Below the pieces are notes generated by a model. It made no database searches. It had not been told where the DNA came from and saw only the letters and a list, made by a program, of their open reading frames with translations. From a virus, in the IMG/VR virus record IMGVR_UViG_3300036761_003567, positions 32,001 through 96,000 of that record: a stretch of DNA of 64,000 bases; one strand, 5' to 3'. Of the stretch, positions 1 through 64,000 are shown piece by piece. Positions within the stretch are counted from its first letter, which is position 1. Each line of letters opens with the position of its first letter. The translations under genes and the position numbers were made by a program.

Positions 1-761
1 CGCGGGACGAATTCCGAGAAATGCTCGACGACTGGCGCAATATCCAACCCAAGCTCGGCATGTCCGATGACGTAATTGTAGAGCTTGTCTTCGATCCGGA
101 CTGGATAACTCATGCCGTGCGGCCTATTAAACCTGTGCACCCACTTTAACCAGGGCATGCAAAGACACTTCCGACCCGCCTGTCTAAACTTCTCGTGAAT
201 GTAGCCTTCCTCGCCGCCGAAGCCCCTGAACCTCGGATTGAAGCCGAGCCACGCAGATTTCTTGCAGGAAAAAGCGCCCATCCCCTGCATCGGGATCTCT
301 TTTACGGCGCTGTCCAAGTTGTCTACGTGAACGCTATCACTCCAGATGCCCCACATCTCGCCACGCCAGACGGGATTGAAATGCGTCGCCACATATTTCA
401 AGTCATCGTAAAGCAGAGGACCTTGAATGAGATCCTTACACTCCGGATTTGCCTCGTAGAAGGCCTTCAGACTTTCTATGGCCCCCGGCGGGAAGAGGAC
501 GTGGCAGTCGCAGCAGAGTACAAAGTCGCCCCTGGCTTCCATAAAGACAGCGCCCTTCGCAGCCGCGGGGCCAGACCTGTTCATCAGGCGCATATATCTG
601 CCGTCGACGCTCTTGACGAAGTTTTCCGTCGTCTTGCACCCGTAGCTGTCGATGACCAGAATCTCCGTATCCTTCAGGTTCTGATACATCCGGAGGGCCA
701 TGATAGTGAAGAAGACGCCGTCATAATCGTCATAGACCGGGATGCCTATCGTCAGCTTCAT
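1..761 (-). CDS. Family 2 glycosyltransferase (3' end runs off the window)
   Basis: Manual translation from ATG 761 (not in the ORF track): MKLTIGIPVYDDYDG...EILVID...ARGDFVLCCDCH...GFNPRFRGFGGEEGY, typical GT-A motifs. Confidence 0.85.
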   Translation of the reverse strand, partial: MKLTIGIPVYDDYDGVFFTIMALRMYQNLKDTEILVIDSYGCKTTENFVKSVDGRYMRLMNRSGPAAAKGAVFMEARGDFVLCCDCHVLFPPGAIESLKAFYEANPECKDLIQGPLLYDDLKYVATHFNPVWRGEMWGIWSDSVHVDNLDSAVKEIPMQGMGAFSCKKSAWLGFNPRFRGFGGEEGYIHEKFRQAGRKCLCMPWLKWVHRFNRPHGMSYPVRIEDKLYNYVIGHAELGLDIAPVVEHFSEFVP

Positions 762-768
762 ACGATAG

Positions 769-2226
769 TTACGGTTGAGGCGTGGTAGACGACGACGTTG
801 AAGATGAACTCGAAGTTGGCCTTCGTGTCGAGGACGAGGATGAGGTCCTGTAGCTCATGCCGCTACCCGAAGTATAGCTTCCGCCCTTTTCAACGAACGC
901 AGGAATGACGGCGCCCCTTTCCGGAGGTATGAAGTCGCCCTGGATGCCGCAGGGCCCGTCGCCCACGTTCGGGCACCAGAAGAATTCCGCCTGGCAGCAT
1001 TGTTCCGGCGGCGGCGGGTCCAACAGGATCTCGAATGGGAGCGGCGTCTCGGCATTCGTAAACCAGTCGAACGTGAAGGACTGATAGTGTGCCAGGTCGA
1101 CGCAGCAGGATGCTGGTTGCCAATTCGGCAGATCCAGGGGCGGCGGCGTGAAGTCAGGCGGCGCGAAGAGGAACGACCAGATCGGCTTGCAGGACTTCAT
1201 GGTTACGGCAACGGCACAGAAGAGCGCTTCCCGGATGCCGCCAATGGGCATCGAATTAGACGATGGCGAGAGGTCGCTGACGCAGATGTCCCTCGGAAGC
1301 GTAGCCTTGACGAGGTACATCGTGCTCGAGATGGGCGATTTCCGCATTGATATGACGGCAGAAGTCGCCTTGATCGAGGCGTCATCAAAGAAACTCGTAA
1401 CGACTTCCAGGAAGCGAGTTCCGTCCTGTCCCGCCTGCCCTTTTGCGCCCTTCTGTCTTGCCTTAAACCGCCAGTCAGTCAGATTGCCGATATTACCCGT
1501 GAGCTTGACGGTTCCAGTAACGGCCCCCGTGGCGAAGATGAGGTCGCTCGAGGGATCAACGCCGATTGTCTCATCAACGACATTCACGGTAGAACCGGTT
1601 CCGCCGAGTGGTACCACGAATTCAATTGCGTACTCCGAAGCCTGACCTGATCTGAACAGCCTAACCGAAATGTCGGTTTCGATAGGCGTACCAACTAGCG
1701 CGTCGATCTTGATCGTATCCGGCTGTACGAAGACTGGCGTCTGGAATTCTTCGGGCGCCGCCGGCGTTCCGTCCTTCCCCGCGTCGCCTTTCTCGCCCTT
1801 TGGACCCTTGCATCCCACGCAGCAGCGGCTCATAACATTGTGGAAGAGCCGTGCCTTATCGACCTCGATGCGGAGGTTGGTGGACCCGTCGTCCAGCTTC
1901 TCTACGGTGAAGGCAATGAGCCTGTCGGACGAATAGAAATAGTAATAGTACGGTGAGGCGCTGTCCGTCCTGATCTTGAAGGCTTCGAAGGACGTGCCCC
2001 CTTTGATGAGATCCTGGACGAGCTTCAACAGCTTATAGATGTCGGGGGAGACGAGGCCGGATTCCTGCTCGGTGACCACCTGAAACGCGCGCAGGAGACC
2101 CCTTGCGTTCCAAGTCTTCGTGGAGCCGTTATACTCGAAGATGTTCCCGAAGAGGTCGGCTATTGCGTCGCCGTCCTTCGGACTGAGGGGCAGCTTCCGT
2201 ACGAATGGTGGATAAATGGCAGTCAT
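769..2226 (-). CDS. Probable virion/tail-fibre-like protein with collagen triplets, Cys-rich C-terminal part and Ser/Thr tail
   Basis: GPKGEKGDAGKDG and GAKGQAGQDG triplets; ends SSSSSTSSSTTPQP. Confidence 0.55.
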   Translation of the reverse strand: MTAIYPPFVRKLPLSPKDGDAIADLFGNIFEYNGSTKTWNARGLLRAFQVVTEQESGLVSPDIYKLLKLVQDLIKGGTSFEAFKIRTDSASPYYYYFYSSDRLIAFTVEKLDDGSTNLRIEVDKARLFHNVMSRCCVGCKGPKGEKGDAGKDGTPAAPEEFQTPVFVQPDTIKIDALVGTPIETDISVRLFRSGQASEYAIEFVVPLGGTGSTVNVVDETIGVDPSSDLIFATGAVTGTVKLTGNIGNLTDWRFKARQKGAKGQAGQDGTRFLEVVTSFFDDASIKATSAVISMRKSPISSTMYLVKATLPRDICVSDLSPSSNSMPIGGIREALFCAVAVTMKSCKPIWSFLFAPPDFTPPPLDLPNWQPASCCVDLAHYQSFTFDWFTNAETPLPFEILLDPPPPEQCCQAEFFWCPNVGDGPCGIQGDFIPPERGAVIPAFVEKGGSYTSGSGMSYRTSSSSSTRRPTSSSSSTSSSTTPQP

Positions 2227-2426
2227 CAGTTTATCTTTTCAGGGACCAGTTCGAGCGTCCATCCCTTCTTGCGGCAATAGTCCTCGACCTGGCTTATCTG
2301 CCATCCGATCATGTACTTGACGATAGGCGGGGCTCTATGGACGACTTTATCTACCGAGATGCCAGCAGTGAAGTGAGGAGCCAGGATGCGGCACAGCACA
2401 AATACACGCCTCCCCCTCATCCGCAT
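2226..2426 (-). CDS. Small hypothetical phage protein
   Basis: 66 aa; stop overlaps the next start; APPIVKYMIGW...YCRKKGW. Confidence 0.55.
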   Translation of the reverse strand: MRMRGRRVFVLCRILAPHFTAGISVDKVVHRAPPIVKYMIGWQISQVEDYCRKKGWTLELVPEKIN

Positions 2427-2439
2427 GGGAGAAAGGCAG

Positions 2440-3085
2440 GATAAGAAAATCCTATCCCGCGAAAGACGTGAGAAGAGGAGCTGGCGCGGGATCTGATGAG
2501 GAGCCCAGGATGGCCCAGGCTATGTTCCCATTGTCCCCTCCGTACATGCGGCCACATGGTCCCAATGTGCATCGCACCAGTGGGTTTGTTCGGCCTGTAC
2601 GGCGCCAGCTCTTCTTCGTCACGTCCAGTTCTCCATTACGACCTTCAGGAAGGACAGTTGCCTCATGGCTTCCAGCAGCCGCCATGAGGGCAGTCCAGCC
2701 ATCCAGCCGACGGATGTCGCACTTCACGGTGGGACCCGTATTCCCGGCCACCATGACTCGGCAGAGGCCCTATCCGCAGCTCCCGCTGCAGGAGCTCTTC
2801 CATGCGTGCTGTACCGGGCTATGAGGCATTGAGTTCGCCCGGGGGCCTCCGTCCTGCCGAGATTCTACGATGCCGTCGTGGCAAAGGACCCGTCGCTTGA
2901 ACCGGCTTGTCAAGGTCAAGCCCACGCTGGCTTACTCCGTCGGTCTCATTCCACCGACATCTTTCAGCCAGCGCTCTTGTCCGCACTCCTCTGACCGGGT
3001 CGCGGGCGGACATGGAACGTTTTGGAAACCTGCCGCTTTCGCCCTCTTGTGGCAAATGCCCTTTTCTGGCGGCGGCGTCTCTTAT
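2440..3085 (-). ncRNA. Candidate large structured non-coding RNA or leader (~650 nt)
   Basis: No convincing ORF; many nested inverted repeats (2465-2487/2602-2625, 2757-2770/2843-2861, 2660-2669/2681-2689, 2925-2932/2966-2973); strand inferred from purine-rich loops. Confidence 0.55.
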
Positions 3086-3129
3086 ATACGTTTACACCGG
3101 CTACCCGCTTCCTCTCGTATTTCATCAAC

Positions 3130-3747
3130 ATGAAGGTGGAAGAACTCAAGTTTGGCGCGAAAGCCAAGGTCGTTAAGACGCTAGATGGCCTATCAGATAA
3201 AAGAAGATCTTCGTTTATAGGCCAAATCGGAGTCATCGTTGGCTTCTTTGCCCTAGATAACGCCATCGATAAAAAGACGAGATTCTCCGTCTCCCTGCGA
3301 TTTGATAACTCCTTAGGCATTGAAGAGTTCGATATGTGTGAGCTCGAACTAGATGCCGGTCCAGATGCCCTAATAAAAGCGATTGCAGAATTGGGCGGAA
3401 TCGAACAGAATAATAAGGTTTTCGTCGATGTGGCCGGTAAAGGCGATACGACGACAATTTCGAATGCTCTTGAGATAGTCCAGACTCAGCCATGGCTGGC
3501 CAGCGGAGCAATCCAGCCCATCGGAATAGCAGCTCAGCCCATCAAGCCAGGCGAGAGCGGATTCGTGAAGTTATTCGGCACTTTTGCAGAGGAGACGGAC
3601 CCTGAGAAATTAAAGAAAATGTCTGACCAATTCGGCTACGCAGGGGCTGTCGGCATCGACGGATTCGGCAACCCGATCGTCATCCCTCCGAAGCGTCCAC
3701 AGAAAAATAAGCCAGGCGAACTCGGGGAGAGAAAAGTCGAGGCATGA
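3130..3747 (+). CDS. Patchwork protein: SH3/KOW-like N-terminus, virion-like motifs, C-terminal PGELGERKV tag
   Basis: ATG 3130 just after GTATTTCA; VDVAGKGDTTTISNAL, IGIAAQPIKPGESGFV. Confidence 0.7.
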   Translation: MKVEELKFGAKAKVVKTLDGLSDKRRSSFIGQIGVIVGFFALDNAIDKKTRFSVSLRFDNSLGIEEFDMCELELDAGPDALIKAIAELGGIEQNNKVFVDVAGKGDTTTISNALEIVQTQPWLASGAIQPIGIAAQPIKPGESGFVKLFGTFAEETDPEKLKKMSDQFGYAGAVGIDGFGNPIVIPPKRPQKNKPGELGERKVEA

Positions 3748-3748
3748 C

Positions 3749-4030
3749 ATGCTTGGATGGTTATGGCGAAAGATAGTGGGGCAGCCAAGGCCTCTAGAGG
3801 TCAAGCTGACGCTCAATATTCCGCAAGGCGTCATCCACGTGAGGCATCACTTTGATAGAGAAGGATCCGCGGCTCAAAAGGCAGCGATACGACCAGGACC
3901 TGGGAATTCCCAAGGATCTATGGCCGATCCTTCTGCCGGAACCCGCGCGGAAGACTTGCCGATCGAATCGCTCTTCAAAGGCCAGAACCTCCCCGAAGTC
4001 CAGCTCGGCCAAGACACCGACGGCAAGTAA
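3749..4030 (+). CDS. Hypothetical protein upstream of the actin-like gene
   Basis: 93 aa, tightly spaced. Confidence 0.55.
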   Translation: MLGWLWRKIVGQPRPLEVKLTLNIPQGVIHVRHHFDREGSAAQKAAIRPGPGNSQGSMADPSAGTRAEDLPIESLFKGQNLPEVQLGQDTDGK

Positions 4031-4262
4031 GCCAGCACCAATAAGTATTTCAGATCCGATAACAAGAGCCCTGAAAGCCGAGGGCTGGACTCCTGGGAAT
4101 CTCAAGGTCATAAAGGACAGACACTTCGTACCGAAAAGCAAGATCGTAAAGGACAGGGAGAGGCAGGAACTCGTAAAGAAGACGGCTTATCTGATCACGA
4201 AGCCGCCGAGAGGCTTTGCAGAATATCAGAAGAACGTAGAGACCATTTTCAGGAGCGGTACG

Positions 4263-5267
4263 ATGGAACGCCTAGGACTTGATATGGGGACGAAGAACAT
4301 CGTCCTCGCCTATAAGAAGGACGGGCAGGTCTGCTTCCGTCGAGAGGTCAACGGATTCATTTCCGTGGTCAAGCAGGATAACTTCACCAAGGAAATGCTC
4401 GTCCAGTCGCAGGTTCCCTTCATCGAGCGGGACAAGGACTTTATCGCCATCGGCAGCAAGGCGGAGGACCTGGCCTACTCGTTCGGTAAGGAGCTCCAGA
4501 GACCGATGGTCAATGGAGTGCTCTCGGTCACTGAGCGGCAGGCGATGTCCATCATGGGCGTCATCGTGAAGTCCATCATCGGGAAGCTCAACGACGACGC
4601 CATCCTGTGCTACTGCATCCCAGGCCTGGCTATCAACCAGGACGTGAACGTCGACTTCCACAACAAGGTCATCCAGGCGATCCTGGCGTCCTTCGACGTC
4701 AAGGTCAAGCTCAAGGGAAGCTCGATCAACGAGGCACGCGCCATCGTCATCGCCCGCTCGCCGGACAAGGACAAATCCGGGATCGGCATCTCTTGCGGCG
4801 CCGGGATGATCAACATTTGCTACTGCCTCTTCGGCATTCCGGTCTACGAGTTCTCAATCGTCGGGGCCGGCGACTGGATCGATAAGGAATCCGGCAAGGC
4901 AACGAACGAGAGCCCCACGGCCATCGCCAAGGTCAAGGAGTCGCCAGAGACGCGGCTGGATGGCGGGATGCCCGCGGACTTCGTCCGCAGGGCGATCTTC
5001 CTGAACTACACGATCCTCATCGAGAGGATCGCCAAGAGCATCGCCGAGGGCTTCCGCAAGAACGAAGGCAAGGCCAGGGCGCCGAAGCCCATGCCCATCT
5101 ACATCGCCGGCGGGACTGCCTCCGTCGGCGGCTTCCTCGCGCTCTTCAAGGAAGTCTTCACGAAGCAAGAGATGCCGTTCCAGGTCGGCGAGATCTCGCT
5201 CGTGGACAAGCCGCTCTACGCAGTCGCCGAGGGGTGCCTCATCGCAGCCGAGAAGCACGAGGGATGA
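4263..5267 (+). CDS. Actin-like ATPase (MreB/FtsA/Ta0583-type fold)
   Basis: Phosphate-1 GLDMGTKN, connect-1 NEARAIV, phosphate-2 ISCGAGM, adenosine IAGGTA, connect-2 PLYAVAEG; AGGAG before ATG 4263. Confidence 0.85.
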   Translation: MERLGLDMGTKNIVLAYKKDGQVCFRREVNGFISVVKQDNFTKEMLVQSQVPFIERDKDFIAIGSKAEDLAYSFGKELQRPMVNGVLSVTERQAMSIMGVIVKSIIGKLNDDAILCYCIPGLAINQDVNVDFHNKVIQAILASFDVKVKLKGSSINEARAIVIARSPDKDKSGIGISCGAGMINICYCLFGIPVYEFSIVGAGDWIDKESGKATNESPTAIAKVKESPETRLDGGMPADFVRRAIFLNYTILIERIAKSIAEGFRKNEGKARAPKPMPIYIAGGTASVGGFLALFKEVFTKQEMPFQVGEISLVDKPLYAVAEGCLIAAEKHEG

Positions 5268-5289
5268 AAATCGTCCGTACTCATTGCGG

Positions 5290-5520
5290 AATGGCCCTGT
5301 GCCTCATTCGTATGGCCGAAAATGAGGCACGAACGGGGAGAAAGGCCATATTCATCTCGAAAGAGGCGTCCCTCGGACGGATGCGCGATTTCACGATCGC
5401 GGGAGGACAGCCGGTCCCCGGCGGGGAGGAGTCCGGGCCGGAATCCGTAGGTAGCCAGTGATTGCGCTGGCCTGATTGAGCGCCCCGAATCCGGCCATCC
5501 GTCCGAAGGACGCCTACTTG
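5290..5520 (+). promoter_or_regulatory. Structured 5' leader of the dnaE N-terminal gene
   Basis: 20-bp stem 5364-5383/5496-5515 with one mismatch; hairpin 5299-5308/5321-5330; inner hairpins. Confidence 0.5.
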
Positions 5521-5528
5521 GGTGATGC

Positions 5529-6878
5529 GTGGCAGACCCGACTGACCGAGACAAGCAAATCGAGGCGGCCGAGAAGGCCTACCCAGGCCCGAAGGACTTC
5601 GTCCACCTCCATTCTCATTCCGTATTCTCGCCATTGGACGGCCTTCCTGATCCTGAGGATTACGCCAAGGAATGTCAGCTCCGCGGATTCCCTGCTATGG
5701 TCCTGACGGACCACGGCAGCATGGGAGGAATTCCGGATGCCTATCTGGCTGCAAAAAGCGCGAAGGTAAAGTTCATCGCGGGCTGCGAGATCTACTTCAA
5801 CGACAAGCACCTCGAGTGGGCAGAGAAACAGAAGCTCGGTATTTCTATCGGCACCATCAAGGCGCAGGACGCAGAACTACGCGACGAATATGTCCGCAAC
5901 AGGCACGTGACCGTGCTTACGAAGAACATGGCCGGCTACAGGAACCTGGTCATGATGCTCACGAACGCCTGGGAAATCGGGCATTATTACAAGCCCAGGA
6001 TCTGGCTGGACATCATGAAGCAGCACCAGGAAGGTCTAATCATCCTGTCCGGGTGCCTGAATGGCCCTATCTGTCATTATCTCCGGAAGGATAATACGAA
6101 GAAGGCGATGGAGTACATCAAGAAGTTCAAGGACATCTGGGGAGATGACTATTACCTCGAAGTCCAAATGCCTGGTAAGGAAATCCCGGACGGCGTAAAG
6201 ACCTTCATCAAGCTCATGACCATCGCGAAGTCAGTAGGCTTCAAGGCAGTCCTGACGAACGATACGCATTACCTGAGGCGGGAGGACTTCCAGGTCCAGA
6301 AGCTCATGATGGCCATCGACCAGAAGCTGAGGGTCGATGACCCGAATCTCTTCCACGTGAATTCGGACGAGCAGTTCTATAAGACGCGGGCGGAACTAAG
6401 GCAGACTTTCCAGGAACAGGGGTACGCCTATGGCGGACACATTACCCTGAAGGACTTCGAAGCCGCCTGTGATAACGCGCTAGAGGTCGCCCAGAAATGT
6501 GAGGGCTTCAAGCCGGACACGAGCCTGAAGCTTCCGGAAGTGCCCGACGCGGATAAACAGCTCGTCGCCCTGACGCTCCAGGGGCTCCGCCGGATCAATA
6601 AGCATGAAGATGAGGTCTACGTCGCCCGTGCGAAGCGGGAACTCAAGATGATCATCGAGAAGGGCTTCAGCTCTTACTTCCTCATCACGCGGGATCTGAT
6701 CGCCCACTCAAGGAGCCTTGGCTTCGAAGTGGGGCCTGGTAGAGGCAGCGTGGGAGGCTCGCTCGTGGCGTATCTAATCCAAATAACGACGATAGACCCC
6801 ATCGTATTCAAGCTCAATTTTGAAAGGTTCATCAGCCCGTCGCGCGGCGGCAACCTCCTTAGGGTGACCATGTCATGA
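5529..6878 (+). CDS. dnaE: DNA polymerase III alpha (DnaE) piece A: PHP domain plus N-terminal palm
   Basis: FVHLHSHSVFSPLDG, LTDHG, GCEIY, YYKPRI, TNDTHY, GPGRGSVGGSLVAY, FERFISPSR; stops before PDID. Confidence 0.95.
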   Translation: MADPTDRDKQIEAAEKAYPGPKDFVHLHSHSVFSPLDGLPDPEDYAKECQLRGFPAMVLTDHGSMGGIPDAYLAAKSAKVKFIAGCEIYFNDKHLEWAEKQKLGISIGTIKAQDAELRDEYVRNRHVTVLTKNMAGYRNLVMMLTNAWEIGHYYKPRIWLDIMKQHQEGLIILSGCLNGPICHYLRKDNTKKAMEYIKKFKDIWGDDYYLEVQMPGKEIPDGVKTFIKLMTIAKSVGFKAVLTNDTHYLRREDFQVQKLMMAIDQKLRVDDPNLFHVNSDEQFYKTRAELRQTFQEQGYAYGGHITLKDFEAACDNALEVAQKCEGFKPDTSLKLPEVPDADKQLVALTLQGLRRINKHEDEVYVARAKRELKMIIEKGFSSYFLITRDLIAHSRSLGFEVGPGRGSVGGSLVAYLIQITTIDPIVFKLNFERFISPSRGGNLLRVTMS

Positions 6879-7492
6879 CACAGGGTGCCATTGCTCTGAC
6901 ATCCGTGCCCCGAGACGAAATTGTGGCCATCAAGGCCCTCCTGGGTCAGGCCGTATCGACGCTCCGCGTCCTGACGATCCTGATCGGAAGCCCGAAGGAC
7001 TCCCCGAAAGAGAACGCGACCAAGATGGTCGGGCTCCTAGCCGTGTGGCCAGACATCGCGGACGAGTTTGCTGACGTCGTCCTCCAGCGGACCACCGTCC
7101 CAAACAACGCGGGTCAGACGACGCACAAGCTCATGCGCCGGATCGCGGATATCACGCTAGAGCCTCTAAAGGCTGCATTCGACGTCCTCCGCGACAGATA
7201 CAAGGACAGCCCTATCGTCGTCACTACGAACGACGAGCTCAAGACGAAGATCCTTTCGGCGCAATTTCCGACGCCGGAAGGACTGGTAGAGCCATTCGTC
7301 GATCGGGAGACCGACGGGTATCCTGAGGCGACTTCCGGCGTGCAGACCGTCGAGTCCGTCCGGAACGTACGCAGAGCCTATCTGGAAGCCATCGCCCGTG
7401 TCGTCCTCTGGGGGACTAGCAAGGATCCCCTAAAGGCGAACGAGGATGCGAGGCCGGCCTACGACGAGATCATGAAAGAGGTGAGAATATGA
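6875..7492 (+). CDS. Hypothetical protein within the dnaE locus
   Basis: 205 aa, ATGA coupling. Confidence 0.7.
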   Translation: MTQGAIALTSVPRDEIVAIKALLGQAVSTLRVLTILIGSPKDSPKENATKMVGLLAVWPDIADEFADVVLQRTTVPNNAGQTTHKLMRRIADITLEPLKAAFDVLRDRYKDSPIVVTTNDELKTKILSAQFPTPEGLVEPFVDRETDGYPEATSGVQTVESVRNVRRAYLEAIARVVLWGTSKDPLKANEDARPAYDEIMKEVRI

Positions 7493-7929
7493 GCTTGAAG
7501 CCGATGATCTATCTGGCTGCCTTCTCGACTACGGGTAAGTCTCCGGTGAATGGGAAGGTGGACACTGGCGTAGCCGTCTGCGTAAAGGCCGAAGACGAGA
7601 CCAGGACGTGGCTTCTGCCATTCTGGTCGGCGACGATGAACCAGGCGGTGCTCATGGGGTTGAGGTTCGGCATCTTGGCGATCAATCCCAGGAACCGCGA
7701 CTTCCTCCAAGTTACCACGGATAGTCAATATCTCGGGAACGTGCTGGCGAAGAAGGGAGACAAGTACGGGTTCAATCCGGACTCGAACGTCGAGCTCATC
7801 AAAGAGGCACGCGACCTTTGCGCTACCGCAAAGGATATGACATGCTTGGTGTGTAAGACTGACGTACTCATCGCCGAGCTCCGTGAGAAGATTCGCGTGC
7901 TCGGCAAGAAGAGGCTGGCGAATGTCTGA
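7489..7929 (+). CDS. RNase HI-fold protein, probably inactive
   Basis: TDSQY retained; YTDG replaced by YLAA and TNNRMEL by TMNQAVL. Confidence 0.65.
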   Translation: MSLKPMIYLAAFSTTGKSPVNGKVDTGVAVCVKAEDETRTWLLPFWSATMNQAVLMGLRFGILAINPRNRDFLQVTTDSQYLGNVLAKKGDKYGFNPDSNVELIKEARDLCATAKDMTCLVCKTDVLIAELREKIRVLGKKRLANV

Positions 7930-8308
7930 TTGGCAGAAGATCGCCGAATTCGCGCGCAAGAAAGTTGCAACGCTTTCCAAGGAGCATGCGACCCGGCTTG
8001 AATTCGAGATCAAGGAAATAGACAAACAGGGCGCGAACGACTACTGGATAAACCTGCTGAAGTCCATGCAGAAGTTCGAAGCGAACACCAACGGCCTCGT
8101 CCTTCCATTCCTCCTGGGCATCACGCCGGTCGACCCGGTCGATTGTGAATATGTTTTCAAAATTGATGAGACTGGTGAAGAAGATGATATTATGCGGCTC
8201 GTGCTAGACAATGGTAAGACAATATCGGTACCATCACGAGCGCTGATTAAGACGATAAATGGACCCATAATCGCGAAAGATTTGAAAGTTGAAGATGAGC
8301 TGACGTAA
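7922..8308 (+). CDS. dnaE: DnaE piece B: degenerate palm segment plus N-intein-like fragment
   Basis: RLEFEIKEIDKQG..Y...LLGITPVDP followed by Hint-like RLVLDNGKTISV...TINGPIIAKDLKVEDEL. Confidence 0.7.
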   Translation: MSDWQKIAEFARKKVATLSKEHATRLEFEIKEIDKQGANDYWINLLKSMQKFEANTNGLVLPFLLGITPVDPVDCEYVFKIDETGEEDDIMRLVLDNGKTISVPSRALIKTINGPIIAKDLKVEDELT

Positions 8309-9157
8309 AGTTGTCACATGTTTTAAATCTCTCTCTGTCATAACGCCAAAAGAATGGCGTTTTTTTGAGCACCACCGGCGTAATGCGGGTAATTTTCTCT
8401 TGCAAGATAGCCACATTGCGACACCCATGCGGTCTAAATTATTAGGTTTCTTGCCGGATATATATTTAGAATACTTTATTTCAATGATTAGGCGCTTATT
8501 AATCAGTAAATCTGGGACCATGAAGAATTCATTGCACTCTATTTGTAATGGTTCGTATCTTAGCGAGTGGACATCGCCTAATGATGCAAGAAGTTTTACG
8601 GCCTTCGCTTCCAGGGATGACTTAACTCTAAAAAGACCAAATCTGGTACGTATCGTTTGCACACGCGGCGATGTGGCAACGTAGTGCAAAGCGCTTATCT
8701 TTGACAAATGCTTTCTGTAATCGCCATAACGCATGTTGAGCGTGGCAATTCTTTTCCTGTTTGATTTTGGATTTTGAATAGAATACGCAACGCCGTAACG
8801 CTTCCGATGCGTCTTAATTATTCTCTCCCAAACGCCTGGTAGTTGAGTGTTGTGCGTAACGCCCAAATGTTCTTTTAGGGATTGCCGATAACGCGCATAC
8901 CCGGATTTGCTCTGCATGTAGTGCTCAGAGCCGTACCGTGACTTAAAAGTTCGCCTTCTATGGTCATCTATCTGTTTGTATATAGTCCTTTTGTCCTTAC
9001 AAATTCCATGCCTCTTCAAGGCGCGAACAACAGATGAGGTGCCGCATCCGACTCTTTCTGCTATCTGTATCTGTGAGAGGTTTTGGTCGACATACGCGTA
9101 TTTCAGATATGAAGAATTGAGCCTCTCACGCAAAGTTGACGTGGATTTTCTACCCAT
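8234..9157 (-). mobile_element. Free-standing homing endonuclease-like gene (HTH, RYGV-type repeats, TnsA-like PD-(D/E)XK nuclease) splitting dnaE
   Basis: AT-rich and antisense; SSLEAK...RYEP...VPDLLINKRLIIEIK; N-terminal LSQIQIAERVGC. Confidence 0.75.
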
Positions 9158-9169
9158 GGGGTATATTTG

Positions 9170-9313
9170 ATGAAGATTGTTAAGATAAACATCATTCGAG
9201 GGAATGTCCGGAAAGTCAGCGGTGGTGCCTATAACGCCAGCGGGATCACGGTCCTACCACAAGTCGGAATCCCGCACCGCGTTGAGTACCACGCTGACCT
9301 TCCGGACATATAG
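9170..9313 (+). CDS. dnaE: DnaE piece C: C-intein-like fragment plus DLPDI
   Basis: Manual translation MKIVKINIIRGNVRKVSGGAYNASGITVLPQVGIPHRVEYHADLPDI* (below the ORF-track cutoff). Confidence 0.7.
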   Translation: MKIVKINIIRGNVRKVSGGAYNASGITVLPQVGIPHRVEYHADLPDI

Positions 9314-11403
9314 ATGTGGATCTCCAGCCTGCCGCACGCCCCCTTATTAGGCAGTACGCCACAAAGAAATATGGGATGGAGAATGTCTGTAGCGTAGGCC
9401 TCTGGCAGACCTACAACCCAAAGCTCGCCTTGCAGGATGCGGCTCGGGCACTCGGAGCTGACCATCACGAAATCCTGAACATAACCAAGGAGCTTCCGGA
9501 AGACTTCGATGAAATGTCCAAGGAGGACGCACTCAAGGAGTTCGACGAGCTAGCCACTTACTATAAGGCGAATCCACACATCGTCGACATGGCTTATCGG
9601 ATCGTCGGCCGCATCAAGACGCAGGGCCGGCACGCCGGAGGCCTCATCATTTCGTCCGTCCCCATCAGGGAATATGTGCCCCTGATGAAGCTCGGCGGCG
9701 TGGAGTGGACGACGGCCTGGACCGAGGGCAAGAACACGCAGCTCAGCAAATTCGGCTTCGTCAAATTCGACATGCTCGGACTCAAGACGATCCAATACAT
9801 CGCCAACGCCTTGAAGCTCATCGAACAGAACCGCGGCGTCAAGATCGATTGGGAGAAGATCCCGCTGGATGATAAGGATACGCTTGCGCTTGCGGCCAGC
9901 CTGAAGACGGATTCGACGTTCCAATTCGATACGGATCTGGCCAAGAGTATCATCCTCCGCGGCGGCGTCAAGAGCTTTAACGATCTGATGGTCTATACGT
10001 CACTCGGCCGCCCCGGCCCCATGCCGCTTATTGAGAAATACGTAGAGCGGCGTGACGATCCGAAACAGACATGGCGGAATGAAATTCATCCGAAGCTGGC
10101 GGAAATACTTGGAGAAACGTTCGGCGTCTGCGTCTATCAAGAGCAGCTCCAGCAAGTCTGGATCGACGTCTGCGGCTTCACATTCGCGGAGGCAGAAGAG
10201 GCCCGCAAGATCATCGCCAAGAAATGGCAGGACAAGCTACCTGCACTCGGCCAAAAGGTCGTGAAAGGCGCGGTCCGATTGTTGGGCGGCAAGAAGGCGG
10301 AAGAGCTCTGGCAGACCATGGTCACCTTCGGCCGCTACGCCTTCAACATGGCTCACGCGACGGCTTACACTATCATTGCCTACCGGACGCTCTGGCTGAA
10401 GACGCATTACGCCCCGGAATGGTGGGCCGCCGTCATGTCGGACTGCGGTCGGGACAGGCTCGTCCGGTACATCGGGATCGCAAAGTCGGAAGGCGTTCAA
10501 CTGGGGACCCTCGACTGCAGGACGCTCACAGAGAGCTTCACGGTCTCGGGCGACAGAGTGCTGCCAGGCCTCAACCTGGTCAAGGGCATCGGCACGTCCT
10601 CCAAGAAGCTTGCGGAGAACAATGCCGACTACAAGTCCGTAGACGAATTCATCGAGAAGAACGGGAAGGGGCGCATCGTCATGGAGCGCCTCATTAAGCT
10701 AGGCGGCTTCGATAAGATCTTCCGGAACAGGAAGACGCTCTGGCTCTGGTATCTCTGGAAGCACGCCGGCGAGAAGCAGACGAAGGACCTGGTAAAGGCC
10801 ACGTTCGCCTGGCCGGAGAATCGCGTCGTCGCCGAGAGGCAGAAGCAGATCCAGGCCTTCAGAAAGCTTTACCCCAAGAAGAAAGTGCCGCCGAAGCTGG
10901 AGAACTGGAACCCGAAGATCGATCCGACGTTCGAGGATTTCGCCAAGAAGTTCAACGAAGACTTCATGGACCGGGAAATCCTAGCCTTTGAGAAGGCTCA
11001 TCTCGGGTTCTACTGGTCATCTCCTATGAGCCAGTTCGTGCACAAGAACCTGACAATAGCCCAGGCCAAGTACTCGAATAACCTGGAATGCGTCATCGAC
11101 TCTATTACCACGAAAAAGTCCGAGAAGACCAAAAACGAATATCTGAAGCTCACGATTACGGACGGCATCGAGACGGCGCCGCTCGTCGTCTGGTCCGATG
11201 CCTTGTCTGACAAGACGAACGCCGAGGCGCTTGCCGTCGGCGGAGGCATCTCCGTAAAGGTAGCCTGGTCAGACAAGTACAGGAGCTTCTCCATAGCTTC
11301 AGGGTCCATGATCATCCCGCTCATCAAGAAGGGGCTCGAGCCAGACGCGCCGGTTCTACCTGCCCCGGATGAATTAGAGGAAGCTTATGCTGCTGACGAG
11401 TAA
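9310..11403 (+). CDS. dnaE: DnaE piece D: catalytic palm, fingers, HhH and OB domains
   Basis: (I)DVDL, GRHAGG, KFDMLGL, GVCVYQEQ, YAFNMAHATAY; the frame is closed by TGA 7 codons upstream of GTG 9316. Confidence 0.93.
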   Translation: MDVDLQPAARPLIRQYATKKYGMENVCSVGLWQTYNPKLALQDAARALGADHHEILNITKELPEDFDEMSKEDALKEFDELATYYKANPHIVDMAYRIVGRIKTQGRHAGGLIISSVPIREYVPLMKLGGVEWTTAWTEGKNTQLSKFGFVKFDMLGLKTIQYIANALKLIEQNRGVKIDWEKIPLDDKDTLALAASLKTDSTFQFDTDLAKSIILRGGVKSFNDLMVYTSLGRPGPMPLIEKYVERRDDPKQTWRNEIHPKLAEILGETFGVCVYQEQLQQVWIDVCGFTFAEAEEARKIIAKKWQDKLPALGQKVVKGAVRLLGGKKAEELWQTMVTFGRYAFNMAHATAYTIIAYRTLWLKTHYAPEWWAAVMSDCGRDRLVRYIGIAKSEGVQLGTLDCRTLTESFTVSGDRVLPGLNLVKGIGTSSKKLAENNADYKSVDEFIEKNGKGRIVMERLIKLGGFDKIFRNRKTLWLWYLWKHAGEKQTKDLVKATFAWPENRVVAERQKQIQAFRKLYPKKKVPPKLENWNPKIDPTFEDFAKKFNEDFMDREILAFEKAHLGFYWSSPMSQFVHKNLTIAQAKYSNNLECVIDSITTKKSEKTKNEYLKLTITDGIETAPLVVWSDALSDKTNAEALAVGGGISVKVAWSDKYRSFSIASGSMIIPLIKKGLEPDAPVLPAPDELEEAYAADE

Positions 11404-11620
11404 GGATGGCATCGCCTGCGATCTATGCGGGAGAGAATACAAGCACAAGTTCTCGTATTACTCTGCGGAATTTACGAAGATCTCGGCCGACGCCGAGAAG
11501 AAGATCACTGGCCCAACGGAAGTGGACAAGAAGTATCTGAACCTGGACATCTGCCAGATCTGCTATGACGGCTTCGCAAAGAAGGTCGTAGAAGTCGCTA
11601 AGGCTAAGGGCATGGCCTAG
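11387..11620 (+). CDS. Small Zn-finger protein
   Basis: CDLC...CQIC. Confidence 0.65.
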   Translation: MLLTSKDGIACDLCGREYKHKFSYYSAEFTKISADAEKKITGPTEVDKKYLNLDICQICYDGFAKKVVEVAKAKGMA

Positions 11621-11629
11621 GAGATAAAG

Positions 11630-11977
11630 ATGGGAACCTATGATATGCTAGAAGTCGTCATCGGCGGCGAGACGATGCAGGCACGGCCCGTGGCCTGGGC
11701 TGAGGAAGTGCCCATCAAGTTCCAGACGACTTGCCCGAAATGCTCACAACTCATCGAGTTCGATGGGCACGACTTCGTCTGTGCCTCCTGCGGGACGCCC
11801 GGGGCCGTAAAGAATAACCCGCCGCCCCCGGTCGGGATAACGGTGGCGGTCTTTCCGGATCTCAAGAACGTGGGGATGGTGGAACAGAAGATCCCAAAGG
11901 GGCCTATCCTGGACCCCCTGGATGAGGGCCTGTTCCCGAAGGACTTGCTGGATCTCCAATACCTGGAAAAATCATGA
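11630..11977 (+). CDS. Zn-ribbon protein
   Basis: CPKC...CASC; AGGAG SD. Confidence 0.65.
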   Translation: MGTYDMLEVVIGGETMQARPVAWAEEVPIKFQTTCPKCSQLIEFDGHDFVCASCGTPGAVKNNPPPPVGITVAVFPDLKNVGMVEQKIPKGPILDPLDEGLFPKDLLDLQYLEKS

Positions 11978-12903
11978 AAGTCGTAATCCTAGGAAGCGGC
12001 TTAGTTGGCCTACTCGCCAAGGAAATCTTCGAAGATGCCGTAATCATCCCCTTCGGCAAGTCGCGATTCTTCTATTTCGCCCCACCCCTCGCTGATGACT
12101 TCATCATCCGTAGCGAGAAGATAGACCCTTTCATGGGCCCGTGCCTAAGACAGTTTTTTGGGCACCTCGCAGCCGCACCTCTCATCATGAAAAGGGTAAT
12201 TTCACTGGGCGGACAACTCGCAACTGATTCTATCGCAATCAAGCAGTATATTTCGAAGGTCTACGAGGATGCTCCAGCCTACGCGCAGGACCTACTGAAG
12301 ACGGAATTCGCTACTTATCCGATGACGTGCCACAATCTTTATAGGAAGCTTCTGGCGAAGCACATCAATGCCTTGAGGGCCGAGATAGAGGTTCGCGGCA
12401 TCCCATTGAAAATAGACCCGGGTATCGTCCATTGCGATCTCGGCACCGTGGAATATGACCGAATCATCTCGACAATCCCGCTGGACGTCCTGCTGGAACT
12501 TACTGGCGTGTTTCAGTCGCTCTCCGCGCACGATGAACACTGCTTCCACATTACGACGGATGCTCTGGACTTTGAGGGAGCAAGCCAGGTCCTAGTCGCG
12601 GACAATCCTATCGGCTTTCACAAAGTCGACAAAGTCGGCATTTATGACTACATCTTTCACAATCTGGGATCCATTGAGACGCCGCTCCCTTATTTCGATG
12701 CCTTTATTGCCCATAACCGTTATCGTATCGTCGGAGAGACGAAAATCCTTAAGGCGATCCCGAAATCGCCGCACGCTCCCCGGATTCCAGAACTAAAGGA
12801 CAAGTTCAAGATAGACCTGGTCGGCAGCTGTGCGCAATGGGACGACTTCATGGACATCGCTTCGTGCACCTGGCGGCTTCTCCAGCTGAAGGACAAGCCG
12901 TAG
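11974..12903 (+). CDS. FAD-dependent oxidoreductase-like protein (protoporphyrinogen oxidase/UGM-like)
   Basis: VVILGSGLVGL, YDRIISTIPL, VGSCAQW. Confidence 0.7.
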   Translation: MKVVILGSGLVGLLAKEIFEDAVIIPFGKSRFFYFAPPLADDFIIRSEKIDPFMGPCLRQFFGHLAAAPLIMKRVISLGGQLATDSIAIKQYISKVYEDAPAYAQDLLKTEFATYPMTCHNLYRKLLAKHINALRAEIEVRGIPLKIDPGIVHCDLGTVEYDRIISTIPLDVLLELTGVFQSLSAHDEHCFHITTDALDFEGASQVLVADNPIGFHKVDKVGIYDYIFHNLGSIETPLPYFDAFIAHNRYRIVGETKILKAIPKSPHAPRIPELKDKFKIDLVGSCAQWDDFMDIASCTWRLLQLKDKP

Positions 12904-13611
12904 ATGACTTTCACTCAGGACTTCCCTGAAACCTCCAGTCTCCTACAATACTACCTCTTTCTGGATAGAAATATGAACAAGGATAGAAGGCACAGGATGC
13001 TGTCGTTGCTCGGAGCAGTATGCCACGAATGCCAGATGTGCGTCCTCGGAGAGCATGCCCAGGAAGTCAGGGGGCACAAATTCGACCCGCATTGCTGGAG
13101 TTCGATGAAAGTCTCAAAGATCATGGTCATCGGACAGGGGCCTGGCCTGAATGAATGTCTGGAGGGGGTGCCATTCGTAGGGGATTCAGGCAAGAACTTC
13201 AATGAGGAGCTCGCGCGGCACGGCCTGACCCGGGACAATTTCTACATCAGCAACACGGTAAAATGCTATGCGCCTCAGAATCGTGCGCCGACGGAATCAG
13301 AAGTCAGTGCGTGTAAGCTCTTCTTACAGATGGAAATGGCCATTTTGAGGCCGGTGCTCATCGTGACCCTCGGGCAAGTCGCCTTCGACAGGATGTGTCC
13401 AAACCACGATTACTCGTCAAGCTTGGGGACGATTTCCAGAGATAACGGTTCGGGCCATGTGCCTGTCTTTGCGGTTTATCATCCGTCGCCGAGGAACTTG
13501 GAAGTGCCAGAACGGAAGGCGAGATTCAAGAGACAGATGGCCGTCCTTTGTGCTCTCGTTAAGAAGATTGAGGCTGGCGCTCTAAAAGATAGCCCTGAGT
13601 CGTTTTCTTGA
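12904..13611 (+). CDS. udg: Uracil-DNA glycosylase, family 4
   Basis: GQGPG..E...G.PFVG.SG, YISNTVKC, YHPS, Fe-S cysteines. Confidence 0.9.
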   Translation: MTFTQDFPETSSLLQYYLFLDRNMNKDRRHRMLSLLGAVCHECQMCVLGEHAQEVRGHKFDPHCWSSMKVSKIMVIGQGPGLNECLEGVPFVGDSGKNFNEELARHGLTRDNFYISNTVKCYAPQNRAPTESEVSACKLFLQMEMAILRPVLIVTLGQVAFDRMCPNHDYSSSLGTISRDNGSGHVPVFAVYHPSPRNLEVPERKARFKRQMAVLCALVKKIEAGALKDSPESFS

Positions 13612-13903
13612 GCTTCCAACCATCCTTCTCGACGAACTTCCGCAGCTTGCAGATGAGGGCGCTCGGGAAGCAGATTCCGAAGGCTTCTACCAGGTCCTTC
13701 GACGACACAGGTCCGCCCGCGGTCTGAAGCTTGTCCCTTAAGATCGTCAGCTTTTCCGGGCTATAAAGACAGAAGACTTCTCTCGGCTTGGACGCATCGA
13801 TGAGGGATTTTAATCTCGATTGGAAAGTATCTGAAAATACGGCGGGGACTATCGTCCTGACTTCCTCGTCAGTAATTAAGAATACGTTCAGTATGTTGGG
13901 CAT
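13559..13903 (-). CDS. Hypothetical protein (possible winged helix)
   Basis: 114 aa, preceded by GTATTTAA. Confidence 0.55.
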   Translation of the reverse strand: MPNILNVFLITDEEVRTIVPAVFSDTFQSRLKSLIDASKPREVFCLYSPEKLTILRDKLQTAGGPVSSKDLVEAFGICFPSALICKLRKFVEKDGWKLKKTTQGYLLERQPQSS

Positions 13904-13918
13904 GGAGATTTAAATACC

Positions 13919-14692
13919 ATGGCAAAATGTTGCCTCTACTGCGGAACACAGGAGAAGATCGTCATAGACATGACGATGTCCCTCGTGGAAGGGGAATCGC
14001 CGGTAGCCATCTCCCTGTGCGAACAGCACCAGAACAAGACGCAACTTCCGTCTCTGAAGAAGGCCTACCTAAAGAAGAAACAGGCTATCGAGAAATTGAA
14101 GCAGCAAGCCAAGCAATACGGCTTCGACGTCATGGACACTGCCCCGGCAGGGCAGGCTATCAAAGTCTCAGTGCCCGCTAAGGCTGCTGGGCCTACTATC
14201 GTGCACGTCCAGAAATCTGGAGAGCAGACATCGCAACCTGCGCCCCAGGCTGCGCCGGCTTCACAGCAATCAGACGCTCAATCTGCCGTTTCTACGCAAG
14301 GAAGGCCTCTACTTGCCAATGTTCCGGAGGATACCGAGGCACCCAGATTCGCTGCTCACGAAATCGACAAGAAGAAGGCACCAAAGGTCCTATCAACCAC
14401 GGAGCAGATTTACGAGCGTGGAGACGGCCTGCCCATTAAATTGCCGAAGAAGATCGTGAGCGAGGCGGGCGAGACGAACATCCGGGTAGTCCAGACCGGT
14501 GGGGACGCTGCTATGCAGGCGCGGCTCAAGAACCTGAAAAGCCAACTGGACCAGAACGAGAACGCGCACTCCTTCAACAAGGACGGATACGCCCTGCGGA
14601 CATGCACGCTCTGCCAGGGAAAGGGGAAGACGGCCATCAACGGTCAGATATGTACGAAGTGCAACGGAGCTGGTGAGGTGTCGAAACTCTAG
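13919..14692 (+). CDS. Protein with N-terminal Zn site and C-terminal DnaJ-type CxxCxGxG zinc finger
   Basis: CTLCQGKG...CTKCNGAG. Confidence 0.7.
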   Translation: MAKCCLYCGTQEKIVIDMTMSLVEGESPVAISLCEQHQNKTQLPSLKKAYLKKKQAIEKLKQQAKQYGFDVMDTAPAGQAIKVSVPAKAAGPTIVHVQKSGEQTSQPAPQAAPASQQSDAQSAVSTQGRPLLANVPEDTEAPRFAAHEIDKKKAPKVLSTTEQIYERGDGLPIKLPKKIVSEAGETNIRVVQTGGDAAMQARLKNLKSQLDQNENAHSFNKDGYALRTCTLCQGKGKTAINGQICTKCNGAGEVSKL

Positions 14693-15012
14693 GGCCTGTC
14701 GAATTTGCCCTTCCTCTGAAGGAAGCCGGAGTGCCTTGAGCCCTTCCGCTTCGGTCCAGCGTCCCCGCCCATCAGATCCCCGCCTAATGGACTTCCGCGG
14801 CCAATCTTCCCCTGTACGGCGCCAATCGGCGCATTGAAGTAAATCCGATGCCTCGGCTTGAGCGGCGTATCTTGATTACCAGATCTCTGTGGCAGGAGCT
14901 TCTTTTGTGCGGGGTATGATCTAAGCGGGTCCTGCATTCTCTTGAAATACCGCAGACCCATGGCTTGCTTGAGGTCGCCTGCTGTGGATTCGAATAGCGC
15001 GGTCAGTCTCAT
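14689..15012 (-). CDS. Basic small protein with N-terminal MRLTALFE motif
   Basis: 107 aa, coupled to the upstream gene. Confidence 0.55.
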   Translation of the reverse strand: MRLTALFESTAGDLKQAMGLRYFKRMQDPLRSYPAQKKLLPQRSGNQDTPLKPRHRIYFNAPIGAVQGKIGRGSPLGGDLMGGDAGPKRKGSRHSGFLQRKGKFDRP

Positions 15013-15527
15013 TTTGCAGCTTTTAGGGCCTTGTCCCTCTCAGGTTGTGGGTTTGGCCCGCCCCCGGTCCAGGGCGGCTCGTGAGACATTTCGTGCTTGT
15101 CGGCATTGGAGGTGAGGTCGACCAGCTCGTCCATCCGCGGATTCCAGCCAGCAGCCCTCTCTCCGCCCTCCACCAGCTCCTTGATAACCTTGTCGACTGA
15201 CTTCAGGGCGAGGTCGCGGTCCTCTTGCGGGAGGCCCATGGAGCGCATTTCGGTGTCCATCGCCAGCTTGAACGTCGGATCGTCGATGTACTTGTGGCAG
15301 TGAACCTTGCTGAATGCGGCAGTGAGGGAGTCGGCGAACTTACTTTCGGAGATCGCAAGCTGGTACATATCGTCGATGGTCTCTCGATGGAACTGCATGA
15401 AGTGAGAAGACTCCCGCTTCACCTGGTCCGGCTTGTGATAAGCCAGACCTAGCCTAGCATCCTGGTGCAACATGTTGCGGACGGCTTCCAGGAGGAGCTT
15501 CTCACTAGCGTTCATGGCAGTCTCCAT
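15009..15527 (-). CDS. Hypothetical protein
   Basis: 172 aa; CAAAGATAT motif upstream. Confidence 0.6.
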   Translation of the reverse strand: METAMNASEKLLLEAVRNMLHQDARLGLAYHKPDQVKRESSHFMQFHRETIDDMYQLAISESKFADSLTAAFSKVHCHKYIDDPTFKLAMDTEMRSMGLPQEDRDLALKSVDKVIKELVEGGERAAGWNPRMDELVDLTSNADKHEMSHEPPWTGGGPNPQPERDKALKAAK

Positions 15528-15559
15528 TTAATGGTCAACATATCTTTGAGGAAGGCTTT

Positions 15560-15805
15560 ATGTTTAGACAAAATGACATCGTCCGTTTGAAGGAAGAAAA
15601 GCACGTTAAATATGTCTCCGGCCCAAAGGGCAGGCCAGCCACGCCCAAAGGGGATTGGATAGTCGTCGGTTCCATGGGTGCGGATCTCATGCTGGCTAGA
15701 AACAATACTATCATCCGAATTCCCATGATCGACGTCGTCAAAATCGCTTCGTATGACATGGGTAGGATTCTCAAGGCAGTCGACGACGCAAAGCCAGTAT
15801 TTTAA
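15560..15805 (+). CDS. Small SH3-like hypothetical protein
   Basis: 81 aa; GAGGA SD. Confidence 0.55.
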   Translation: MFRQNDIVRLKEEKHVKYVSGPKGRPATPKGDWIVVGSMGADLMLARNNTIIRIPMIDVVKIASYDMGRILKAVDDAKPVF

Positions 15806-15833
15806 TTGAGCGCGGCCCCTTTAAGAGTATCCC

Positions 15834-16880
15834 ATGGCGAAAGAAAAAGATGAGTTCCAGGCCGAAGAGAAGGCGATCCAACATGCCTGGGATTCTGTCG
15901 AGAAGGACTTCGGCAAGGGTTCCGTCATGCACGGGCAGACGATCATCCGCGATATTGAGGCTATCCCGACGGGATCCCTTCGCCTGGACATCGCCCTCGG
16001 AATTGGGGGAGTTCCTCGTGGCCGTATCACGGAGATCTATGGTCCTGAGGCGTCAGGGAAGACGACACTCTGCATGGAAATTGTCAAGAACGTCCAAGCC
16101 AAAAAGGGCCGGGCAATGTTCGTTGACGTCGAGAACGCCTTCGACTCTGCCTATGCCAAGAGGATTAATTTAGACATGGACAAGCTCTACCTTTCCCAGC
16201 CAAACAGCGGCGAACAAGCCTTAACCATCGTCGAGAGGTTCGTAGCATCGAATGCCATGGACCTTATCGTCATCGATTCCGTCGCCGGCCTGGTCCCCCA
16301 GGCAGAATTGGAAGGCGACCTCATAGATAAGCAGATGGGCGCCCAGGCAGCCCTCATGTCAAAAGCCTTACGCAAGCTGGCGCCCATCGTAAACAAGACG
16401 AAGACCTGCGTCATTTTCACGAACCAGCTGCGAGAGAAGATCGGAGTCATGTTCGGAAATCCGGAGACGACATCCGGAGGCCGCGCTCTGAAATATTGGG
16501 CGTCTGTCCGGATCGAGATCAGGCGCCTTTCGACCGTCAAGGAAGGAGACGATGCCGTCGCCATCATCGTCCGCGCCAAGGTCCAGAAGAACAAGGTCGC
16601 CCCGCCGTTCCGCCAGGCCGAATTCAAACTCGTCTTCGGGAGAGGCATCCAAAGGGAAGCTTGCATTGCCGACATGGCGGAGCAGTGTGGTATCCTGAAG
16701 AGGGCCGGCGCCTGGATTTGCTTCAAGGACGAAAAGATTGGGAACGGCATAGATCAAGCTCTTAAATTCCTTGTAGAAAGGCCCGAGATAACAGCGGAAC
16801 TGGAGAACCTGGTCCGGGAGGAGATCCGGAAGAGGGACGTGATCATCAGCAAACCGGAGGAGGAAGCGCCGGAGGAATAA
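15834..16880 (+). CDS. recA: RecA recombinase
   Basis: IPTGSLRLDIALGIGG.PRGRITEIYGPEASGKTT, VIDSVA, NQLREKIGVMFGNPETTSGGRALK, KNKVAPPF. Confidence 0.98.
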   Translation: MAKEKDEFQAEEKAIQHAWDSVEKDFGKGSVMHGQTIIRDIEAIPTGSLRLDIALGIGGVPRGRITEIYGPEASGKTTLCMEIVKNVQAKKGRAMFVDVENAFDSAYAKRINLDMDKLYLSQPNSGEQALTIVERFVASNAMDLIVIDSVAGLVPQAELEGDLIDKQMGAQAALMSKALRKLAPIVNKTKTCVIFTNQLREKIGVMFGNPETTSGGRALKYWASVRIEIRRLSTVKEGDDAVAIIVRAKVQKNKVAPPFRQAEFKLVFGRGIQREACIADMAEQCGILKRAGAWICFKDEKIGNGIDQALKFLVERPEITAELENLVREEIRKRDVIISKPEEEAPEE

Positions 16881-16911
16881 AAGATACGCCAGGCCCAATA
16901 GGAGTCTGGCT

Positions 16912-17304
16912 ATGGCTATTGTCAGCGCATTCCGGATCGATGACGTCGTGTATCTAAGGTCCTCGGCGCAGATCGGCTTCCTGGAAGCCTACAAGATCAG
17001 CGGGATCTTCCAGCTCAGGAACGACCGGTATGTCTACACGATCGACATCAACAGGAGGCCGCCGTCCGCTCAGACGCTCGGCGACCATATTGACCTGAAG
17101 CGCATCCAGACGCTCTACTTCACGGAGGATGAGCTTCTGACGTTCTGCGAGGCCGAGACGCTTGTCGTGCAGAATCTCGAGAGAAGGCTGCGGGAGGAGA
17201 AGGCTCGGTTCGCTGCCAGATGTTCAGTTTCACCAGGATCGGGAAGCACCGGTCCGACTCCGCCTGGAAGCGGGAGCGCCGGATCAACTGGGAGTGCCCC
17301 ATGA
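16912..17304 (+). CDS. Hypothetical protein with Gly/Ser tail
   Basis: 130 aa; AGGAG SD. Confidence 0.6.
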   Translation: MAIVSAFRIDDVVYLRSSAQIGFLEAYKISGIFQLRNDRYVYTIDINRRPPSAQTLGDHIDLKRIQTLYFTEDELLTFCEAETLVVQNLERRLREEKARFAARCSVSPGSGSTGPTPPGSGSAGSTGSAP

Positions 17305-17750
17305 ACAGACGATCTCTTTTAAAAGCCCTCACACTCCTCCCATTTGCACCCCTGCTCGGACGCAAGACAGAAGCAGCCATTCCGAATGGAGAAGACGACC
17401 TAGCCTATTGGCGGCGCATTCCGAATGGAGAAGACGACCTAGCCTATTGGCGGCACAAAGTAGAGCATTGCGAATCGATTGGGGACCATAAGAAGGCAGA
17501 GCTTTACCGCAGGAGACTGCTGCTCGCCGAGGACGTCGCTCTAATCCACGACATCCAACGGGCCAGAAATGGTCGGAAATTCTCTATGCACGTGGAACGT
17601 GTTGGTCGGGAAACTCTTTGCGTCACGATTCCAGCCGACCTATCGCCCCAGGAGGCCGTGAAGTATCTCGATTCCATAAAGAGACACTTTCGAAAAGTTG
17701 GGTGTCGCAATGCACGACGAGGTCTGGCACAAGCATATCTATTTAGCTGA
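17301..17750 (+). CDS. Tat-signal protein carrying a T4 gp20 portal-like fragment
   Basis: MNRRSLLKALTLLPFAPLL; LAEDVALIH.IQRA..RKF...DLSPQEAVKYLDSIKRHFRK. Confidence 0.6.
   Translation: MNRRSLLKALTLLPFAPLLGRKTEAAIPNGEDDLAYWRRIPNGEDDLAYWRHKVEHCESIGDHKKAELYRRRLLLAEDVALIHDIQRARNGRKFSMHVERVGRETLCVTIPADLSPQEAVKYLDSIKRHFRKVGCRNARRGLAQAYLFS
17378..17454 (+). repeat. In-frame tandem duplication with 39-bp period
   Basis: CATTCCGAATGGAGAAGACGACCTAGCCTATTGGCGGC twice (IPNGEDDLAYWR). Confidence 0.95.
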
Positions 17751-17759
17751 ACAAAAAGA

Positions 17760-19172
17760 ATGTCAGACGAACAGACCCTTCACGATAAGGATTCTCGCAC
17801 GTTCGGCGAGAACGAAGAACAAGCCATCATAGCGCTAGCCTTCGACCTCCCGGAGTTTTTTAGCTCCGTCGTGCCCTACCTCCAGATCGATCACTTCAAG
17901 CACATCCCGTCCAAGTTCCTGTTCGCCATCATCAAGAAACTCATAGAGAAGCACCGGGTATCGCCGACCCGCGGCCTGGTAAAGGACATTGCCAGGAAGA
18001 ATCTCACGGTCGATGACGATTATGAGCCGATCATCTCCCTCATCGACAAGCAGTCTGATCCCCGGGAAGCTCCGGTTGTCAAGCAGTCCGTCGTCGAATT
18101 CGCCAAGCGTCGCGCCCTGGGACTCCTCTACTCCAAGGAAGTCATGGAGGAAGTCTCGCGCGGAAATTATGACCGCGTGAACGAGATCGTCGAATCAGCC
18201 AGGAAGATCACCGACGTCAGCCAGACGGGAATCTGGTTCTTCGAGCGCGCTCACGAGCTCTTCACGGTGGAGAATGAGATCAAGTTCACGACGGGCTTCC
18301 CGAAGCTGGATAGGTACATCAACGACGGCGGGCCTACGATAAGCGACGTCTTCGTCTGGATGGCTCCGACTAACGTCGGCAAGACTTACATGCTCTGCAA
18401 CACGGGCGAGGCTAACGTGCGGGCCGGGCACAACGTCGTACACTTCTCCTTCGAAGGAGACATCAAGAAGACCCAGGTCAGGTACGCCGGCGCATTCACC
18501 AATGTGCCGGTCGTCACGCATATGCATCGGATGGCGCACAAGGATCAGATCACGCAAATCCTGAGCCGATGCAAGGCCCATTATGGAGCGGAACTCGTCC
18601 TCTACAAGTTTCCTGCGGACGAGGTCAGCGTAGACACCCTCCATCAGGTCATGGACTTCCTGAGGCGGAACAAGGGCTTCAATCCGAGAGTCGTGATTAT
18701 CGACTACCTGGAACTCATGGTCTCGCGGAACAAGTTCATGAACCGGGACGATTACGCTAGACAGAAGTCCATCTCCACGGAGCTGTGCGGATTCGCCGAC
18801 AAGGAAAACGTGGCAGTCTTCACGGCGACGCAGACCAACCGGTACGGCATGAACGAGGAAGAGCAGTCCAGCAAGAAGACGGCCGGGACTGGCGGCGGGA
18901 AGTCAATCGACCTGGATAAGATCGCAGAGTCCTTCGGGAAATCTATGCCGCTTTCCTACGTCGTGAGTATCAATCAGACGAAGAACGAATACGAGGCCGG
19001 CTACGACGCGAGCCGGGCTGAAAACACAGCCGCCCGAGCGAGACTCTTCATCGCCAAGAATCGGAACGGTCCGAAGTCCGAGACAGTAGCTATCCGTATG
19101 AACTACGTCACCATGAAGGCCAAGGAGGACGAGCCGGCCGTCAACATTACGACGGTAGGCGGGAATTCCTAA
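17760..19172 (+). CDS. dnaB: Replicative helicase (DnaB/T4 gp41-like)
   Basis: TTGFPKLD, APTNVGKT, FSFE, IIDYLEL, TATQTNR, IAKNRNG. Confidence 0.93.
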   Translation: MSDEQTLHDKDSRTFGENEEQAIIALAFDLPEFFSSVVPYLQIDHFKHIPSKFLFAIIKKLIEKHRVSPTRGLVKDIARKNLTVDDDYEPIISLIDKQSDPREAPVVKQSVVEFAKRRALGLLYSKEVMEEVSRGNYDRVNEIVESARKITDVSQTGIWFFERAHELFTVENEIKFTTGFPKLDRYINDGGPTISDVFVWMAPTNVGKTYMLCNTGEANVRAGHNVVHFSFEGDIKKTQVRYAGAFTNVPVVTHMHRMAHKDQITQILSRCKAHYGAELVLYKFPADEVSVDTLHQVMDFLRRNKGFNPRVVIIDYLELMVSRNKFMNRDDYARQKSISTELCGFADKENVAVFTATQTNRYGMNEEEQSSKKTAGTGGGKSIDLDKIAESFGKSMPLSYVVSINQTKNEYEAGYDASRAENTAARARLFIAKNRNGPKSETVAIRMNYVTMKAKEDEPAVNITTVGGNS

Positions 19173-19531
19173 TGCCAACTTACAACTACATCTGCGAACA
19201 TCACAAGACGGAAGATAGTCAGGATTTCGTCTTCGAAGTCAATCACGGCATGAACCAGAAGCCGGAAGTCCTCTGTCCCCAGTGCAAGAAGCCCTGTAAG
19301 AGGACTTGGCTGGGGATGACGTTCCAGTTCTTCTTCCCTGGCAATGGGCTGGTCAGAGATAAGGCAGGCGCCAGGCGTAGTATGAACCTACACCAACTCG
19401 AGAACGACGACCCCTATGGTTATATGCGCCAGCCGGGCGAGAAAGCGGACTTGGTGGACAAGCTCCGAAAGGGCGGCAAGCACCAGGGACACCCGAAGGT
19501 CATCGCGACCCACGGGATCAAGAAGAAATGA
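19172..19531 (+). CDS. FmdB-family Zn-ribbon protein
   Basis: MPTYNYIC...FEV.H.M...CPQC. Confidence 0.75.
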   Translation: MPTYNYICEHHKTEDSQDFVFEVNHGMNQKPEVLCPQCKKPCKRTWLGMTFQFFFPGNGLVRDKAGARRSMNLHQLENDDPYGYMRQPGEKADLVDKLRKGGKHQGHPKVIATHGIKKK

Positions 19532-19854
19532 GCTACTGTGGAATGCGTTTTCCAGGGTCGCCAGGTCTACTTCAAATGAAAACGTGGTACAGCGCCATCT
19601 GTCGCAAATGTGGAGAGGGCGCGCAGATCTTCGTCTCAAATCCGAGCTGTACTATGGCCTACCTTGGAGAGAAGGATAAGGAGATTCAAGCCTTCCTAGA
19701 GAAGCACTTCGGATGTGAGCTCGAGCTCATCTGGCGGGATGACCAACTGGACGCACTCTTCAATTCGGGCTGGAAAGTCAGCATTCTCCCGGGCGTCTGC
19801 CGTTATTTCCGACCGGAAAGTATTTCATCTCCGTGTCCAAGCACGCCTTCGTAA
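19528..19854 (+). CDS. Hypothetical protein (start uncertain)
   Basis: CRKC...FLEKH.GC. Confidence 0.5.
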   Translation: MSYCGMRFPGSPGLLQMKTWYSAICRKCGEGAQIFVSNPSCTMAYLGEKDKEIQAFLEKHFGCELELIWRDDQLDALFNSGWKVSILPGVCRYFRPESISSPCPSTPS

Positions 19855-21017
19855 TGTGTCAGTACACGAAGCAGTCCTCTCGTCCGCTCATGGCTGCCTT
19901 CATGGACGACGGGAGTGATGCCGTCAGATCGTACCCCCTGCTTCTCTCTGGCGTCGGTCTCAGCTTGAAGACGGTCTGGGAGAGCGCAAAGGCCATCCTT
20001 GGAGAATTCAAAGGGAGTCCTCTTCCCGCCGTAACGATGAACGACTTCAAAACGGTCCTTGATTTCCTGGACCGCGAATGCAACCTACTGGCGCATCCGT
20101 TTAACGTCTGGGATTTTGGCATCCCGAAGCAGCCGAATTACGGCACGCTGTCCGCCGAGAGGGCAAGGGAGATCTGCGAGAAGCTCGTCCGCGGCGTTGC
20201 CAGCATCCAGCCCACCCCCTGGATGAAGCTGCTTGGAAGAGCCACGCAAGTCTACCACATGCTCCAAAAGCGCGGTCTCATGAATGGCCATCTTCTTACC
20301 TATCCTCGGTATGTCCTCAACACGGTCAGTGGCCGGTCGAAGACGCTGGGTTTCAACGTCCAGGGGACGGACGCATCCTATGACGTGAAGCACCCCGATG
20401 AAGAAAAATCCTATTTCATCCATCTGGACTGGATCTCAGCAGACCTTAAGGCTGGCCAGATCCTGAGCGGGGACGAGCTCCTTGCTGAAGCCTTCAGGAA
20501 GTCCGATCCCTACACCGTCATGGCGAAGGGAGACCTGACCCGGGCAGATTGCAAGGGCATGATGATCCGTGCGCTCTATGAAATGGATCAAGATAGTCCA
20601 GCCCTTCAGTTCTGGCCAGACCTTCAAAAATGGGTCGCGGTCGAAAAAGCCAAGTTGGAAGACAGAGGCTGGACGGAGTCCGTTCTGGGTAGAAGGTTCA
20701 GAATGGCCACAGAAGGCGATCCTCTCCACAATATGAGGAGCGTATTTAACGCCTCGCTCCAGGGGACGGTAGTGCACGCCATGCACAACGCCCTCTGGCA
20801 GATTTACAAAGTGATGCCTGATTGTATCGTGGCGGAGATGCACGACTCGATTACTCTGGCAGCGAACAGGCATGCGATTAAGGAAGTTCTGAATGTCGGC
20901 GTCGAAGCCATGCTCCATCCGTTCAAGGACATACTAGATAGCAATCCGACGTTTCCGCTTCGGATTTACGTCGGCCGTCATTGGAAGAAGTGGAAGCTTT
21001 ACAAGGAAATCCGATGA
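19833..21017 (+). CDS. polA: Compact family A DNA polymerase (no recognisable exonuclease domains)
   Basis: TVSGRS..NVQ, motif A HLDWISADLK, motif B R.DCK...LY, FNASLQGT, motif C MHDS. Confidence 0.8.
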   Translation: MSKHAFVMCQYTKQSSRPLMAAFMDDGSDAVRSYPLLLSGVGLSLKTVWESAKAILGEFKGSPLPAVTMNDFKTVLDFLDRECNLLAHPFNVWDFGIPKQPNYGTLSAERAREICEKLVRGVASIQPTPWMKLLGRATQVYHMLQKRGLMNGHLLTYPRYVLNTVSGRSKTLGFNVQGTDASYDVKHPDEEKSYFIHLDWISADLKAGQILSGDELLAEAFRKSDPYTVMAKGDLTRADCKGMMIRALYEMDQDSPALQFWPDLQKWVAVEKAKLEDRGWTESVLGRRFRMATEGDPLHNMRSVFNASLQGTVVHAMHNALWQIYKVMPDCIVAEMHDSITLAANRHAIKEVLNVGVEAMLHPFKDILDSNPTFPLRIYVGRHWKKWKLYKEIR

Positions 21018-21514
21018 CAGCCCCCAAGAACAAATGGTTTGCCGACAATATTCCTGAGGACGTTGCGAATATCGTCGTCCGCATCCACGTTAAGGTGCCA
21101 GGTGGCGGCACCATCTCTCGAGACTTTAGGACTGATGTAGAAATAGACTACGACAATCTCGAAGAGCAGCTCGCAAGGACACCAAGCGCGTTTTCTTATT
21201 GGGCCGGAGTCATGAGCGAGCAGAAGATGGTGGTCGGCGTATTCGAGCGCAAGATAAAGAGACGCAGAGCCATAGTCGCAGAACAGATCCTTAATACAGC
21301 CAAGGCAGAAGGCGTTTCCCTGCGTGCCGCAGACATAAAGGAACTCATTGAGGCAGATGACATTCTGGAGAAGCTGGAAGCGGAGCTCCTGATCGCGCAG
21401 AGGTCCTCTGGCAAGCTTTACAACATCGTAGAAGCGATAAAGATGAAGTCTGAACATTTGCGGTCATTGGCGGGCTTTAAGAGACAAGAACTCAGGGACG
21501 CCGGAAGCGTGTAG
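21014..21514 (+). CDS. UvsY-like recombination mediator
   Basis: IDYDNLEEQL..TP...YW, coiled coil, EAIKMKSEHLRSL; lies next to the SSB. Confidence 0.65.
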   Translation: MTAPKNKWFADNIPEDVANIVVRIHVKVPGGGTISRDFRTDVEIDYDNLEEQLARTPSAFSYWAGVMSEQKMVVGVFERKIKRRRAIVAEQILNTAKAEGVSLRAADIKELIEADDILEKLEAELLIAQRSSGKLYNIVEAIKMKSEHLRSLAGFKRQELRDAGSV

Positions 21515-21550
21515 GCCGTATTTCACGGAGAACCATTAAAGGAGGAAGTC

Positions 21551-22627
21551 ATGACAGTGATCCGGGAGAACGAGGACATTGCGCGAATCCGCAAGCTGAT
21601 GCAGGACAAGAAGGGCGGCGGCCAGAAGGATCCGAATGAGTTCCGGTTCCCCAAGGCCAAGGAAAACGAGACGCTCACTTACTACATCAAGTTTCTACCG
21701 CCCGTTCCGAGCATGGGCGACCTCTGGTTCTACATGAACGGCAGCCACTTCATCGACAACAAGCGGCTGGAATGCCCGCGCATCCACGACCAGGGAGCGG
21801 AATGCCCGCTCTGTCAGTTCGGCTTCCAGCTGATGGACGGGATGGACAAGGAGCAGAAGAGCAAGATTGCCAAGACATACCTCGCCAGGAGCTACTACGG
21901 CGTCAACATCTACTTTCCACAGTCCACCAACGTGCAGGAAGATCTCCGCGGCAAGGTCTTCTGGGCCAACATCCCGAAGACGCTCTACGACAAATGCGAG
22001 GAATGCATCCTGCGGGACGACGCAGGAAGCGAGGATGATCCCGCGCCGTTCGGCCTGTTCTACAGCGAAAAGGCCGGATACGTCATGAAGGTCGTCATCA
22101 AGAGCAAGGGCGGCTACAACAACTACGAAGAGTCCAAGTTCCTGGTCACGACCAAGGGGCCTCTGTCCAAGGACGAGGCCAAAGTCAAGGAGATCCTGTC
22201 CAGGCGGCATGATGTGCCTACGAAATTCGTTGCACGCGATCTGGCGGCGCTCCAGGCGAAGGTGGACCAGATCCTGAAGAAACCGTCGACCGTCACGGCG
22301 GGAGACGATGCCGGCTTCCACGAGGATCACACGGAAGAACAGCCCGTGGCAGCCAAGTCTGCGCCGGCCGCAAAGCCCGCGGCAGCCAAACCTGCCCCAG
22401 CAGCAGCCAAGTCTGCGCCGGCCGCAAAGCCCGCGGCAGTCAAACCTGCTCCTCCTGCGGAGGAATTCCAGGACGAGGTTACGGAGGAAGCTCCTGCCAA
22501 GCCATCGGCTAAGACAGCGGCCGCAAAAGCTGCGCCTGCGCCGGAGCCCGAGGAGTCTCCGGCAGATGGTGGGCCCATCGCGGACGCGGAAATCGACAGC
22601 CTACTGAAGGAAATCAAGGACGAGTAG
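21551..22627 (+). CDS. T4 gp32-like single-stranded DNA-binding protein
   Basis: IKFLPP, H...CP...CPLC, GGYNNYEESKF, Ala/Pro/Lys linker with a 54-bp-period duplication, acidic tail. Confidence 0.85.
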   Translation: MTVIRENEDIARIRKLMQDKKGGGQKDPNEFRFPKAKENETLTYYIKFLPPVPSMGDLWFYMNGSHFIDNKRLECPRIHDQGAECPLCQFGFQLMDGMDKEQKSKIAKTYLARSYYGVNIYFPQSTNVQEDLRGKVFWANIPKTLYDKCEECILRDDAGSEDDPAPFGLFYSEKAGYVMKVVIKSKGGYNNYEESKFLVTTKGPLSKDEAKVKEILSRRHDVPTKFVARDLAALQAKVDQILKKPSTVTAGDDAGFHEDHTEEQPVAAKSAPAAKPAAAKPAPAAAKSAPAAKPAAVKPAPPAEEFQDEVTEEAPAKPSAKTAAAKAAPAPEPEESPADGGPIADAEIDSLLKEIKDE

Positions 22628-22652
22628 CCGGTTCTGCTAAAGCGTAATCGGA

Positions 22653-22683
22653 GGCGGGCGCGGGACACCGCGCCCGTTTCTTT
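22653..22683 (+). terminator. Intrinsic terminator-like hairpin
   Basis: CGGGCGCGG-GACA-CCGCGCCCG followed by TTTCTTT. Confidence 0.65.
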
Positions 22684-23535
22684 ATGAAGCACCTCCTGGT
22701 AGACGGCCGCAACTCGATCTACCGCGCCATGTTCGCGGGAATGGCGGACCCTGCCTTCCGAAAGTCCGGGTTCCACACCATCATCATCTTCGTTCGGTTC
22801 CTCCACCACTACCTCCGCACGTTCAGGCCATCAGAGATCCACGTATTCTGGGATGACAAGCCAGAAAACCTCTGGCGCCGGAAATTCTTCCCGGCTTACA
22901 AGGCACAAAGAAAGGCGGAGCGCGACAAGAGGAACGCCTTTGACGTCGATAAAGTCATGGCAGATTGCGTCAATGTTGCCATGGCGATCATACCGGAAAT
23001 GGGCATCCGGATGTACTTCCGTGAGACACAGGAAGCGGACGACCTAATTTACGCGTTCATTCAGACCCTGCAGGACAAGGAGTCCGCGACGATAGTCTCC
23101 AGCGATAGCGATTTCGTACAGCTCGAGAAGGGAAATGTTCATGTCTTCAATCCGATGCACACTGGACACCGGAAGGAATATAGATATCCTCTCTTAATGA
23201 AGTGCATGATGGGCGACAAGGCCGACAACATTCCCGGCTATGTCGGCATAGGTCCCAAGAGGGCTGCGAAGCTCTGTGAGAATGATGGTGAAATGAAGGC
23301 CTTCCTGAAGACCAGGGGCATCAAGACGCTCGTCGATAATAGGTTCCTCATCGATATGTCGAAGTGCCCGTTCGTTGAGGACAATGTCAAGTACGTCAAG
23401 GCTATAAGATCCTCACGCCCTGTCTTCAACGGGCCTGCCATAGAGACGGCAGCAATGCGGCTCAAGATCCGGGGTCTCATAGGGGAATTCCATAGATTCG
23501 TCCTCCCATTCAAAAATCTAACCAGGATAAGTTAA
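22684..23535 (+). CDS. 5'-3' exonuclease/flap endonuclease (T4 RNase H-like)
   Basis: LLVDGRN..YR, YKAQR, EADD, SSDSDF.QL, GDKADNIPG..GIGPKRA. Confidence 0.93.
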   Translation: MKHLLVDGRNSIYRAMFAGMADPAFRKSGFHTIIIFVRFLHHYLRTFRPSEIHVFWDDKPENLWRRKFFPAYKAQRKAERDKRNAFDVDKVMADCVNVAMAIIPEMGIRMYFRETQEADDLIYAFIQTLQDKESATIVSSDSDFVQLEKGNVHVFNPMHTGHRKEYRYPLLMKCMMGDKADNIPGYVGIGPKRAAKLCENDGEMKAFLKTRGIKTLVDNRFLIDMSKCPFVEDNVKYVKAIRSSRPVFNGPAIETAAMRLKIRGLIGEFHRFVLPFKNLTRIS

Positions 23536-23546
23536 AGGAGAAAAAG

Positions 23547-23792
23547 ATGGCAAGCGTACACGTCGCCTCCACGATTATAAAGCCGATCGACGCCACGGGA
23601 AGCGTCGTAGACAAGAACAACACGACTATCAGCGTCATGACCAAGAGCAGCTCGGAGATCCGCGTCGACGTAGCTGGATTCCCGACTATCGAAGCGTATC
23701 TCGCGGCTGAGTATGCCAGCGGGTTCAGACTCATACACATGGATCAGACCTATATCATCACGGATGATACGCTAATCGGCAGCAATCCATAA
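23547..23792 (+). CDS. Hypothetical protein
   Basis: 81 aa; AAGGAG SD; two hairpins follow (23794-23851). Confidence 0.65.
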   Translation: MASVHVASTIIKPIDATGSVVDKNNTTISVMTKSSSEIRVDVAGFPTIEAYLAAEYASGFRLIHMDQTYIITDDTLIGSNP

Positions 23793-23875
23793 CGAGCCAG
23801 CTCCCACTGGCTTGACCTAGCTGGCCCGCAGGTTCGTGCTTGCGGGCCAGCAGCGTATATAAGTCAGGGTGAACA

Positions 23876-24445
23876 ATGGGTAATTCGTGGAAAGTCGCTG
23901 AGCGAAAAGTAGCCCGTCTCCTGGGTAAGTGGGCTTGTGGAAATGAAGATGCCCTCCGCCGGATGCCCCTCCAGGGGCGCATGATGGAAGAGTATCTCGG
24001 CGACATTATAGTAAACGAGGCGGCTCCGGAAGATGTCCGAAAGAAAGGCGCCGCCTTCCTCAGCAAGTTCATGATCGACGTCAAGAAGAGGATAACCAAG
24101 CAGAGCGCTACGGGATGGCATTTCGAGCAGTTTCTGACCAGTCCGAAGCACCAAATATTTGCCTGGTGGCGAAAACTCGAGGGAGCGGCAGAGAAGTACC
24201 AGAAAATGCCACTTCTGATCATTACCAAAGGGGACAGAAACTGGTTTATATTGGTAGATGAAAAATTGTATGGTAGGGTCAAAGTCAGAAGGCAGGGTCT
24301 AATGCCGAATTCCATCACTATTAAGTGCCTGGAAGCAAAGACACTTATGGCAATGAATCTCTTTGACTTCCTGAAGATACCCGTGGAGGCCATATGGCCT
24401 GTGGAGCCTGCGGCAAGCGCCGAGAGCAGCAAGGCGCAAGCGTAG
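23876..24445 (+). CDS. Holliday-junction resolvase-like PD-(D/E)XK nuclease
   Basis: K..ERKVA..L..W, RR.P..G, GDI, IDVKKR, WW, PLLI. Confidence 0.7.
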   Translation: MGNSWKVAERKVARLLGKWACGNEDALRRMPLQGRMMEEYLGDIIVNEAAPEDVRKKGAAFLSKFMIDVKKRITKQSATGWHFEQFLTSPKHQIFAWWRKLEGAAEKYQKMPLLIITKGDRNWFILVDEKLYGRVKVRRQGLMPNSITIKCLEAKTLMAMNLFDFLKIPVEAIWPVEPAASAESSKAQA

Positions 24446-24618
24446 CCCCAAAGGGCTCACATATTGCCATAGGTCGCCCTGTCATTAGCGTCGGCGTTGC
24501 CGAACGCTGCCCCAGGTGCGGCTGGCCTATGAGACGGGTACATAAGTTCGACAGGGAGAAGAGACAGCCGACGCTCGCCCTGGTATGTATCAACAACCAC
24601 TGTAGGTTCTCTCAGTGA
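24394..24618 (+). CDS. Small Zn-ribbon protein
   Basis: MACGACG...CPRCG...CINNHC. Confidence 0.55.
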   Translation: MACGACGKRREQQGASVAPKGSHIAIGRPVISVGVAERCPRCGWPMRRVHKFDREKRQPTLALVCINNHCRFSQ

Positions 24619-25040
24619 CGCAACTATGCCAATCTCTCCTACTCTGGCTCATGGCCGCCCTGGCCGTCGAGGCCGTCACTGAGATTGTCGTATCATCCAG
24701 CCTATTCTTCGGCCTCCGTACCGGCATTTCGCGTCTTCCAGGCCGGATCGGGGCGTTCTTCGGCGAGCTCGTTTCCTGCGGCTACTGCTTTTCCGTTTGG
24801 GCAAGCGCAGCCGTGGCATGGGCCCTTCCGGGGGCCCTCTTCCCCGGCGAGTATGGCTGGGTTGCCGATATTGCCTTGCGCACGTTCGCACTTCACAGGG
24901 TATCTAACTTCATGCACGGCAAGATAAAGATGGCGTGTGACCGGCCACCCCAGGAGCATGTCCTGACGCTGTTCATCCGGGAGAAAGACGATGACCAAGG
25001 AACTGAAACTGGAACCAGTAATAGTCAAGAGCCAAGCTGA
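24615..25040 (+). CDS. DUF1360-like membrane protein
   Basis: GELVSCGYCFSVWA and hydrophobic helices. Confidence 0.65.
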   Translation: MTQLCQSLLLWLMAALAVEAVTEIVVSSSLFFGLRTGISRLPGRIGAFFGELVSCGYCFSVWASAAVAWALPGALFPGEYGWVADIALRTFALHRVSNFMHGKIKMACDRPPQEHVLTLFIREKDDDQGTETGTSNSQEPS

Positions 25041-26127
25041 CATCGTCCAGGCCCTCAAGCCTTTCATGGACGACAAGCATCAGCTCCGGGCTTCACTCCT
25101 GGAAGGCTTTGAGCTGGTCAAAAAGCGAAAGCTGTTCAACGAGAAGACGGATTCCGGTCTGGACGTGGACCAGATGCACTTCTGGGTCGATGATCTTATC
25201 AAGCAGCGGATGGGTGGCAAGCGCAAGGACATGGTCGTCGTCTGGGAGTTGCCAGAAGGGAAGTTCCAGTTCGAACCTCTAACAAAGAAGCTTTCCGATG
25301 CCTGATCAATCAGTGATGGTGGACCTCGCCCATTATGCCGCCATAAGCACTTGGCAGCCTAAGATGGGCGACATCGTAATCTGGCACGGCTGGTTTACGC
25401 ACTGGTATGGCGTCGTGAACCAGGTCCAGGCCAGTGGGCACGTTTCCGTTATCCGCGGCGGCCTTCCGCTCCTCCTGTTCACGATGGATCAGGATTCCAT
25501 GCAGAGGAAGACGAAGCTGGTTCACATCACGAAGATCAGGGCGTCCCGAGGCGGAGAATGGGCGGCTATTCAGACGGCCAACAATCAGATAACCTGGTTC
25601 GTATGACGCCAACCATCCTCCCCTATGTCCCGCTCCTCGAGCTGAAGGATGTCAAGCCAATTCTCGGGCGCCTTTGTTACTTCATAGAACCCTACAAGCT
25701 GGAAGGCGTCGCTGTAGTCATCTATCTGTCCAAAGGGCTCTTTCACGTAAAAGCCAGCAAGTGGAGTGGAATGACGGTCTCTGCTGACCTGGACGTTACG
25801 AAGATCAAGAAAGGAACGCTGGAAGCAGATATTCTGGCGAGGTGGATACCGCACATCATCAAGATTATGAAGTATGCGAAGATCATCCAGGCAGAGTACT
25901 ATTTCAGTGGGATGATGCTCGTGGACGTAAGGCTATCCGTGGACAAGTTCATCGGACCCGGCATGCTCCGGGACCTCTTTGCCAAGACCATTTCCACCCA
26001 GAAGATCTTGAAGGTCGCGGCTGCGACGGAAGAGGAAATGAAGGGCATAGCCGCGATTCTGAAGCCCTCTGTATACAAAACTATAGTAGCCGGAGATGAT
26101 ATGGTCCCCCTTTACTGCAAGATATGA
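24991..26127 (+). other. Three coupled hypothetical CDS (24991-25305, 25298-25606, 25603-26127)
   Basis: Overlapping start/stop codons. Confidence 0.6.
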
Positions 26128-26231
26128 AACTCAAGAGACTTCACTCCAACATCGCGGGCGTAACCCTCGTGAGGCCGCTTCCGATGTTCCTAGAAGCGAA
26201 GCGAAAGCGAAAGGCGCGCCGCAACAAGTAG
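26124..26231 (+). CDS. 35-aa basic peptide
   Basis: Manual translation MKLKRLHSNIAGVTLVRPLPMFLEAKRKRKARRNK* fills the intergenic gap. Confidence 0.45.
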   Translation: MKLKRLHSNIAGVTLVRPLPMFLEAKRKRKARRNK

Positions 26232-26238
26232 ATATGTC

Positions 26239-28158
26239 ATGCCCCTCATCGAATTTGTCAATCCGAACCAGCATAGCGTACACTTGATGGGTCCGGACAA
26301 GAAGGTCATCGTCGTAGGCGGCAAGCAGAAGGTCGTCCTCCAGGATTGGTTTTCCAGGTATGCGCCCAACTTCATCCGACCGGTCCGCGGAGTAGAAAGG
26401 GATTCCATCTCCGTAATCAATCCCAATACGCGTCCGCAAGTCCAAGTCGCACGTGCCACCCGACCCAAGATCCCCACTGGCATAAAAGGAATTCGAGTAG
26501 AATATGCGAATCGTGCGATCAAGGTATTGAATGAGCGGCATGGCCATCCGCGCCAGCCAGTAAACATTAGGAACCATGGTCCTATCGTCGGAAAGACGAC
26601 CTTTCACGGGGAGGTCGCGACAAAGTATTTCCAGATGATCATTCCGTCTTTCAGAATTTGCCTTTCCAACGACATTGGCGTCGGCATCTTAAGTTACAAC
26701 AGGCTCGGATCCATCCAGCGACTTCTGGCGTCTATTGCGGCTCACACGAACCTCCAGAGAACAACCGTCTTCGTCAGCGATGAGTCATCCCAGCCGGAAG
26801 TGAAGCAATGGCTGCGGACCGTCGACTGGATCGTCCTTTTGGACAATCAGGAACGTCTTGGGGTTGCAGGGAATACAAATCGCCTCATCCAATGCCTAGA
26901 TAGGTTCAGACATAAGGTCATCCTCAATGACGACGTCGAGATCCTGGCCAATGGTTGGGAGCAGTTTTATCCGGTGGCTACGGCCGAATCCGGGATCCAT
27001 CATTTCTGCTTCAGACAGCTTGGCGTCTATGGCGCAGCAAAGACTGGCGTCGTAGAAACCAGAATCAAGGGCAGGCTCATCAAGTCGGTCCATGATAAGC
27101 CGCAGGGCGCCGTGATAGCCTACGACGATGCCGCGGCCAGGGCCGTCGGCTTCATGGACGAGTCTATGGGGCTCTATGGAATGGAGCACGTCGACTGGTC
27201 CAATCGCATATCCCTTTCCGGCATCCAGCCGCGAGGGTTCCACGACGTGGAGGGCTCGGAGCAGTTCTTCAAGCTCCATAATGAGTCTTCCGCCGTCGAG
27301 GGCAGGGTTCAGCTGCTGCTCAAGGCGCGAGAGCTCTGGGAAAGCGTAAAGACAAATCCTGCTCGAATTCACGTCCAGCGCACGCCGCGTTCAGACGTAC
27401 CGAGCGTAAGCTGCGTCATTCCCTGCCGCGGTTTGGAAAGACAGAAGTCTGTCGATGCGGTCATCGCCTGTATCAAGGGCCAGAACTTCCCCGCCGTAGA
27501 GATCCTGGTCGTCGAGCAGGACGAGACGGAGAAGATCCGCCTGAGCCAGTTCGCTCGGAAGTTATTCATCAGGGCACCACGCGAACAGCCTTTCTGCAAG
27601 GCAGTCGCCTTCAACAAAGGCGTAGCAGAGACGAAGCATCTACAGCTGGTCCTGCAGGACGGGGACATTATCTTCCATAGGGATTATCTTAGAAAGCTCA
27701 TGGGCGTGCTGAAAGGGCAGCAAGGAGCCCACATCGGCAAGGAAGTTATCTACATGGACAGCGCTAGCACGAGTGAGATTATTTCCCAATTCAGAATCAG
27801 CGAGAGCCTGAAGTCGAGCCAGGTCGTCGGTTATTTCGAGGGAGGCTCTCTGGCCTGCACAAAGCAGGCGTACTTCGCCTGCGGCGGGTTCCTAGAGGAG
27901 TTCATCGGCTACGGATGTGAAGACTGCGACTTTTTCAATAGGCTCAAGAACCTCGGAAAGTTCTTCGACGTGCGGACGGAGGCCTTCATCCATCTAGATC
28001 ATGGTCGCCCGCCGGGATGGAAGGAAATTCACGCGAAGAATAAGAAGCTCTTCGCCAATCTCAAGGTCGGGCATGACATGACCCAATTGTCGGGATATTG
28101 TCGCGGAAAGCTGCGTACTGCCGGGTACGGCCCCCTCATGGATAGCCTGGGCATTTAG
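26239..28158 (+). CDS. Double-domain family 2 glycosyltransferase
   Basis: GILSYNR..LNDD..YGMEH; second domain VIPCR..VVEQD..PFCK..FN.G..LQDGD..GYGCED. Confidence 0.88.
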   Translation: MPLIEFVNPNQHSVHLMGPDKKVIVVGGKQKVVLQDWFSRYAPNFIRPVRGVERDSISVINPNTRPQVQVARATRPKIPTGIKGIRVEYANRAIKVLNERHGHPRQPVNIRNHGPIVGKTTFHGEVATKYFQMIIPSFRICLSNDIGVGILSYNRLGSIQRLLASIAAHTNLQRTTVFVSDESSQPEVKQWLRTVDWIVLLDNQERLGVAGNTNRLIQCLDRFRHKVILNDDVEILANGWEQFYPVATAESGIHHFCFRQLGVYGAAKTGVVETRIKGRLIKSVHDKPQGAVIAYDDAAARAVGFMDESMGLYGMEHVDWSNRISLSGIQPRGFHDVEGSEQFFKLHNESSAVEGRVQLLLKARELWESVKTNPARIHVQRTPRSDVPSVSCVIPCRGLERQKSVDAVIACIKGQNFPAVEILVVEQDETEKIRLSQFARKLFIRAPREQPFCKAVAFNKGVAETKHLQLVLQDGDIIFHRDYLRKLMGVLKGQQGAHIGKEVIYMDSASTSEIISQFRISESLKSSQVVGYFEGGSLACTKQAYFACGGFLEEFIGYGCEDCDFFNRLKNLGKFFDVRTEAFIHLDHGRPPGWKEIHAKNKKLFANLKVGHDMTQLSGYCRGKLRTAGYGPLMDSLGI

Positions 28159-29227
28159 ATTGATGTGCTCGGAGCATTCTTTTAAATTCAATTAACGCGT
28201 GATAGCTCCGAGCCAAATTGACCCACACGCATACCAATTGGATGTTATCCTTTAGATAGCCAGTCGAATTCTCTATCCTGTCGATGCTACAGGAATTTAG
28301 ATGACCTCCCTGGAGTCTCATCGGCACTTTCGTGATAGCGCATCGTCCTTTTTGACTCTTATAAAGATCACATAAGAAATCGAGCGTTAAGTTATGGTTA
28401 AAACCCTTTCGTCTTTTGAATATTTTGCTATGAATACGTTGTCTTATTACTCGGAATAAATGTCTGAAGTATGTTCTGATTTTGGTATCATTGGTATTGT
28501 ATTCCCGACCGCCGCCATTTCTAAACTGTTTTAGTGTTTCTCTAAATTCTCTGGCCGTATGTCTTCGACGGCCCAAATTTACCCATTTGCATACCAGTCT
28601 AATATTTCCTTTGTTATACCCCATATTGTTATCGATGCGGTCAATAGATACTGAAAGAAGATGTCTAAAGCAGTGTGTCATTTTAATGCCGGTGGCTTTA
28701 CATCTTCCATTTTGACGTTCCCATAGCTGCATTAGGTATTCAATGCCAAAATCGCAAGGTTTTCGTAGCCTTGCCAGAGCGGATCTGAGGAAGTTTTCCG
28801 GAGTGCTCTCTCTGTGCTGTTTTATGGAGTCGTTGTGCTGCCGTCGCCTAGCCGGGCTACTTTGCCTTTCTCTACTTTCTAGTCTTTTCTTTAATTTCCT
28901 ACACTCATAACAAATATTCTTGCGTTTTGGTCTGAAGCGGGATAACTCGGTAGTGCCACATACGTTGCACCTTGGGGTAAGATTAGTTTGGCTTCTTGAT
29001 AAATGTTCCCTTGCGCGGCACCCACAATGTGGCGGGTATGATTTTGCCACATAATTCACTTCTGATATGCACTTTACGCATTTATTACCACATTCGCAGT
29101 AGAATTTATAGAAAACGCGCTTTGGTTCATGTTGCATATGAAAAGGGCGACTCACCACTTTTAGATGGCCGACGATAGTACCTATCTTTAGTCGCCGATG
29201 CTGCGAATCTATTGGCAAAAAGTACAT
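28136..29227 (-). mobile_element. Homing endonuclease-like gene with two HNH-type domains
   Basis: AT-rich and antisense; two Q.GRC..T...M...SIDRI.N..GY...N..LVC.WVN units; CECG and CNVC Zn sites. Confidence 0.75.
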
Positions 29228-29234
29228 AGATGAT

Positions 29235-30221
29235 ATGCGCGTGCTATTACCACATAGACCCGGGGGCGCTTTCAGCTTCATATCAGATGGATGGCTCAAT
29301 GCCTTCATTGCCACGGGTCACCAAGCGCAACGCTGGGACGGCAAACAAAGCTCCTGGAATATATTTGATCCGGATCTGATAATCGCATGTTCTGGCCACC
29401 GCCAACCCATACCCGCACCGCGCGGCAGAACAAAATTGGCCGTCCATGTGAACCCTTACGGGCCAGAAAAAATTAAAGGCATTGATGAGCCACAGGAGGC
29501 TATAAACTGGACTCTCGCGCAACGGCCAGATGCCGTATTCGGATACGGCCACAAAGACGACGGGAGATTCTGGGAGTATTGGACTTCAAAACATGGCATC
29601 CCTTGGGTGCCGATGGCTACGGCCGGGGATGCCACTGTCTTCTACTCCAGGCAAGGTCTAACAAACGCCCCGGTGCCGCGCGACATCCCCATAGGGTACG
29701 TTGGCGGTCGCTGGGATTACAAGGCCAAGAATTTGGACAGATATCTGTTTCCCCTTTTCTCAAACAAGACGCTTGGCTGTAAGGTCCATGGCTGGGGCGG
29801 TTGGCAGCCCGGGATCAGCTCTGGTGTCATTCGGGACGAGGACGTGGCTGGTTTCTTTTCGAGATGCCGAGTCTGCCCCTGCGTTGCCGAACCCCATACC
29901 ACACAATGGGGTATAGACTTGCCGGAGCGCGTATTCAAGGTTATCCTCTGTGGCGCCCTGGCTATCCACGATCCTGTAAAGGGCCTGGAACGATTCTCGA
30001 CGAACATCGTCATGGCCAATGGCCCGATGGAATTCATAGAGCTCTGTGTCAAATGGTCCAGACCGGAGATGGAACCACAGCGGCAGGAACTCGCCCGGAA
30101 ACAGCGAAGGGACATATTAAACGGACACACTTACTTCCACAGGCTGGCAGGACTGCTGAGGACAGTAGGATTTGCAGGGGAGGCGGATAAGATGCTCGAG
30201 CACGCCAAATCAATAGTCTAA
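29235..30221 (+). CDS. CgeB-like glycosyltransferase (GT-B)
   Basis: IGYVGG, ERVFK..LCG, HTYFHRL. Confidence 0.8.
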   Translation: MRVLLPHRPGGAFSFISDGWLNAFIATGHQAQRWDGKQSSWNIFDPDLIIACSGHRQPIPAPRGRTKLAVHVNPYGPEKIKGIDEPQEAINWTLAQRPDAVFGYGHKDDGRFWEYWTSKHGIPWVPMATAGDATVFYSRQGLTNAPVPRDIPIGYVGGRWDYKAKNLDRYLFPLFSNKTLGCKVHGWGGWQPGISSGVIRDEDVAGFFSRCRVCPCVAEPHTTQWGIDLPERVFKVILCGALAIHDPVKGLERFSTNIVMANGPMEFIELCVKWSRPEMEPQRQELARKQRRDILNGHTYFHRLAGLLRTVGFAGEADKMLEHAKSIV

Positions 30222-30568
30222 GCCGGCTTCTCTTCCCTCTGTTCCGCTTCCAGCTTCGCCACGAGCTTCTTCAAGTCCACGAGCGGTACCTTCTCCAGTT
30301 TGATGCCCTCATCCAGGAAGGCAAAGTCCACTTTCTTCTTTCCGATCCCGTCCAAGACCTTCCGGAGGGCCGCCCCAGAGGCCTTCATCCAGAATTGGGC
30401 CTTTTGCTGGCTAAGCTTCCTACGATATTCCGTCGCAAGCCTGATGATAATGAGATCCCCATCCGCGAGGGAAAGCTTTTCTATTACGGACTTCAGGAGA
30501 GCATCCTTGACGTCGGGCGCTGGTTCGCCGCCAGGCAGATAGGGTGGTTTCGGAGATCCGTTGTTCAT
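30218..30568 (-). CDS. Hypothetical protein
   Basis: 116 aa; GTATTTCA upstream. Confidence 0.6.
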   Translation of the reverse strand: MNNGSPKPPYLPGGEPAPDVKDALLKSVIEKLSLADGDLIIIRLATEYRRKLSQQKAQFWMKASGAALRKVLDGIGKKKVDFAFLDEGIKLEKVPLVDLKKLVAKLEAEQREEKPA

Positions 30569-31118
30569 GGGGGTCCCTTTTGGATTATGCGTGTGAAATA
30601 CAGGTAGCCATCGCTATCGTCCTTGCGGACACGAGGATGTTGCCGATATAGAGTTCCTCGACGAGGACAGCCGGCTTGCTCTTGTCGCTATGGAACCAGG
30701 ATTTGGCAAGGAGGAGGGCTTCGTTGGGCCTATACTGTCTTTCTGAGTGCGACCAGGCGAGATTTTGTGGCAGGAACGGATGGCCTTCTATGCTCGCCAT
30801 CTCGCGGTAAGCCCTGTAGTATCGTTCCTCTTTTCCCGTTGGGATGAATTGTGATCTGTCGAGATGCGCTGCAATGAAGACCTTTCCATTACCTGTGCCG
30901 CACGGAGAACCCGTATACCTGACAGTGTAAATAAGGGTACCGGCGCTTTTCATATCACTTATATCGGAAGAGCTACAGATGACGTCTTCTTTGGACGGAG
31001 GGAAGAGAGAACCATCCCTGACGTCGGCCCCCAGCCGGACGGCAAAATGGCTGATTTTCATACAGACATTTAAAACAGACTTGGATTCTGCTGTCAATCA
31101 TTTGTGTATCTAATAAAT

Positions 31119-32115
31119 ATGGAACCACTTCGCCTCAGGCTCGTGAAGCAGGCAAAGGAAGAGGAATCAAAGTACTTTCAGAAGTATATCGTCATCAAGA
31201 GAGAGAAGATTGGCGGCCTATTTGCCAAGTTCATGAAGGCCGTCTTCAACGCAGACATCGGCCCCCGGGAAATCGAGACGTTCAAGAGTACGCTGGATGG
31301 CATGATGAATCTCCAGGGCCTCCACTATTTCGTCGTCAATCTGGATGAAAAAGAAGGCCGGGAAGCCATGATCCAGTACTGGCTCTTGAAAGGCTATCCT
31401 CGCGAAGAGATAGAGAAGTGCATCCCAAGTTTAAAGGAAGAAGCCAATGACCAAGCCAAAGGCAAAAGCTGAGCAGAAAAAGGAAGTCCCACCGTATCCG
31501 GTCGTCCCAGCAGACCTCCGGGAGATGGCAGGCCGGATTCAGTTTAGCCTGAAGCCGAGTCCCTTCGTAGCGGACAAGGCTGCGGACGACTTCGCTACCT
31601 TCGTGACAGCGAACATCAACCATAGCGCCCTCCGTATACTATCTCTGGAAGCTAAGATAAATGGCGACAACCCCACGGTTGCGATCCAGAAGGCGGATGA
31701 AGCCTTCGGCGGAGTTGCGGAATTCATTTTCGTACAATGCCCGTACTGCCACACCCCACTTCACATCATCGACAACATACACCTCGCGAATTGCCCCGAA
31801 GTCCAGAAGAAATATTCCGGCAAGACGGAGCTCTGGACGACTGGGCAGTGCCTGAAGGATTTCCCGGATACCCAGATGAGATCCTGGCTTGCTTCCTACA
31901 TTGCACATCTTTCAGTAATGGCGCCCGGCCCGGTTGCTGAGACGAGCCCGATTCCGCCGCGTCCGGCAGTCATCGACAAGCGCAAGGGGTTGAACGCGAT
32001 TCAGCCCAAGATCCGCGTCGTGGGGCAACCTATCCGGGTCCAGCCACAAGTTTCTGCGGTATCGCAGAGGAAGGGATTCGTACCGCCGCGGATGCAGAGA
32101 GGGTTCCGGAGGTGA
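31119..32115 (+). other. Two hypothetical CDS (31119-31472, 31447-32115; the latter has a CPYC..H..C Zn site)
   Basis: ORF track, overlapping ends. Confidence 0.55.
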
Positions 32116-32286
32116 TTACTTCTGGCTTTTGAAGAACTCGACTTCGCCTAGGCGCTTTACGGCTCCCTTTCTCGACGAAGACGTGCCGAGGTTCTTCCCC
32201 TTCTTGGATAGGACTCGCCATTTCTTGGGGCCGATCTTCTTGATGCGTTCCAGGATCACATCTTCGGTGAGTAATCTGAGCTTCAT
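32116..32286 (-). CDS. 56-aa small basic phage protein
   Basis: Manual translation MKLRLLTEDVILERIKKIGPKKWRVLSKKGKNLGTSSSRKGAVKRLGEVEFFKSQK*. Confidence 0.7.
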   Translation of the reverse strand: MKLRLLTEDVILERIKKIGPKKWRVLSKKGKNLGTSSSRKGAVKRLGEVEFFKSQK

Positions 32287-32460
32287 AAGGTAGCTTTGCT
32301 GTGATCACGCACAAGGAATGTCGGAAGAATCTCGGCGGATGCGGGCAGGTCAAACTGGTTGGAGAGTTTGGCGTGGACATCAAGAACTGCGATGGCCGCA
32401 GAAACCTCTGCAAGATCTGCGCGAATGCAAGAAGAAGAGCGGCATACAAGACCAAAGGAC

Positions 32461-33009
32461 CTACCGAAGCTTCTGCGCCCCCGGCATGACCTCGAGCACG
32501 GCATTCTTCGCCCAATCCCAAATATCCAGTTTCAGGTCCTTTAGCCCCGATGACGTAATGGGATAATTCTGGGTCTCCACCACCTTCTCTTTTTCCATCG
32601 CTTGCACAACCATGATTGGGCCCGCTTGCACGCGCCTTTCTTTATTTAGAACACCGAAGATCGTCCTTGCCAGGAAGAGAGGTATGCTCTGCGTAGCCTG
32701 TTCCGCCTTCCGCATGATATCCGCCCACTTTTCATCCCTCGTTTTCTGCTTACCGGGCTTACCCGTTCCAAGGCTTATGAGATAAGTCCTCTCCGCGACG
32801 GATCTGCCACCGGCTCCGGCGCTTACGCGGCATCTTATGACGTCGTCGCGGATGGTGTCGCTAACGGGGCTGGGCCAGTTAAACTGGAATGAGTGGAAGT
32901 CCTTTCCAAGTCGCTTAATCCCAGAGAATACTTCACTCTCCAGAATTCTGGCGACTTGGATAATGTCTATCTGGCCTGCTTCGGCTTCATGTAAAAGACA
33001 AAGTCTCAT
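32461..33009 (-). CDS. Hypothetical protein with N-terminal MRLCLLHE motif
   Basis: Start reassigned to ATG 33009, downstream of CAAATATAC. Confidence 0.55.
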   Translation of the reverse strand: MRLCLLHEAEAGQIDIIQVARILESEVFSGIKRLGKDFHSFQFNWPSPVSDTIRDDVIRCRVSAGAGGRSVAERTYLISLGTGKPGKQKTRDEKWADIMRKAEQATQSIPLFLARTIFGVLNKERRVQAGPIMVVQAMEKEKVVETQNYPITSSGLKDLKLDIWDWAKNAVLEVMPGAQKLR

Positions 33010-33072
33010 AGCGTATATTTGGATCCGTCGGCCATCTTCTTTGTATTTAAGAAACGGAGCGGGAAAGATACA

Positions 33073-33782
33073 ATGAAGGTTCCCAAGCCAGTAAGACGTC
33101 TGATCTGCCAGATCTTCGGCCACCGATGGAAACTGATGCTGGACAAATGGGACAGGCCATGGCCGCTCTATTGCGTGCGTTGTGAGACGGCAGACCTGAA
33201 TACTAGGCTATTCAGCATACGCCAGATAAGGGATAGGTGGCTCTGGAGGAAGAAGCGAGGCCTTCCGAATGAATTGGCCGACCGCGGAGACACGATAGAG
33301 TTCCTGGAGCAGGAATGAGCAAGATAGTCGTCCTGCATGACAAAGAACCGACCCGGTGTCTGGTGGGTACCATAAACCTGAACCAGGACGGGCAATTTCC
33401 TGTCTTCGCCGCGGACTATCGCCAATCGGCGAACCAAGAGAGCGCAAGCAAGCTTCTTCGGTTCCTGTCCGGGCAGCGATTCATCATCTTAAGGATCTTC
33501 AGCAGTACCTACCACGTGTTCGTCGATGAGGATGTGGCGGTCCCGGTCGCGATCGATGGGAAACTCTGTGCCATAAACTGGCACTTAAATTATCAGCCCA
33601 ATGAACCAGATCACGTTGCGTTTTTCAAAGCTCTTTTGGAACACGGAAGCTGGGTCCTTTGCGTCGTCACCCAAGACAAGGTCTTGCGGACCGTCATCGG
33701 ACCCCGATGCCAGGTAATTACCTCCAGTACCGTGGACGCCACGTTTGAAAATACGGAGATTTTCGATCGCATTAGTACATAG
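33073..33782 (+). other. Two hypothetical CDS (33073-33318 DUF1660-like C.IFGH.W..C.RC; 33315-33782)
   Basis: ATGA coupling. Confidence 0.55.
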
Positions 33783-34048
33783 GAGCCAAAATGCCGAAGA
33801 CAACGGAAGACCGCCGGATTCTGATCATGGCCCGCGATTTCCTACAAGATGGGATTCAGGGAAATCCGGATGCCGGAGACGTTGCTACGATAGTAGATTG
33901 GGACAGGTATGACAAAGTTATGTTGAATATCAATGGTTATCTGAACAAGACCCAGAAGAAGGCGAGATGATGGAAGAAGAACTTTTTAGATATCAGGTCC
34001 TGATCGTAGTTCTCGTCGTGAGCATTATTCTCATTGTCATAGACCGCT

Positions 34049-34501
34049 TCAGAAAGAAATAACCCGATTACCGAGTTCGCCGATCGGACCAGAAACCGTC
34101 TCGCCCGCCTTCTTCCCGTCCAGACGCCATTCCTTCCCGTCCCAGACCAGCACGCCGAATCCCTGGATGGAGATCTTCTTGCCAAGGCCCTCTGCAGTCA
34201 GCGTGACCTCCCTGACCCCATTCACGGGGGCGGAAGAGACGGAGACCTGGACCGCCTGAGGTGAATATTGGCCCTGATTACCCAGACCCTGCAATCCCAC
34301 AGAACCCTGCCAGCCTTGATAACCCGGCGGGCCGACAAACCCTTGAACGCCTTGAGAAGGGCCAGGGTAGATATCATCATCTGGAGCAAGCGGATTCCAG
34401 TTGGGATTGACGGCTCCGGGAGCTGTAATTGGCTTCGCCTTTCCGGCAAGAAAACCCTTCTTGCCAGTCAGCTTCTTGATGAGGTCTGCGAGCGGGCTCA
34501 T
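34049..34501 (-). CDS. Patchwork protein with collagen triplets, a tail-fibre-like motif and C-terminal PIGELGNRVI tag
   Basis: GVQGFVGPPGYQGWQG, GVLVWDGKEW. Confidence 0.65.
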   Translation of the reverse strand: MSPLADLIKKLTGKKGFLAGKAKPITAPGAVNPNWNPLAPDDDIYPGPSQGVQGFVGPPGYQGWQGSVGLQGLGNQGQYSPQAVQVSVSSAPVNGVREVTLTAEGLGKKISIQGFGVLVWDGKEWRLDGKKAGETVSGPIGELGNRVISF

Positions 34502-35460
34502 GTCGGATCCACCTTTCTGCCTCCCATCTTGCCAAGCGGCAATCCCGACGGTTTATCTATGACCGCGGGAGGGGAGAGCGGATTACCAAAAGCAGGCAAT
34601 TGCTTATTCTGGAGTTGTAGGATGCCCAGCTGTTGCAGTTTTTGCAGAGTTGCAAAGTCGCAGTTCTTCAAGACATCAGCTAGAGTTGCGGGCGAGACCT
34701 GGGACGGAGCCGCCCCCCCGATTTTATAATCATCTTCTGGCGCATATAGGGAATTTTGCAATTTCTGATTCATGAGGACTAGCTGCTGCTTCAAATCAAC
34801 TGCCTCTTCCTCTTTTATTTTGGCAACCTTCTTGGCTTCTTCTGATTCGTAGAGGACCTCCGGTAAGATGATCTCTACGCCCCTCAGGCTGAACGTACCC
34901 TCAAATGTGTCCTCTGGATCTGTTCCTTCGCGCGTGATCAGGACATAAACGGATTTGTCGCTTTTGTCGCCTATTATCTTGATGTTATCAAAAAGAATTT
35001 GACTATTCCAGCTGTCTTGGACAGGGACTACCTTCCTGATTATCTGTGCATTCTCGTAGGGAGACCCCATGTTCGTTATCTTGACGTGAAAGACCATCTG
35101 CTTGTTCTCGAGCGACTCTGCGATTTTTACTATGTCCGTATCCTGATCATCCTTGGGCAGATCCATGATCTTGGCGATGCAGGACGGACCAAAGTCCGAA
35201 TTTATGTGTCCGTTAAGCACCACGCGTATTGTGGTCCATTTCTTACCATCGCTCTTGAACAATACCCCCGCCGCGCTCTGCTTCTTGGAATAGAAGAGCA
35301 TATCCCCGTTGCTGTGAAGAGGCGGGCCCTTGTCGCCAAGTTTCTTGGTCTGGGGCTGGAGATCTTTCGCTTTAAAGGAATAACAGCCATTTGCGGCCTT
35401 GTTCTGGCCTTCCTGCCAGCCCTGGGCTCCAGCCCAACCAGATAGAGGCATGGGAGACAT
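34498..35460 (-). CDS. Patchwork protein with tail-like motifs and C-terminal PLGKMGGRKV tag
   Basis: GWAGAQG, NGDMLFY..LFKSDGKKW, VKITNMGSPY; GTATTTAA upstream. Confidence 0.65.
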   Translation of the reverse strand: MSPMPLSGWAGAQGWQEGQNKAANGCYSFKAKDLQPQTKKLGDKGPPLHSNGDMLFYSKKQSAAGVLFKSDGKKWTTIRVVLNGHINSDFGPSCIAKIMDLPKDDQDTDIVKIAESLENKQMVFHVKITNMGSPYENAQIIRKVVPVQDSWNSQILFDNIKIIGDKSDKSVYVLITREGTDPEDTFEGTFSLRGVEIILPEVLYESEEAKKVAKIKEEEAVDLKQQLVLMNQKLQNSLYAPEDDYKIGGAAPSQVSPATLADVLKNCDFATLQKLQQLGILQLQNKQLPAFGNPLSPPAVIDKPSGLPLGKMGGRKVDPT

Positions 35461-35685
35461 GGCTTTTAAATACGAGACGGTGAATTATTGACGCCAAACG
35501 AATCCTGTGGTTTGATACCGTCATGGAAACAACCTGCCGATATTGTCGGGGCGTGGCCAGGCGTACGCGAGAGACATGGGACGGTGCCTATGTCTGGGTC
35601 TGTGAGGGCGTAGGTGGCCTGGGTGGGTGCAAGCGGAGGATGATCTACAACTTCCAGTACAAGCTCGTCGTCATCTCGCCAAGCA

Positions 35686-36180
35686 TCAAACCTCGCCAAG
35701 GGCCTTCTCAAGCCTCTGCCGCAAAGACTCCGGGTATCCAGCGCGTGATGGAAGCGGAGGCGGCTCCTCAGGAGCAGCCTTAGGGAGCGGAGGCGGCACC
35801 TCTGCCTTCTTCTCCGATGCTAGTTTCGCGACGACAGCCCGCACATCCTTCTCAATCGCGGCTTCCCATTCACCACGGACGTTGTTGTGCCAGAGATTCT
35901 TGGGGATCGTCACGCCACCCACTTCCCACTCCAGGACTTCTATTTCTGCCTTCTGGCCTGGAGCCGCAACCGCAACGCCATCCGCCGCGATAGGCCTCTT
36001 CTTACCGAAATCCGGCTTGTCGTGCTTGAGCTCGGCCCGCCAGTCCACCTCGATGATGTCGCCGACCGAGCGGTCATTGGTAAGCTTTACATCGAAGAAC
36101 GTCCGAGGATCGAGAGCCACCGCATGGCGTCCGGAAATGACTTCGCTGATCGCCTGTTCCAGCCGTTCCAGGAATGTCAT
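35686..36180 (-). CDS. Hypothetical protein
   Basis: 164 aa, coupled to the HAD gene. Confidence 0.6.
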   Translation of the reverse strand: MTFLERLEQAISEVISGRHAVALDPRTFFDVKLTNDRSVGDIIEVDWRAELKHDKPDFGKKRPIAADGVAVAAPGQKAEIEVLEWEVGGVTIPKNLWHNNVRGEWEAAIEKDVRAVVAKLASEKKAEVPPPLPKAAPEEPPPLPSRAGYPESLRQRLEKALGEV

Positions 36181-36773
36181 GTCTGATCTTTGCTAAAATA
36201 GGGGATTATGCTTCCGTTGTGTGCCTTATAGAGGACGGCATCAGGCCACTCCTTCCCGATCGCATCCAAGACAGTCGGCTCGTTATCGATCACGAACTTG
36301 GGTATGTAGTTCTTCCTCTTGATGGCATCCACCTTATATTCTGGCGCCTTCAGCATCCGCTGGCCTTCCGGCTTCAGGATGATATCCGTCAGCGGAATGC
36401 CCTTGAGCACTTTCATGGCGCTGTTGATCATCTTTTCCGGCCGGCCGGAGACGGCTACCACGGGGAGGCTTGACTTGCTGGCCAGGATACGGATGAAATC
36501 GTAAATGGCTCTATGTGGCGCATCCAGATGCGTGAAGGCGTCGTCCAGGAACATCTTGAAGAACTGACTGACCTTGTCCCTATCCTCCTGGGATTGCTTC
36601 GCCTTCTGTTTTAGGGCATCCAGCTTTTCTTCCCAGTCCTCGGGGGTGGCCTCGATGTCGAGCTGCCTGAGGGACTCTACTGCCCGATTCCCGACCGCGA
36701 CGAGGGTGTCGTCGATGTCGGTTATGATGACCTCGAGGCCGAGGACTTCACAGAGCAGACGTTCGAATGCCAT
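36177..36773 (-). CDS. HAD-superfamily phosphatase (PNKP C-terminal-like)
   Basis: DIDDTL, VSGR, YK, VIDNE. Confidence 0.75.
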   Translation of the reverse strand: MAFERLLCEVLGLEVIITDIDDTLVAVGNRAVESLRQLDIEATPEDWEEKLDALKQKAKQSQEDRDKVSQFFKMFLDDAFTHLDAPHRAIYDFIRILASKSSLPVVAVSGRPEKMINSAMKVLKGIPLTDIILKPEGQRMLKAPEYKVDAIKRKNYIPKFVIDNEPTVLDAIGKEWPDAVLYKAHNGSIIPYFSKDQT

Positions 36774-36802
36774 ACGGTACTTTTGGTTCGTATTTTAATT
36801 CC

Positions 36803-37465
36803 ATGGACGCGCCAAAGGTCAAGAAGTATCCCTTCATCGACGAGGTTGGTTATGTCCCGAATGAGATTATAAAGAAATGGGCGGGGGTCATAGGTAAAAT
36901 ACCCAAAGGGCCTCTGCCCAAAATCATCTCAAGCCAGGAAGAATTCGTAAAAGAGTTCGGCACACCCTCACCCGCAAATTCATTCGAGAAGAATTTTACA
37001 TTTCCCTTGCTCAAGAAAGTGAATCCCGGCGTGAATTTCTTCGCCGATAGTCTGGTCAGCGTGCAACCAATGCCGACACCGTCCATGAAAGGGCTGAAGG
37101 CAGCCTGGTCCGTAGAGGCTGTGGAAGACCTAAAGGCGGTTCACGGCATTGACATAGGAGAGCGACTTCAAGAAGAACTGATCCAGGCAATGTCCCAGCA
37201 GATGGCCAAAGAGGTCGATGAACAGATTCTTAAAGACCTTATAGAGCAGGTCCAGGAAGCGAAGCGTAGGGTGGCGATAAAGGCAGAGGAGAAGAGAAGG
37301 GAAGCCGTGTGGCGCAGTACTTTCAGCGTCATTGGCCGGAGATATTTGGACCCGGAAGAAATAAGAGCCGAAGAAGAGTCGGAAATCGAGACAGTGGAAA
37401 GAAAAGTCATCGTGGTCGTGCCGGACTTGCCGTTCGGATTAGGCTGTAGGCGGGTTCTGGTCTAG
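36803..37465 (+). CDS. Chimeric protein of terminase-, sheath- and major-capsid-like fragments with C-terminal PFGLGCRRV tag
   Basis: FIDEVGYVPN; GKIPKGP..IISSQEEFVKEFGTP; FPLLKKV.P..ADSLVSVQPM; LKAAWSVEAVEDLKAVHGID..EVDEQIL.DL. Confidence 0.75.
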   Translation: MDAPKVKKYPFIDEVGYVPNEIIKKWAGVIGKIPKGPLPKIISSQEEFVKEFGTPSPANSFEKNFTFPLLKKVNPGVNFFADSLVSVQPMPTPSMKGLKAAWSVEAVEDLKAVHGIDIGERLQEELIQAMSQQMAKEVDEQILKDLIEQVQEAKRRVAIKAEEKRREAVWRSTFSVIGRRYLDPEEIRAEEESEIETVERKVIVVVPDLPFGLGCRRVLV

Positions 37466-37651
37466 ATTCGGCAACTCAGGTGGGGCTAGCTGCACAGACT
37501 CCCACCGCGGACAGCTCATGTCATCCCAGGTGCCTTCCCGGGTATTGGGATTATCGGGAAAAGGCGGCTTCATAGCGCAATCCCCGCAGTTCGTCTGCTG
37601 GAATTGCGTATAGTGCTTGCACGTCTTACAGACCTTTTCTTGATCTGCCAT
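37439..37651 (-). CDS. Small Cys-rich protein
   Basis: CKTCKHY..GDC..C..W. Confidence 0.55.
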   Translation of the reverse strand: MADQEKVCKTCKHYTQFQQTNCGDCAMKPPFPDNPNTREGTWDDMSCPRWESVQLAPPELPNLDQNPPTA

Positions 37652-37652
37652 A

Positions 37653-38093
37653 TTAGCTCCCCAGCTTGCTCAGGATCTCTTCTGGATTTGCAGCGAAGGT
37701 CCTCTCCTGTCCGGTGGACGATTCCCTTCGGAAGCCGAGGTTCCTATAATACTCTTCCATTCCCGCAATGCTATTGAGCCAAATCTGCTTCTTTGCCATC
37801 TTCGCCTTCTCGGCTAGATATTTCATGAGCATCGATCCGGCGCCCTTCTTCGTGGATCCGAACATGTGCATCCAAATGACCTTCGGTTCCTCAGACCAGG
37901 ATATGGCACCGATGACCTCGTCGCTGTCCAGCACGGCAGTCCTGGTCATATCGTCGTTGGTCAGAGCCCCTACGACGAAATTACTATTCTCCTTCTCCAG
38001 GTCCACCTGGTCAGCTAGCTCGGACTTCGCACCCGGGCGCAGCTCAATAATGCGGTATGAAGGCTCAGCTTCTGTCAATAAGGATAGGCGCAT
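37653..38093 (-). CDS. GNAT acetyltransferase with N-terminal MRLSLLTE motif
   Basis: KGAGSMLM..L, YYRNLGF. Confidence 0.8.
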   Translation of the reverse strand: MRLSLLTEAEPSYRIIELRPGAKSELADQVDLEKENSNFVVGALTNDDMTRTAVLDSDEVIGAISWSEEPKVIWMHMFGSTKKGAGSMLMKYLAEKAKMAKKQIWLNSIAGMEEYYRNLGFRRESSTGQERTFAANPEEILSKLGS

Positions 38094-38127
38094 AAAATAA
38101 CTTTGCCAATGGAAGAGAAGGGGAGCG

Positions 38128-38580
38128 TTAGAGGGCGACCGCGGTGAGCTTCTTCTCGAGGTCTTCGAGCGTGCTGTCGTTCTTCACGACTTCGTCTGCG
38201 TCGTCTGCGACCAGTTCGTCGGAGAATCCGCCGTCGACGCCGGGCCTGTCTATCCAGATGACCTTATCGAACAGAGGCCTGACGACTCCGAGCTGCCTTC
38301 TGGTCCGTACCCCGGAGACGACATCCGCCTCCCGGACCGCCTCATCTACTGGATAGGCTGCGTCCTTTTGCTGCCTAGCAAGGCCATACTCCCAGAGCTG
38401 CTTCCGATATGTCTCCTTGTCAGCCAGGATCTTCTCCGGATCGAGGCCTTTCTTGGCGGCGAAGTCGCGGATGATGTATTTAGAGGTGCTATCGACAACC
38501 TTGACACCCAAGATCCTGCCGAGCATCCGGGTTGCTTCGGTCTTGCCGGACCGCGTGTATCCGAGGACGAGGATTTTCAT
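38128..38580 (-). CDS. P-loop nucleoside monophosphate kinase-like protein
   Basis: MKILVLGYTRSGKT, R..L...G, SGVR, IWIDRP, NDSTLEDL. Confidence 0.75.
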   Translation of the reverse strand: MKILVLGYTRSGKTEATRMLGRILGVKVVDSTSKYIIRDFAAKKGLDPEKILADKETYRKQLWEYGLARQQKDAAYPVDEAVREADVVSGVRTRRQLGVVRPLFDKVIWIDRPGVDGGFSDELVADDADEVVKNDSTLEDLEKKLTAVAL

Positions 38581-38661
38581 GGTATTTAAATACTTGAACG
38601 GATATTCCAGTACCTGGTTTAATATCTTTGCAAACGTATCTAACTCCTCCAGGAGGAAGCC

Positions 38662-38949
38662 ATGGAAGAATTGATGGGACAGCTCCGGCTGCTTCAGAAA
38701 CAGGATCTGGAGCTTGAGAGGGCCAAGAAGCGCCTGCGCGAAGTCGAGAAACAGGCCATAAAAGCAGCCTTGACTGTCATCGGCCTCGTCCTTTCCGCGG
38801 TCCTCTTCGGCCTGGCTATCGTCTATTTGGATCTTGATACGCCGATCTGTACCTACCATCTGCTCCTACTATCGCCTTTCCCTTTCATGTGCTGGGTTCA
38901 AGGCGTTCAGGGGAAGGAATGGGAAAAGTTTAAGAAGGACATGGGATAG
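38662..38949 (+). CDS. Small membrane protein
   Basis: Coiled coil plus hydrophobic segments; AGGAGG SD. Confidence 0.5.
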   Translation: MEELMGQLRLLQKQDLELERAKKRLREVEKQAIKAALTVIGLVLSAVLFGLAIVYLDLDTPICTYHLLLLSPFPFMCWVQGVQGKEWEKFKKDMG

Positions 38950-39150
38950 GCCTGATGAAACAGAAGAACGCCCTGGAGTCCGGTTTCTGCACGGCGCTTC
39001 GCTGCCGGGTATTCGTCAGGAACGGGGATGGCGTGCAGTTCGTGGACGGAAAGAAGGAAATCCAGCGCTATTGCTGGAGGTGCTGGCTGCGCAAGGTCTT
39101 GGACGTTCCAGAAACGGTGAAGTGATACGCGGTGTCCTCTCTCCACCTCA

Positions 39151-39185
39151 AATCCTTGACCAGGGATTCCTCTATCTGCTAAAAT
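39151..39185 (+). promoter_or_regulatory. Sigma70-like promoter with a palindrome over the -35
   Basis: TTGACC-18-TAAAAT with extended TG; AATC-N10-GATT. Confidence 0.6.
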
Positions 39186-39211
39186 TAGCCAGTGGACAAG
39201 GAGATTGACGC

Positions 39212-39964
39212 ATGGACGCGGGAACGACGGAAATCTTCAGAGGCCATTTGGACGAGTGCCTAAAGCACCTCGACACCAGGCTGGCCATATTGGCGCCAAG
39301 ACGCTCAAGGAACTCCGCAAAGTCCAGGCTGCCTATGGCGATATTCTGCGGTATCCAGGGTAAGTCAATCTTGGAGTGGTTTAACGAGAAAGCCAAGCCC
39401 AAGGGTACGCAGCTCTTCAAGTGCATGTGTTATTTGGACATGATCGGGTACAGGGTCATTGAGCTTGAGAGGACGAAGAGGGTCAAGCGCAACATCGTGG
39501 AGCTTATCGGCTTTGGCGTCTTCTCTTCTCAGCAAGTGACTGAACTCTTGGGTTATGCTTCTTCTTCCCACTTCTTCCGTGCCATGGAAGGACAAGCTGA
39601 CAAGACCATGGAACAGAAGATGTGGGATCTTTGGAAGGAGAGAAAGGAGGAGCTCGACAAGAAGAAGCAGGAAGCGAAGCCTCAGGCGATCGTTGTTCCG
39701 GCGGCTGCTCCGGCGGCTGCTCCGGCGGTTATCGTAGAGACGCCACGTGCGCGTGCGGCGAAAGAAGGGACCAGCGGAGACATTCATACGGGTGCCGCAG
39801 CTGGCTCTCTCGTCGTGAACTTCATGAAGGGCCTTCTGGTCCTCCTTGAGAGTGTCTCCGACGAGTCCCTTCTGAATCTTACGAGGCAGGAATCGGGTAT
39901 GATTCTCAAACTCTCAGCGCGCATGAGCACGCTGAGTTCCAAACTCATTGGAAAGGCTCAGTGA
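39212..39964 (+). CDS. Hypothetical protein (possible DNA-binding)
   Basis: 250 aa; AAGGAG SD. Confidence 0.65.
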   Translation: MDAGTTEIFRGHLDECLKHLDTRLAILAPRRSRNSAKSRLPMAIFCGIQGKSILEWFNEKAKPKGTQLFKCMCYLDMIGYRVIELERTKRVKRNIVELIGFGVFSSQQVTELLGYASSSHFFRAMEGQADKTMEQKMWDLWKERKEELDKKKQEAKPQAIVVPAAAPAAAPAVIVETPRARAAKEGTSGDIHTGAAAGSLVVNFMKGLLVLLESVSDESLLNLTRQESGMILKLSARMSTLSSKLIGKAQ

Positions 39965-40749
39965 TTATGAAGACAAAGATGGTTGCGATCAAGGACCTGA
40001 AGTCCAACCTGTTCGTACGCGAGTGCCTGAATCAGGATCACGCGCTTCACCTGGCGGCGCTCCTGGAGAACGGTGTCAAGCTGCCGCCGATCAAGGTCAA
40101 TCCGGAACTCATCGTCATCGATGGCCGTCACCGAATCGAGGCTCACGACGTCCTCAGCCGTAAGCAGATCGAGGCGGAGGTCGTCGACATCACCGACGAG
40201 ACGAAGCTCATCGCCGAGGCGTATAAGGCGAACATCGGCGGGTCGCTGCTCCCCACCAAGGAAGACACCGAACACACGGTTACGCTCCTGGTGGAGCGTG
40301 GCGAGAGCATCAAGACTATCGCCGAGATGCTCGCGCTTCCTCCCGGCATCACCCGTTCCTATGTCTCAAGTGTGAAATCCATTATTACACGGCGCAACCT
40401 CCAACGCGCTGCCGAAATGGTCACCAATGACGTACTTTCGACCGCCCAGGCCGCCGAGAAGTACAAAGTCGACCTTAATACGCTCAAGGAGAAAATGGAC
40501 GGCCGTCGCCATCCAATCAAGCACGGCGTTAGGGAACTCAAGGACCAGATCTCCAAGCTCTACCGCTCGACCGCCCAAAGGAACGCCGGAATCTTCAAGG
40601 GCCTGCTGCACAAGTACCAGGATGCCGTCTTCACGGAGCAGCAGGTTACGGTCTTCATTAAGCATATTGAGGGCCTCCAGGATAACCAGTCTCGCACGCT
40701 GCTCAAGTGGAAGCAGCGGTTCGAGGCTCTGATCAACAATGGCAAGTGA
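39961..40749 (+). CDS. ParB/Srx N-terminal domain protein
   Basis: LPPIKV...IVIDGRHRIEA followed by HTH-like segments. Confidence 0.8.
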   Translation: MIMKTKMVAIKDLKSNLFVRECLNQDHALHLAALLENGVKLPPIKVNPELIVIDGRHRIEAHDVLSRKQIEAEVVDITDETKLIAEAYKANIGGSLLPTKEDTEHTVTLLVERGESIKTIAEMLALPPGITRSYVSSVKSIITRRNLQRAAEMVTNDVLSTAQAAEKYKVDLNTLKEKMDGRRHPIKHGVRELKDQISKLYRSTAQRNAGIFKGLLHKYQDAVFTEQQVTVFIKHIEGLQDNQSRTLLKWKQRFEALINNGK

Positions 40750-40870
40750 CCGTATTTCATTCCGGGTGGCGCGCGGGGTCTGCCGAATAAGTGCCTTGTG
40801 GCACAAATAAGGCAGGGCGGCTCGAGCCGACACCATACTCCGCGCGCTACCCGTCCTCGGAGGCTAGACA

Positions 40871-41491
40871 ATGGGTTTAGACGAGCCTGTTTGCCCGAGA
40901 TGTGGAAGTCGGGAGTGGTCCCGCCATTGCCATGAGGGTACGTGTTTCTACGTCGTCCCCGCCGAATTAGACCCTGGTACCCAATATGGGCCAGACCCGG
41001 AAGCGTCACCCTTCTACAAAGAAGAAACTAATAAGCTCCCTACTCACGTCGTCGAGCCCGTCATGATCAGCAAAGGCTATAGTCCCATTCCGCAACAGCA
41101 TGTGCCTCCCGAACTCTTGGAAAAGCTCAAAGCCGTAACTGCAGAACGAGATGCTCTTAAAGCCGACGTCAAGCGGCTGGGCGGGATGCTGGGAGAGAAG
41201 TTGCTGGAAAAGGTGGATGGGGCTCTCAAGACTCTCTCCGCCGTCGAGGACTCGCGGGAAGCCTACCATAAGGAGCTGGTAGCAGAGAATGAGAAGCTCC
41301 GGGAGGAGCGAGATACCCTGCGGGCGTTATTCGCCGAGGACCGTTCCTACGATGACAAGAGCATCCTGGACCACATGGACATAGCGGGGGTGTTGCTTCA
41401 CAATAAGTGCGGAGAGGTGGGATTCGCACTCAGCAATAAGTTCTCCGGCTGGATCAAAAAGGCGCAGGCCGTCATATCGGGTAAGACATGA
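40871..41491 (+). CDS. Zn-ribbon plus coiled-coil protein
   Basis: CPRCGS; LKAVTAERDALK. Confidence 0.6.
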   Translation: MGLDEPVCPRCGSREWSRHCHEGTCFYVVPAELDPGTQYGPDPEASPFYKEETNKLPTHVVEPVMISKGYSPIPQQHVPPELLEKLKAVTAERDALKADVKRLGGMLGEKLLEKVDGALKTLSAVEDSREAYHKELVAENEKLREERDTLRALFAEDRSYDDKSILDHMDIAGVLLHNKCGEVGFALSNKFSGWIKKAQAVISGKT

Positions 41492-42087
41492 ATAACTACA
41501 TCCTGATCGCAGCACGTGTGGCGGCTGGCTACCACCAGCAGCAAGTCCGTAAATATACCGGTGCCCCGTACATTGTGCACCCCGCCCGGGTGGCTGCCCG
41601 CCTGACTCGTCATCCCTTGGGGACCGAGGAAGGCGTCTGTGCGGCGTGGCTTCATGACGTGCTGGAGGACTGTGAAACCAGGCCACGCGACATACGGCTC
41701 TCGTTCCCGGATGAGCCCATACTATCCGAGGATATCGACTATTTCCTGGGGAAGAAGACTGATGAACGCCATTTCGGCGAGCGGGTGGCCGATCTGATCC
41801 TGGAGCTCACCAATCCGTCCAAGCAGCATCCAGAGCTGCCGCGAGCCGAACGCAAGAAGATGGACCGGGATCACCTGCTTACCGCCTCCGTGCAGGCTAA
41901 GCTCATTAAGTTAATAGACAGGACGGACAACTTGCTGGAAATGGGCGATGCGCCGGCCGACTTCGTCCAGGTGTATGGGGAGGAGTCCAAACTCCTGTTT
42001 GAGGTGTTGAGCGGCACGGATGTAGGGCTCGAGCAGGAATATATTGCCGCCCTGCACGCCGCACTCAGGAAGGTAGGACGTCCATGA
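41488..42087 (+). CDS. HD-domain small alarmone hydrolase-like protein (SpoT/Mesh1 type)
   Basis: H.QQ.RK.TG.PYIVHP..VA, LHDVLED, FGERVA, IKLIDR.DNL. Confidence 0.85.
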   Translation: MNNYILIAARVAAGYHQQQVRKYTGAPYIVHPARVAARLTRHPLGTEEGVCAAWLHDVLEDCETRPRDIRLSFPDEPILSEDIDYFLGKKTDERHFGERVADLILELTNPSKQHPELPRAERKKMDRDHLLTASVQAKLIKLIDRTDNLLEMGDAPADFVQVYGEESKLLFEVLSGTDVGLEQEYIAALHAALRKVGRP

Positions 42088-42341
42088 CGAGATGGACCGC
42101 ACTAGCCATCTATGAGGGAGGCGACGACATCAAGTGTGAGGTGGGAGGCCCCTGTACCGAGGAAGGTCCGTGCAAGGGCAAGTTCATAGGCTGGATCCAG
42201 TTATACCGCGACGGGATCCTTCACACGCCGCTTCTGAGTTCGAATCCCGTCTTCGACGACGCAGAATCTGCCAAGAGGGCGATGGAGAAGATCGTGGCCG
42301 ACGTCCGCGCCCTGTCGCTTGATAAACTGATGTCCGCCTAG
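42084..42341 (+). CDS. Hypothetical protein
   Basis: 85 aa, coupled. Confidence 0.6.
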   Translation: MTRWTALAIYEGGDDIKCEVGGPCTEEGPCKGKFIGWIQLYRDGILHTPLLSSNPVFDDAESAKRAMEKIVADVRALSLDKLMSA

Positions 42342-42374
42342 GGGCCTGGACCAGCAAGTGGCTGGTCCAGGCCC
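42342..42374. terminator. Hairpin between convergent genes
   Basis: 14-bp stem GGGCCTGGACCAGC/GCTGGTCCAGGCCC. Confidence 0.7.
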
Positions 42375-42380
42375 TTCTAT

Positions 42381-43070
42381 CTAGGAATCTGTTCTGGCCG
42401 CAGAATCACCGCGCTCCGCCCGCCTCTTGAGTTCCTCCACCTTGGATGCCACCCGCTTGCGAGTTCCCTCGAACATCGTGCCGATGAAGTTGTGCATACT
42501 CTCGGCCGTCGAGCGATCGATCTTCCAGCGCGCCATCATCCATTCGATGACGGCCTTCTCGTCCTTCCCTCCGAAATCACGCCGGATCTGCTTAGAGATC
42601 TCGGAGGCCACCTTATCGGTAGTCCATTTCCTAATCTCGTCGGCCGGCGTGGCCATCCCGGGACGTCGGGTGCTCACGGCAGCATCTCCTGCCGGCTTGA
42701 GCAGCTTGTCCAGCTCGCCTAACTTGGCGGCCTCTCTCTCCGCCAGGGTGCGGGTTAGATGGGCAAGTTTTTCGTCTCCCTGCTTGAGCCCCTCCTGTTC
42801 CTTGCGCCAGACGGGCGACTGTTTCCTCCGGATCTCGATGAATACGCGCAGGAGAGCCTGGACCGTGGCGTCTCCGTCGCCGCATGCATAGTCGGCATCC
42901 GCCTTCTTGGTCCATGTTTCCAGGATCGTCTCCAGCGCCTTCAGGTTGCAGCACCTGAGATTTCGACGAGTGATCCAGCTAGCCAGTTTGGCCAGCCCAA
43001 TGTCGTCCCTCTTGAATGCCTCCAGCAGGGCTGCCTGGATCCGACCGTCGCTTTTGACCTGCTTACTCAT
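42381..43070 (-). CDS. Hypothetical protein
   Basis: 229 aa; AAGGAGG SD; GTATTTCA upstream. Confidence 0.7.
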   Translation of the reverse strand: MSKQVKSDGRIQAALLEAFKRDDIGLAKLASWITRRNLRCCNLKALETILETWTKKADADYACGDGDATVQALLRVFIEIRRKQSPVWRKEQEGLKQGDEKLAHLTRTLAEREAAKLGELDKLLKPAGDAAVSTRRPGMATPADEIRKWTTDKVASEISKQIRRDFGGKDEKAVIEWMMARWKIDRSTAESMHNFIGTMFEGTRKRVASKVEELKRRAERGDSAARTDS

Positions 43071-43168
43071 AGCGCGCCTCCTTGAGAAGGGAAATAATCC
43101 GAACTTTCCGTGAAATACGTTTGCCCGCGAGCTCGCTCCTATTGTTGTATTGCTCTAGGATACAACGA

Positions 43169-43203
43169 AATCCTTGACGAGAGATTCCCCTCTGTATTTT
43201 AAT
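43169..43203 (+). promoter_or_regulatory. Sigma70-like promoter, near copy of the 39151 element
   Basis: AATCCTTGACGAGAGATTCCCCT...TTTAAT. Confidence 0.5.
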
Positions 43204-43247
43204 GATCTTGTTGATTGAAGGTTCTTGGAACTTTGGAGGGCGATCAA

Positions 43248-43820
43248 ATGAGGACTTTTCGAGTGGCGCTGAAGAATCCGGTAGACGGCTCGATCACGAC
43301 AGAAGAGGTCAAAGCAAGCGGACTGAAGGAGATCCTGTACAGCGAACGGGTCCAGGCGCTCGTCGAGACGGCCGGATTCTCCTTAACCGTCGAGCCGGTT
43401 CCGCACGGGAACTCCAGGATGGTCGGACAGAAGCGCGTCTCTCGCCGCAGACGGGCCTTCAGTATGTCCGGCGACAAGCAGTGGGAGGGGCGCGTCAGGT
43501 GCCACTTCAGCACCAAGACCTGCCCCGTCTGCGTCAAGGAATCCTGGACGCGGGGGCAGTGCGACGACCACATTGTGGAAGTTCACAAGATGGATGACAT
43601 CCAGACGGAAGCGGCCCGCGGGCGGCTGAAGGCCTGGCTTTCTGGGACCGACGCCAAAGCCACCATGGCCAGGATCCGTTCTGCGGGTCATGAGCCGCGG
43701 TTCTGCATCCGGACTCTAAAGTCCATGTGGAAAGCGCTGCCGACCTGGGCCGAGCCCCAGTCGGCAGGGATCGAGAAGGCTCCGGCGACTCCCTCTGATG
43801 CTACACTGGCTGGAGGATAA
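43248..43820 (+). CDS. Hypothetical protein with C2H2-like finger
   Basis: CPVC...H....H. Confidence 0.6.
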   Translation: MRTFRVALKNPVDGSITTEEVKASGLKEILYSERVQALVETAGFSLTVEPVPHGNSRMVGQKRVSRRRRAFSMSGDKQWEGRVRCHFSTKTCPVCVKESWTRGQCDDHIVEVHKMDDIQTEAARGRLKAWLSGTDAKATMARIRSAGHEPRFCIRTLKSMWKALPTWAEPQSAGIEKAPATPSDATLAGG

Positions 43821-44492
43821 ATGCAGCAGGGCCATCGCCAGGAGAACATGAGTGCTATCATTCAGCACGAGAGGGCCGTCCAGAAATGGACGGCGCTCAT
43901 GCCGAAGGTCCGGGATCTCATCTATGCAGGGAAATCCGTCCAGGAAACCGCCAATGAGCTCAAGCTTGCCTATTCCTATCTCATAGAGTATGTCAAGGAG
44001 GACCCGCAGCTCAAGGCCAGGGCAAGGCAGTCCTGGCTGGAAAAGATGAGTTCGCCTGAGCATAGGGCGCTCCTATCCAGGACCGGACGCGAACGGGCCC
44101 AGAACCGGAGCCCGGAGGCCCGGCAACAGGCGGCTGAACGCACCAGGAAGTGCTGGCAGGATCCCGCCTTCCGCGAGAACCACGTGCGAAAGATCCGCCA
44201 GAAGTGGCAGGATCCGGAGTATCGCGCCAACATGGAACGCAAGTGGAATGATCCAAACTGGCGGGCTAAGCTATCCAGTAGCCTGAAGGGCAGTACTGCC
44301 TTCCAGGCTTCCTTCGCGACCAAGGACACGAGCTTCCGACAGGACCCCGCGTGGCGGGCCCGAGTAGCAGAGAACATGAAGGAGGAATGGAAACGCAGGG
44401 GCTTCTGGACCTGGATCAAATCTTTCGACCCGGAAAAAAGAAAGAGGATACTTCAGGCAATTTATGCCTGGAAGAAGAAGCAACATGCATGA
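43821..44492 (+). CDS. HTH plus NUMOD3-like repeat protein, paralog 1
   Basis: AGKSVQETANEL, WQDP.YR repeats, FWTW..SFDPEK. Confidence 0.7.
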   Translation: MQQGHRQENMSAIIQHERAVQKWTALMPKVRDLIYAGKSVQETANELKLAYSYLIEYVKEDPQLKARARQSWLEKMSSPEHRALLSRTGRERAQNRSPEARQQAAERTRKCWQDPAFRENHVRKIRQKWQDPEYRANMERKWNDPNWRAKLSSSLKGSTAFQASFATKDTSFRQDPAWRARVAENMKEEWKRRGFWTWIKSFDPEKRKRILQAIYAWKKKQHA

Positions 44493-45469
44493 CCAAGTTT
44501 GAAGAGTTAGGATCTCACCTCCCAAGGATCCTAGAGCTTATCAAGGCCCAGGAGACGACGAGGTCTATCCCGCGCATCCTGGGGTGCAGCAGGACAGCCT
44601 TTAGGGAGTTCCTTTGGGATCATCCAGAACTATGCACGGAACTTAGGGCAAATTATGCGGCCAGGCGGTCAGAAGTAGGTCGCAGGAACGCGCAGCAGGT
44701 CATTCAGAAGCGGCTCAGTCTCCCAATAGAGGAACAGGCCGCTCTGGCCCGGGAAAGGGTCGCTAGAGCCGTCAAGGGTGCAAGGGTTTCTGCCGCACTG
44801 GCTCGCGAGAAGTCCAGGCAGAAATGGGCGGGGCTCATGCCCAAGGTCTACGAACTCATCAACGCAGGGCAGTCGGTACAGGAAATAGCTGACGAGACTG
44901 GTATAGATTTTTCTGTCATATACGATCGCCTGAAGATTGATCCACGGCGGTCGGAACTTATGACTAGACTGAGACAGACCCGCTGGGAGCACCTCCACAG
45001 TCCTGAATACAGAGCCCTCCATTGCGAGCTGGCCCGCAAGGAGATGAAGGATCCGGAAGTTATCAGAAAGTTGTCAGAAGCTACTAAGAAGAAATGGTTA
45101 GACCCGTCCTTCCGTCAGGCTGCCGTACAAGTAGCATGTGCGAACTGGGAGCGCCCAGAGTATCGAGCGCGCATGGAACGCCTCTGGAACGACCCGAAGC
45201 ACCGGGCGATGCTCGCGGCACACATAGCCGAGCAGCGGAAAGACCCGGTCTTCATCGCCGCCTGTAGAAACCGGGACACGAGCTTCATGAAAGACCCGGA
45301 GCACCTGGCACTGATGTCCGAGGTCATGAAGAAATGGTGGAGCACTAGGGATTTCTGGGCTTGGGTGGATACGTTCCCGCCAGAAAAGAAGAAGCAGATC
45401 CTGTGCGCCATACATGCGGGGCGCGCTACGGCCGCGACTAACTGGAAAAGGTACAAACATGATTCATAA
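44489..45469 (+). CDS. HTH plus NUMOD3-like repeat protein, paralog 2
   Basis: Two HTH-like units, W.DP repeats, FWAW..TFPPEK. Confidence 0.7.
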   Translation: MTKFEELGSHLPRILELIKAQETTRSIPRILGCSRTAFREFLWDHPELCTELRANYAARRSEVGRRNAQQVIQKRLSLPIEEQAALARERVARAVKGARVSAALAREKSRQKWAGLMPKVYELINAGQSVQEIADETGIDFSVIYDRLKIDPRRSELMTRLRQTRWEHLHSPEYRALHCELARKEMKDPEVIRKLSEATKKKWLDPSFRQAAVQVACANWERPEYRARMERLWNDPKHRAMLAAHIAEQRKDPVFIAACRNRDTSFMKDPEHLALMSEVMKKWWSTRDFWAWVDTFPPEKKKQILCAIHAGRATAATNWKRYKHDS

Positions 45470-46610
45470 TTGGAACGAGTTGATGTCTAAGATCCGAGAG
45501 GCCATTTTAGCCGGCAAGTCCGTCCAGGAAATTGCCAATGAGTTAGGCCTGGGTTTCGGAGCCGTCTACCATCACATCAATGAGGACCCCGCGCGCAACG
45601 AGCTAAGGGCAAAGCTGTACGAGACGCGCCTAGCAAACTATAATACTCCTAAGTATAAGGCAGCTCTGCGTGCCAGGCTAACAGGGCGCATGCGCGTCAA
45701 GTATTACGAGATAGGCGATCATCTTTCCAGGATTCGAGAACTAATTGAGGCCGGAACGGCCGCGCGCGACATTCCTTCCCTATTAGGTTGTGGCGCATCT
45801 TCGTTTTTCAAATGGCTGAAGGGTCAGCCAGACCTTCTTGCCGTCGCGAAGGCATTCCAAAGGGCCAAGATGAAGGAAGGTAAACAACAAGCAGACCTTC
45901 GGCTCAGTGCTGAAGAGCGAGAGGCCCGTGCTGCCCATCAGCGGGAAGTTGTCAGGAGAACCTACGAACGCTGGCGGGCTAGATCTAATAAGGAATGGGC
46001 CGATCTCGCACCCAAGGTCAAGAGCCTCATTTTCTCCGGTGAGACGATAGTGGACGTCGCCGTTATGACTGGCATAAATGAGAAGGCACTTGGCGCCCGT
46101 ATAGATGCGGATCCTCAGCGTGACGAATTAAGGGAAAAGCTGTATGAAAACTGGCTTGCGCGTATTAACACTCCCGAGCATAAGGCACTACTCTCTCAGA
46201 ATATGAGTAGACGTATGGAGGACCCAAAAGCCAGGGAACATCTATCCCAAGTCACTAAAGAGCAGTGGGAATGTGGCGTTCATGATGGCCACTCTGAATT
46301 CATGAAAGAGCTCTGGAAGGACCCAAAATTCCGAGCCGTGTTGGAACGCCATGCGCGGAGTCCAGAAAGGCGAATGCAGTCGTCCGAAAGGATTAAGGCT
46401 TTGTGGCGTGATCCTGCCTTCGTAGCGGCTTATTTGGAATCTAGAAAGTCTCCTGGATTGCGGGCTAAGCTATCGGAATCCTTAAAAGAGTCTTGGAGCC
46501 ATAGGGATTTCTGGGAATGGCTCAATTCGTTCGATCCAGATAAGCGAGCGGAAATCCTGAGAGCAATGCATGCTTCCAACGCGGCCCGCAGGGCCTTAAG
46601 ATTGGCCTAG
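45459..46610 (+). CDS. HTH plus NUMOD3-like repeat protein, paralog 3
   Basis: Three HTH-like units, W.DP repeats, FWEW..SFDPDK. Confidence 0.7.
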   Translation: MIHNWNELMSKIREAILAGKSVQEIANELGLGFGAVYHHINEDPARNELRAKLYETRLANYNTPKYKAALRARLTGRMRVKYYEIGDHLSRIRELIEAGTAARDIPSLLGCGASSFFKWLKGQPDLLAVAKAFQRAKMKEGKQQADLRLSAEEREARAAHQREVVRRTYERWRARSNKEWADLAPKVKSLIFSGETIVDVAVMTGINEKALGARIDADPQRDELREKLYENWLARINTPEHKALLSQNMSRRMEDPKAREHLSQVTKEQWECGVHDGHSEFMKELWKDPKFRAVLERHARSPERRMQSSERIKALWRDPAFVAAYLESRKSPGLRAKLSESLKESWSHRDFWEWLNSFDPDKRAEILRAMHASNAARRALRLA

Positions 46611-46980
46611 GGAAAGCCCAGAAGGGTTTCGATCTTCACGAAGGAGCGCGCCTTCTTGACCGCTCTAGTCCCTCGGCAGTGGGCAGACATCCAGAAGGAT
46701 TCTTAAGCTGGACCGGGTTTCCAGTATATCCTTCTGCGGACCAGCTTTCAGTGATCTAACATGACAGCCCAAGGGTTCCAGGAACCGTCGATCGCGGAAG
46801 CTCTTCGCCAGAGGGTCCAGCAGCTCGAGCGAGCCCTGTGTAAGATGCACGGGTTTGACGGCAAGGCGGAGCGCTTCGCCGGTCAGGAACCCTGCCGCTT
46901 GTGCGGCCTCCCGGCGGACGACATAGTCCACAGCGTTTCTGCCCTCCGGGAATCCACGGACCAGCCATCAGGAGGATAAA

Positions 46981-47830
46981 ATGCTTACCCTGCTTACTCG
47001 CAAGCAGATCGAGGCACTCACCGACGCGGAGGCCAGCAAGTATCTGGCCGAGAAGGTGATGGGGTGGACATTCTCCTACGGCACCTGGTGGACGGGAGAT
47101 ATCAGCCGAACGAGTTCTTATGCCGCCCAGTTTGCCACCGATCTCAACCAGGCTGTCGAGGCGGCGGGGAAGATGGGGCTGGAATTAGAGGGATTGACTT
47201 TTGGTCTCGTCTGGAATTTAGGTACGAAGAAGTGGATGGCCGGATGGGGTGCCGTAGTGGATTGGATGTCGCATAGCGCCCCCGCCCGCGCCGTCTGCAA
47301 TGCAGTCATTGCAGCCCATGAGGCGAAACATGCTTAGCCAGAAACAAATAGCAGCGATGACCGACGACGAGGCAGACGTCTTCATTGCCTCCAAGATCCT
47401 CGGCATGACATGGAAGTCCTGGTCCTGGGACAAGGAGGGGATGGACCTCGTCTGGCCGTCTCCCAAGCCTTATGCCGATGACCACGGCTGCTGGGAGCGC
47501 GACGACCGCGCTACCGGAGGCGTCTTCGAAAGCGAGTGGGTGAACATCCCGGATTCCCACTCCTGGACGCCCGCCCGATGCATTGATGACGCGATGGAGG
47601 CGGTCAAGAAGATAGGGCTGCGCCTGCGCGTCGGCAAGCGACCTGCTCTCACCGGGCGCTTTAGCCTGATCTACCACGAAGAGCTTGACCTGTGGGTAGC
47701 CGGGTGGTTCTACGTCGTAGGAACCGCGGATGACGCGTGGAACGAGGTCGACTGGGAAGGCACTGCCAAGCACCCCGCCCGTGCCGTCTGCAACGCGGTG
47801 ATTGCGGCCCATGAAATGAAAGGGAAATAA
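46981..47830 (+). other. Two tandem paralogous CDS (46981-47337, 47330-47830), phage ABA-sandwich/NinX-like
   Basis: Both start KQI.A.TD.EA...A.K..G and end PARAVCNAVIAAHE. Confidence 0.65.
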
Positions 47831-49907
47831 ATGACCAGACAGACGAGATGCAGCCTGGGGCGCCGGGGACCTCAGAAGATCGATGCCAAGTCCTGGTACT
47901 ACGAGTGCAAGGGCCGGATAGAGGTCGTCGTGGAATTCAGAGGCCCCGAGGGCAACTACCTCGGCACGAAACACGTCAACATCCAGGCGTCAAGGCTCAA
48001 GCGGTCGCTGGCCCGGATGGACAGGCGAAAGAGCCAAACTGTGCGGAGTACGCCTCGACGGTGAGGTCACTGGATCGGCCCTGTTGCCACAGCACTATTA
48101 AGGAAGAGTACTGTGCCAGAAAATCCTGACCTCGGCTTGCGCCCTACGCAGCTACGCTTCCTGCGGCTGGAACCCGAGAGGTCCCTGACCGAGAAGCTGG
48201 ACTTAGCAGTAGCCGCCCTCCAGGCGGTCTGCAAGGAAGACGGGCCCGGATGCGACCTTTCGCCAGCTGGACCCTGCTTTCACATCGCCGCGGAAGCACT
48301 GCACAAGATCGTCATCAAGTAACCAGGAGGCACAAAGTGGGCGACCCTACAAGTCACGAGGCGCGAATTGATGCACTGACCGACGAGCGGGATGCACTGA
48401 AGGCCGGAGTAAACGGTCTAGTGCAGGAACGCGATATGTTGCGGACTCGGATAACCTGTGTGGAGGCCGCATACGAGAAACGCATCGCCACTCTGACTGC
48501 TGAGCGGGATGCGCTGAACAAGATCGTCAATAGCCAGGAGGCTAAGGTGCCTGAAACAATCCGCGAAGGGCTCGTCAAGAAGGGTGGAGTGAACGAACCT
48601 CCCACGACGCCTCGACCGCCTCCTCCTAAGGGGCAATGTCCGCCTCCCGTGGAAGGATTTCATGACGGGAAACGATGCCCCTGCGAGTTCGAGGAAATCG
48701 AGCCCTGCGGCAGGATGTGCTCCTGCCGGAACCCGAATATGAGCGGTGCGTGTCGTCGCTGCTGTACTGTCGGATCTCCCGAGCAGCAACTGGCGAAGGC
48801 CCGGTGGCTGGTAGCCCGGGAAATAAACTTCACTATCCTGACCCGCGAAGAGGCCATTGACAGGATCGGGAAGCTGGACGATCCCAAGCTTCGTCCGCTG
48901 ATCAAGTGGATAGCGGAATCCCTGGCGTTCGGGCGGGTAGCTTATGACGTCAGGGTCAACATAGCTGAGGCAGAAAGGTCTGTGGAGAGGATCGTGGAAG
49001 GCCAAAACCCTGGAATCCCTGCTGGCGGCCTTGCTGACCATACACCCGACGTGAAGAAATGGCCCCCTCTGGACCCCGGTACGAAGGTGAAGACCACAAA
49101 GCCTTTCTGGTCTGGCCGCGGTGACTGGACCGGAGAAGCTCTGGCGTCCAGGAAATGGGGCGTCAAGGGGACTATCCTCAAGCATCATGACTCCCACGGC
49201 CTTTGTTACGAAGTCCAGCACGATGACGGGACGGTGGGCCATTATGACCCTTCGGAACTGGAAGTCCTAGACATATATCTGGACGTCCGGCCGGAGTGCT
49301 ACCGCTCCAGGACGTCGCGCATCCGGGAGAAGAAATGAACCTATCCAGGGAGATACGAAGGGAGCTTAAGCGCCTCCGCCGCCAATATAGGTGGGAGCTC
49401 GCCCATGGCTTCATCAAGGACCCTACAACGGGGCTGGACCTATACCGCATGTGCTCTACCACTGCTGCCATCTTCGTCTGGGAGTTCGGGGGTAAGCTCA
49501 CGGGGTACCTCCATCAGCGCGGCCCCCGACCTAACAACAGTGCCGTGATCGTTGCGAAGGGGCTGGGTCACGACTTCTGCCTCATCGACGGCCGCTGGCT
49601 GGTGGACTTCTGGGCGTGGACCGGCCACTGCCTCCCCTTCCGCGAGCGCGACTTATACGACCTCCAGAATCCCAGGGACGACGCCATAGTCGACTACCTT
49701 TATGGGGACAGGTCCACCTGGATGGACACATACGATACCTACATGAACGGATGCGGTCTAGACGTCCTGGGCGATCACCTGGGGATCGTCAGGCGGATCG
49801 GCTATTCGATCGTGATCAATGGAGGCCTGCCGCTCACCGAGCGAATTGCACATGCAAACAGGATGAGGGGGAACAAATACGCGAGGGAGATGGGCTGGTC
49901 AGCTTGA
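47831..49907 (+). other. Hypothetical CDS 47831-48064, 48113-48322, 48337-49338 (mosaic coiled-coil/Cys-rich/SH3-like) and 49335-49907
   Basis: Tight spacing and SD sites. Confidence 0.55.
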
Positions 49908-49961
49908 TGTGTGCTGGCCAATAAGAAGCTTGACCAGCTAGTCCGCAGTACTTATCCCACC

Positions 49962-50125
49962 GTTCGAAGCCTCCGCGTACGCGCGTGACGCGTCCAGAAT
50001 CTCAAAAAGCTGATTCTCTCAAAGCTGATTCTCTCAAAAGCTGATTCTCTCAAAAGCTGATTCTCTCAAAAGCTGATTCTCTCAAAAGCTGGTCAGCGGC
50101 ATAGTTCGAAGCCTCCGCGTACGCG
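49962..50125. repeat. About 5.5 tandem 15-17-bp repeats flanked by 22-bp direct repeats
   Basis: (CTCAAAAGCTGATTCT)n at 50001-50091; GTTCGAAGCCTCCGCGTACGCG at 49962-49983 and 50104-50125. Confidence 0.95.
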
Positions 50126-50149
50126 ATGCGCTCGCCGAGAAGCGATCCG

Positions 50150-50430
50150 AAACGGGACCGGCCGCCCGCCCCCCGCCCGGGCCCCTGGGGGCGGGGGGCA
50201 GCACGCCCCCCGGGCCCGCCGGCCCGGCCCACCCCCCGCCCCCGGCGGGGCGGCGCGACCCCCACCCCCGGCCCCAGCCAAACCCCCCCCCCCACCGGGG
50301 GGACCAGCAGCACCCGGACCCCAGCCCGCCGCCGTCCCGTCTCGGCGGCGCGCCGGAGTCCGCCGCGTCCGGCCCCGTGCCACACCTCCGCGTGTCCGGC
50401 GGTGTGTCTCGGCCCAGCCGGTCCGGCAAA
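50150..50430. other. Extremely GC-rich non-coding tract with C runs and inverted repeats
   Basis: e.g. GCCCCCCGCCC...GGGCGGGGGGC and CCCCCCCCCCCACCGGGGGG. Confidence 0.8.
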
Positions 50431-50446
50431 CCAACGGAGGCTGCCA

Positions 50447-50755
50447 ATGGCAAGCGCCACCGCCGTCCGCCCCGTCGTCTCCGCCCTCGTCGGCCCCGTG
50501 TCCGCCCGCCCCCGCCCGCTCGTCCGCCCCGTCCGGCCGGACTTCCGGCTCTGCGACCTCCGCGTCCCCCCGCTGACCGAGCCCCAACTGCTGGCCCGCT
50601 ACCCGCACATGATCCCCGGCACGCTCCGGCGCGACCCCGTCGCCAACAAGAACGCGGTCGACATCCGGTGCGCGTGCGGAGCGGTCCGGATCGTGTACAC
50701 CTCGGACCTGTTCCACGTCCGGGCGTGCCGCGCCTGCAAGGCCTCCGGCAAGTAG
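50447..50755 (+). CDS. Zn-finger early protein, paralog 1
   Basis: YPHMIPGT...IRCACGAVRIVYTSDLFHVRACRACK. Confidence 0.75.
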   Translation: MASATAVRPVVSALVGPVSARPRPLVRPVRPDFRLCDLRVPPLTEPQLLARYPHMIPGTLRRDPVANKNAVDIRCACGAVRIVYTSDLFHVRACRACKASGK

Positions 50756-50895
50756 TCGCCCCGCGTGATCCCACGTGCGATCTTTGCGACCGGGCCCACC
50801 CAGCAACCTGCGCTGGGTGGGCCCATCTGGTCGTGAAACACCCCTTCCTGCTCGACCCCAGGAAGGGGAGTTCCACGTCCATTAGGAGACCAGAC

Positions 50896-51078
50896 ATGAA
50901 GCGGATCACGCCCAAGATTCGCGGGTACGCCTCGAGAGCAGATCGGGAGCGGGCCATCAAGCAGCTGTTCAGGAAGGGGTGGAATCACTTCGTCTGCTTC
51001 AGGGACGTACAGAGCGAGTTCGCGCTCCAGTACGGCCTCGCGCTCTGGGCCGGCAATTCCCCGTACATCCTGCGTTAG
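50896..51078 (+). CDS. Small early protein (paralog of 61659-61832)
   Basis: ADRERAIKQL.RKG.N.FV.F.D....FAL.Y. Confidence 0.65.
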   Translation: MKRITPKIRGYASRADRERAIKQLFRKGWNHFVCFRDVQSEFALQYGLALWAGNSPYILR

Positions 51079-52146
51079 GAGACCGAACGTGCAGAAGGCG
51101 GAGCAGACGGAGGAAGGGCGGGCGACTGCCACCCTCGGCGTGCTCGCGTTCGTGGCGATCCTGGCGATTCTGTGGCTGATCCTTTAGTGCGCTAAAGGAT
51201 CATATATTGAGGAGGGCAGGTACATGAACCGCTGGACGCTGCTCCGCGCGGCCACGCACACGTACTCGGCCAAGACCGTTGAGGTCCTGGTCGGGAAGGC
51301 GCAATTGCCCACCCTGGTGCAGGTGGGCACGATCATGAAGGACGACCGCACCGTCGCGGAGGAGTTCGCCATGGACCTCGCCATCGAGGGGCTCTACCCC
51401 TTGGACTGCGGGGACCACTGGCGCGTCTACAACATCGCGGCGTAGCCGGCGCGCAAGGCCGCCTCCCTCTCGACCCAGGGAGGCGGATTTGCTTGCCGTA
51501 TACCTCTTTTCAGGAGGGCAGACATGCCCCGCGTCAAGATCGTGGAGAGCGAGAAGCGGTTCCGGCGCGAGCCGGACCGGGCCTCGACCCTGCGCTTCTC
51601 CGTCATCGAGCGGCTGGGACCCGACGCCCAGGAACGCCGTGAGCAGGAGCCGGAGTTCCTGCAGGCCCAGGCCGAGGGACGCGCGTAAGCAAGCCCCGAC
51701 AAGACAGAGGGTTCCCACACCCCTGCACGTTCACTCGTGTCAGGAACTGGGCACTCTGGCTCTGACGTTTTGCGAGCGGCGGCCTCTTTCAGAGGGTCCC
51801 ATGCCAGAGGATTTCGCCCTCAAACCCGACCAGGTGAAGAGCCTGGCCGCGGCAATGGCCCTGTTGTACAAGATCTGCGACGGCTCGAACGAGTCCGTGC
51901 GTCAGGAAGCAGATCCGATCGCGTCGCTCTTGCGGAACTTCATCGCCAGGCACAAGTGAGGAGGGTCAGGCCATGACGAAGACCGAGCGAGTCATGGTGG
52001 CGAAGGTCGCCCGCGAGATTCGCGTCGTCATGCGCACCGTCGGCCGTCATGAGAACGGGAAGGTCAGGGTCTGGATTCGCCAGACCCTCACGCGCTGATG
52101 TGTGTCCGTTTCCACTTCTTTCTCAACTCTCTACAGGAGGTGTACC

Positions 52147-52455
52147 ATGGCGCCCGCCATCGCCGCCCGCCCGCTCGTGGAGGCCGTGAAGGTCTCCAAG
52201 CCGTTCCCGAAGGACGCCCTGTGGGCGCAGAAGAAGGGCCCGATCTCGGAGGCCCAGATCCTCGCGAAGCACCCGCACGCGATCCCCGGGACGCGCCAGT
52301 ACGACGTCGTGGCCAGGAAGTGGGCCATGACGATCCAGTGCGCCTGCGGCGCCACGCGGATCGTCTACACCTCGGACCTGCACCACGTCCGGACCTGCCG
52401 GGCGTGCAAGGCCAAGGCCGACGCCGCCAAGGTGGCCGTCGCGGTCCAGGCGTAA
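52147..52455 (+). CDS. Zn-finger early protein, paralog 2
   Basis: HPHAIPGT...IQCACGATRIVYTSDLHHVRTCRACK. Confidence 0.75.
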   Translation: MAPAIAARPLVEAVKVSKPFPKDALWAQKKGPISEAQILAKHPHAIPGTRQYDVVARKWAMTIQCACGATRIVYTSDLHHVRTCRACKAKADAAKVAVAVQA

Positions 52456-52599
52456 GCCTCTGCTCGCCATGGGACCGGCAATCTTGCCGGTCCCACAAGC
52501 CAGGAGCATCCACCCACCTGCACGTTCACTCGCGCAGGACCTGGATGCTGATCAGCCAGTCCGTCTTCCACTTTCTTGTGGCTCCGACAAGGAGGCTCT

Positions 52600-52860
52600 A
52601 TGACCACGCCCGCCCAGCCGCTCGTCGTCGCCGAGGCCGCCACCAAGGTCGCCAAGATCGCCAAGGCCCCCCGCAACGTGAACGTCACTGTCGCGGACGG
52701 GAAGCTCACCCTCGTCGTCGACCTGTCCGTCAACCTCGGACCCAGCTCGTCCGGGAAGACGAACCTCATCGCCTCCGGCACCGCGAAGGTCGCCGGCTAC
52801 GAGGGCGTGAGCTTCGGCCTCAACGTCTTCAAGAAGGCGAAGAAGGCCGACAAGAAGTAG
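52600..52860 (+). CDS. Small conserved beta-rich phage protein
   Basis: KLTLVVDLS..LGPSSSGKT.LIAS...GLNVF. Confidence 0.7.
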   Translation: MTTPAQPLVVAEAATKVAKIAKAPRNVNVTVADGKLTLVVDLSVNLGPSSSGKTNLIASGTAKVAGYEGVSFGLNVFKKAKKADKK

Positions 52861-53370
52861 GCTCATGGTCCAACGGGCGCGGCCGGACAAACGGGCGGAC
52901 CGGAGGTGACCAAACCGGGAAACCGGCGAAGGGGCCTCGCCCGCCGGCCGCGCTTTTGGGTCCTGATCCCGCGGAGCGAAAGCTCCCTAGTCTCACATGA
53001 CCAGAGGAGGGCAAATGCCCCGAAAGTGTCGATCGCCCCCGGCCAATCCGCCTGAGAGATCCGCCGTGAGCCAGAGTGCCACGGCCGGTTGAGGCACGTC
53101 AGGCACCCGAACAGGGGTAGGCGAATGCCGAGAACCCCAGAAAGGTAGAGATCGAATACTCCTTACATAGCGCCACCTCCAGAGTGCCCATATAAAGGAA
53201 CGGTTTGAAGATTTCTCGTTTCCCCGGGCAAGAGGTGGCGAACCGGTTCAGGACCGGCCTGACCGCGACGAGGACAGGACGTATAAAACCTGTCCGCTCC
53301 GGCTCCGCCAGGACACCGTTCATTCGGGTCTGGCGTCCCGTCGCGGGGAGATCGGCCCCTTTCCAGGAAG
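52860..53370 (+). ncRNA. Structured intergenic RNA cassette A
   Basis: Conserved stem 52860-52886/52944-52971 shared with cassette B; further hairpins. Confidence 0.55.
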
Positions 53371-54356
53371 GTGAAAATATGGACGAGCTGACGCAGCAGA
53401 TGCGGGACCGGCTGGTCGAGATCCTGCTGACCAGCTCGAGAGATGAGGCGATCAAGTACCTGCGCAGGCAGGGCGTCCCCGAGGACCGGGCCATCGTCTA
53501 CGTCGACGACGAGGAGAACCGGCTTCTCGCGTAGGTCGGCGCACAAATATGGGTCCGAACGATGACCGAAGTTCGGTATCCATGAAGAGAAAGGTAACCT
53601 GTTGGCAAGGACGGGGTTTCCTTGCCATTCCGAGTGCCACGGACGGGCATTGGATCGGCAATTGCCAACCTGTTCATCAAGCAACTAATTCCGACGGACG
53701 GAAAGGCTGGACGGCTGGTCAGCAACGTTCGGGCCGGAAACACGTGCGACGCGGTCGTTTCGAGAGTTTCGGGTTGTCGCGGTCTGGCAGGACCAGCCCG
53801 ACCAGCAGACCAGCACCCGGCCTCTTGGATCAATTCTTCAACTCACACGCTGACACGGACCAGTTTGGACCGGTCACGGACGCCCCGGGAAGGGGAAGTG
53901 GCCACGTTTCAGGAGGGGACATGAAGATCGTGTCAGCCACGTACGCAGGCCTCGAGCGTCCGTTCACCAAGGTCAAGGTGGCTGTCCAGTTCGAGGACGG
54001 GACGGTGGACGAAGGCACGATCCTCTTCGAGAACGAGGGTCGGGACATCGATTTCGAGGGCTTCAAGGACGGAGACCGGGTCAGCGAGGCCTTCCCCGAT
54101 CTCGATGAGGCGGACTGGGACAAGATCGAGAAGCCGGTGAAGGAGGGCATGGTGGAGTACGACGCGATCGTCGGACACTGACACAGTTTCCGGCCTTTTC
54201 AGGAGATGGGACATGCCGAAGCAGCAGGACAACTCGACCAGCGCCGCGTGGTTCAAGCGGGACCCCCGCAAGGTGGATCGGCCCGCGAAGAACTTCTTCC
54301 ACCGGCCGCTCACGGTCAAGCTGGACCATCTGGTCAGGCTCAAGCTCGTGCAGTGC

Positions 54357-54660
54357 GGCTCATGATCCAACGGGCGCGGGCTGGTATTCCGTAACGGAAG
54401 CAGGCAGGGAGTTGCCCCGCCGCCAGCCCGCGCTTTTGGGTCCTGATCCCGTGAGGCTTATGGGACGTCCGAGGACGAACGTGGACCTCCTGTTTGCTTC
54501 CAAGGCGCAGACCCAAGAAAGGAGGCCGGACCATGCGGTGAATGTGAAGGGAGGTGGCGACCCACTTCCGTCCCGTAGACCGGGCTGACCGCGACGACGC
54601 GCCAGGCCGTTAATTCGGGCTGGCCAACGGCGCCGCGAGTGGGCTGGTCTCCGATCTCTC
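54357..54660 (+). ncRNA. Structured intergenic RNA cassette B
   Basis: Stem 54357-54384/54423-54451 covaries with cassette A; shares TGACCGCGACGA and CCGTTMATTCGG. Confidence 0.55.
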
Positions 54661-57600
54661 AGTGTTATCAGGACGTCCTTACTCTTGTGTCTCTCCCGGA
54701 TCAGGAAGACCCGGGAATCTTGACGAACCGCAACTGAAATGGACACAACCCCGTGAGATCCCTTTGGGAGGAAGACAATGCGAGCCATAGACCTCAAGGT
54801 AGCCGTCCGGGTCGCGCTGCTGTACGGGATCCGCGGCTTTGCCAGGGCGGATGACACGGGCATCATCTCGCAGGACGAATCGCAGCAGGGGATGCGGGCC
54901 ATGCGCCAGTGGGAGAAGCTGCCCCTCGTCCTGCAGGGCGTGCTGGCCGTCCGGGACATGTTCGCGGCGGTGTGCTCCGATTTCAAGACATCGCCCGAGG
55001 AGTATGACGCGCTGATCCTCGAGTTCTTCGAGAAGGACTTCAGGCAGCCCCACGAAGGGGGCTAACCGAGCGGACCAACGTCGTGGACTCAATTAGGGGT
55101 TGGACCATGACCTTCGCCGAGACGCTCGCTGCAGCCATCAAGCTCCTGGGGCCAGACGACTCCGTGTGCGTCGGCGTGGACGCATGGAGCTACCCGGGCG
55201 GCGACACCCGCCTGACGTGGGACGTCTGGAGCGACAGCCGTCGCATGCACTGGTACGGATCGACGCCCGAGGCGGCACTCGCCGCCGTCCAGTCCACCTT
55301 GGACGAACTGGCGCACGACGCACATCTCCGGATCGAGGCCGTCCAGATGTAGTTCCGGATTCCCATTCCCCTCCCGTATTTCAGGAGTAGGCCCATGTTC
55401 CTGATCCGCGTGGTCGTAGCCCGTCTCTGGGCGGTCCTGACCGGCTTGGCGATCCGCAGCAAAAGCGGCAGGAACGCGTGCGCCTACTGCCGCGGGGCGG
55501 GGTGCGTGCCCGATTCGGGCCTCTTCTCCGAGGCGTGCCCGCTGTGCGGCGGAACGGGAACGTCCTCCCAGGAGGTGGCAAGGTGAAGCCGTCCGAACTC
55601 AAGGAGGGCCAGCACACCGAGATCCGGACCAACGGGGTCTTGTGTGCCCAGTTCACCTTCGAATATGGGTGGCTGGAACTCGTCATGTGGGCGGATGACC
55701 AGGTCGTCGACGAACACATCCCAGACCACCTCCTGGCTGACAAGGTCATGTCCATCCGCTTCAACTACGGGACGTCCTTCCCCCGCAATCCCGAGGGTCC
55801 GAACCCGCTCACGCCCGAGGGTGCGGACGAAGCCTGGGTGCAGATCGAGGGAGACCTGCCACAGATCAAGGAGGCAATGTGATCTATACACAACAAGCTC
55901 TTGGTGAAGTACGACGAAAAAGCGGGATCTCCCTCAAGTCGATATGTGAGAGGAACGGATGGGCCACGACCGAGGCCCTGGCGCTGGCGAAGGACGCCTC
56001 TCTGGCCACGCTGGACGAGGTCGAGCGGCGCTACCTGGACGCGGCGAAGGCCTGCGTCGGGAAGGGGCACAACATCGAGGCGTCGTACGTCCAGGAGCTG
56101 ACCGGCAACGTCATGCGGATCCTGAGACAGGAGGTGAGGGGATGAGGAACCTGGATTCATCCTCCCTGCCAGAGCCTCAATTAAGGGCGGGAGAGATCCT
56201 GATCCCATCCGGTCGCGTCGGCGACGTCGACCTGTTTTCGGCCGCCAACGACGAAGACTTCTGCTCAAGCAAGGAAGAGAAGCTCAGGGTCCGGCAGCGG
56301 AACAGGAAATCAAGAAGGGGGTGACGGGATGAAGGTCATGGTCCGACTCGACAAGCACAAGCAGAGAGCCGTCCGGGAGCAGAACTTCAGCCTGGCGATC
56401 AAGATCCGCTGCGAGATGCGCGCCCGGAGCTATTGGACCCTGTCCACCCTGCTCAGGTCGCTCCTGGGACTCGATCCCTTCGAGAACAGGCGGATTGAGA
56501 AGGCAGCCGAGGCCCTCGACCTCCTGGCGATCAGGAACGCCAGCAAGGCCGGCACCACCCACGAAGCCCTGTTCGGCGACGGCGACAACACCTACGGCGT
56601 CGACCTGGGAGATTTGAAGCTCCTGTAAGGAGATCAAGGTGAAGAAGGCAAAGTACTCTCCCATGGATGACCTGCGCCAGATCGTCAGCTGCATGGACGA
56701 GTACGGGCAGCTCGAGCACGAGGTGGAGGTCATACTCTGGAACGAGGACCCCAAGATGGGACAGGTCCAGGTGAAGCTCATCGACATGACGCTCGAGGAT
56801 GGGGGCAAGAACCCGGCCTTCACGCTCTCCTGGGCCGGGCGCTTCTGCGGCAGGCCGATGCTCCGGATCAAGGGGCCCAAGATCGACGTCCTGATCTCCC
56901 CCATCCCCAAGTTCGTGCTGGCTATCCTGATGGAGGCGTAGCCGACCCGGGAATCTTGAAGAACCAAATGGGAGGTGGCATGATCGAGACCAAGACCAGC
57001 AGCAGGGACCAGGCGGTCGAGTGGCTGGAGAAGGCCATCCCGAACTTCGCCATCCGAGTGGCTCCCGTCTACCAGGCGCTCAACTGGACCTGGTGGATGA
57101 GCCCCGTCTCGCCGGATGCGGCTGCGATCGAGCGGGCGCTGCGGGAGCTGATGACCCACGTAAGGCAGGGGAGCACCTCTGCCGCGACGGGCGGGCTGGT
57201 GGTCGAGCTGACCGAGAAGTGCGGGACGCTGGAGGCGCGGCTGTCGATGCAGGTCGATGAGGAGCGCAAGTTCACAGTGGGAGGTGCCCGATGAAGGCCT
57301 CTTGGAAACCCGAGGGAAGCCATGAGTTCCTGTTCGACTTCGAGCTGGAAGGGGGAGTGAACGACGAGCACATGTTCACGATCGCCTTCAACGCGACGCC
57401 ATTCTCCCCCGCCAAGACGCAGGGAGACCCGGACGACTGCCACGACGCGGAGGGAGGGGAGATCGAGGACCTGACGGTCTTCATCAATACCTACAGTGGC
57501 CCCATGAACGAGGCCTGCACTGTCCACGAGGTCCCTGAGTACCTGTGGCCCGCCCTGGGCTTCGACAGGAAGGTTCTGGTCCAGCAGTGCGAGGACCACG

Positions 57601-60472
57601 TCCGCGACGAGGACGAGCGGCTGGCGTCCCAGGAAGGGGACCGCAAGTGCGACGAGGCAAGGGAACGGCGCGGGGTGGAAGGATTAGGGGAAGGAGACAA
57701 GTGATGGACACGGGCTTTCTCATCGCCTGCCTGGTCTGGCACCTGCACGACAGGTTCTACGCGACCGACACCGAGGTCTATGCGAAGGCCGGAGGCGAGC
57801 TGATACGGATGGCGGACGAATGCGGAATTCCCTGGCTCAAGGTGGCGGGAATCCTCGTGATCAAGCCCACCGAGGAGGTCTCATGAAGGCCTATTTGGTC
57901 AGCGAGTGCTGGTTCAGCCGGGGCGACGTCCGGATGAACGAGTGGCGGGCGGGGATGACCTGCCTGCCGCTAGTCGGGAAGTCCTGGCGGTGGCTGTACC
58001 TCTGGGCCCTGAACACCGTCCGCTGCCTGCGGGCGCTGTTCTTCTAGGAGATTCCATGATTCCCGCCATCTCCCGTCTGGCCGACTGGTGGACGCAGGGG
58101 AAGTCCCATCTGGTGCTGGAGGCGTGGAGGCGGTCCGTCAACATCCCCCTGATCATCCCCGTGCCCCTGCGCGAGAGCGTTGCCCAGCTGGTCTCGCTCC
58201 GGGAGCGGGTGTCCGCTTGCTGGGACTTCTGCCCCGGCTCCGTCAAGGAGGTGCTGGTCACCCGTCAGCTCCCCCGCAATCAGGCCCGTCGCCACGTCGC
58301 GAAGGTCATCTCCCGCCTGCCCTACCGGCAGGTGATCCGGCTCAACCCGAAGGTCGCCTACCGCGTGGTCTGGCAGCTCATGTAACCTGACGTTTCCCGC
58401 TTCCCTTTCCCTTGGAGGTGCGTGCATGTCGAAGAAGGACATCGTGCTGGCGGCCGGGTCCCTCCCGCCCGGGGTCGTCACGGACTTCACCGTGACGAAG
58501 GACGACGTGCTGGCGATCTTCGTCAGCAGGAAGGAGCAGGAGCTCCTGGCCGAGAAGGAGGCCGCCGACAAGCAGATCGAAGCGGTCGCCGACGACATCG
58601 AGAAGGCGAGCGAGGCGCTCAAGAAGGCCGTCGAGAAGGCCGGCGAGGACCTGATCGGCAACGTCGTCAGGAAGGTCAACGAGCTGCTGAAGGAGGCCGG
58701 GCTCAGCGGGAAATTCGAGGCCCGCACGTGCCTCATGGACGAGGACGACAAGAAGAGCCTGGAGATCGGCATCTCCGGGTGCATGGGCGGGGCGAAGAAG
58801 GCCCTGACCCCCGAGGTCAGGACCGTGCTCAGCGACATCAAGAAGCTGGAGGAGAAGGGCGTGGAGGCCGAGAAGGCCGCCATCGCCGCCCGCCAGCAGC
58901 TGATGAAGCTGCCCGCGGAGGAGCGCCGCGTCCGGGCCAAGCTGGCCACCCGCGCGCTCAGCCAGTCCGACGCCGGCCGCAAGTTCCTGGAGTCCTTCGA
59001 GGGGAACCAGGAGTAGGGACCGGGCGCGCCGCAGGGAAGGGGCAACCTACCCTCCGGCGCGTACGGGCCTCACTTTTGGAGATCAAATATGGGCGATTTC
59101 GACGACTGCTCGGTTCGGGAAGCTCCAGTCCGTAAAGCTCCCCGGATGGCAGCTGCCGTGGCGGAGGATATCGACATCGGCAAGGTGTTCGTTCCCGTGG
59201 AGGATGCCAAGAAGGCTCTCAGCCTGGAGAAGGATGGGAAGGAGATCGTCTGGGCCGACAACATCAAGACCCTGACGGAGATGCTTCGCGACAGGAGCGG
59301 GATCAACAATGTCGTCGCGTTCCAGGACTGCCAGTATGGAGGGTCCAAGATCAAGGTCTACGAGCTGAATGCCCCCGTCTTCACGAATCCGCTGGACGTC
59401 AAGTCGGCAGTCAAGGGTGGCGGGAAGGCCATCCTTTACACGATTTCGGAGTCGTCCAACGACCACTTCGACGCGATCAAGAAGGTCATAGAAGACGGCA
59501 CGATCAAGTCATGCTTCAGAATCGACGAATACGTCAGGAAGTCCGGCACAGCGGCGTGCTCAACCGGCATTCGCCACGCTTTCTCCCTGCTGAAGTCCTA
59601 TGACAAGGCGAAGGCCAAGGAGGCCTCCAAGAGGCGGAAGGCGTGGATCGTCCAGCACGGACGGATCGACTGCAACGACCTGAACGAGGTCTTCGGCATT
59701 CTCATCAGGACCGTCCGTGATTACTACTCATTCGACGGCTTCCATTACTTCGTGAACTGGAACTGGCAGCGTCCGAAGGAGCGCGAAGCCATCTACAAGG
59801 CCGTCATCATCCTGTCCCGGCGCATCGACCAGCTCGTCTACGACGAATTCAGCGGAAGCAAGAAGGTCAACAAGTTCGACTTGACGTTCAGCAAGTTGAC
59901 GTTCAGCAAGTACAGCAAGTGGGTCAAGATTCCCTACACGAAGTGGGTCATCAGCCTGCGTCAGTACAGGAAGGGGCTGCTCCAGACGGAGGATGGGACG
60001 AAGACAATCCGCAAGACGGAATGGAGGCCCGTGGACAAAAGCGAAGTCCACGATTCGCGTGTTGTAAACCGCGGACCGAACGAGTGGGTCAAGGTGAAGA
60101 AGCAGGTGAAGGTCAGCGGGAAGCCCGCCCGTGAGTTTGGCAAGTGGCTGGACAGCGAGATCCGCGCGTGCATCCAGTATCTCCGGTCCAAGAAGGCCAA
60201 GAAGGAGGGAAAGAGATGAAGACCCAGAAGATTCCGCCACGCATCCAGATCGCCGCGGTCATCATGCTCCAGAAGCCGGACAAGGGCTGGAAGTCAGGCG
60301 ACAACCCCGAGATCGACTCGCTCGCGGAAGACTTCGCGGCAGACGACCTCAACGTCGATGACATCCTCGTCAAGAAGGGCAGCAGGAAGGTTGAGTTCCT
60401 CGTGTCGTGGAGCCTGCCCAGTTCGTTCAACGGGTTCAAGATCGTCAACCTGGAGGCGATGAAGGGGAGCAA

Positions 60473-60931
60473 ATGAAGCCTGTCCTCCTGCTGGACGTCG
60501 ACGGCGTGCTCAACATCGGCGGAGACCAGCGCGAGACGGTCCATCTGCCCGGAACCTTCCTTCCTCTCTGGGCCTGCCGGAACTGGAAGTCCTTCCTGCG
60601 GAAGGTGGACCAGATCTCCGAGCTGGTCTGGTGCACCTGCTGGATGGAGCGGGCGAACTTCATCGGGAAGGCGGCAGGGATCCCCGAGAGGCCGCATATT
60701 CCCATGGTCGCTATCGAGGGGAAGGATCAGGACTGGAAGTGCGTCTCCGTCGACCGCATGTTCCCCGATCCGGCCCGCAAGCTGGTCTGGGTCGAGGACG
60801 GATTCCGCGACGACACGAGGCAGTGGGCCAAGCGGCGCGGGAACATGAAGCTCATCCACGTCCGCTTTCTGAGCGGTCTCACCAAGCGGACGATGCGGAA
60901 GGTGATTCGGCATCTGAGTAAAGGAGACTGA
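60473..60931 (+). CDS. HAD-domain protein (Swiss-army-knife RNA-repair HAD-like)
   Basis: LLLDVDGVLN, LVWCTCW, VWVED. Confidence 0.75.
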   Translation: MKPVLLLDVDGVLNIGGDQRETVHLPGTFLPLWACRNWKSFLRKVDQISELVWCTCWMERANFIGKAAGIPERPHIPMVAIEGKDQDWKCVSVDRMFPDPARKLVWVEDGFRDDTRQWAKRRGNMKLIHVRFLSGLTKRTMRKVIRHLSKGD

Positions 60932-61869
60932 CATGGCGAAGATCACGGTCCATTTCAAGACCCCGGACGCCGTAGACGCGGCCATCTTCGATGCCACGGG
61001 GACGGAAGTCCACGGCAACTTGACCCAGGAGCAGCAGGAGATCAAGGACGCCCTGGCGAAGTTCATCGAGTACGGCGAGAGCATCGAGGTCGAGTTCGAC
61101 ACGGAAGCAGGCACGGCCACCGTCATCCCCCTCTAGGAGACCTACCATGTCGCAGACCCTTCTCGGCGTGGACGGCCCGATCGGCTGGACCGACCACTAC
61201 ACGACCCGGCGCGGCGTCCGCGGCAGCAACACGATCTTCAAGCCGGACGCGATCGTCGCCGTCGACCTGTCCGTCCCCCGCTTCTACAAGCTGGTCGTGC
61301 GGAACGGGAGCTCGCGGCCCTTCGTGGCCACCGGCAGCTTCCACGCGATGTGGGAGCTCTGGAAGCACCTCGGCCTCTCGGACGGCCAGATGGAAGAGGG
61401 ATCCCTTCCCAAGAAGGCGGACTACGCGTCCATCTCCCCCGTCTCGGGCAAGGGCTCGAACCTGTTCGCCTCCCGCGGGGGTGAGCACCGCGAGAACCTG
61501 CTGGCCGCGGACCTGGTGATGACCGCCGGCGTCGAGGACGTGCTCGACGCGTGGGCGGAGCTGTCCCGCTTCGGCTGGAAGGCCAACATCCAGGCGGCGT
61601 AGCGTCGGCGTGGACAAGGCAAGGGTTTCATCGAAGACTCCATCAGGAAGGCCAACGCGTGATCCAGACCATCTGCCGGAGTTATGGGCGGCTCGCTGAC
61701 AGGAACCGGGCGATCGCCCAGCTCAAACGCAAGGGCTACAACCGGTTCGTGCTGTTCTACGACGCCAAGGGCTTCTTCGCGCTGTCGTACACGAGGCGCT
61801 ATTCTGACACCTCGTGCTCGTTCTCCTGGTAATTCCCATCCCCACTCTCCCTCTGGCAAGGAGCCAAAT

Positions 61870-62436
61870 ATGGACGAGATGGAAGCGTTGCAGGCGCAGC
61901 TCGAGAAGAATCTGGGCCTCGGCCAGAGGCTGATCGACAAGCCGGCCAAGCAGACGCCGAAGGCCGACGTGCCGGTGCTGGTCGTCGCCGAGGGCCAGAC
62001 CCAAGTCAAGCCGGTCAAGCCGGTGAAGACTCCGGGCCTCGCCATCGTCAAGGCGATCGTCGACAAGAACAAGAAGCTCAAGCCCAAGTCAGAGATCAAT
62101 GCGGCCTCGGCGAGGGCGATGAAGAGCAGGAACCCGGACGGGACGAAGAAGCCCAGAATCCCGACGCTCAAGACCAAGGGGCCGGACGAGGCAGCCCTGC
62201 TCAAGAAGTACCCGCACGCGAAGGCGGGCACGCTCTACTACCAGCCCGCCGCCAAGAAGTGGACCATCGAGATCGCCTGCGCCAAGTGCAAGGCGGCGCG
62301 GATGGTACATACCTCAGACCTCTTCCAGGTCAAGCTGTGCGTAGCCTGCAAGGGCGCGAAGCCGACCAAGCAGACGGTATCCACGGAGCAGAAGGCCAAG
62401 AACATCGAGGCCCTCGCCAAGGAGATCCTGGGGTGA
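61870..62436 (+). CDS. Zn-finger early protein, paralog 3, with Lys/Pro-rich extension
   Basis: KYPHAKAGT...IACAKCKAARMVHTSDLFQVKLCVACK. Confidence 0.75.
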   Translation: MDEMEALQAQLEKNLGLGQRLIDKPAKQTPKADVPVLVVAEGQTQVKPVKPVKTPGLAIVKAIVDKNKKLKPKSEINAASARAMKSRNPDGTKKPRIPTLKTKGPDEAALLKKYPHAKAGTLYYQPAAKKWTIEIACAKCKAARMVHTSDLFQVKLCVACKGAKPTKQTVSTEQKAKNIEALAKEILG

Positions 62437-63124
62437 GCACCGAATCGAAGATGGTCTTCGCCGGGCTTACCGGCATCTTCGGCCTGCCGCCCTCCCTGCG
62501 AGAGAGGAAGCGGGAGGCGAGGAAATGTGCGCTGCCCGGATGCGACAAGACCACCACGCACAATGGCGGGTACTGCTGCGCCGAGCACTGCAAACAACAC
62601 AAGGAGGCGAAGTCATGAAACTCCTGCCTATCAATATCATCGAAGGCGATCGCACGGTACCGGCGTGCGTGAACCTGGACGCGATCGACATCATCGTGCC
62701 AGGGGAACACGGCCATATGACGATCCACTTGCGTGGCGGCTTTTACTCCCAGATGGAGGCCGGGGAACTCGACACGATCCTCGCCGCCAATGAACTGATT
62801 TTCAAGTGCATCAAGAAGGAGGAACCCAAATGAACGCAACAATCAAGGCCCCGACGGATCAGCAACTCGAGCTGATCACCCAGATCATGGACAACCTGTC
62901 CAAGCTCGGGAAGGGGAAGGCGATCGCCGCAGAGACCCGCCGGCTCACCGTGAAGGACGGCGAGCTCAAGAGCGAGTACGAGCTCCGGCAGGTGAACTAC
63001 GGGCTCAAGCAGCTGATCAAGCAGGAAGAGGAGAAGGCGCGGCCCAGGCCCACCGTCCTCGTGGAGGAGACCAGCCGTCGCGGTCCGGATCTGGGCCTTC
63101 AGGAACTCTAACACAGGAGGCATC

Positions 63125-63520
63125 ATGCACCGGCTTTTCGCTCTAGTCATTCTGCTGGTCCCGCTCGCGATCGTCGGTTGTGATGACGGGAGCAAGGACC
63201 GGGAGATCAGCAAGCTCAATACGCAGCTCCAAGCCGCCCTGCGCCAGCAGCGGGAGATGGAGAAGACGCTGCCGTCCGAGCAACCCGAAGTGCTCAAGGA
63301 GAACGCCAAGCTCCGCGTAGAGCTTATCGCCACCAAGCAGGCCTTGGCCGCATCTAGTGAGCGGATTCCCGGCGAGATCCTGCCGCTGGCGATCTGGCTC
63401 AAGGAACTCCAGAAACGGCTGGATGCGGTCGAGCCTCTGGCACGAGGAGCTTCCAGGAAGGGGGCACACGCACAGCTACAAGAAGGGCGACTCATTCCTC
63501 TCGAGCACCACGAGTCCTGA
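63125..63520 (+). CDS. Lipoprotein with coiled coil
   Basis: MHRLFALVILLVPLAIVGC lipobox. Confidence 0.7.
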   Translation: MHRLFALVILLVPLAIVGCDDGSKDREISKLNTQLQAALRQQREMEKTLPSEQPEVLKENAKLRVELIATKQALAASSERIPGEILPLAIWLKELQKRLDAVEPLARGASRKGAHAQLQEGRLIPLEHHES

Positions 63521-63551
63521 CTAGTCTTGCTCTGCCCATTAGGAGGCCTCT

Positions 63552-63764
63552 ATGCGTTGGCTACTACTGGTCATTCTGCTGGTCCCGCTCACGACCCTCG
63601 GTTGCAGCGAAGGCGTCTCGCAACGTGAGGGATTTGGCGTGGAGTACAAGAACAACCTGAATTCCTGGCGCGTAGTCCCGATCGTCATCGACGGGCACAA
63701 ATACATCCTGGCAACCGGTGGTGACAGCGGCGCATGCTCCATCTGCCCGGCCAAATCTGACTAG
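63552..63764 (+). CDS. Small lipoprotein
   Basis: MRWLLLVILLVPLTTLGC lipobox. Confidence 0.65.
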   Translation: MRWLLLVILLVPLTTLGCSEGVSQREGFGVEYKNNLNSWRVVPIVIDGHKYILATGGDSGACSICPAKSD

Positions 63765-63823
63765 TCTTCAAGTCTCCTATTCCCAGTCCCATTGAGGAGA
63801 ATTCTAGACTGTATTTCAAATAA

Positions 63824-63853
63824 TTGACAATAAGATACGCTCCCTGATAGAAT
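63824..63853 (+). promoter_or_regulatory. Near-consensus sigma70 promoter before a truncated CDS starting at 63899
   Basis: TTGACA-18-TAGAAT with extended TG. Confidence 0.7.
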
Positions 63854-64000
63854 ACGCCTGTTGACGGAAGCATCCACCCCTTTCTAGGAGTTGCGATCAT
63901 GGCGAAAGCCCCCATCAACGTGGACGACCTCCTCGCCGGGCTCGCGTCCGGCAAGCCCGCGAAGAAGTCGAAGAGCACGACCCCGACGATCACCGTCCCC

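Follow-up and report, generated by a model that had tools for sequence, protein, structure and literature searches.

Large non-coding RNAs have been described from phages, and GOLLD (RF01998) and ROOL (RF03087) are conserved across many genomes, as, to our knowledge, are the known large phage ncRNAs in general. The polycistronic RNAs of phages T7 and lambda contain leaders and intercistronic hairpins which are processed by RNase III, and RNA II of ColE1 is a replication primer RNA. The PeSLs of T4-like phages are small composite terminator/promoter motifs with a hairpin upstream of a promoter (PMC2839356, PMC4122927). Of the T4 replication origins, oriF and oriG each consist of a promoter and its transcript and depend on an A+T-rich unwinding element that lies downstream; iterons are present at oriE (PMC3016281).

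The locus considered here lies in a 64,000-nt window (the whole stretch of DNA that was analysed), which spans bases 32001-96000 of a 107,223-nt IMG/VR record. Completeness of the record was estimated at ~29% by CheckV, which indicates a jumbo phage of roughly 370 kb. A small Gp23-like chimera was found in it, so that the phage may be T4-like. Between divergent genes of this fragment is a non-coding gap at 2400-3129. To the left of the gap, the minus strand carries a 66-aa ORF (2226-2426), p485 (769-2226), and a GT2 glycosyltransferase gene. The product of p485 has 485 aa, is Cys-rich, and contains collagen repeats; p485 is the first long leftward gene and was used as the synteny anchor. On the right, p205 (3130-3747, plus strand, 205 aa) is the first gene of a rightward unit that continues with a Volactin-like actin homologue and then DnaE, split around an endonuclease gene. 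The gap is the main divergence point of leftward and rightward transcription in the phage. DnaE (DNA polymerase III alpha) is distributed over at least two ORFs (5529-6878 and 9316-11403), with a 205-aa ORF and an opposite-strand HNH/TnsA-like endonuclease gene (8234-9157) between the pieces. In p205, a segment has been replaced or shortened between strains that are 98-99% identical (131 nt at 3371-3503 of the window versus 74 nt at 5772-5847 of strain L002).

Intergenic gaps in this genome have a median length of 56 nt, and seven reach at least 400 nt. Three of these seven are low-GC genes resembling homing endonucleases. Foreign codon usage and long ORFs with a GC content of 0.42-0.43 were seen at 8309-9166 and 28159-29234 of the window and at 17514-18510 of the genome, and the three low-GC (0.42-0.43) stretches are probably acquired genes of the homing-endonuclease type.

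An earlier note on this DNA described ~650 nt of non-coding sequence in a tightly packed region, which was borne out by codon usage, codon-position GC, and gene calls. Codon-usage log-odds were zero or below in all six frames over 2400-3000, whereas the flanking genes scored +10 to +30. GC at codon positions 1/2/3 was flat in the gap ORFs (0.61/0.60/0.58), in contrast to ~0.55/0.38/0.72 in real genes, the 66-aa ORF included. None of the gap ORFs is among the called genes of the window's own record, exact look-ups of seven of them were negative, and searches against Pfam (E up to 1) and PHROGs found no working gene. A conserved ORF had been named as an alternative account of the region, and no frame looks coding.

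An exhaustive phmmer search with a 100-aa minus-strand ORF of the gap returned ankyrin-repeat proteins. The likeness consists of a single 11-residue motif, DGWTALMAAAG (2670-2702, minus strand), located inside the hairpin H5 described below, and a G-x-T-x-PL motif follows 35 residues downstream. The phmmer scores represent this one motif summed across many repeats in the targets. For an ankyrin-repeat protein gene we asked for at least one complete 33-residue repeat by Ank models, a coding signal, and a foldable product. The candidate was rejected, as only 11 residues are alike, Pfam gave no match at E up to 1, GC1/2/3 is flat, and the AF2 model is disordered (pLDDT 36). The ORF is not a working gene; judging from its motif, it may have decayed from an ankyrin-repeat gene.

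The motif GTAT[AT]T[ACT]A has 34 matches in the 107 kb. An ATG ORF of at least 50 aa begins within the next 45 nt after 20 of the 34 (22.5% for random sites), and six stand exactly 5-6 nt before an ATG (1.1% for random sites). Some copies of GTATTT[ACT]A precede leaders with a Shine-Dalgarno site. This distribution suggests that GTATTT[ACT]A behaves like a phage promoter -10 element and that many mRNAs are leaderless. Copies of GTATTT[ACT]A near gene starts include those at 3117-3124, 13917, 14950, 35473, 36790, and 38593.

A promoter-like motif leading into the gap on the minus strand had been noted earlier and is present as GTATATAA (3089 to 3082), a variant of the genome-wide motif. It lies back to back with GTATTTCA (3117-3124, plus strand), which is located 5 nt upstream of the p205 ATG. 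No motif faces rightward into the gap, and the only gap-facing one is on the minus strand. The usual motif spacing would place the transcription start near G3076. The motif GTATATAA occurs twice, and the other copy (23855, plus strand) precedes an ORF at 23876 by 13 nt. At this site (23824-23862), 4 nt separate a GC-rich hairpin of 14 bp from the GTATATAA downstream of it, and hairpin and motif make up a terminator-promoter cassette that resembles PeSL elements.

The 66-aa ORF left of the gap likely has its true start at the GTG at 2399, giving a 57-aa product (p57), rather than at the annotated position 2426. The nine N-terminal residues of the 66-aa form vary among strains, the rest is conserved, and a Shine-Dalgarno sequence GGAGG (2413-2409) is found 9 nt upstream of the GTG, so that p57 with its ribosome site covers 2226-2413 on the minus strand. 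GC1/2/3 of p57 is gene-like, its stop and the p485 start share 1 nt, and its Shine-Dalgarno sequence is predicted to be paired in all folding contexts. The scan returned no intrinsic terminators or sigma-70 promoters, and before p57, no phage motif, sigma-70-like site, or terminator-like site was found. As p57 and p485 have no promoter of their own, the gap would be at least a ~680-nt minus-strand leader. Leaders of other genes in this phage are 0-40 nt long.

All helices listed in the earlier note are present in the gap. They are a closing stem of 23 bp with one bulge (2465-2471/2619-2625 and 2472-2487/2602-2617), a CGTACA/TGTACG helix (2541-2546/2596-2601), the closing helix of a multi-branch domain (2757-2770/2843-2861), and helices at 2661-2669/2681-2689, at 2904-2909/2917-2922, and at 2925-2932/2966-2973 with 2939-2944/2953-2958. 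The comparison with dinucleotide shuffles proposed in that note gave fold z-scores of -4.41 (plus) and -4.29 (minus) for the whole gap. The values were -7.1 (plus) and -5.5 (minus) for 2464-2626 and -7.9 (plus) and -7.1 (minus) for the hairpin at 2922-2976, while the hairpin at 2436-2460 was good on the minus strand only (-1.2 plus, -4.0 minus). The remaining stretches of the gap were weak on both strands (-0.7 to -3). Against the genome background, the 700-nt tile 2301-3000 came first among the 212 minus-strand tiles and 40th among the 212 of the plus strand. The 163-nt domain at 2464-2626 (domain 1) ranked second (plus) and fifth (minus) of 3352 tiles of its length.

The predicted untranslated RNA from the putative transcription start to the p57 start (2400-3076, minus strand) is ~677 nt long and highly paired. 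From 3076 to 2427, its predicted MFE is -301.7 kcal/mol, and most helices have a pair probability of at least 0.9. The first nucleotide of the putative transcript, G3076, is also the first of a 5'-terminal hairpin of 5+4+3 bp (H1, 3032-3076, pair probability 0.98-0.99). It is followed by the two-tier hairpin H3 (2924-2974, pair probability 0.97-0.99), in which 9 bp and 7 bp are separated by a symmetric internal loop and capped by an 8-nt loop. The multi-branch domain M (2701-2902, minus-strand z -2.6) contains the sub-domain closed by 2757-2770/2843-2861 and, on the minus strand, a GGGA tetraloop of the GNRA type at 2781-2784. Hairpin H5 (2652-2696) is indicated by the fold and by strain substitutions. 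Domain 1, the strongest element, is a 163-nt three-way junction with a closing stem of 23-24 bp. The last hairpin, H6 (2436-2460), has 11 bp with two G.U pairs and a UUU loop, is stable on the minus strand only, and, as modelled, could be an attenuator, terminator, or translational-control stem. H6 is followed by a pyrimidine-rich tail that immediately precedes the ribosome site of p57. The two elements with the strongest folding are close to perfect palindromes and would form equally in DNA.

The gap stands out by size and density of structure, not by kind, as other non-coding-looking stretches of this genome have z-scores of -3 to -5. Long GC-rich intergenic hairpins occur at 5268-5528 (z -4.05) and 9140-9330 (z -5.4), upstream of the first and third DnaE pieces, and 9140-9330 holds the most structured 163-nt tile among the 3352 scanned. 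The GC-rich, non-coding-looking gaps 52861-53204 and 54366-54777 have a 38-nt stretch in common (87% identity), and the plus strand of the latter has a fold z-score of -4.9. The region 49908-50598 (691 nt, 72% GC) has overlapping ORFs on both strands, no coding signal by genome codon usage, and z-scores of -2.9/-3.5; either a gene with an unusual composition or a further structured region may be present there. A covariance model of domain 1 found no further copy in the 107-kb record or in the relatives. We also considered domain 1 as a MITE-like element, which should have terminal inverted repeats, a target-site duplication, and more than one copy. Its termini are inverted, but the element is single copy without a flanking duplication, and the candidate was rejected.

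Strain variants of the gap were recovered from translations of spurious ORFs in short strain contigs, P0009 in the minus frame and P0059-P0063 in the plus frame, which demonstrates that variation in a non-coding region can be read from gene-caller artefacts in protein databases. Seven substitutions within 2510-2824 were deduced from amino-acid changes, at few and partly linked sites. Given as plus-strand changes and placed on the minus-strand fold, 2510 A>G and 2513 G>A (seen in both frames) fall in a tetraloop, 2585 T>A and 2587 T>G in an internal loop, and 2744 C>T in a hexaloop. The four variants in domain 1 are all in loops of the minus-strand fold. The changes 2666 T>C (assumed to be a transition, with W to R read as CGG) and 2681 G>A affect the stem of H5, where each turns a Watson-Crick pair into G.U in the minus-strand reading and into a C.A mismatch in the plus-strand reading. 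Scored on a fold predicted from the same sequence, all seven variants are compatible with the minus-strand fold (null mean 3.8, P 0.015, or 0.048 with neighbouring sites merged) and four of seven with the plus-strand fold (P 0.64). An eighth variant, in the extended forms of the 66-aa ORF, changes L to P (CTG to CCG) and implies U2438 to C, which turns a G.U into a G-C pair and strengthens H6. Together, the variants favour a minus-strand RNA fold, a modest but directional signal.

The right half of the gap yielded no variants in a protein search with ORF87(+). The 99% identical strain L002, from a metagenome scan, has no differences over 2220-3180. This was rejected as a sign of selection, as coding sequence of 2.4 kb differs at only one position.

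The earlier note had left the strand uncertain. H6, the tile rank, the promoter-like motif, and the variants all favour the minus strand, although the whole-gap z-scores remain similar on both. Considered together, these sequence features make it probable that leftward transcription of the gap yields a strongly folded RNA which precedes a small operon. The fuller reading, that the gap is a lineage-specific, highly structured, untranslated minus-strand RNA which serves at least as the p57-p485 leader, is our tentative preference, with chances that we put not far below even. Transcription would proceed leftward from GTATATAA, back to back with the promoter-like motif of p205, and starting from ~G3076, the RNA would form a geneless chain of ~677 nt consisting of H1, H3, the multi-branch domain, H5, domain 1, and H6. 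It would then reach the Shine-Dalgarno sequence and GTG of p57, which appears to be translationally coupled to p485. The function of such a leader would most likely be cis control of the p57/p485 operon. The 5' hairpin and the stacked helices may stabilise the message. Double-strand-specific RNases of the RNase III type can cut stems as long as that of domain 1, which would make this stem a possible cut site. Finally, H6 and the paired Shine-Dalgarno sequence may gate read-through into, or translation of, p57 and p485.

Outside its own strain cluster, the gap has no recognisable relatives. Its sequence was found only in strains that are ~97-100% identical within the gap, and neither blastn against phage sequences nor a search of genome contigs gave a homologue. 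IMG/VR scans with p485, p205, and the Volactin-like protein returned no close-range relative, and an alignment-based scan with p485 gave six related phage loci at 30-58% identity. No match to the gap, by sequence or covariance model, was found in the five to six related phages, one of which is represented by a complete genome of 370,804 nt. A DNA pattern search with the H3 stem had no match. Two other queries were discarded as chance matches, an 18-mer of a variant loop (two unrelated GC-rich contigs) and a 10+10 stem pattern (GC-rich bacteria).

Across the related phages, the locus is conserved as a divergence of DnaE-side and p485-side genes, and its content is not. In L003, the closest relative, the same locus consists of the GTATATAA-type motif GTATATAAT, ORF165 (165 aa), 612 nt of untranslated structured sequence, and the p485 homologue, an order that parallels the leader proposed for the gap. 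ORF165 has a weak match to initiators like lambda O, through phrog_678, "replication initiation O-like" (E 0.0014), and the 612 nt after it contain three direct and three inverted iterons of 16-19 nt as well as further long inverted repeats. The iteron core within L003:5885-6994 is AGGGGCAAGCTGACCT, and this region is, from its sequence, likely a replication origin. L007 has a 500-780-nt gap with modest structure at this position.

Lineage restriction of this kind, together with a GC content above that of the neighbouring regions, would also be expected of a functionless relic, i.e., a decayed ankyrin-repeat or ORF165-like gene retained as a spacer, in which pairing is incidental. The two ankyrin-like motifs agree with this, as does a weak likeness of 25 residues between ORF78(-) and L003 ORF165 (E 0.11). 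We nevertheless regard a relic as unlikely. Beyond the 11-residue motif, the repeat is unmatched, and neither the Pfam search nor the low pLDDT of the model recovers an ankyrin protein. Descent from ORF165 in particular was rejected, since the 25-residue match is not colinear. Moreover, decay does not make 23-bp stems at a z-score of -7, and the strain variants avoid breaking minus-strand pairs.

The same RNA could instead be a free-standing, trans-acting ncRNA of ~640 nt, running from 3076 to ~2436, ended or processed at H6 or at the domain 1 stem, and founder of a new class. This comes closest to the suggestion of a large phage ncRNA in the earlier note, of which the non-coding and structured part stands; independence found no support, given that the predicted RNA runs on into p57/p485. 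Size and modular architecture, the 5' hairpin beginning at the presumed +1, the strand-specific H6 with its pyrimidine-rich tail ahead of the p57 ribosome site, and variants that respect the fold would all suit a free RNA. However, no terminator-like site was scored, p57 and p485 would depend on the same transcript, and, in contrast to the breadth known for large phage ncRNAs, neither Rfam nor the five related phages contain a relative. We therefore hold a free-standing ncRNA to be rather improbable.

Kinship with GOLLD, ROOL, or another Rfam family, for which the earlier note had proposed an Infernal check, found no support, as the whole window had no match in Rfam 15 at the gathering threshold. 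Over 2200-3300, three chance-level matches appeared at E up to 10, the best with an E of 0.7. One match, to the type II hammerhead (RF02276; 18.8 bits versus a gathering score of 37, E 0.7), was inspected by hand and rejected. A hammerhead of this type has its conserved core (CUGAUGA ... GAAA ... cleavage-site UH) at a junction of three helices, with stems I, II, and III paired. In the match, stem II (GGAGCCC vs ..CCCGC) pairs no further than one bp, the 28 nt between GAAA and CUGAUGA are too short for stem III or stem I hairpins, and the predicted three-way junction lacks GAAA between the second and third helices. The gap RNA is thus an orphan outside known families, and not a proven new RNA class.

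The position of the gap raises the question of a replication origin, in which the minus-strand transcript primes or opens the DNA, or the hairpins act in single-stranded DNA. The gap coincides with the global minimum of cumulative GC skew in the 107-kb record (window 3128), and in G005, the relative with a complete genome, a local minimum at 250,361 falls in the syntenic divergent gap (250,079-250,860). DnaE is 2.4 kb from the gap, the same locus in L003 carries iterons and the weakly O-like ORF165, and T4 oriE, oriF, and oriG are likewise situated at divergence and composition switches (PMC3016281). With cleaner gene calls, however, skew tracks the coding strand (minus genes -0.046 on the left and -0.037 on the right, P 0.80), and the minimum therefore marks the main transcription divergence and is not independent evidence of an origin. 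A positional GC skew came from crude ORF calls, vanished with the cleaner ones, and was dropped as origin evidence. Within the gap, repeats are limited to two-copy matches of 10-14 nt, whereas an iteron origin has a cluster of direct repeats adjoining or within the initiator gene. The gap also lacks iterons, an AT-rich unwinding element (GC 0.58-0.64), and DnaA-box-like sites, and no O-like gene was found in the 107-kb record. A T4-type R-loop origin is not indicated either, as the promoter-like motif is followed by DNA of 58-64% GC. With 32% G, the RNA shows no more than a mild enrichment in this base. An origin in the gap thus appears as doubtful as a free-standing ncRNA. The global cumulative GC-skew minimum of G005 is a sharp V at 345,804 of its 370.8 kb, separate from 250,361.

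We give still less credence to the more specific proposal that the ~680-nt RNA is an origin transcript which replaced an iteron and O-like initiator module kept by L003. If true, the origin would be opened or primed by a GC-rich folded RNA, much as by ColE1 RNA II or a T4 R-loop, and this would represent a new replication start for a giant phage using DnaE.

An RNA from the plus strand, antisense to the leftward leader, is very improbable, since the slightly more negative z-score and the better tile rank of domain 1 on that strand are set against a 700-nt tile of ordinary rank, the lack of any rightward motif into the gap, the absence of H6, and three of seven strain variants that break plus-strand pairs.

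If the preferred reading, a structured leftward leader RNA, is real, it would rank with the longest structured untranslated leaders that have been seen, and this in a phage with leaders of 0-40 nt at its other genes. It would offer a testable handle on post-transcriptional operon control in uncultured jumbo phages, and the locus may offer one on where and how these phages start replication. If the gap is only a leader or a relic, its interest is local.

The gap resembles GOLLD and ROOL in being a multi-domain, paired, non-coding phage sequence of several hundred nucleotides. Unlike these, it has no model match at E up to 10, is confined to one strain cluster, has no tRNA neighbours (none in the whole window), and appears to form an RNA continuous with the downstream operon. 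With ColE1 RNA II it shares the form of a structured untranslated transcript of ~550-650 nt that could prime replication, but neither sequence nor family membership connects the two, a promoter for an antisense RNA like RNA I was not found, and G-richness is modest. As in T4 oriF, oriG, and oriE, a promoter-like motif leads into an untranslated stretch at a divergence point, and the syntenic locus of L003 has iterons; unlike at oriF and oriG, the DNA downstream of the motif is GC-rich and strongly paired. The PeSL cassettes likewise consist of intergenic stem-loops joined to promoters, whereas in the gap ~650 nt of structure lie downstream of the promoter-like motif. The RNase III-processed leaders and intercistronic hairpins of T7 and lambda are similar to domain 1 with its near-perfect, untranslated stem of 23-24 bp, although domain 1, as a 163-nt three-way junction, is larger than the classical sites.

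Follow-up and report, generated by a model that had tools for sequence, protein, structure and literature searches.

A conserved C-terminal peptide shared by unrelated proteins of an uncultured T4-like jumbo phage, and its candidate docking partners

Shared terminal peptides that route unrelated proteins to one place are known from encapsulins, microcompartments and secretion systems; among phages, to our knowledge, only a few capsid proteins are known to have them. C-terminal tails of the HK97 protease and of the P22 and herpesvirus scaffolds dock on HK97-fold shells, and in HK97-fold viruses the C-terminal tails of scaffolds or proteases load proteins into the procapsid. The capsid targeting signal of the T4 internal proteins is instead located at the N-terminus, binds to the core of the scaffold and is removed by cleavage. 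Among actin-like filaments, the tail of ParR docks on ParM and that of arcadin-2 on crenactin. The Thermotoga maritima cargo-loading peptide (...GGDLGIRKL) and its role are documented (PMC7565527; PMC7925596), family-1 encapsulin peptides having two hydrophobic anchors separated by a glycine (LGI) and terminal basic residues (PMC7925596), and Haloferax volactin adjoins a CdpA-like protein that has both a small C-terminal domain and a linker (PMC12126565).

We analysed a window of 64,000 nucleotides, part of a 107-kb fragment that represents ~29% of the genome of an uncultured T4-like jumbo myophage, the capsid gene of which lies outside the fragment. An 87.7-kb JGI contig (L019) belongs to the same phage, and a 285-kb contig bears a copy of P0004, one of the genes listed below. 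An Rfam search of the window returned no family. The four tagged genes of the window and the motifs in front of three of them are as follows:

3117..3124, plus strand: GTATTTCA, promoter-like, 5 nt before the P0001 ATG
3130..3747, plus strand: P0001, 205 aa; small conserved N-terminal domain, variable middle, Pro-rich linker, tag (PGELGERKVEA, nt 3712-3744, plus strand)
34049..34501, minus strand: P0002, 150 aa; collagen-like part, invariant C-terminal domain of ~70 aa, tag (PIGELGNRVISF, nt 34052-34087, minus strand)
34498..35460, minus strand: P0003, 320 aa; beta-rich N-terminal domain, coiled coil, conserved C-terminal module (...FGNPL...), tag (PLGKMGGRKVDPT, nt 34501-34539, minus strand)
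35466..35473, minus strand: GTATTTAA, 5 nt before the P0003 ATG
36790..36797, plus strand: GTATTTTA, 5 nt before the P0004 ATG
36803..37465, plus strand: P0004 ('mini-gp23'), 220 aa; propeptide/N-arm-like residues 20-93, E-loop strand and spine helix (96-150), charged helix, tag (LPFGLGCRRVLV, nt 37427-37462, plus strand)

The C-termini that the first-pass annotation had quoted for these four ORFs read exactly so, and the bodies are non-homologous, as it had claimed: BLASTP among the tagged proteins gave no body match (all E > 0.04), and the local matches that recurred were of tail to tail. The consensus is P-x-G-x-Φ-G-x-R-[KRV]-Φ-x-x at the C-terminus, preceded by the Pro-rich linker in P0001 and also in P0003, these two having ~48 alignable C-terminal columns in common. 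A fifth tagged ORF, P0027 (tail ...PFGQVGGRVLEA), lies on the same contig outside the window. Across the six frames of the 107-kb contig the core [LM]G.R[KRV][VI] occurs five times, four of them among the 14 C-terminal residues of ORFs with 50 codons or more. Enrichment at C-termini was evaluated by leave-one-out scoring, in which a matrix built from three tags scores the fourth: P0001, P0002 and P0003 each ranked first against the 1,171 ORFs of the contig, the tails of P0001 and P0003 outscored all 15,400 tails from other genomes, and P0002 came second against these (one such tail equal or better). P0004, whose tag alignment requires a one-residue shift, is the weaker member, with 28 of the 1,171 contig ORFs scoring at least as high.

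That homologues might lack the tag, the other outcome that would have undone the original proposal, is contradicted by metagenomic orthologues (45-99% identity), in which the bodies diverge and the tails of all four families (P0001, P0002, P0003 and P0004) are nearly invariant, the tail being the best-conserved part in every tagged family. Within it, G-x-Φ-G-x-R is the conserved part, and the last two residues vary among orthologues. A search of IMG/VR for P0003, P0001 and P0002 gave no close relatives; the related genomes G003, G004 and G006-G009, which include a complete 395-kb genome, have neither the tag nor the tagged families; and two distant huge phages with actin (LR756511, LR745208) showed no C-terminal tag, their pattern matches equalling the control. 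Overall, the tag is real, enriched, conserved and lineage-specific.

These data also bear on whether the resemblance arose by chance, or whether it reflects a signal in the DNA (a terminator, for instance) and not a peptide. The P0002 tag codons do fold as a terminator-like hairpin followed by a T-run, 11 of the 12 nt for G-E-L-G are identical in P0001 and P0002, and P0004 is not significant from sequence alone. Nevertheless, this explanation is largely refuted, and in our estimate extremely improbable, given the leave-one-out ranks, orthologue tails that stay invariant at 45-70% identity, five tails with different codons and different downstream DNA, and terminator-like sites that are not enriched (7 vs. 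3.9 expected).

The bodies had been described as a patchwork of virion motifs, a description that is partly right and solid for P0004 alone. Residues 96-150 of P0004 correspond to a segment of the gp23 capsid protein (Pfam PF07068, 3e-10, 40.5 bits against a cut-off of 24.4, profile positions 148-198 only; also T4 gp23 in the PDB), and residues 20-93 align with the propeptide and N-arm of the full capsid protein, so that these segments of the T4 capsid and vertex proteins gp23 and gp24 align with P0004 in order. Unlike them, P0004 has no insertion domain and lacks the whole C-terminal half of the fold, with the charged helix and tag instead: the alignment stops at the spine helix, no complete HK97 fold (with P-domain sheet and A-domain) was found in its 220 aa (vs. 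506-549 aa in the capsid proteins of the clade), and AlphaFold predicts it mostly unfolded alone (pLDDT 44), one long helix being the sole informative part. The identification of P0004 as a truncated gp23 paralogue is solid. The gp23 C-terminus was rejected as the source of the tag because the capsid proteins of the clade end in ...GVVTVSNL. The cement-like piece in the middle of P0001 is degenerate, below threshold (E 0.014) and half deleted in orthologues. P0002 contains seven G-x-y triplets in succession, and P0003 overlaps its start by 4 nt, so these two genes form an operon.

Such bodies might suggest that the tagged proteins are decoration fibres, their C-terminal ends inserted into a surface protein of the capsid or of the phage tail. 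The collagen-like P0002 with its small C-terminal domain would suit this, as would P0003, which resembles a head-plus-coiled-coil fibre with a possible jelly-roll head (a weak structural lead, TM 0.4-0.5), and the sub-threshold cement-like piece of P0001. That piece, however, is not conserved, P0004 and P0027 are unlike decoration proteins, and the tagged genes lie outside the structural modules with promoters of a non-late class, all of which makes a place on the virion exterior very improbable.

The promoter class is indicated by the motif GTATTT(C/A/T)A (GTATTTHA), which had been reported in front of three tagged loci and is indeed present there (3117, 35466-35473 and 36790). The arrangement GTATTTHA-N5-ATG occurs five times in the window against 0.02 expected, with three of the five at tagged loci; at P0001 the 5-nt spacing would fit a leaderless transcript. 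The motif is general (21 sites vs. 1.45 expected) rather than specific to the tagged genes: it marks about 20 sites in the window, the actin, UvsX and SSB genes among them, GTATTTCA recurring at 4045 in the volactin region, and the tail module is almost devoid of it (1 site in 22.7 kb vs. 19 sites in 44 kb). GTATTTHA is thus a promoter-like motif of a non-late class, common to the tagged loci and the actin gene, and the tagged genes are located in the replication region. The co-regulated system first envisaged keeps its three loci with exactly spaced motifs, but loses its exclusiveness, as the motif is general and P0027 starts from a GTG coupled to a Shine-Dalgarno sequence without it.

Expression with non-late genes is also consistent with a degron: a protease or unfoldase of the host or the phage (of the ClpX, ClpA, Lon or FtsH type), or some other hub protein of the host, would bind the tail, for timed turnover or sequestration of middle-phase proteins. 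Substrates of the ClpX 'C-motif 2' class and adaptor tails do have basic-then-hydrophobic C-termini, and the predicted disorder of P0004 would suit this role. Yet known peptides of this kind score low with the tag matrix (ssrA -7, MuA tail -1.5, SspB tail 6.25), the ends of ssrA- and MuA-type ClpX degrons being LAA-like or RRKKAI-like, the terminal two residues vary where G-x-Φ-G-x-R is kept, and no protease gene is found among the ~50 ORFs annotated, and we consider recognition of this type decidedly unlikely. Analogies with clamp-binding peptides, FtsZ tails and WH2 motifs were discarded for low scores or wrong chemistry.

We favour the interpretation that selection has kept the tag as a short linear peptide for docking, which module shuffling would have put onto five or more small proteins, otherwise unrelated, of a single jumbo-phage lineage and which would tether them all to one common partner. 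In this general form the proposal is very probable, judging from the sequence patterns above. It retains much of the earlier notion of a variable bait with a constant docking tag, for which a degron, an adaptor or scaffold-binding strand and a localisation signal had been offered as alternatives, namely the unrelated bodies, the best-conserved tails and the linker in P0001 and P0003, whereas we infer that the tail binds at all and what it binds. Most likely, the tag would plug the tagged proteins into either an actin filament or a capsid shell.

The filament is suggested by the genes around P0001:

769..2226, minus strand: P0026, fibre-like; collagen-like triplets, Cys-rich C-terminal part, Ser-rich tail
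3749..4030, plus strand: ORF93, starting 2 nt after the P0001 stop; small partner family upstream of phage volactin genes (tail ...LPEVQLGQDTDGK)
3852..5267, plus strand: volactin-family actin-like ATPase, actin fold from ATG 4260 behind AGGAG

The actin protein belongs to the Pfam Volactin family (2.7e-61), with intact phosphate-1, phosphate-2 and adenosine motifs and an N-terminal extension that is coding at least in part. P0001 and the actin gene, with ORF93 between them, make up a single tight unit on the same strand, and no terminator or sigma-70-like site was found on the plus strand between 2900 and 5500. Substitutions in ORF93 relative to close relatives fall mostly at third codon positions. 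A partner gene just upstream of volactin, with a clade-conserved tail, was found at cellular loci (59 scorable neighbours for 66 loci) and at most of 80 phage loci. P0026 adjoins the actin gene throughout the clade, the actin module of which thus includes a fibre-like protein; among the tagged proteins, P0002 is collagen-like and P0003 has a coiled coil.

It is tempting to speculate that the common partner is the phage's own volactin-type filament, on which the tail would dock as that of ParR does on ParM or that of arcadin-2 on crenactin. The tagged proteins would then be adaptors or regulators, their variable bodies (capsid-protein-like, cement-like, collagen-like or lectin-like) binding something else. 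This identity for the partner, which we prefer to the others, is possible and is put forward tentatively, with some support from the shared GTATTTHA class and the P0001-ORF93-actin unit. Known actin-partner tails, including those of volactin partners, are likewise conserved, follow a disordered linker and sit on a small protein beside an actin-like gene. They differ from the tag in that it is carried by five proteins and not by a single one, the four tagged genes other than P0001 being 30-66 kb away from the actin gene, and in that a centromere-like repeat array is lacking here (no ParMRC-type iterons in 2200-3200). Moreover, a canonical actin partner is already present in ORF93, which, and not P0001, bears the partner-family tail; the nearest relative examined, G006, has ORF93 and actin without P0001, and the tag does not travel with actin, the six tagless relatives above all having an actin gene.

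Nor is the tag significantly like any partner tail tested. In favour of the filament, some natural partner tails match the Φ-G-x-[RK]-K spacing (...VKFGKRKEQE; ...GFGSR[VT] in G003 and G004). The tags lack the partner-family type ...W-x-I-P-D-F...K-Φ-x-F-G-K-[KR]. A matrix from 42 distinct partner tails of other phages failed to rank the tags of the genome, unbiased tail-to-tail alignment placed the G003 and G004 partner tails 59th to 6,422nd of 15,652, and cellular partner tails, which are clade-specific and not tag-like, scored no better than chance. Two resemblances were set aside: 'KN-x-P...G-x-Φ-G-x-R', common to P0001 and the G004 partner, was noticed post hoc and failed the unbiased alignment, and the 'LGERVK' tail of one haloarchaeon is at chance level.

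The other candidate partner is an HK97-fold shell, either the gp23-type procapsid or an encapsulin-like shell encoded off the fragment, inside which the tag would dock with the five proteins as internal cargo. We regard this as unlikely, and its more specific version as about equally so, namely that the phage loads such a shell, through an encapsulin-type peptide, with five or more unrelated proteins that include a truncated copy of its own capsid protein. The T. maritima peptide GDLGIRKL fits all defined tag positions and scores 19.75 with the tag matrix, inside the leave-one-out range of the tags and above all 15,400 other-genome tails; the corresponding probability for a random 8-mer is 3.5e-6, to which a look-elsewhere correction applies because the peptide was picked post hoc for its resemblance. 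The architecture is also alike, both being short conserved peptides at the extreme C-terminus of several unrelated proteins, after a flexible linker; C-terminal tails docking on HK97-fold shells are common, and P0004 derives from a capsid protein.

Against this, the tags have the first anchor, the glycine and the basic pair, but the second anchor of 'LGI' is not conserved (E, N, G, G or C), and 2-3 extra residues follow the motif. No encapsulin gene (PF04454) is present on the 107-kb contig, and the tagged genes are neither beside a shell gene nor late-regulated, but of non-late promoter class and in the replication region. No tag was found in the 795 kb that surround the clade's sheath, tail and neck genes, nor across the region of tail, neck and tube in this phage and 80 relatives. 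The T4 internal-protein signal and the scaffold or protease tails of HK97-fold viruses are comparable as short terminal peptides that load unrelated proteins into the procapsid; the T4 signal differs in its N-terminal position, scaffold-core binding and cleavage, and in the head modules of six relatives the scaffold-like proteins beside the capsid gene end in an acidic ...IDAIAEAMD unrelated to the tag.

A strongly conserved, lineage-specific tag is thus carried by at least five proteins, with only 29% of the genome read. With its length of 12-20 residues and the option of fusion to GFP, the peptide offers a simple handle for a partner search. Should phage actin be the partner, the tagged proteins would constitute the first multi-cargo adaptor system of a viral prokaryotic cytoskeleton. 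With the capsid as partner, the loading of phage heads would be tied to the cargo loading of encapsulins, and if that loading is truly of encapsulin type, the tag would connect phage capsids with encapsulin nanocompartments as a living link, and would be a natural, portable capsid-loading tag.

The C-terminal peptide described in the first-pass annotation was recovered exactly as written when the four ORFs were translated, and can be summarized as P-x-G-x-Φ-G-x-R-[KRV]-Φ-x-x(-x)-COOH (Φ, hydrophobic residue). It is carried by the following proteins, given with the tails conserved in their families or, for the fifth, its own tail:

3130-3747 (+), P0001: PQKN[KR]PGELGERK[VI]EA
34049-34501 (-), P0002: GPIGELGNR[VI]ISF
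34498-35460 (-), P0003: PLGKMGGRKVD
36803-37465 (+), P0004: PDLPFGLGxRR[VI]L
genome 101953-102294 (L018:7953-8294; would be window 69953-70294), P0027, 113 aa: ...SAPFGQVGGRVLEA

Across all six frames of the contig, the core [LM]G.R[KRV][VI] occurs five times, four of them in the final 14 residues of long ORFs. In a leave-one-out analysis (matrix built from three tags, fourth tag scored), the tags of P0001, P0002 and P0003 each ranked first against 1,171 other contig ORFs; compared with 15,400 ORF tails of other genomes, those of P0001 and P0003 scored above all, and that of P0002 was equalled or beaten by a single tail. The P0004 tag, shifted in register by one residue, was non-significant by sequence alone (28 of 1,171 contig ORFs score as high). 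Metagenomic orthologues (45–99% identity) were found for all four families; homologues lacking the tag had been named as grounds for refutation, and the tail is retained in the orthologues of every family, where it is the best-conserved part. A degron or a ligand of a host factor seems an improbable reading of the tag, and coincidence or a signal in the DNA barely credible.

The bodies are non-homologous as first described: BLASTP among the proteins gave no body similarity, and recurrent matches were tail against tail. About 48 C-terminal columns of P0001 and P0003 are nonetheless alignable, including FGNP[IL] (hhalign E 0.027), which suggests that this common stretch is a shuffled module. The fifth bearer, P0027, was found with a three-tag matrix beyond the window, elsewhere on the contig. 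It starts at a GTG overlapping the upstream stop and preceded by GGAGGAGG, lies in a tightly coupled operon in a 63% G+C part of the contig, and matched neither a Pfam family nor any protein of the relatives compared. Separately, the tag codons of P0002 form a 7-bp hairpin followed by ATTTCTTTCT (34061-34077, minus strand), which may be the terminator of the P0003-P0002 operon, overlapping the tag.

The source is a single viral contig of 107,223 bp (IMG/VR), whose bases 32001-96000 are the window; at the completeness of ~29% estimated by CheckV, the whole genome would be that of a jumbo phage of some 370 kb. At the DNA level it has no close match among annotated phages. Its main modules are:

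left end of contig: tail sheath (973 aa) and gp15-like sheath stabilizer
window 3.8-30 kb: T4-like replication module (split DnaE, UvsX, DnaB-like helicase, gp32-like SSB)
genome 29478-32761 (just left of the window and window 3-761): glycosylation cluster with NAD-dependent epimerase, hydroxyproline O-arabinosyltransferase-like protein (PF23452, 4.9e-33) and GT2

Other contigs of the same phage run on with three tail-tube paralogues, a baseplate hub and a primase. The glycosylation cluster, whose arabinosyltransferase-like family is uncommon in phage, adjoins the gene for the Ser-rich protein P0026. A helicase gene is split by an intein bearing a LAGLIDADG endonuclease (Pfam; genome 26096-28972), and DnaE (window 5529-11403) by an antisense low-G+C gene at 8234-9157. 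A metallo-beta-lactamase-fold protein (genome 23987-24916) matches the anti-Pycsar Apyc1 family (PF23023, 4.8e-26) and is likely a counter-defence nuclease acting on cyclic nucleotides.

Virion-like motifs had been proposed for the tagged bodies, and this was borne out solidly for P0004 alone. This protein is a truncated major-capsid-protein paralogue. Its residues 96-150 hit the Pfam Gp23 profile above the cut-off and also match T4 gp23 residues 257-308 (solved structures); further upstream, residues 20-93 align to the propeptide and N-arm of a complete capsid protein encoded on another contig. The remainder of the capsid fold is missing, and P0004 alone is predicted to be mostly unfolded with one long helix (pLDDT 44). 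Seven G-x-y triplets make P0002 collagen-like, and its C-terminal domain of ~70 aa is invariant. The cement-like piece of P0001 is below threshold and half deleted in orthologues; the N-terminal domain of this protein is conserved. In P0003 a coiled coil follows the N-terminal domain, which is beta-rich and shows a weak structural resemblance to fibre-tip-like proteins. None of the five tagged proteins has a transmembrane segment. That the tag anchors these virion-like bodies at the virion surface is very unlikely.

The window contains 21 copies of the upstream motif GTATTTHA (1.45 expected) and five of the exact arrangement GTATTTHA-N5-ATG (0.02 expected), a spacing that would let transcription begin at the A of that ATG. 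Three of these five sites are the tagged loci, as noted previously; the association is not exclusive, since the motif precedes many other genes (including actin, UvsX, SSB and helicase) and the P0027 start lacks it. Its density falls to one site per 22.7 kb in the tail module, whose genes have ordinary Shine-Dalgarno sites, vs. 19 sites per 44 kb, and it thus marks a non-late gene class. The motif is kept 5' of P0001 orthologues (visible as '...SYFI.MK' in miscalled N-terminal extensions) and also occurs in G006, the nearest relative, with no enrichment in more distant ones. A palindromic GTATTTAAATAC (38582-38593) places it on both strands; one of the two copies stands 5 nt ahead of an ATG inside the kinase-like ORF 38128-38859.

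Docking onto an encapsulin-like shell was considered since the tag resembles the cargo-loading peptide of Thermotoga maritima, whose end reads ...GGDLGIRKL (PMC7565527). Binding of that peptide is mediated by L-G-I and by basic residues at the terminus (PMC7925596). With the tag matrix this peptide scores 19.75 (random 8-mer probability 3.5e-6), above all 15,400 tails of other genomes and inside the tags' own leave-one-out range, a significance to be discounted because the peptide was chosen for its resemblance. In contrast to L-G-I, the tag does not keep the second hydrophobic anchor. The genomic context lends this reading no support: there is no encapsulin gene on the contig, the tag has no occurrence in 795 kb around structural genes of the clade, and the scaffold-like proteins adjoining the capsid gene in six relatives have an acidic tail unrelated to it. 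The non-late promoter class of the tagged genes also argues against such a shell, which we regard as an unlikely partner.

Another candidate partner, an actin, is encoded after P0001, with ORF93 in between and P0026 nearby:

769-2226 (-): P0026, fibre-like, with collagen-like triplets, Cys-rich C-terminal part and Ser-rich tail
3749-4030 (+): ORF93, between P0001 and the actin fold, starting 2 nt past the P0001 stop
3852-5267 (+): actin gene (Pfam Volactin, 2.7e-61; nucleotide-binding motifs intact)

No plus-strand terminator separates P0001, ORF93 and the actin gene, and ORF93 differs from close relatives mostly at third codon positions. Phage contigs commonly encode volactin-type actins (at least 545 IMG/VR matches), and in most of the best 80 of these loci a small ORF (~75–90 aa) lies upstream and shows conservation of its tail, ...W-x-I-P-D-F...K-Φ-x-F-G-K-[KR]-E; this partner family includes ORF93 as well as the G006 orthologue of ORF93. 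At the N-terminus of ORF93, MLGWLWRKIV may form an amphipathic helix that targets the membrane. Upstream neighbours at 66 bacterial and archaeal volactin loci likewise have clade-specific conserved tails, which agrees with the published finding that Haloferax volactin is encoded beside a CdpA-like protein (PMC12126565). Throughout the clade (G003, G004, G006-G008, L022), P0026 is encoded near the actin gene. The ORF-poor ~650 nt upstream of P0001 (2438-3090) hold several long-range inverted repeats, with no Rfam family, iterons or centromere-like repeats; the equivalent space in G006 is occupied by a repeat array (GGTCAGCTTGCCCCTCAC...) together with a gene on the minus strand.

Direct similarity tests of docking onto this actin were all negative or weak. 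Cellular partner tails scored at chance level with the tag matrix, and a matrix from phage partner tails alone did not single out the tags. A membrane-anchored partner in two distant relatives ends ...LKN-x-P...GFGSR[VT], resembling P0001 ...QKNKPGELGERKV; this likeness was set aside, as unbiased tail-to-tail alignment ranks it only 59th to 6,422nd of 15,652. The tag and the P0001-P0003 families are absent from actin-bearing relatives, including a complete 395-kb genome, and P0001 is missing from the nearest relative, where ORF93 and the actin are both found. The operon context, the promoter class in common and the C-terminal tails that address this actin family generally are what continue to point to the phage actin filament, which we tentatively regard as a possible docking partner. 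The tag itself is real, lineage-specific, under selective maintenance and present on at least five unrelated proteins; that they share a docking function is the natural and probable reading.

Follow-up and report, generated by a model that had tools for sequence, protein, structure and literature searches.

The DNA analysed here (64,000 nucleotides, referred to below as the window) is taken from an IMG/VR virus record of 107 kb (its bases 32001-96000). The CheckV completeness of 29% implies a jumbo phage, and the gene described below comes from an uncultured jumbo myophage. Encoded on the record are a tail sheath, SbcC, an enzyme of the PurZ type and a helicase with a LAGLIDADG insert. No cognate portal or large terminase was found in the record, which covers about 29% of the genome. 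The genes of interest in the window are ordered recA, orf130, a 149-aa ORF and dnaB, with a partial family-A polymerase nearby (Table 1). The start codon of the 149-aa ORF overlaps the stop codon of orf130 as ATGA, and its product joins an N-terminal peptide with an arginine pair to a segment that resembles part of the portal protein of T4-type phages.

The neighbouring genes have features of their own. The product of orf130 (the homologue in the relative L007 lies at 4654-4995 of that contig) has a beta-rich N-terminus followed by a helix; the copy in the window carries an extra Gly/Ser/Pro-rich tail that ends at the ATGA overlap. Searches of orf130 gave no Pfam match, no PHROG match and no similarity to T4 gp40. 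The polymerase gene is a 394-aa ORF (19833-21017) that matches only the C-terminal part of family-A DNA polymerases, short of the Pfam cut-off. The gene has the look of a PolA that has been split or reduced, and its form is the same in L007. Elsewhere in the window, a 392-aa ORF on the minus strand (28136-29314) has both endonuclease VII-like and HNH endonuclease matches. The LAGLIDADG homing-endonuclease-like segment, which may be an intein, interrupts a 958-aa helicase (G000:C1 26096-28972; L009 6096-8972), and the ORF at G000:C1 14501-15820 (L008) matches the PHROG of PurZ-type adenylosuccinate synthetase homologues (E 7e-35).

Table 1. Features of the recA-dnaB region, in window coordinates.
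Feature	Position	Strand	Remarks
recA, bacterial-type RecA	15834..16880	+	PF00154, E 1.9e-111
orf130, 130 aa, in the interval from recA to the cassette	16912..17304	+	conserved, no family; homologue in L007
Shine-Dalgarno-like GGGAG, 6 nt upstream of ATG	17290..17294	+	L004 has AAGGAG at the equivalent site
Mobile cassette, ~490 bp	17300..17791	+	shared with L004/L005; missing from relative L007
Chimeric small-protein ORF, 149 aa (P0001)	17301..17750	+	starts MNRRSLLK; frame kept in homologues P0002-P0005
N-terminal RR-type signal or anchor peptide, residues 1-26	17301..17378	+	best-conserved part of the family
Perfect 39-bp tandem duplication (13 aa x2), linker and first helix	17378..17454	+	period 39, 2.0 copies, 100% match
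Portal-like segment, residues ~62-142	17484..17726	+	gp20 stem helix alpha5, first clip strand, clip helix alpha6
12-residue insertion relative to portals, residues 98-109	17592..17627	+	predicted second strand of a beta-hairpin
DnaB-like replicative helicase	17760..19172	+	PF03796 and phrog_19, E 2e-56

The family to which the 149-aa protein (P0001) belongs is tiny. A search of 5.8 billion clusters and 1.8 billion representatives returned four homologues, which gives five members in all, every one of them metagenomic; no further member was found in the genome contigs, in four jumbo or T4-like phage records or in the record of L007, and the ORF has no match in Pfam, PHROGs or NCBIfam. Members differ most visibly in the linker that follows the N-terminal peptide. 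The first-pass annotation of this DNA had reported a recent 13-aa duplication at this point, and the nucleotide sequence bears it out as a perfect two-copy repeat. The duplication is missing from P0002 (74% identical to P0001) and from P0003; at the same site P0004 has its own, independent and older duplication of about 19 aa, and P0005 (37% identical to P0001) has a Pro-rich insert, so that the length of the linker has changed in three independent events across the family. The same 39-bp duplication is present in an independent contig, L002, which is 93% identical to the window overall and 100% identical over 17250-18000; the duplication is therefore not an assembly artefact. Three simple identities for the protein were set aside: an i-spanin (given the shortness of the hydrophobic stretch and the lack of a lipoprotein partner), a DNA-binding protein (the pI of the mature part spans 6.0 to 9.7) and a protein with a clamp-binding motif (there is no glutamine).

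Comparison with related contigs shows that the gene is accessory, mobile and fast-evolving. In L007, whose DnaB is 69% identical to that of the window, recA, an orf130 homologue and dnaB are all present with nothing between the latter two, which supports the view that the 149-aa ORF was inserted. The insertion between recA and the helicase that had been read from the window is thus upheld, although recA is not the immediate neighbour: orf130 also lies between recA and the gene. In L004 and L005, which carry P0002, the gene sits among unrelated small genes, in a context that differs from that in the window. The homology of these contigs to the window begins precisely at the start codon and stops 32 nt inside dnaB, which means that 8 codons from the start of the helicase gene are carried along; at this same right-hand boundary, homology between the dnaB genes of the window and L007 resumes. 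The matching boundaries in the two comparisons define a cassette unit of about 490 bp. The first ~11 codons of the helicase are wholly different between the window (17760-17795) and L007 (4995-5030); since these codons travel with the cassette, the cassette supplies dnaB with a new start. No promoter or terminator was found flanking it. Whole-gene dN/dS against P0002 is 0.69, a value based on small counts.

Two further observations concern exchange of DNA at and around the locus. About 1 kb downstream of the relocated cassette, L004 has an HNH-type endonuclease ORF (1619-1939), which may be relevant to cassette movement. Between the window (15861-22753) and L002, recA is only 74-84% identical, while both 17250-18000 and 18450-20100 are 100% identical; mosaic identity of this kind with a co-occurring variant indicates recent recombination tracts.

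The N-terminal peptide is conserved out of proportion to the rest of the protein: P0001 and P0005 agree at 17 of 22 residues there, against 37% identity for the whole protein. All five members start with MNRRS, the arginine pair (residues 3-4) is invariant, and NRRSLLK at residues 2-8 fits the twin-arginine context (Z-R-R-x-hydrophobic-hydrophobic-K). The uncharged stretch after the arginines measures 12, 12, 12, 15 and 16 residues in the five members, where the criterion for Tat is 13 or more; it contains LLPF.(P/S)L, an unusually conserved core with two prolines. A basic pair (RK or KRK) follows the uncharged stretch in all members, and then an AxA-like site in four of the five. Against P0002, dN/dS is 0.41 in the peptide, with much synonymous change, versus 0.84 in the remainder, so the N-terminus is conserved at the protein level, through purifying selection.

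The peptide had earlier been called a twin-arginine signal, and of that call the arginine pair and the hydrophobic stretch are indeed present. The full assignment is plausible but unproven. It is favoured by the fact that this is the only site in the record resembling a Tat signal: the PF10518 (TAT_signal) model, aligned over the full length of the model, matches the peptide and nothing else in the six frames of the 107-kb record, and the 149-aa ORF is the only one among 161 ORFs of the record with an N-terminal arginine pair plus hydrophobic stretch. The PF10518 match is nonetheless below the cut-off (14.9 bits versus 22.7), and TIGR01409 gave no match to the peptide. An alternative is that the N-terminus serves as an uncleaved membrane anchor, as the short core, the two conserved prolines, the flanking basic residues and the variable, tether-like linker would suggest.

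If the peptide directs export, the protein could be a periplasmic or envelope accessory factor, for example one for superinfection exclusion, and its portal-like segment (described below) would be a mark of ancestry only, a recycled scaffold. The RRSLLK start, the weakly hydrophobic h-region, the basic c-region and the AxA site of most members do resemble a signal peptide; the gene also behaves as a moron-type cassette, and the corresponding early region of T4 houses the periplasmic sp and imm. We consider this unlikely, in that a recycled scaffold leaves unexplained why the positions of the portal motif are kept even in the divergent P0005, whose helix is more gp20-like than that of P0001, and no envelope-related family or fold was found for the protein.

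Beyond the linker, the protein resembles the stem and clip of portals, and the resemblance grows as the portal profile becomes more diverse. In hhalign comparisons, the family matched gp20 alone with a probability of 24% (P 8e-4), a profile of 40 close gp20 relatives with 49% (P 1.8e-4), and a diverse Portal_T4 profile with 92-93% (P 3.4e-7 to 5.3e-7, score 52-53). The diverse profile consists of the 40 close relatives and nine divergent Portal_T4 members (Vibrio, Ochrobactrum, cyanophage, phiM12, Kuttervirus, Campylobacter and two huge phages), and its use raised the score from 36 to 52. The alignment pairs residues 43-142 of the query with gp20 residues 231-320 and has one 12-residue insertion; against the same profile, P0004 alone reached 87% and P0005 alone 70%. 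Scores of the controls with this profile were much lower: 100 column shuffles gave a mean of 14.9 and a maximum of 28.4, the reversed query gave 14.1, and 238 decoy ORFs of the record, run forward and reversed, gave a maximum of 24.9. When any one divergent portal was left out, the probability stayed at 88-92.5%, and the result was also robust to alignment options. The largest drops came on removing the two huge-phage portals, and the likeness is therefore closest to portals of that kind. HMM searches agreed in both directions: an HMM of gp20 residues 225-330 scored the five members at 19.6, 14.8, 13.1, 10.3 and 10.0 bits, with 320 decoys at 4.1 bits or less, and a reverse search with the family HMM ranked 15 portals first. 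The gp20-like segment proposed in the first-pass annotation is borne out by these comparisons, since profile similarity to portals is found by hhalign and by HMMER both ways, and the portal motif that it had given is indeed carried by the T4 gp20 sequence.

Other searches gave no sign of a portal. The curated Pfam Portal_T4 model (PF07230) had no match at E<=10 for four members, nor in the six frames of the record; BLASTP against T4 gp20 did not report the likeness; and the hits of a PDB profile search were VanA (E 0.004), bacterioferritin and TTC29, with portals absent. The aligned stretch is about 80 residues long, with about 20% identity and the insertion just mentioned, and the gp20 residues that contact gp17 (N291, M292, R295 and K296) align with D, L, Q and E. 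Taken together, these comparisons make portal homology of the segment very likely but remote. The opposite explanation, that a helix-strand-helix motif arose by chance or convergence in a weakly constrained orphan ORF, would fit the silence of Pfam, BLASTP, Foldseek and VIA-align on portals, the existence of weak matches of similar size (to VanA, to bacterioferritin and to a TPR repeat protein) and the dN/dS near 0.8 in the mature part. It is highly improbable, however, in view of the rise in hhalign score with a more diverse portal profile, the concordance of all five members and of both search directions, the distance of the empirical nulls below the real score, and the loss of the VanA-like residues in P0005. 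As identities for the protein itself, two of the competing matches were rejected. A VanA/Ddl ligase is contradicted by the silence of PF07478, by a VanA-model score of 14.9 bits where the cut-off is 775, and by P0005, which has not kept the motif. For a TPR repeat, suggested by P0006 (a 1440-aa CHAT/TPR protein), the signal came from one 26-column motif counted 8 times, with an hhalign probability of 6%; Pfam TPR models had no match to the family.

In the T4 portal, the stem helix alpha5 comprises residues 255-278 and the clip residues 279-358, and the clip, which lies outside the capsid, is the attachment site of the terminase gp17 and the neck protein gp13 (PMC4493910). The aligned region spans alpha5 and the clip from residue 279, residues 288-311 included. 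Two AlphaFold2 models were made: the first had a pLDDT of 52, and the second, of residues 40-149, a pLDDT of 72. The second model has a helical hairpin, a beta-hairpin and a helix where the gp20 equivalent has a helix, a strand and a helix; its second helix, first strand and last helix coincide with alpha5, the first clip strand and alpha6 of gp20. The remaining elements of the model, its first helix and the inserted strand, resemble additions by which the piece would be able to fold on its own. Structure comparisons returned no portal. Foldseek (the PDB, searched twice, and BFVD) found nothing below E 0.1 and matched generic helical hairpins only; VIA-align listed no portal, and its matches cover the helical hairpin only; an ESM Atlas feature search gave no usable match. 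An ESM Atlas structure search with the low-confidence model found only small alpha/beta domains at a TM of about 0.5 (SpoIIIAH, PrgH, secretin N and the CDF C-terminal domain).

The anatomy of the gene, its portal homology at the profile level and its accessory, mobile status are observations, and on their basis we tentatively propose that the protein mimics the portal clip, is directed to the membrane and titrates a protein that recognises the clip. As to its location at the membrane, its binding activity and the identity of its partner, we infer the following. The cassette gene would be co-transcribed within the recA-dnaB replication block, and its product would be a chimera of three parts: first, a twin-arginine-type peptide that directs it to the membrane, either through Tat export or as an uncleaved anchor; second, the linker of variable length; and third, a self-folding mini-domain derived from the stem helix and clip of a portal. 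The mini-domain would derive from the surface that protrudes from the capsid, the one that terminase and neck proteins recognise. Displayed early in infection, such a clip-like surface would capture a protein whose usual target is the portal clip, and retain it at the membrane. The candidates for this partner are an immune receptor that senses portals and a terminase or neck protein, whether of the same phage or of a competitor. Several points weigh against this proposal. Curated Pfam Portal_T4, BLASTP and the PDB profile search are silent; the portal alignment is short, of low identity and interrupted by an insertion; the residues through which gp20 contacts gp17 are replaced; and the family has only its five metagenomic members. 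In addition, a working Tat signal that is cleaved would put the domain in the periplasm, away from the known clip-binding proteins.

The immune-receptor option can be stated more narrowly. The STAND NTPases Avs4 and Avs11 sense portals (bioRxiv 10.64898/2026.01.04.697583), and Tat can co-export bound partners, according to the hitchhiker reference in PMC13673990; the first-pass annotation had given both points as background, the first for Avs-type systems in general, and both are correct. The protein could thus be a decoy: having bound such a sensor in the cytoplasm, it would use its Tat signal either to hold the sensor at the translocon or to remove it by hitchhiker export. The portal-like segment, the portal sensing by Avs4 and Avs11, the precedent of Tat hitchhiking, the early-type operon placement and the fast evolution of the gene all accord with this. 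So does the apparent openness of an anti-Avs niche, going by a compendium of 268 anti-defence proteins in which only a DNA ligase and a DprA-like protein are named as anti-Avs. The decoy is still decidedly unlikely, because Avs proteins are very large for Tat cargo and because the Tat assignment is below threshold. Equally doubtful is the fuller version, in which the phage would have excised the exposed stem-clip piece of its own portal, made it self-folding and joined it to the twin-arginine peptide, and would use it as an early decoy to catch Avs4- or Avs11-type receptors at the membrane or the Tat translocon before the real portal is made. The sequence evidence is compatible with a decoy for Avs sensors and does not single it out.

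A different role in the phage's own assembly is suggested by gene order. In T4, the slot between uvsX and gene 41 is occupied by gene 40, whose product is annotated as a membrane-associated initiator of head vertex assembly. The protein might be the functional counterpart of that product, serving as an initiator or chaperone that is anchored in the inner membrane and, on its cytoplasmic face, seeds the portal ring of the phage itself or tethers it there. The slot between recombinase and helicase is the same, and assembly of the T4 portal occurs on the inner membrane (PMC4493910). On this reading the N-terminus would be a monotopic anchor and not an export signal, in keeping with a short hydrophobic core (12-16 aa) that has two conserved prolines and basic residues on both sides, and a linker of variable length is what a tether might have. 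This is very unlikely, though. The gp40 family (PF11113) has no similarity to the present family or to portals, the gene is missing in L007 and located elsewhere in L004, and dN/dS is high for an assembly factor. Homology to gp40 as such was rejected, with an hhalign probability below 1% for both a single sequence and a 9-sequence profile.

Returning to the clip mimic, its interest lies in what portals are to both sides of an infection: conserved proteins by which bacterial pattern-recognition receptors detect phages, and proteins whose clip docks the packaging motor and the neck. A natural, free-standing and membrane-directed copy of a piece of the clip would be a new kind of mimic, and it could reveal either a way for phages to escape the sensing of proteins that are not free to change or a way to disturb the packaging of a competitor. 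If the protein were in fact an Avs decoy, it would be the first case of an anti-defence decoy made from part of a virion protein. There is also a practical side, in that fragments of virion proteins reported away from the structural module can prove real, and the one described here emerged only with a diverse profile.

Phage molecular mimics directed against defence include DNA mimics such as Ocr. Like Ocr and the anti-Avs proteins ORF55 and ORF83, the cassette gene is small, accessory, fast-evolving and located in an early region; it differs from the known anti-Avs proteins, one of them a DNA ligase and the other DprA-like, and mimics made from part of a virion protein do not figure in the compendium of 268 anti-defence proteins. 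Tat substrates and the small subunits that serve as carriers for hitchhikers (PF10518) share with the protein an N-R-R-S-L-L-K start, a weakly hydrophobic h-region, a basic c-region and an AxA-like site. They differ in that the match here falls short of the model's cut-off, three members have an h-region of only 12 residues, the core is unusually conserved, and the context is not that of a cofactor enzyme.

The resemblance to T4 gp40 (PF11113) is one of position and general character: both genes lie between a recombinase and a replicative helicase (uvsX-40-41 in T4; recA-orf130-ORF-dnaB here), and both products are small, portal-linked and membrane-associated, the last by prediction in the present case. 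There is no detectable sequence similarity between them, and gp40 lacks the RR peptide. With T4 gp20-type portals (PF07230), the protein shares the most conserved block, of the type LLEDA..IYR..RAP.RR.F..DVG.LP..A..Y, which comprises alpha5 and the first clip strand and helix. It retains only about 80 of some 520 residues, however, and since the wing, crown, tunnel loop and second stem helix are absent, the 149-aa protein cannot form a channel. It also differs from these portals in its extra 12-residue strand, in its N-terminal RR peptide and in being encoded in a replication block rather than a head module. Another parallel is the gp20 peptide 288-311, which by itself binds gp17 and blocks packaging (as cited in PMC4493910). 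That peptide is an experimental fragment and not a natural gene, and the contact residues are different here; what the two have in common is that an isolated clip fragment suffices, in the case of the peptide, for binding a partner, and that the equivalent helix is present in the protein encoded by the cassette.

What the first reader, a model, noticed from the sequence alone, without database searches (positions are those of the whole stretch)
36803..37465. One small protein apparently stitched from conserved epitopes of terminase, tail sheath and major capsid: candidate immune decoy
Seen: four segments in order - FIDEVGYVPNEIIKKW; AGVIGKIPKGPLPKIISSQEEFVKEFGTP; FPLLKKVNPGVNFFADSLVSVQPMPTP; LKAAWSVEAVEDLKAVHGID...EVDEQILKDL. 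From recalled family consensus these resemble (1) the T4 gp17 terminase Walker B region (YIDECAFIPN...W), (2) the gp18 sheath N-terminal G..KGP...I.S..F...FG.P motif, (3) the gp23 Gol region (MVRRAIPNLIAFDICGVQPM..P) and (4) the gp23 LKA.W..E..QDL.A.HG.D helix. At 220 aa it cannot fold as any parent protein. Established: terminase and capsid are triggers of anti-phage sensors (Avs for terminase, Lit via the Gol peptide, CapRel for capsid). Inference: a phage-encoded multi-epitope decoy that titrates host sensors, or a dominant-negative assembly inhibitor against competing phages. The terminase match is the shortest and weakest.
Basis: partly seen in the sequence, partly recalled or inferred. 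Interest (0 to 1): 0.92.

Follow-up and report, generated by a model that had tools for sequence, protein, structure and literature searches.

The report
Sheath-capsid chimeric mini-protein with tag
A giant uncultured T4-like phage keeps a small conserved gene stitched from the start of its tail-sheath protein and two non-adjacent pieces of a major capsid protein, ending in a short peptide shared with unrelated proteins; it probably mimics virion proteins, but its job is untested.

Summary
The ORF (window 36803-37465, +, 220 aa) is real and is kept in a handful of close relatives.

**Observation.**
- Residues 9-58 match the N-terminus of the phage's own tail sheath, in register (0 of 10,000 shuffles reach the score).
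- Residues 58-93 match the capsid N-arm, the Gol-equivalent stretch (E 7e-9).
- Residues 96-154 match the capsid strand plus long helix (E 3.6e-18; Pfam Gp23 E 3e-10).

The "terminase" segment is not supported. It belongs to the sheath-like N-terminus.

**Other features.**
- Residues 155-220 are novel: a charged helix and a strongly conserved tail.
- The tail ends in a motif, [LMV]-G-x-R-[KRV]-[VIL]. It ends six ORFs of this 107-kb contig and none in 355 kb of four related contigs.
- The protein cannot form either parent fold.
- A promoter-like motif precedes it and also precedes replication genes.

**Interpretation.** The immune-decoy idea is untested. The Gol-like piece is the least conserved part, and a frameshift lies inside it in a near-identical genome.

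My best reading is a tagged mimic of virion-protein peptides whose partner is unknown.

This scan noted similar tagged capsid or sheath fragments in other giant phages. Four literature searches found no description of such proteins.

The parts
36790..36797 (+). Promoter-like motif GTATTTTA, 5 nt before the ATG
   Evidence: GTATTT[CT]A is about 8-fold enriched upstream of genes. With the same 5-nt spacing it precedes tagged ORF A, a polymerase-like ORF and a small ORF. At other spacings it precedes a DNA helicase, UvsX and gp32.
36803..37465 (+). Whole ORF, 220 codons plus stop (protein P0001)
   Evidence: Seven relatives at 56-99% identity keep the frame open, and their indels are in frame.
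36827..36976 (+). Residues 9-58: copy-like stretch of the tail-sheath N-terminus (sheath residues 10-60)
   Evidence: This is the best conserved part of the family (84-88% identity).
36974..37081 (+). Residues 58-93: capsid N-arm piece (FP.L..V.P....A..VSVQPM), the equivalent of the T4 Gol region
   Evidence: Capsid HMM positions 67-99, E 7e-9. BLASTP against P0009. Least conserved part of the family.
37088..37264 (+). Residues 96-154: capsid strand plus long helix (LKA.WS.EA.EDL.A.HG.D...EL......EVD..I)
   Evidence: Pfam Gp23, E 3e-10. hhalign probability 98.9%. HMM E 3.6e-18. It matches T4 gp23 residues 257-308 in PDB 6uzc.
37265..37342 (+). Residues 155-180: charged continuation of the helix, with no parent found
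   Evidence: AlphaFold2 predicts one helix over residues 120-180, the only part with pLDDT above 60. No match to capsid proteins.
37343..37462 (+). Residues 181-220: conserved tail. The last 12 residues, LPFGLGCRRVLV (37427-37462), carry the shared end motif.
   Evidence: 84% identity and no gaps across the family. Motif statistics.
37085..37088 (+). ATGA. In a near-identical genome a frameshifted N-terminal ORF stops here (TGA) and a second ORF starts here (ATG of Met95).
   Evidence: P0010 and P0007 both lie on one 284,750-bp contig. The +1 frame of the window DNA reproduces the P0010 tail.
3130..3747 (+). Unrelated ORF A ending ...PGELGERKVEA (same end motif, same promoter-like motif)
34049..34501 (-). 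Unrelated ORF B, with collagen-like Gly triplets, ending ...PIGELGNRVISF
34498..35460 (-). Unrelated ORF C ending ...PLGKMGGRKVDPT. Its stop overlaps the start of B (ATGA).

Best explanation
**Shown.** This is a real, lineage-specific gene of a jumbo T4-like phage. It encodes a chimeric mini-protein with these parts:
- about 50 residues copied long ago from the N-terminus of the tail sheath;
- two non-adjacent pieces of a T4-type major capsid protein, the N-arm (Gol-equivalent) piece and the strand plus long helix, with the E-loop and insertion domain between them missing;
- a novel charged helix;
- a conserved tail ending in a short peptide that five other ORFs of the same contig also carry (four of them clearly unrelated proteins, one 69-codon ORF of doubtful reality).

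It lacks almost everything needed for the HK97 fold or the sheath fold. It is predicted to be one long helix with flexible ends.

**Inferred.** It works as a molecular mimic. It displays peptides that are exposed on unassembled sheath and capsid subunits, and so competes for something that binds those subunits. The end peptide docks it to a partner shared with the other tagged proteins. The promoter-like motif it shares with replication genes suggests it is made before or apart from the bulk of virion proteins.

The partner is not identified. It could be a host sensor, a chaperone or translation factor, or a rival phage's assembly line.
For: **Identity of the pieces:** (capsid; sheath).

**No parent fold:**
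- Only 51 of 376 Gp23 profile positions are matched.
- AlphaFold2 gives mean pLDDT 44, with one helix at residues 120-180.

**Under constraint:**
- Seven homologues keep the frame open, with in-frame indels.
- The ends are 84-88% identical while the middle is 26%.

**End motif:**
- Six ORF ends in 107 kb carry it, against 0.2-0.4 expected.
- None occurs in 355 kb of four related contigs.
- Synonymous sites differ between copies, so the conservation is at peptide level and not a DNA repeat.

**Shared promoter-like motif** with a helicase, UvsX and gp32.

**Recurrent design:**
- 80 of the 147 best database hits outside the family are under 200 aa, and 74 of those start with Met.
- All of the 96 hits under 350 aa match the capsid HMM.
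- Three carry the helix and the N-arm piece in reversed order.
Against: - No binding, expression or phenotype data exist.
- dN/dS could not be computed because no DNA of the relatives could be fetched.
- The family is tiny: 8 sequences in 3 clusters at 50% identity.
- It is absent from four partial relatives.
- In a near-identical 284,750-bp contig the ORF is broken by a frameshift. That could mean it is dispensable.
- The cognate capsid protein is not on this contig, so the age and source of the capsid pieces are unknown.
- The motif pattern was defined after seeing the tails, which inflates its P value.
Confidence: 0.5

Rival explanations
1. Immune decoy. The protein soaks up or blinds host sensors that recognise capsid, sheath or Gol-type peptides, such as Lit, CapRel-type or Avs-type systems.
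For: - It carries pieces of two virion proteins of the kinds known to trigger defence. The review PMC13728456 covers capsid triggers, and PMC3014915 covers Gol-Lit.
- It is probably co-expressed with replication genes, ahead of late proteins.
Against: - The Gol-equivalent piece is the least conserved part. It is absent in P0006 and carries the frameshift in a near relative.
- An early Gol-like peptide would be expected to trigger Lit, not block it (inference from PMC3014915).
- The four literature searches run here turned up no phage-encoded capsid-fragment decoy.
- The host and its defence systems are unknown.
Confidence: 0.15
2. Assembly interference or control. The sheath N-terminal and capsid N-arm and helix peptides insert into subunit interfaces. 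This would either poison the assembly of co-infecting related phages or hold the phage's own subunits back until assembly starts.
For: - The retained pieces are parts that contact neighbouring subunits in T4 heads. PMC9958956 describes the N-arm contacts.
- The sheath-like and helix pieces are well conserved.
- Relatives with the same two capsid pieces in either order suggest selection for displaying those peptides, not for a fold.
Against: - There is no evidence of binding.
- Which surface of the sheath or capsid subunit the pieces would engage is not known.
Confidence: 0.2
3. Decaying relic. It is a leftover of rearranged duplicate structural genes, drifting towards loss, with no function of its own.
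For: - Narrow distribution.
- The middle part is eroding.
- A frameshifted copy sits in a near-identical genome.
- The structure prediction has low confidence.
Against: - Homologues down to 56% identity keep an open frame, and their indels are in frame.
- The two ends are 84-88% identical, much higher than the middle. Neutral decay would not produce that pattern.
- It has its own promoter-like motif and an end motif shared with other ORFs.
- The frameshifted copy still gives two ORFs joined by an ATGA overlap.
Confidence: 0.1
4. Plain colinear capsid paralogue. Every segment comes from the capsid protein, and the sheath resemblance is chance.
For: - Residues 20-35 (NEIIKKWAGVIGKIP) resemble capsid N-termini of the clade: 50% identity over 16 aa, E 0.002 in a small database.
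- hhalign of residues 10-95 against capsid positions 12-102 gives probability 93.8%.
- 3 of 3,000 shuffles reach the capsid N-terminus HMM score.
Against: - For residues 1-60 the sheath model scores 14.3 bits and the capsid model 6.4 bits.
- Among 3,411 ORFs the protein is the top non-sheath hit of the sheath model, but only twelfth (4.1 bits, E 8.5) for the capsid N-terminus model.
- The nearly invariant capsid motif LLENQ is missing.
Confidence: 0.05

Closest known systems
T4 gp23 major capsid protein and its paralogue gp24 (Pfam PF07068; PDB 5vf3, 6uzc, 1yue)
   Same: Residues 58-154 derive from this family. They cover the N-arm or Gol-equivalent motif and the strand plus long helix.
   Different: gp24 is a complete HK97-fold paralogue that sits in the shell. 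This protein keeps about 90 of roughly 520 capsid residues. It lacks the E-loop, the insertion domain, the P-domain sheet and the A domain. It lies among replication and nucleotide-metabolism genes.
Contractile tail sheath proteins (PF04984/PF17482; here the phage's own 973-aa sheath, P0158)
   Same: Residues 9-58 align in register with sheath residues 10-60.
   Different: None of the sheath core domains is present.
T4 Gol peptide of gp23, the activator of the Lit protease through EF-Tu (PMC3014915)
   Same: Residues 66-93 are the positional equivalent of the conserved Gol region.
   Different: Here the stretch is a free-standing, poorly conserved part of a mini-protein. EF-Tu binding was not tested.
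Capsid targeting sequence of T4 internal proteins, and C-terminal docking or degron tags (sliding-clamp-binding tails, ssrA-type tags). These comparisons come from my own knowledge.
   Same: A short terminal peptide is shared by otherwise unrelated proteins of one genome.
   Different: The sequence and position differ: the T4 targeting sequence is N-terminal and clamp tails are hydrophobic. No reader of this tag is known.
Tagged capsid- and sheath-fragment mini-proteins noted by this scan in other giant phages (AI notes e1-5633699, e1-6010779, e1-6009001, e1-5361035)
   Same: A small conserved gene made of virion-protein fragments, plus a short terminal tag shared with unrelated proteins of the same genome.
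   Different: The tag sequence is different. Here one polypeptide joins pieces of two different virion proteins. Those notes are unchecked and unpublished.

Membership tests
Pfam Gp23 / HK97-fold major capsid proteins | Sequence match to the family profile above the curated cut-off | tested here: met
   40.5 bits against a cut-off of 24.4, but over profile positions 148-198 of 376 only.
Pfam Gp23 / HK97-fold major capsid proteins | Complete fold: E-loop, P-domain sheet and A domain (about 400-550 aa) | tested here: not met
   The protein is 220 aa. Capsid residues 101-307 and everything after about 360 are absent. AlphaFold2 shows one helix and no sheet.
Pfam Gp23 / HK97-fold major capsid proteins | Gene lies in the head module next to the protease or scaffold | tested here: not met
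   Its neighbours are a kinase-, phosphatase- and GNAT-like set and replication genes. In relative L002 the true capsid gene follows a protease-scaffold gene.
Contractile tail sheath | N-terminal conserved stretch (IG...KGP...P..IS.....V..FG.P) | tested here: met
Contractile tail sheath | Sheath core domains (PF04984, PF17482) | tested here: not met
   No hit in Pfam. The PHROG sheath family gives only E 0.3, over residues 27-62.
Terminase large subunit | ATPase with Walker A and Walker B motifs; match to Terminase_6N | tested here: not met
   No hit at E up to 10. The clade terminase Walker B region gives E 2.8.
Phage anti-defence decoys or sponges | Binds and neutralises a host immune sensor or signal | not testable with these tools
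   The host and its defence systems are unknown. This needs co-expression and binding assays.
Tagged virion-fragment mini-proteins (a class seen only in this scan's notes) | Small conserved protein built from fragments of virion proteins | tested here: met
Tagged virion-fragment mini-proteins (a class seen only in this scan's notes) | Ends in a short peptide shared with unrelated proteins of the same genome | tested here: met
   Six ORF ends against 0.2-0.4 expected, and none in four related contigs.

The most novel reading that the evidence does not exclude
The protein is one component of a phage-wide system. In it, cut-down peptides of virion proteins are joined to an address tag and delivered to one reader, so as to blind host sensors of unassembled capsid or sheath, or to poison the assembly of competing phages. 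This would be a form of protein-level mimicry not yet described for phages.
Probability: 0.25. Interest if true: 0.9.

Novelty: categorically new. Interest (0 to 1): 0.68.

Why it matters
Structural proteins are major triggers of bacterial immunity and the building blocks of assembly. A conserved gene that displays only selected peptides of two such proteins would be a new kind of viral tool. It could act against host sensing, control assembly, or work against rival phages.

The short end peptide shared with unrelated proteins points to an unidentified docking or addressing partner in giant phages.

Public databases hold many stand-alone capsid-helix mini-proteins, some with the same pieces in shuffled order. 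The phenomenon therefore looks widespread, and I found no description of it in the literature I searched.

It can be tested with ordinary expression, pull-down and phage competition experiments.

Tried and rejected
**Ideas tested and dropped**
- Terminase origin of residues 11-26: no HMM hit, and the clade terminase gives E 2.8.
- The C-terminal part as a second, degenerate copy of the capsid helix: 365 of 2,000 shuffles reach the score.
- The end motif as a shared DNA element: synonymous sites differ between copies.
- Patchwork origin of the other tagged ORFs, and of the "portal-bit" ORF at 17301-17750: no Pfam or PHROG hits, and no similarity to other ORFs of the contig apart from one collagen-like match.

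**Searches that found nothing useful**
- Residues 1-60 against PDB sequences: no hit.
- Atlas structure neighbours included sheath-domain clusters, but at TM 0.26-0.33, which is too low to use.
- The search for homologous proteins with 'longer' lengths: nothing.
- Fetching DNA of relatives for dN/dS failed. Two metagenome scans (after one server error), one related-locus scan and one pattern scan of viral contigs gave no family member.

- Complex prediction of residues 1-95 with the sheath core (residues 620-973) gave no verdict. It is not evidence either way.

Full report
**Where it lies**

The window is bases 32001-96000 of a 107,223-bp IMG/VR virus contig that CheckV rates 29% complete. That implies a jumbo phage of roughly 350 kb.

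The window carries T4-type replication genes:
- a DnaE-type polymerase in pieces,
- UvsX,
- a DnaB-like helicase,
- a gp32-type single-strand-binding protein.

The contig also carries the phage's 973-aa tail sheath. It carries no full capsid gene and no terminase.

The ORF's neighbours are small accessory genes: a phosphatase- or kinase-like protein, a GNAT-like protein and a dNMP-kinase-like protein.

**The observation**

The ORF at 36803-37465 (+) encodes 220 residues, and the four quoted peptides are present. An upstream ATG at 36767 is unlikely to be the start. All homologues begin MDAPK, and a promoter-like motif lies between the two ATGs.

**Capsid pieces**

- Pfam Gp23 matches residues 96-150 (E 3e-10, above the curated cut-off), but only over profile positions 148-198 of 376. 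PHROG 138 agrees.
- BLASTP against a full-length relative's capsid protein (P0009, from L002) gives two colinear matches:
  - residues 20-93 to capsid 21-100 (E 7e-9),
  - residues 98-152 to capsid 308-358 (E 3e-11).
- An HMM of 20 capsid proteins, four of them from contigs of the same sheath clade, places two domains:
  - residues 58-93 on positions 67-99 (E 7e-9),
  - residues 96-154 on positions 258-312 (E 3.6e-18).
- A profile of the family matches T4 gp23 residues 257-308 in solved heads.

The roughly 200 residues between the two pieces are missing, and so is everything after the helix. In T4 that interval holds the E-loop with its inserted I domain (PMC9958956).

The first piece is the positional equivalent of the T4 Gol region. 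PMC3014915 describes Gol as a 29-residue stretch, the most conserved part of gp23, that binds EF-Tu.

**Sheath piece**

It holds up against the right comparators:
- BLASTP against the phage's own sheath aligns residues 9-57 to sheath residues 10-60 (E 0.004).
- An HMM of the first 140 residues of 121 clade sheaths scores residues 1-60 at 14.3 bits (E 1.8e-6). None of 3,000 shuffles reaches it.
- Smith-Waterman scores against three sheath N-termini are 74, 68 and 54. The shuffle mean is 24 (sd 4.6), and none of 10,000 shuffles reaches them.
- Among 3,411 six-frame ORFs of five related contigs, this ORF is the best non-sheath hit (11.8 bits, E 0.036; the next scores 8.0 bits).

The alignment starts near residue 9 of both proteins. 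The ORF therefore seems to have inherited the very start of a sheath gene.

**Terminase piece**

The terminase piece is not supported:
- No Pfam or PHROG terminase hit at E up to 10.
- The Walker B region of three clade terminases scores 16.9 bits, E 2.8.
- The residues in question (YPFIDEVGYVPN) lie inside the sheath-like alignment (sheath: FPREIDLSLVPN).

A competing reading links residues 20-35 (KKW...) to the capsid N-terminus. It has weak support (E 9e-4) and fails the genome-wide control, where it ranks twelfth at E 8.5.

**The rest of the protein**

Residues 155-220 match nothing. AlphaFold2 with the family alignment gives mean pLDDT 44. It predicts a single helix at residues 120-180 and no sheet.

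**Is it a working gene?**

The large databases hold only a small family:
- P0002 and P0003, at 98-99% identity;
- P0004, P0005, P0006 and P0008, at 56-80% identity;
- two fragments, P0007 and P0010.

All members keep the frame open, and their indels are in frame.

Conservation is very uneven:

| Residues | Part | Mean identity |
|---|---|---|
| 1-27 | N-terminus | 84% |
| 28-57 | sheath-like stretch | 88% |
| 58-95 | capsid N-arm (Gol-like) | 26%, with 49% gaps |
| 96-150 | capsid strand and helix | 70% |
| 151-180 | charged helix | 71% |
| 181-220 | tail | 84%, no gaps |

Neutral decay would not give this pattern.

P0010 and P0007 lie on the same 284,750-bp contig. P0010 is residues 1-71 plus an out-of-frame tail. 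The window's +1 frame reproduces that tail. Its stop overlaps the ATG of Met95, where P0007 starts (ATGA at 37085-37088). In a near-identical genome, then, the gene is split inside the Gol-like piece. This could be an assembly error, a step towards loss, or a two-part version.

I could not compute dN/dS because no DNA of the relatives was obtainable.

**The end motif**

A first-stage note on this genome (e1-6026150) pointed to a shared C-terminal peptide, and I tested it.
- The pattern [LMV]-G-x-R-[KRV]-[VIL] occurs in the last 10 residues of six ORFs of the 107-kb contig. It occurs at 4 of 116,497 interior positions. About 0.2 tail hits are expected, giving Poisson P about 8e-8. The pattern was defined after the fact, which inflates that P value.
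- Four related contigs totalling 355 kb have none.
- The tails use different codons, so the conservation is at peptide level.
- The bodies of the other tagged ORFs match no family and do not match each other.

**Expression signal**

GTATTT[CT]A is about 8-fold enriched upstream of genes.
- It sits exactly 5 nt before the start codon of this ORF, of tagged ORF A, of a polymerase-like ORF and of one small ORF.
- At other spacings it precedes a DNA helicase, UvsX and gp32.

This suggests co-regulation with replication genes and possibly leaderless mRNAs. Both points are inferences.

**Wider context**

The exhaustive profile search returned 547 hits at E up to 0.001. Outside the family they match only the capsid strand-helix piece.
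- Of the 147 best, 80 are under 200 aa, and 74 of those start with Met.
- Ten have twin-arginine-like N-termini, and six end in an S-[IL]-x-D-D-W-like tail.
- Three (P0021, P0054, P0156) join the helix piece to the N-arm piece in the reverse order.
- None carries the sheath-like stretch.

Stand-alone capsid-helix mini-proteins are therefore common. The same two capsid pieces have been combined in either order. That argues for selection on the peptides themselves.

Notes of this scan report similar tagged capsid and sheath fragments in other giant phages. I treat those as leads only.

Literature searches found capsid proteins as triggers of defence, but no phage-encoded capsid- or sheath-fragment protein.

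**Interpretation**

What the evidence shows is a conserved chimeric mini-protein that cannot adopt either parent fold. Its conserved parts are the sheath-like N-terminus, the capsid helix and a tagged tail.

Most likely it acts by mimicry, and the tail docks it to a partner shared with the other tagged proteins. I give this reading about 0.5.

Three things could be the target of the mimicry, and the data do not decide between them:
- a host sensor,
- a chaperone or translation factor such as EF-Tu,
- a rival phage's assembly.

The specific Gol-decoy version is weakened by the poor conservation of that piece. A relic reading (about 0.1) is weakened by the conservation pattern.

One complex prediction (N-terminal 95 residues with the sheath core) returned no verdict and is not used as evidence.

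Noticed in passing
window 3130-3747 (+), 34049-34501 (-), 34498-35460 (-), 37427-37462 (+); also genome 101968-102294 (L003:5968-6294) and genome 9750-9959: Six ORFs of the 107-kb contig end in P-x-G-x-[LMV]-G-x-R-[KRV]-[VIL]-x(1-3). About 0.2-0.4 are expected, and four related contigs (355 kb) have none. It looks like a lineage-specific C-terminal address or docking peptide whose reader is unknown.
   Followed up: partly
window 36790-36797, 3117-3124, 19820-19827, 14943-14950 (-), 15797-15804, 21518-21525; genome 26143: GTATTT[CT]A is about 8-fold enriched upstream of genes. In four cases it lies exactly 5 nt before the start codon (possible leaderless mRNAs). The genes behind it include a DNA helicase, UvsX, gp32 and two tagged ORFs. 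It is a candidate phage-specific promoter class.
   Followed up: partly
proteins P0011-P0157: Public databases hold many complete small proteins (64-200 aa) that consist of the capsid strand-plus-helix piece alone. They have varied ends: ten with twin-arginine-like N-termini and six with an S-[IL]-x-D-D-W tail. P0021, P0054 and P0156 join the helix and N-arm pieces in reversed order. P0029 has two helix copies.
   Followed up: partly
window 37085-37088; proteins P0010 and P0007: In a near-identical 284,750-bp contig the gene is split by a frameshift into two ORFs whose stop and start overlap (ATGA).
   Followed up: partly
window 37439-37651 (-): A convergent 70-codon ORF rich in cysteine pairs (CKTC...CGDC) overlaps the last 27 bases of the finding's ORF. 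It matches no family.
   Followed up: no
L003:6844-8388 (genome 102844-104388): A classic AAA ATPase (PF00004, E 2.8e-27) is encoded about 550 bp downstream of one of the tagged ORFs. It is a conceivable reader of terminal peptides, but nothing links them.
   Followed up: no
window 5529-6878 and 9316-11403: A DnaE-type DNA polymerase is split into separate ORFs, with other genes between them (PHROG 405 positions 42-439 and 448-1029). Other notes of this scan also flag this.
   Followed up: no
genome 26159-28972 (L004:14159-16969): A 937-aa DNA helicase carries an inserted LAGLIDADG-type endonuclease-like segment (residues about 326-530). An intein is likely.
   Followed up: no
window about 50000-64000: G+C rises from about 0.55 to 0.60-0.68 over the last 14 kb of the window.
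   Followed up: no

Follow-up and report, generated by a model that had tools for sequence, protein, structure and literature searches.

Two hairpin cassettes with fixed arms and an exchangeable apex: putative Rho-independent terminators or attenuators in the early gene array of an uncultured phage

The DNA analyzed here (the window, 64 kb) comprises bases 32001-96000 of a linear 107-kb IMG/VR virus record, which is a fragment with a CheckV completeness of 29%. A blastn search of the INPHARED phage records gave no match, and the phage is without a close relative among deposited phages. Near position 50,000 the G+C content steps up from about 55% to 61-71%, and 3' of this point nearly all plausible genes are small plus-strand open reading frames with a GC3 of 0.85-0.99. 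Of the reading frames that were tested against Pfam and PHROGs, none gave a meaningful match. Between positions 52600 and 54800 three stretches lack codon-phase GC bias and were classified as non-coding on this basis (52861-53379, 53535-53921, 54366-54777). Two small plus-strand genes are important for the following analysis. The gene of an 86-aa protein (52600-52860, GC3 0.98) ends where the first of two hairpin cassettes (cassette A) begins, and the gene of a 50-aa protein (54213-54365) has its stop codon inside the 5' arm of the second one (cassette B).

Both cassettes are G+C-rich long RNA hairpins, which end in UUUU and are located just 3' of these small early genes. Cassette A (52860-52971, plus strand) consists of a 5' arm (52860-52886), a 57-nt apex (52887-52943), and a 3' arm (52944-52971). 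Its upper hairpin, which is the putative terminator, covers positions 52877-52953 and is followed by the U tract (52954-52957). Cassette B (54357-54451, plus strand) involves a 5' arm (54357-54384), a 38-nt apex (54385-54422), and a 3' arm (54423-54451), with the upper hairpin at 54374-54433 and the U tract at 54434-54437. Thus, the two cassettes of the original prediction are present at the places it gave, and each of them folds as a single long hairpin, with folding energies of -61.3 kcal/mol (z -2.0) for cassette A and -58.7 kcal/mol (z -5.6) for cassette B. In the full form the outer helix involves 24-28 pairs with small bulges, and here the U tract and the next 14 nt pair with the 17 nt that precede the GC stem. 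Comparing the two cassettes, we found that a 23-nt segment of the 5' arm differs at a single base and that a 22-nt segment of the 3' arm is identical; shuffled windows did not yield one arm match of that kind. The inserts (57 and 38 nt) share no likeness and the apices fold, which confirms that they are unrelated but self-structured. The apex of cassette A contains a Shine-Dalgarno-like run.

The left edges of the two cassettes touch the upstream genes in different ways. The first base of cassette A is also the final base of the TAG that ends the 86-aa gene. In cassette B the last two codons of the 50-aa reading frame and its TGA are part of the 5' arm, and this TGA is created by an uncompensated G to A exchange in the arm. 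A BLAST search of the 107-kb record detected only these two copies, which are 1.4 kb apart. The genes flanking cassette A are not paralogous to those flanking cassette B, and this comparison rules out the duplication of a gene together with its terminator. The stop codon at the left edge had also prompted us to consider a group I or group II intron. This candidate was rejected since there was no Rfam match and since the flanking reading frames are independent and occur separately in relatives. With Rfam 15 at the gathering score no match was obtained for the 64-kb window. When E-values of up to 5 were accepted for positions 50000-58000, three chance-level matches (E 0.9-4.7) appeared and none of them is located in the cassettes. 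ARAGORN detected neither tRNA nor tmRNA.

Homologues of the 86-aa protein were found in metagenomes, where they are encoded by many uncultured phages and by contigs of metagenome-assembled genomes (MAGs). Its AlphaFold2 model (pLDDT 66.5) gave no match when compared by Foldseek with the PDB. Among GTDB genomes we detected four distant homologues on Omnitrophota and Chloroflexota MAG contigs, which provided neither a host call nor a cassette. An alignment of the homologues (A2) retrieved 44 metagenome loci, and nine of them (L006-L014) are close relatives carrying both sites. At the A site six sequences share the 112-nt form. L010, L011, and L013 carry a 73-nt form with an unrelated apex of 19 nt, and in L014 a deletion has removed the hairpin together with the 3' arm, so that the 5' arm is now fused to the small GNRA hairpin that comes next. 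The B site carries the 95-nt form or, in the case of L007, a form of 65 nt (-42.7 kcal/mol, z -6.5), in which the same arms enclose a 13-bp GC stem with a loop of 8 nt and UUUU. Across the relatives these two sites thus show one null allele and four apices that differ from one another. Above the shared stem the helices vary in sequence, yet pairing is kept in every allele. Because L007 has only an 8-nt loop, because the hairpin is deleted in L014, and because the apices are unrelated, the apex is dispensable and allelic. These data support a hairpin composed of fixed arms and an exchangeable apex.

The statement that each cassette starts at an upstream stop codon is correct for the window but does not hold for all relatives. 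In L008, L009, and L012 cassette A is located 33 nt past the stop codon with another hairpin in between, and in L014 the A-site arm follows after 2 nt, so that across the relatives the distance varies between 0 and 33 nt. Upstream of the arms the sequence is different in each allele and it is coding in most of them. A covariance model (R1) was built from five distinct alleles and used to search 282 kb of DNA, made up of the window, the remainder of the record, and 46 loci. Here, we recovered only the two known sites. As for covarying homologues of the cassettes, the relatives contributed new alleles at the same two sites but the 282 kb contained no further sites. Scans of IMG/VR for exact motifs (the 3' arm, the 20-nt block described below, the 5' arm) gave only chance matches inside coding DNA. 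Single-protein queries of IMG/VR for related loci retrieved nothing, and the alignment query retrieved two distant loci, both without a cassette. In the literature we found no earlier description of such cassettes.

The closing stem had been described as covarying with compensatory differences, and this view had to be toned down. Among the five distinct alleles, which go back to only a handful of independent lineages as do our other comparisons, 19 of the 22 pairs of the shared stem are invariant. One pair is compensatory (C:G to G:C), one is changed from G:C to G:U, and one is G:C in cassette A and a broken A·C in all B-site alleles. The shared stem thus shows only weak covariation, and in a shuffle control 54 of 500 shuffles matched it. 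Selection for a hairpin is better supported by the four unrelated apices, each of which extends the helix above the shared stem. Several of the substitutions leave the structure unaffected (C to T in a bulge, the G:C to G:U exchange, and the C:G to G:C swap).

The conservation of the cassettes exceeds that of their surroundings; overall, they form islands of 99-100% identity in flanks with an identity of about 75%. In L008 and L012 cassette A is 100% identical over 112 nt, whereas the identity drops to 77% for the 86-aa gene and to 55-68% for the next 119 nt. Similarly, cassette B of L014 is 96-100% identical, with values of 75% for the 50-aa gene and 73% for the next 99 nt. From simple arithmetic the probability of such islands under neutral divergence at the rate of the flanks is about 1e-11 to 1e-13. 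They indicate either a strong constraint on the whole cassette or its exchange as a unit. Since modules of 25-120 nt make up a fine mosaic in this region, recent exchange is sufficient to explain the islands, but selection on the apex may also contribute.

A second common module had been proposed to follow both cassettes, and it was indeed found: it comprises a 9-nt motif and a 20-nt block (at 53252 and 54578), which precedes a hairpin with a TTCATT or a TTAATT loop. Module 2 of cassette A (53232-53349, plus strand) comprises 9 nt that form the 3' strand of a long-range stem, the 20-nt block (53252-53271), and a three-way structure, which is closed by an 8-bp stem and holds the TTCATT-loop hairpin (53317-53326). 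Module 2 of cassette B (54551-54653, plus strand) involves a local 8-bp hairpin, the 20-nt block (54578-54597), and a long irregular hairpin with the TTAATT loop (54608-54617). The stems of module 2 show compensatory changes in the relatives. Cassette A and its module 2 are separated by a variable middle part (52972-53231, plus strand), which is non-coding according to the codon-phase GC and a mosaic of small hairpins in the relatives. In L006 and L010 this space between cassette A and module 2 is occupied by an entire gene for a 114-aa protein, which has a hairpin-plus-U-run and a ribosome site of its own. The rest of intergenic region B (54452-54777, plus strand) is also non-coding by codon-phase GC, and a block just 5' of the next gene (54701-54749) is conserved in all relatives. 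For the middle intergenic region (53535-53921) RNAalifold gave no net covariation support.

The loop of module 2 belongs to a small family. The window contains four occurrences of a 10-nt pattern that consists of a UUNAYU loop and the pairs closing it, and 0.5 occurrences were expected. In the whole 107 kb the plus strand carries only these four copies and the minus strand one chance match. The four hairpins (51728, 52523, 53317, 54608) are located 63-170 nt upstream of start codons, and in all cases the loop caps a long irregular hairpin, the stems of which are different. They are kept in the relatives with a free third loop base (C, T, A, or G). They may function as leader stabilizer, protein site, or nut-like site. 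Two promoter candidates in this area were dropped. A sigma-70 promoter composed of the 20-nt block and a TATAAA loop did not hold since TAT is deleted in L006 and since the scan of these intergenic regions gave no promoter. The resemblance of positions 53154-53172 to a T7-like promoter was discarded because it is a single copy.

Taken together, we favor, with moderate confidence, a reading in which the cassettes are paralogous hairpins of an early plus-strand gene array and serve as Rho-independent terminators or attenuators. Both lie on the coding strand at the end of a gene and consist of a G+C-rich stem-loop with a U tract immediately behind it. The upper hairpins of the four alleles have folding energies of -46.2, -39.0, -23.0, and -23.3 kcal/mol and each of them abuts UUUU. 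With a tail score of 3.28 the hairpin-plus-tail value d is above zero for all four (0.6, 5.4, 16.7, and 1.9), the d-score formula following d'Aubenton-Carafa 1990. The 65-nt allele of L007 has the shape of a textbook intrinsic terminator. Similar arrangements are found elsewhere in the array and in other phages. A hairpin followed by a U run and GG (59008-59078) closes a 196-aa gene; our scan of the record for hairpins before T runs, which was too permissive with long windows, was used solely to locate this hairpin near 59013. In L006, and also in L010, a hairpin with a U run and GG precedes the inserted gene, and in several distant phages (e.g., L027, L024, L034) the 86-aa homologue is likewise followed by a hairpin with a U-rich tail. 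Compared with ordinary intrinsic terminators, the cassettes share the GC hairpin with a U tract on the coding strand after a stop codon, the positive score, and, in L007, the canonical size, but two of the alleles have branched hairpins of 60-77 nt, there are just four U, and the 27-nt arms extend past the U tract and are kept unchanged at both sites and in different lineages.

Several observations do not fit a simple terminator. The U tract of four U is followed by GGG, and a simple scan that required five T in eight positions did not list the cassettes. The 27-nt arms and the 57-nt apex are kept letter for letter, which goes beyond what a terminator needs. In the downstream intergenic regions a scan for sigma-70-like promoters, a type that may not be that of the host, detected none, and for this reason an efficient terminator would need read-through or antitermination for expression of the later genes. 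The hairpin at 59008-59078 ends 11 nt 5' of the next start codon and because of this short distance its design cannot be that of a full stop.

If the cassettes act as terminators or attenuators, the following sequence of events can be proposed. The host RNA polymerase would pass the stop codon of the small upstream gene and transcribe the G+C-rich stem that abuts UUUU. The host enzyme is the likely reader since searches of the 107-kb record gave no match for sigma-70 region 2 or a single-subunit RNA polymerase, although the polymerase result is a weak negative because the control genomes also gave no match. Folding of the stem would release the transcript, and the remaining 3' hairpin would protect the upstream mRNA. 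The apex would have no part in termination and would be free to be long, branched, short, or replaced, and on this proposal its lack of a function in termination is the reason why the two sites, and also related phages, have different apices. Module 2 would be a separate 5'-leader element of the next gene. The conserved arms beyond the U tract are predicted to pair solely in the read-through RNA, where the helix would grow to 24-28 bp. Such a helix would be long enough for a double-strand RNase and could form a putative sib-like RNase III site, which might be cut as at the lambda tI/sib locus. In lambda only the tI/sib read-through transcript is an RNase III substrate and the terminated RNA is not. 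The common feature is a terminator whose read-through RNA gains pairing partners and forms a longer duplex. In contrast to the single site beyond int in lambda, there are two copies here inside an early gene array; no antitermination system was recognized in this phage, and cleavage is putative. This type of retroregulation was reportedly described by Plunkett and Echols in 1989, a paper that is cited in PMC5371410.

The long outer helix also agrees with a different and unlikely function, namely that the cassettes are pure processing and stabilizer hairpins of one long early RNA. In this case host RNase III or a different RNase specific for double strands would cleave the helix, similar to the early intercistronic sites of T7, the cut would separate the cistrons and leave a protective 3' hairpin, and the U tract would be incidental or part of a U-rich leader style. 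With 24-28 pairs and small bulges, the duplex is in the range of RNase III sites (about 20 bp or more of mostly regular duplex). Moreover, the arms past the U tract are conserved although a terminator does not need them, the following intergenic regions lack a promoter-like site, U-rich tracts before Shine-Dalgarno sites are a repeated motif in this DNA (families D9, D14), and the 59008-59078 hairpin lies 11 nt before a start codon. However, the G to A exchange of cassette B breaks a lower-stem pair without compensation, the bare allele of L007 is shaped exactly like a terminator, L014 manages without the hairpin, and no RNase III gene was found in the 107-kb fragment, so that cleavage would hinge on the host. 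The early RNase III sites of T7 have a characteristic internal loop and no U tract, whereas the stem described here abuts UUUU and one of its lower pairs is broken in cassette B. The two systems share paralogous intercistronic hairpins, similar in sequence, between small early genes, and in both cases a 3' hairpin would be left upstream. The targets of RNase III include T7 and T3 (PMC5371410). An unlikely extension of these ideas is that the invariant arms form a sequence-specific RNA scaffold for a phage or host factor and that the cassette is a switch in an antitermination cascade, which either terminates or undergoes a sib-like cut on read-through; the four UUNAYU hairpins would then be nut-like and the apex alleles would be payloads.

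The payload concept goes back to the original prediction, according to which the cassettes are a processed small-RNA scaffold with exchangeable payload. Its structural part, fixed arms and an exchangeable apex, was borne out, but the functional payload was not. A small RNA released from the cassette, with the arms as scaffold and an apex that serves as decoy, guide, or protein-binding RNA and differs by site and lineage, would explain why apex alleles remain unchanged across lineages the flanks of which differ by about 25%, why the apices are self-structured, and why the apex of cassette A has a Shine-Dalgarno-like run. We consider it very unlikely, since one of the natural alleles is reduced to a loop of 8 nt and the hairpin is missing from another genome, since there is no common promoter upstream as expected for an independent small-RNA gene, and since the fine mosaic recombination of the region can also yield identity islands. 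In fact, the lack of any common sequence upstream of the arms indicates that the cassettes have no promoter of their own. Complements of the apex longer than 13 nt are absent from the 107-kb record, there is no Rfam family, and neither the 282 kb of related DNA nor IMG/VR contained further copies. A 12-nt complementarity between the 5' arm and the start region at 55099 was dropped as a target because it is not kept in L009. It is even more doubtful that the cassette acts as DNA, either as a recombination site (integron attC-like or a modular linker), as a miniature inverted-repeat element, or as a single-strand hairpin signal, with the arms as crossover or recognition sites and the apex as the exchanged part. 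The inverted arms with a variable center at gene ends, an apex that is replaced exactly inside the stem, the identity islands, the varying gene content around the sites, and a partial second copy of the 5' arm after cassette A in six relatives would agree with such a role, and a heptamer of the 5' arm fits the attC inverse core RYYYAAC. Like integron attC sites, the cassettes are imperfect inverted repeats at gene 3' ends. However, the paired 3' site is T-TTGGGT and not GTTRRRY (T where the core needs G), target-site duplications are absent, and no tyrosine recombinase (Phage_integrase) was matched in the 107 kb, an absence that is not final for a 29% fragment. There is no array, and the junctions of gene gain and loss are found at ribosome-site repeats and inside the intergenic region rather than at the arms. 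With two copies in the 107 kb by BLAST and the same two sites over the 282 kb searched with the covariance model, the cassettes do not behave as dispersed repeats (REP/BIME, MITE). The start-associated sequences and extended inverted repeats of actinobacteriophage Cluster K occur in many copies just upstream of start codons. Like the cassettes, these intergenic elements of high-GC phages are short and conserved inverted repeats, the spacing of which varies, but there is no sequence likeness and the two copies described here are located at gene ends. Least probable of all is a single large and structured non-coding RNA (280-490 nt) that comprises cassette and module 2 and exists in two paralogous copies. 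The two regions do share an ordered series of four modules (hairpin, short ORF with a Shine-Dalgarno site, 9-nt motif, 20-nt block with UUNAYU hairpin), both intergenic regions are non-coding, and the hairpins of module 2 carry compensatory changes. Against this, the 114-aa gene of L006 and L010 splits the cassette from module 2, module 2 is retained in L014 although the cassette is gone, single modules of the middle parts have been swapped, the pairing partner of the 9-nt motif is located upstream in region A but downstream in region B, and Rfam gave no match. From the inserted gene, the L014 allele, the pairing of the 9-nt motif, and the non-paralogous flanking genes we conclude that both intergenic regions are sets of independent modules with a common order.

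For annotation this means that the non-coding part of these 2.2 kb, about 1.3 kb, can be understood as small, independently exchanged regulatory hairpin modules and not as one large RNA. If the terminator or attenuator reading is correct, the cassettes would represent an ordinary signal, hairpins that divide an early phage operon into units, and the fixed stem base with a differing tip is most likely a modest variation on this signal. Should the arms indeed pair only in the read-through RNA, this would be a lambda sib-like design, which is rarely recognized in uncultured phages. The natural alleles, in which the tip is long, short, or absent and the arms are fixed, provide a ready series for relating apex size to termination.

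Apart from cassettes A (52860-52971, + strand) and B (54357-54451, + strand), the paired G+C-rich, terminator-like hairpins that end in UUUU, we found a third hairpin of this style at 59008-59078 (-45.9 kcal/mol, z -5.5). Its 5' start lies within the final codons of a 196-aa gene, and at its 3' end UUUU is followed by GGAG, with the next start codon after 11 nt. This hairpin is terminator-like, and a promoter would not fit before the next gene. Six of the nine related metagenome contigs that carry both cassette sites (L006, L008, L010-L013) contain a 26-nt insert directly 3' of cassette A (e.g. L008 5387-5412), which is absent from the window. The insert duplicates a portion of the 5' arm, the conserved left stem strand of the cassettes (a run with GGGCGCGG at its end), and looks like the leftover of a second, tandem cassette.

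Four long hairpins on the + strand (51728-51737, 52523-52532, 53317-53326 and 54608-54617) share a 6-nt UUNAYU loop with a C-G closing pair and differ in stem sequence. Start codons follow 63-170 nt downstream of all four. The hairpins are conserved among the relatives, with the third loop base varying freely, and in the 107-kb virus record the 10-nt pattern matches the + strand only at these four sites and the - strand once.

The long intergenic regions of cassettes A and B each contain a strong Shine-Dalgarno site followed by one short ORF (53015-53092 and 54533-54541, respectively). The ORF of region A comprises 25 codons and that of region B reads ATG-CGG-stop. In either region all relatives retain the ribosome site and the ATG, with a variable spacer; the region A ORF carries indels of 12 and 6 nt, both in frame. 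These elements could encode a micro-peptide, act as a leader ORF or serve for ribosome loading. A 22-nt block occurs twice (54708-54729 and 56944-56965; 21/22 bases identical), each copy immediately 5' of a ribosome site, and is conserved in relatives, including those with a different downstream gene. As a sigma-70 promoter it was not convincing.

At 50005-50100 a tandem array of 16-nt units precedes a tract composed almost purely of G+C, in which C forms long runs (50150-50430). The position of both elements coincides exactly with a shift in G+C content and gene style, and they may constitute an origin, terminus or partition-type site.

Among the encoded proteins, three small paralogues (50447-50755, 52147-52455 and 61870-62436) have a C-terminal Cys-rich, zinc-ribbon-like domain in common (blastp E 3e-28, 1e-15, 6e-17), and no Pfam or PHROG family match was obtained for them. 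A DnaE-like DNA polymerase is divided between two ORFs (5529-6878 and 9316-11403), which cover successive parts of one PHROG profile (positions 42-439 and 448-1029). The gap of about 2.4 kb between them, which includes a low-GC (43.5%) stretch and an ORF at 8234-9157 (- strand), is probably a mobile insertion.

Gene content also varies around the cassettes. In two relatives a 114-aa gene (L006 1338-1681; L010 at the same place), with a 13-bp GC hairpin and UUUUU on its 5' side, forms a moron-like insertion that interrupts intergenic region A near its middle, between the equivalents of window positions 53058 and 53059. An 86-aa gene at 53921-54181 is missing in L007, L008, L009 and L014. Since the joint of this absence falls within a repeated U-rich ribosome-site motif (TTTCAGGAG...ATG), which is found 5' of several genes in the region, these data suggest that recombination between translation-start regions leads to gene shuffling.
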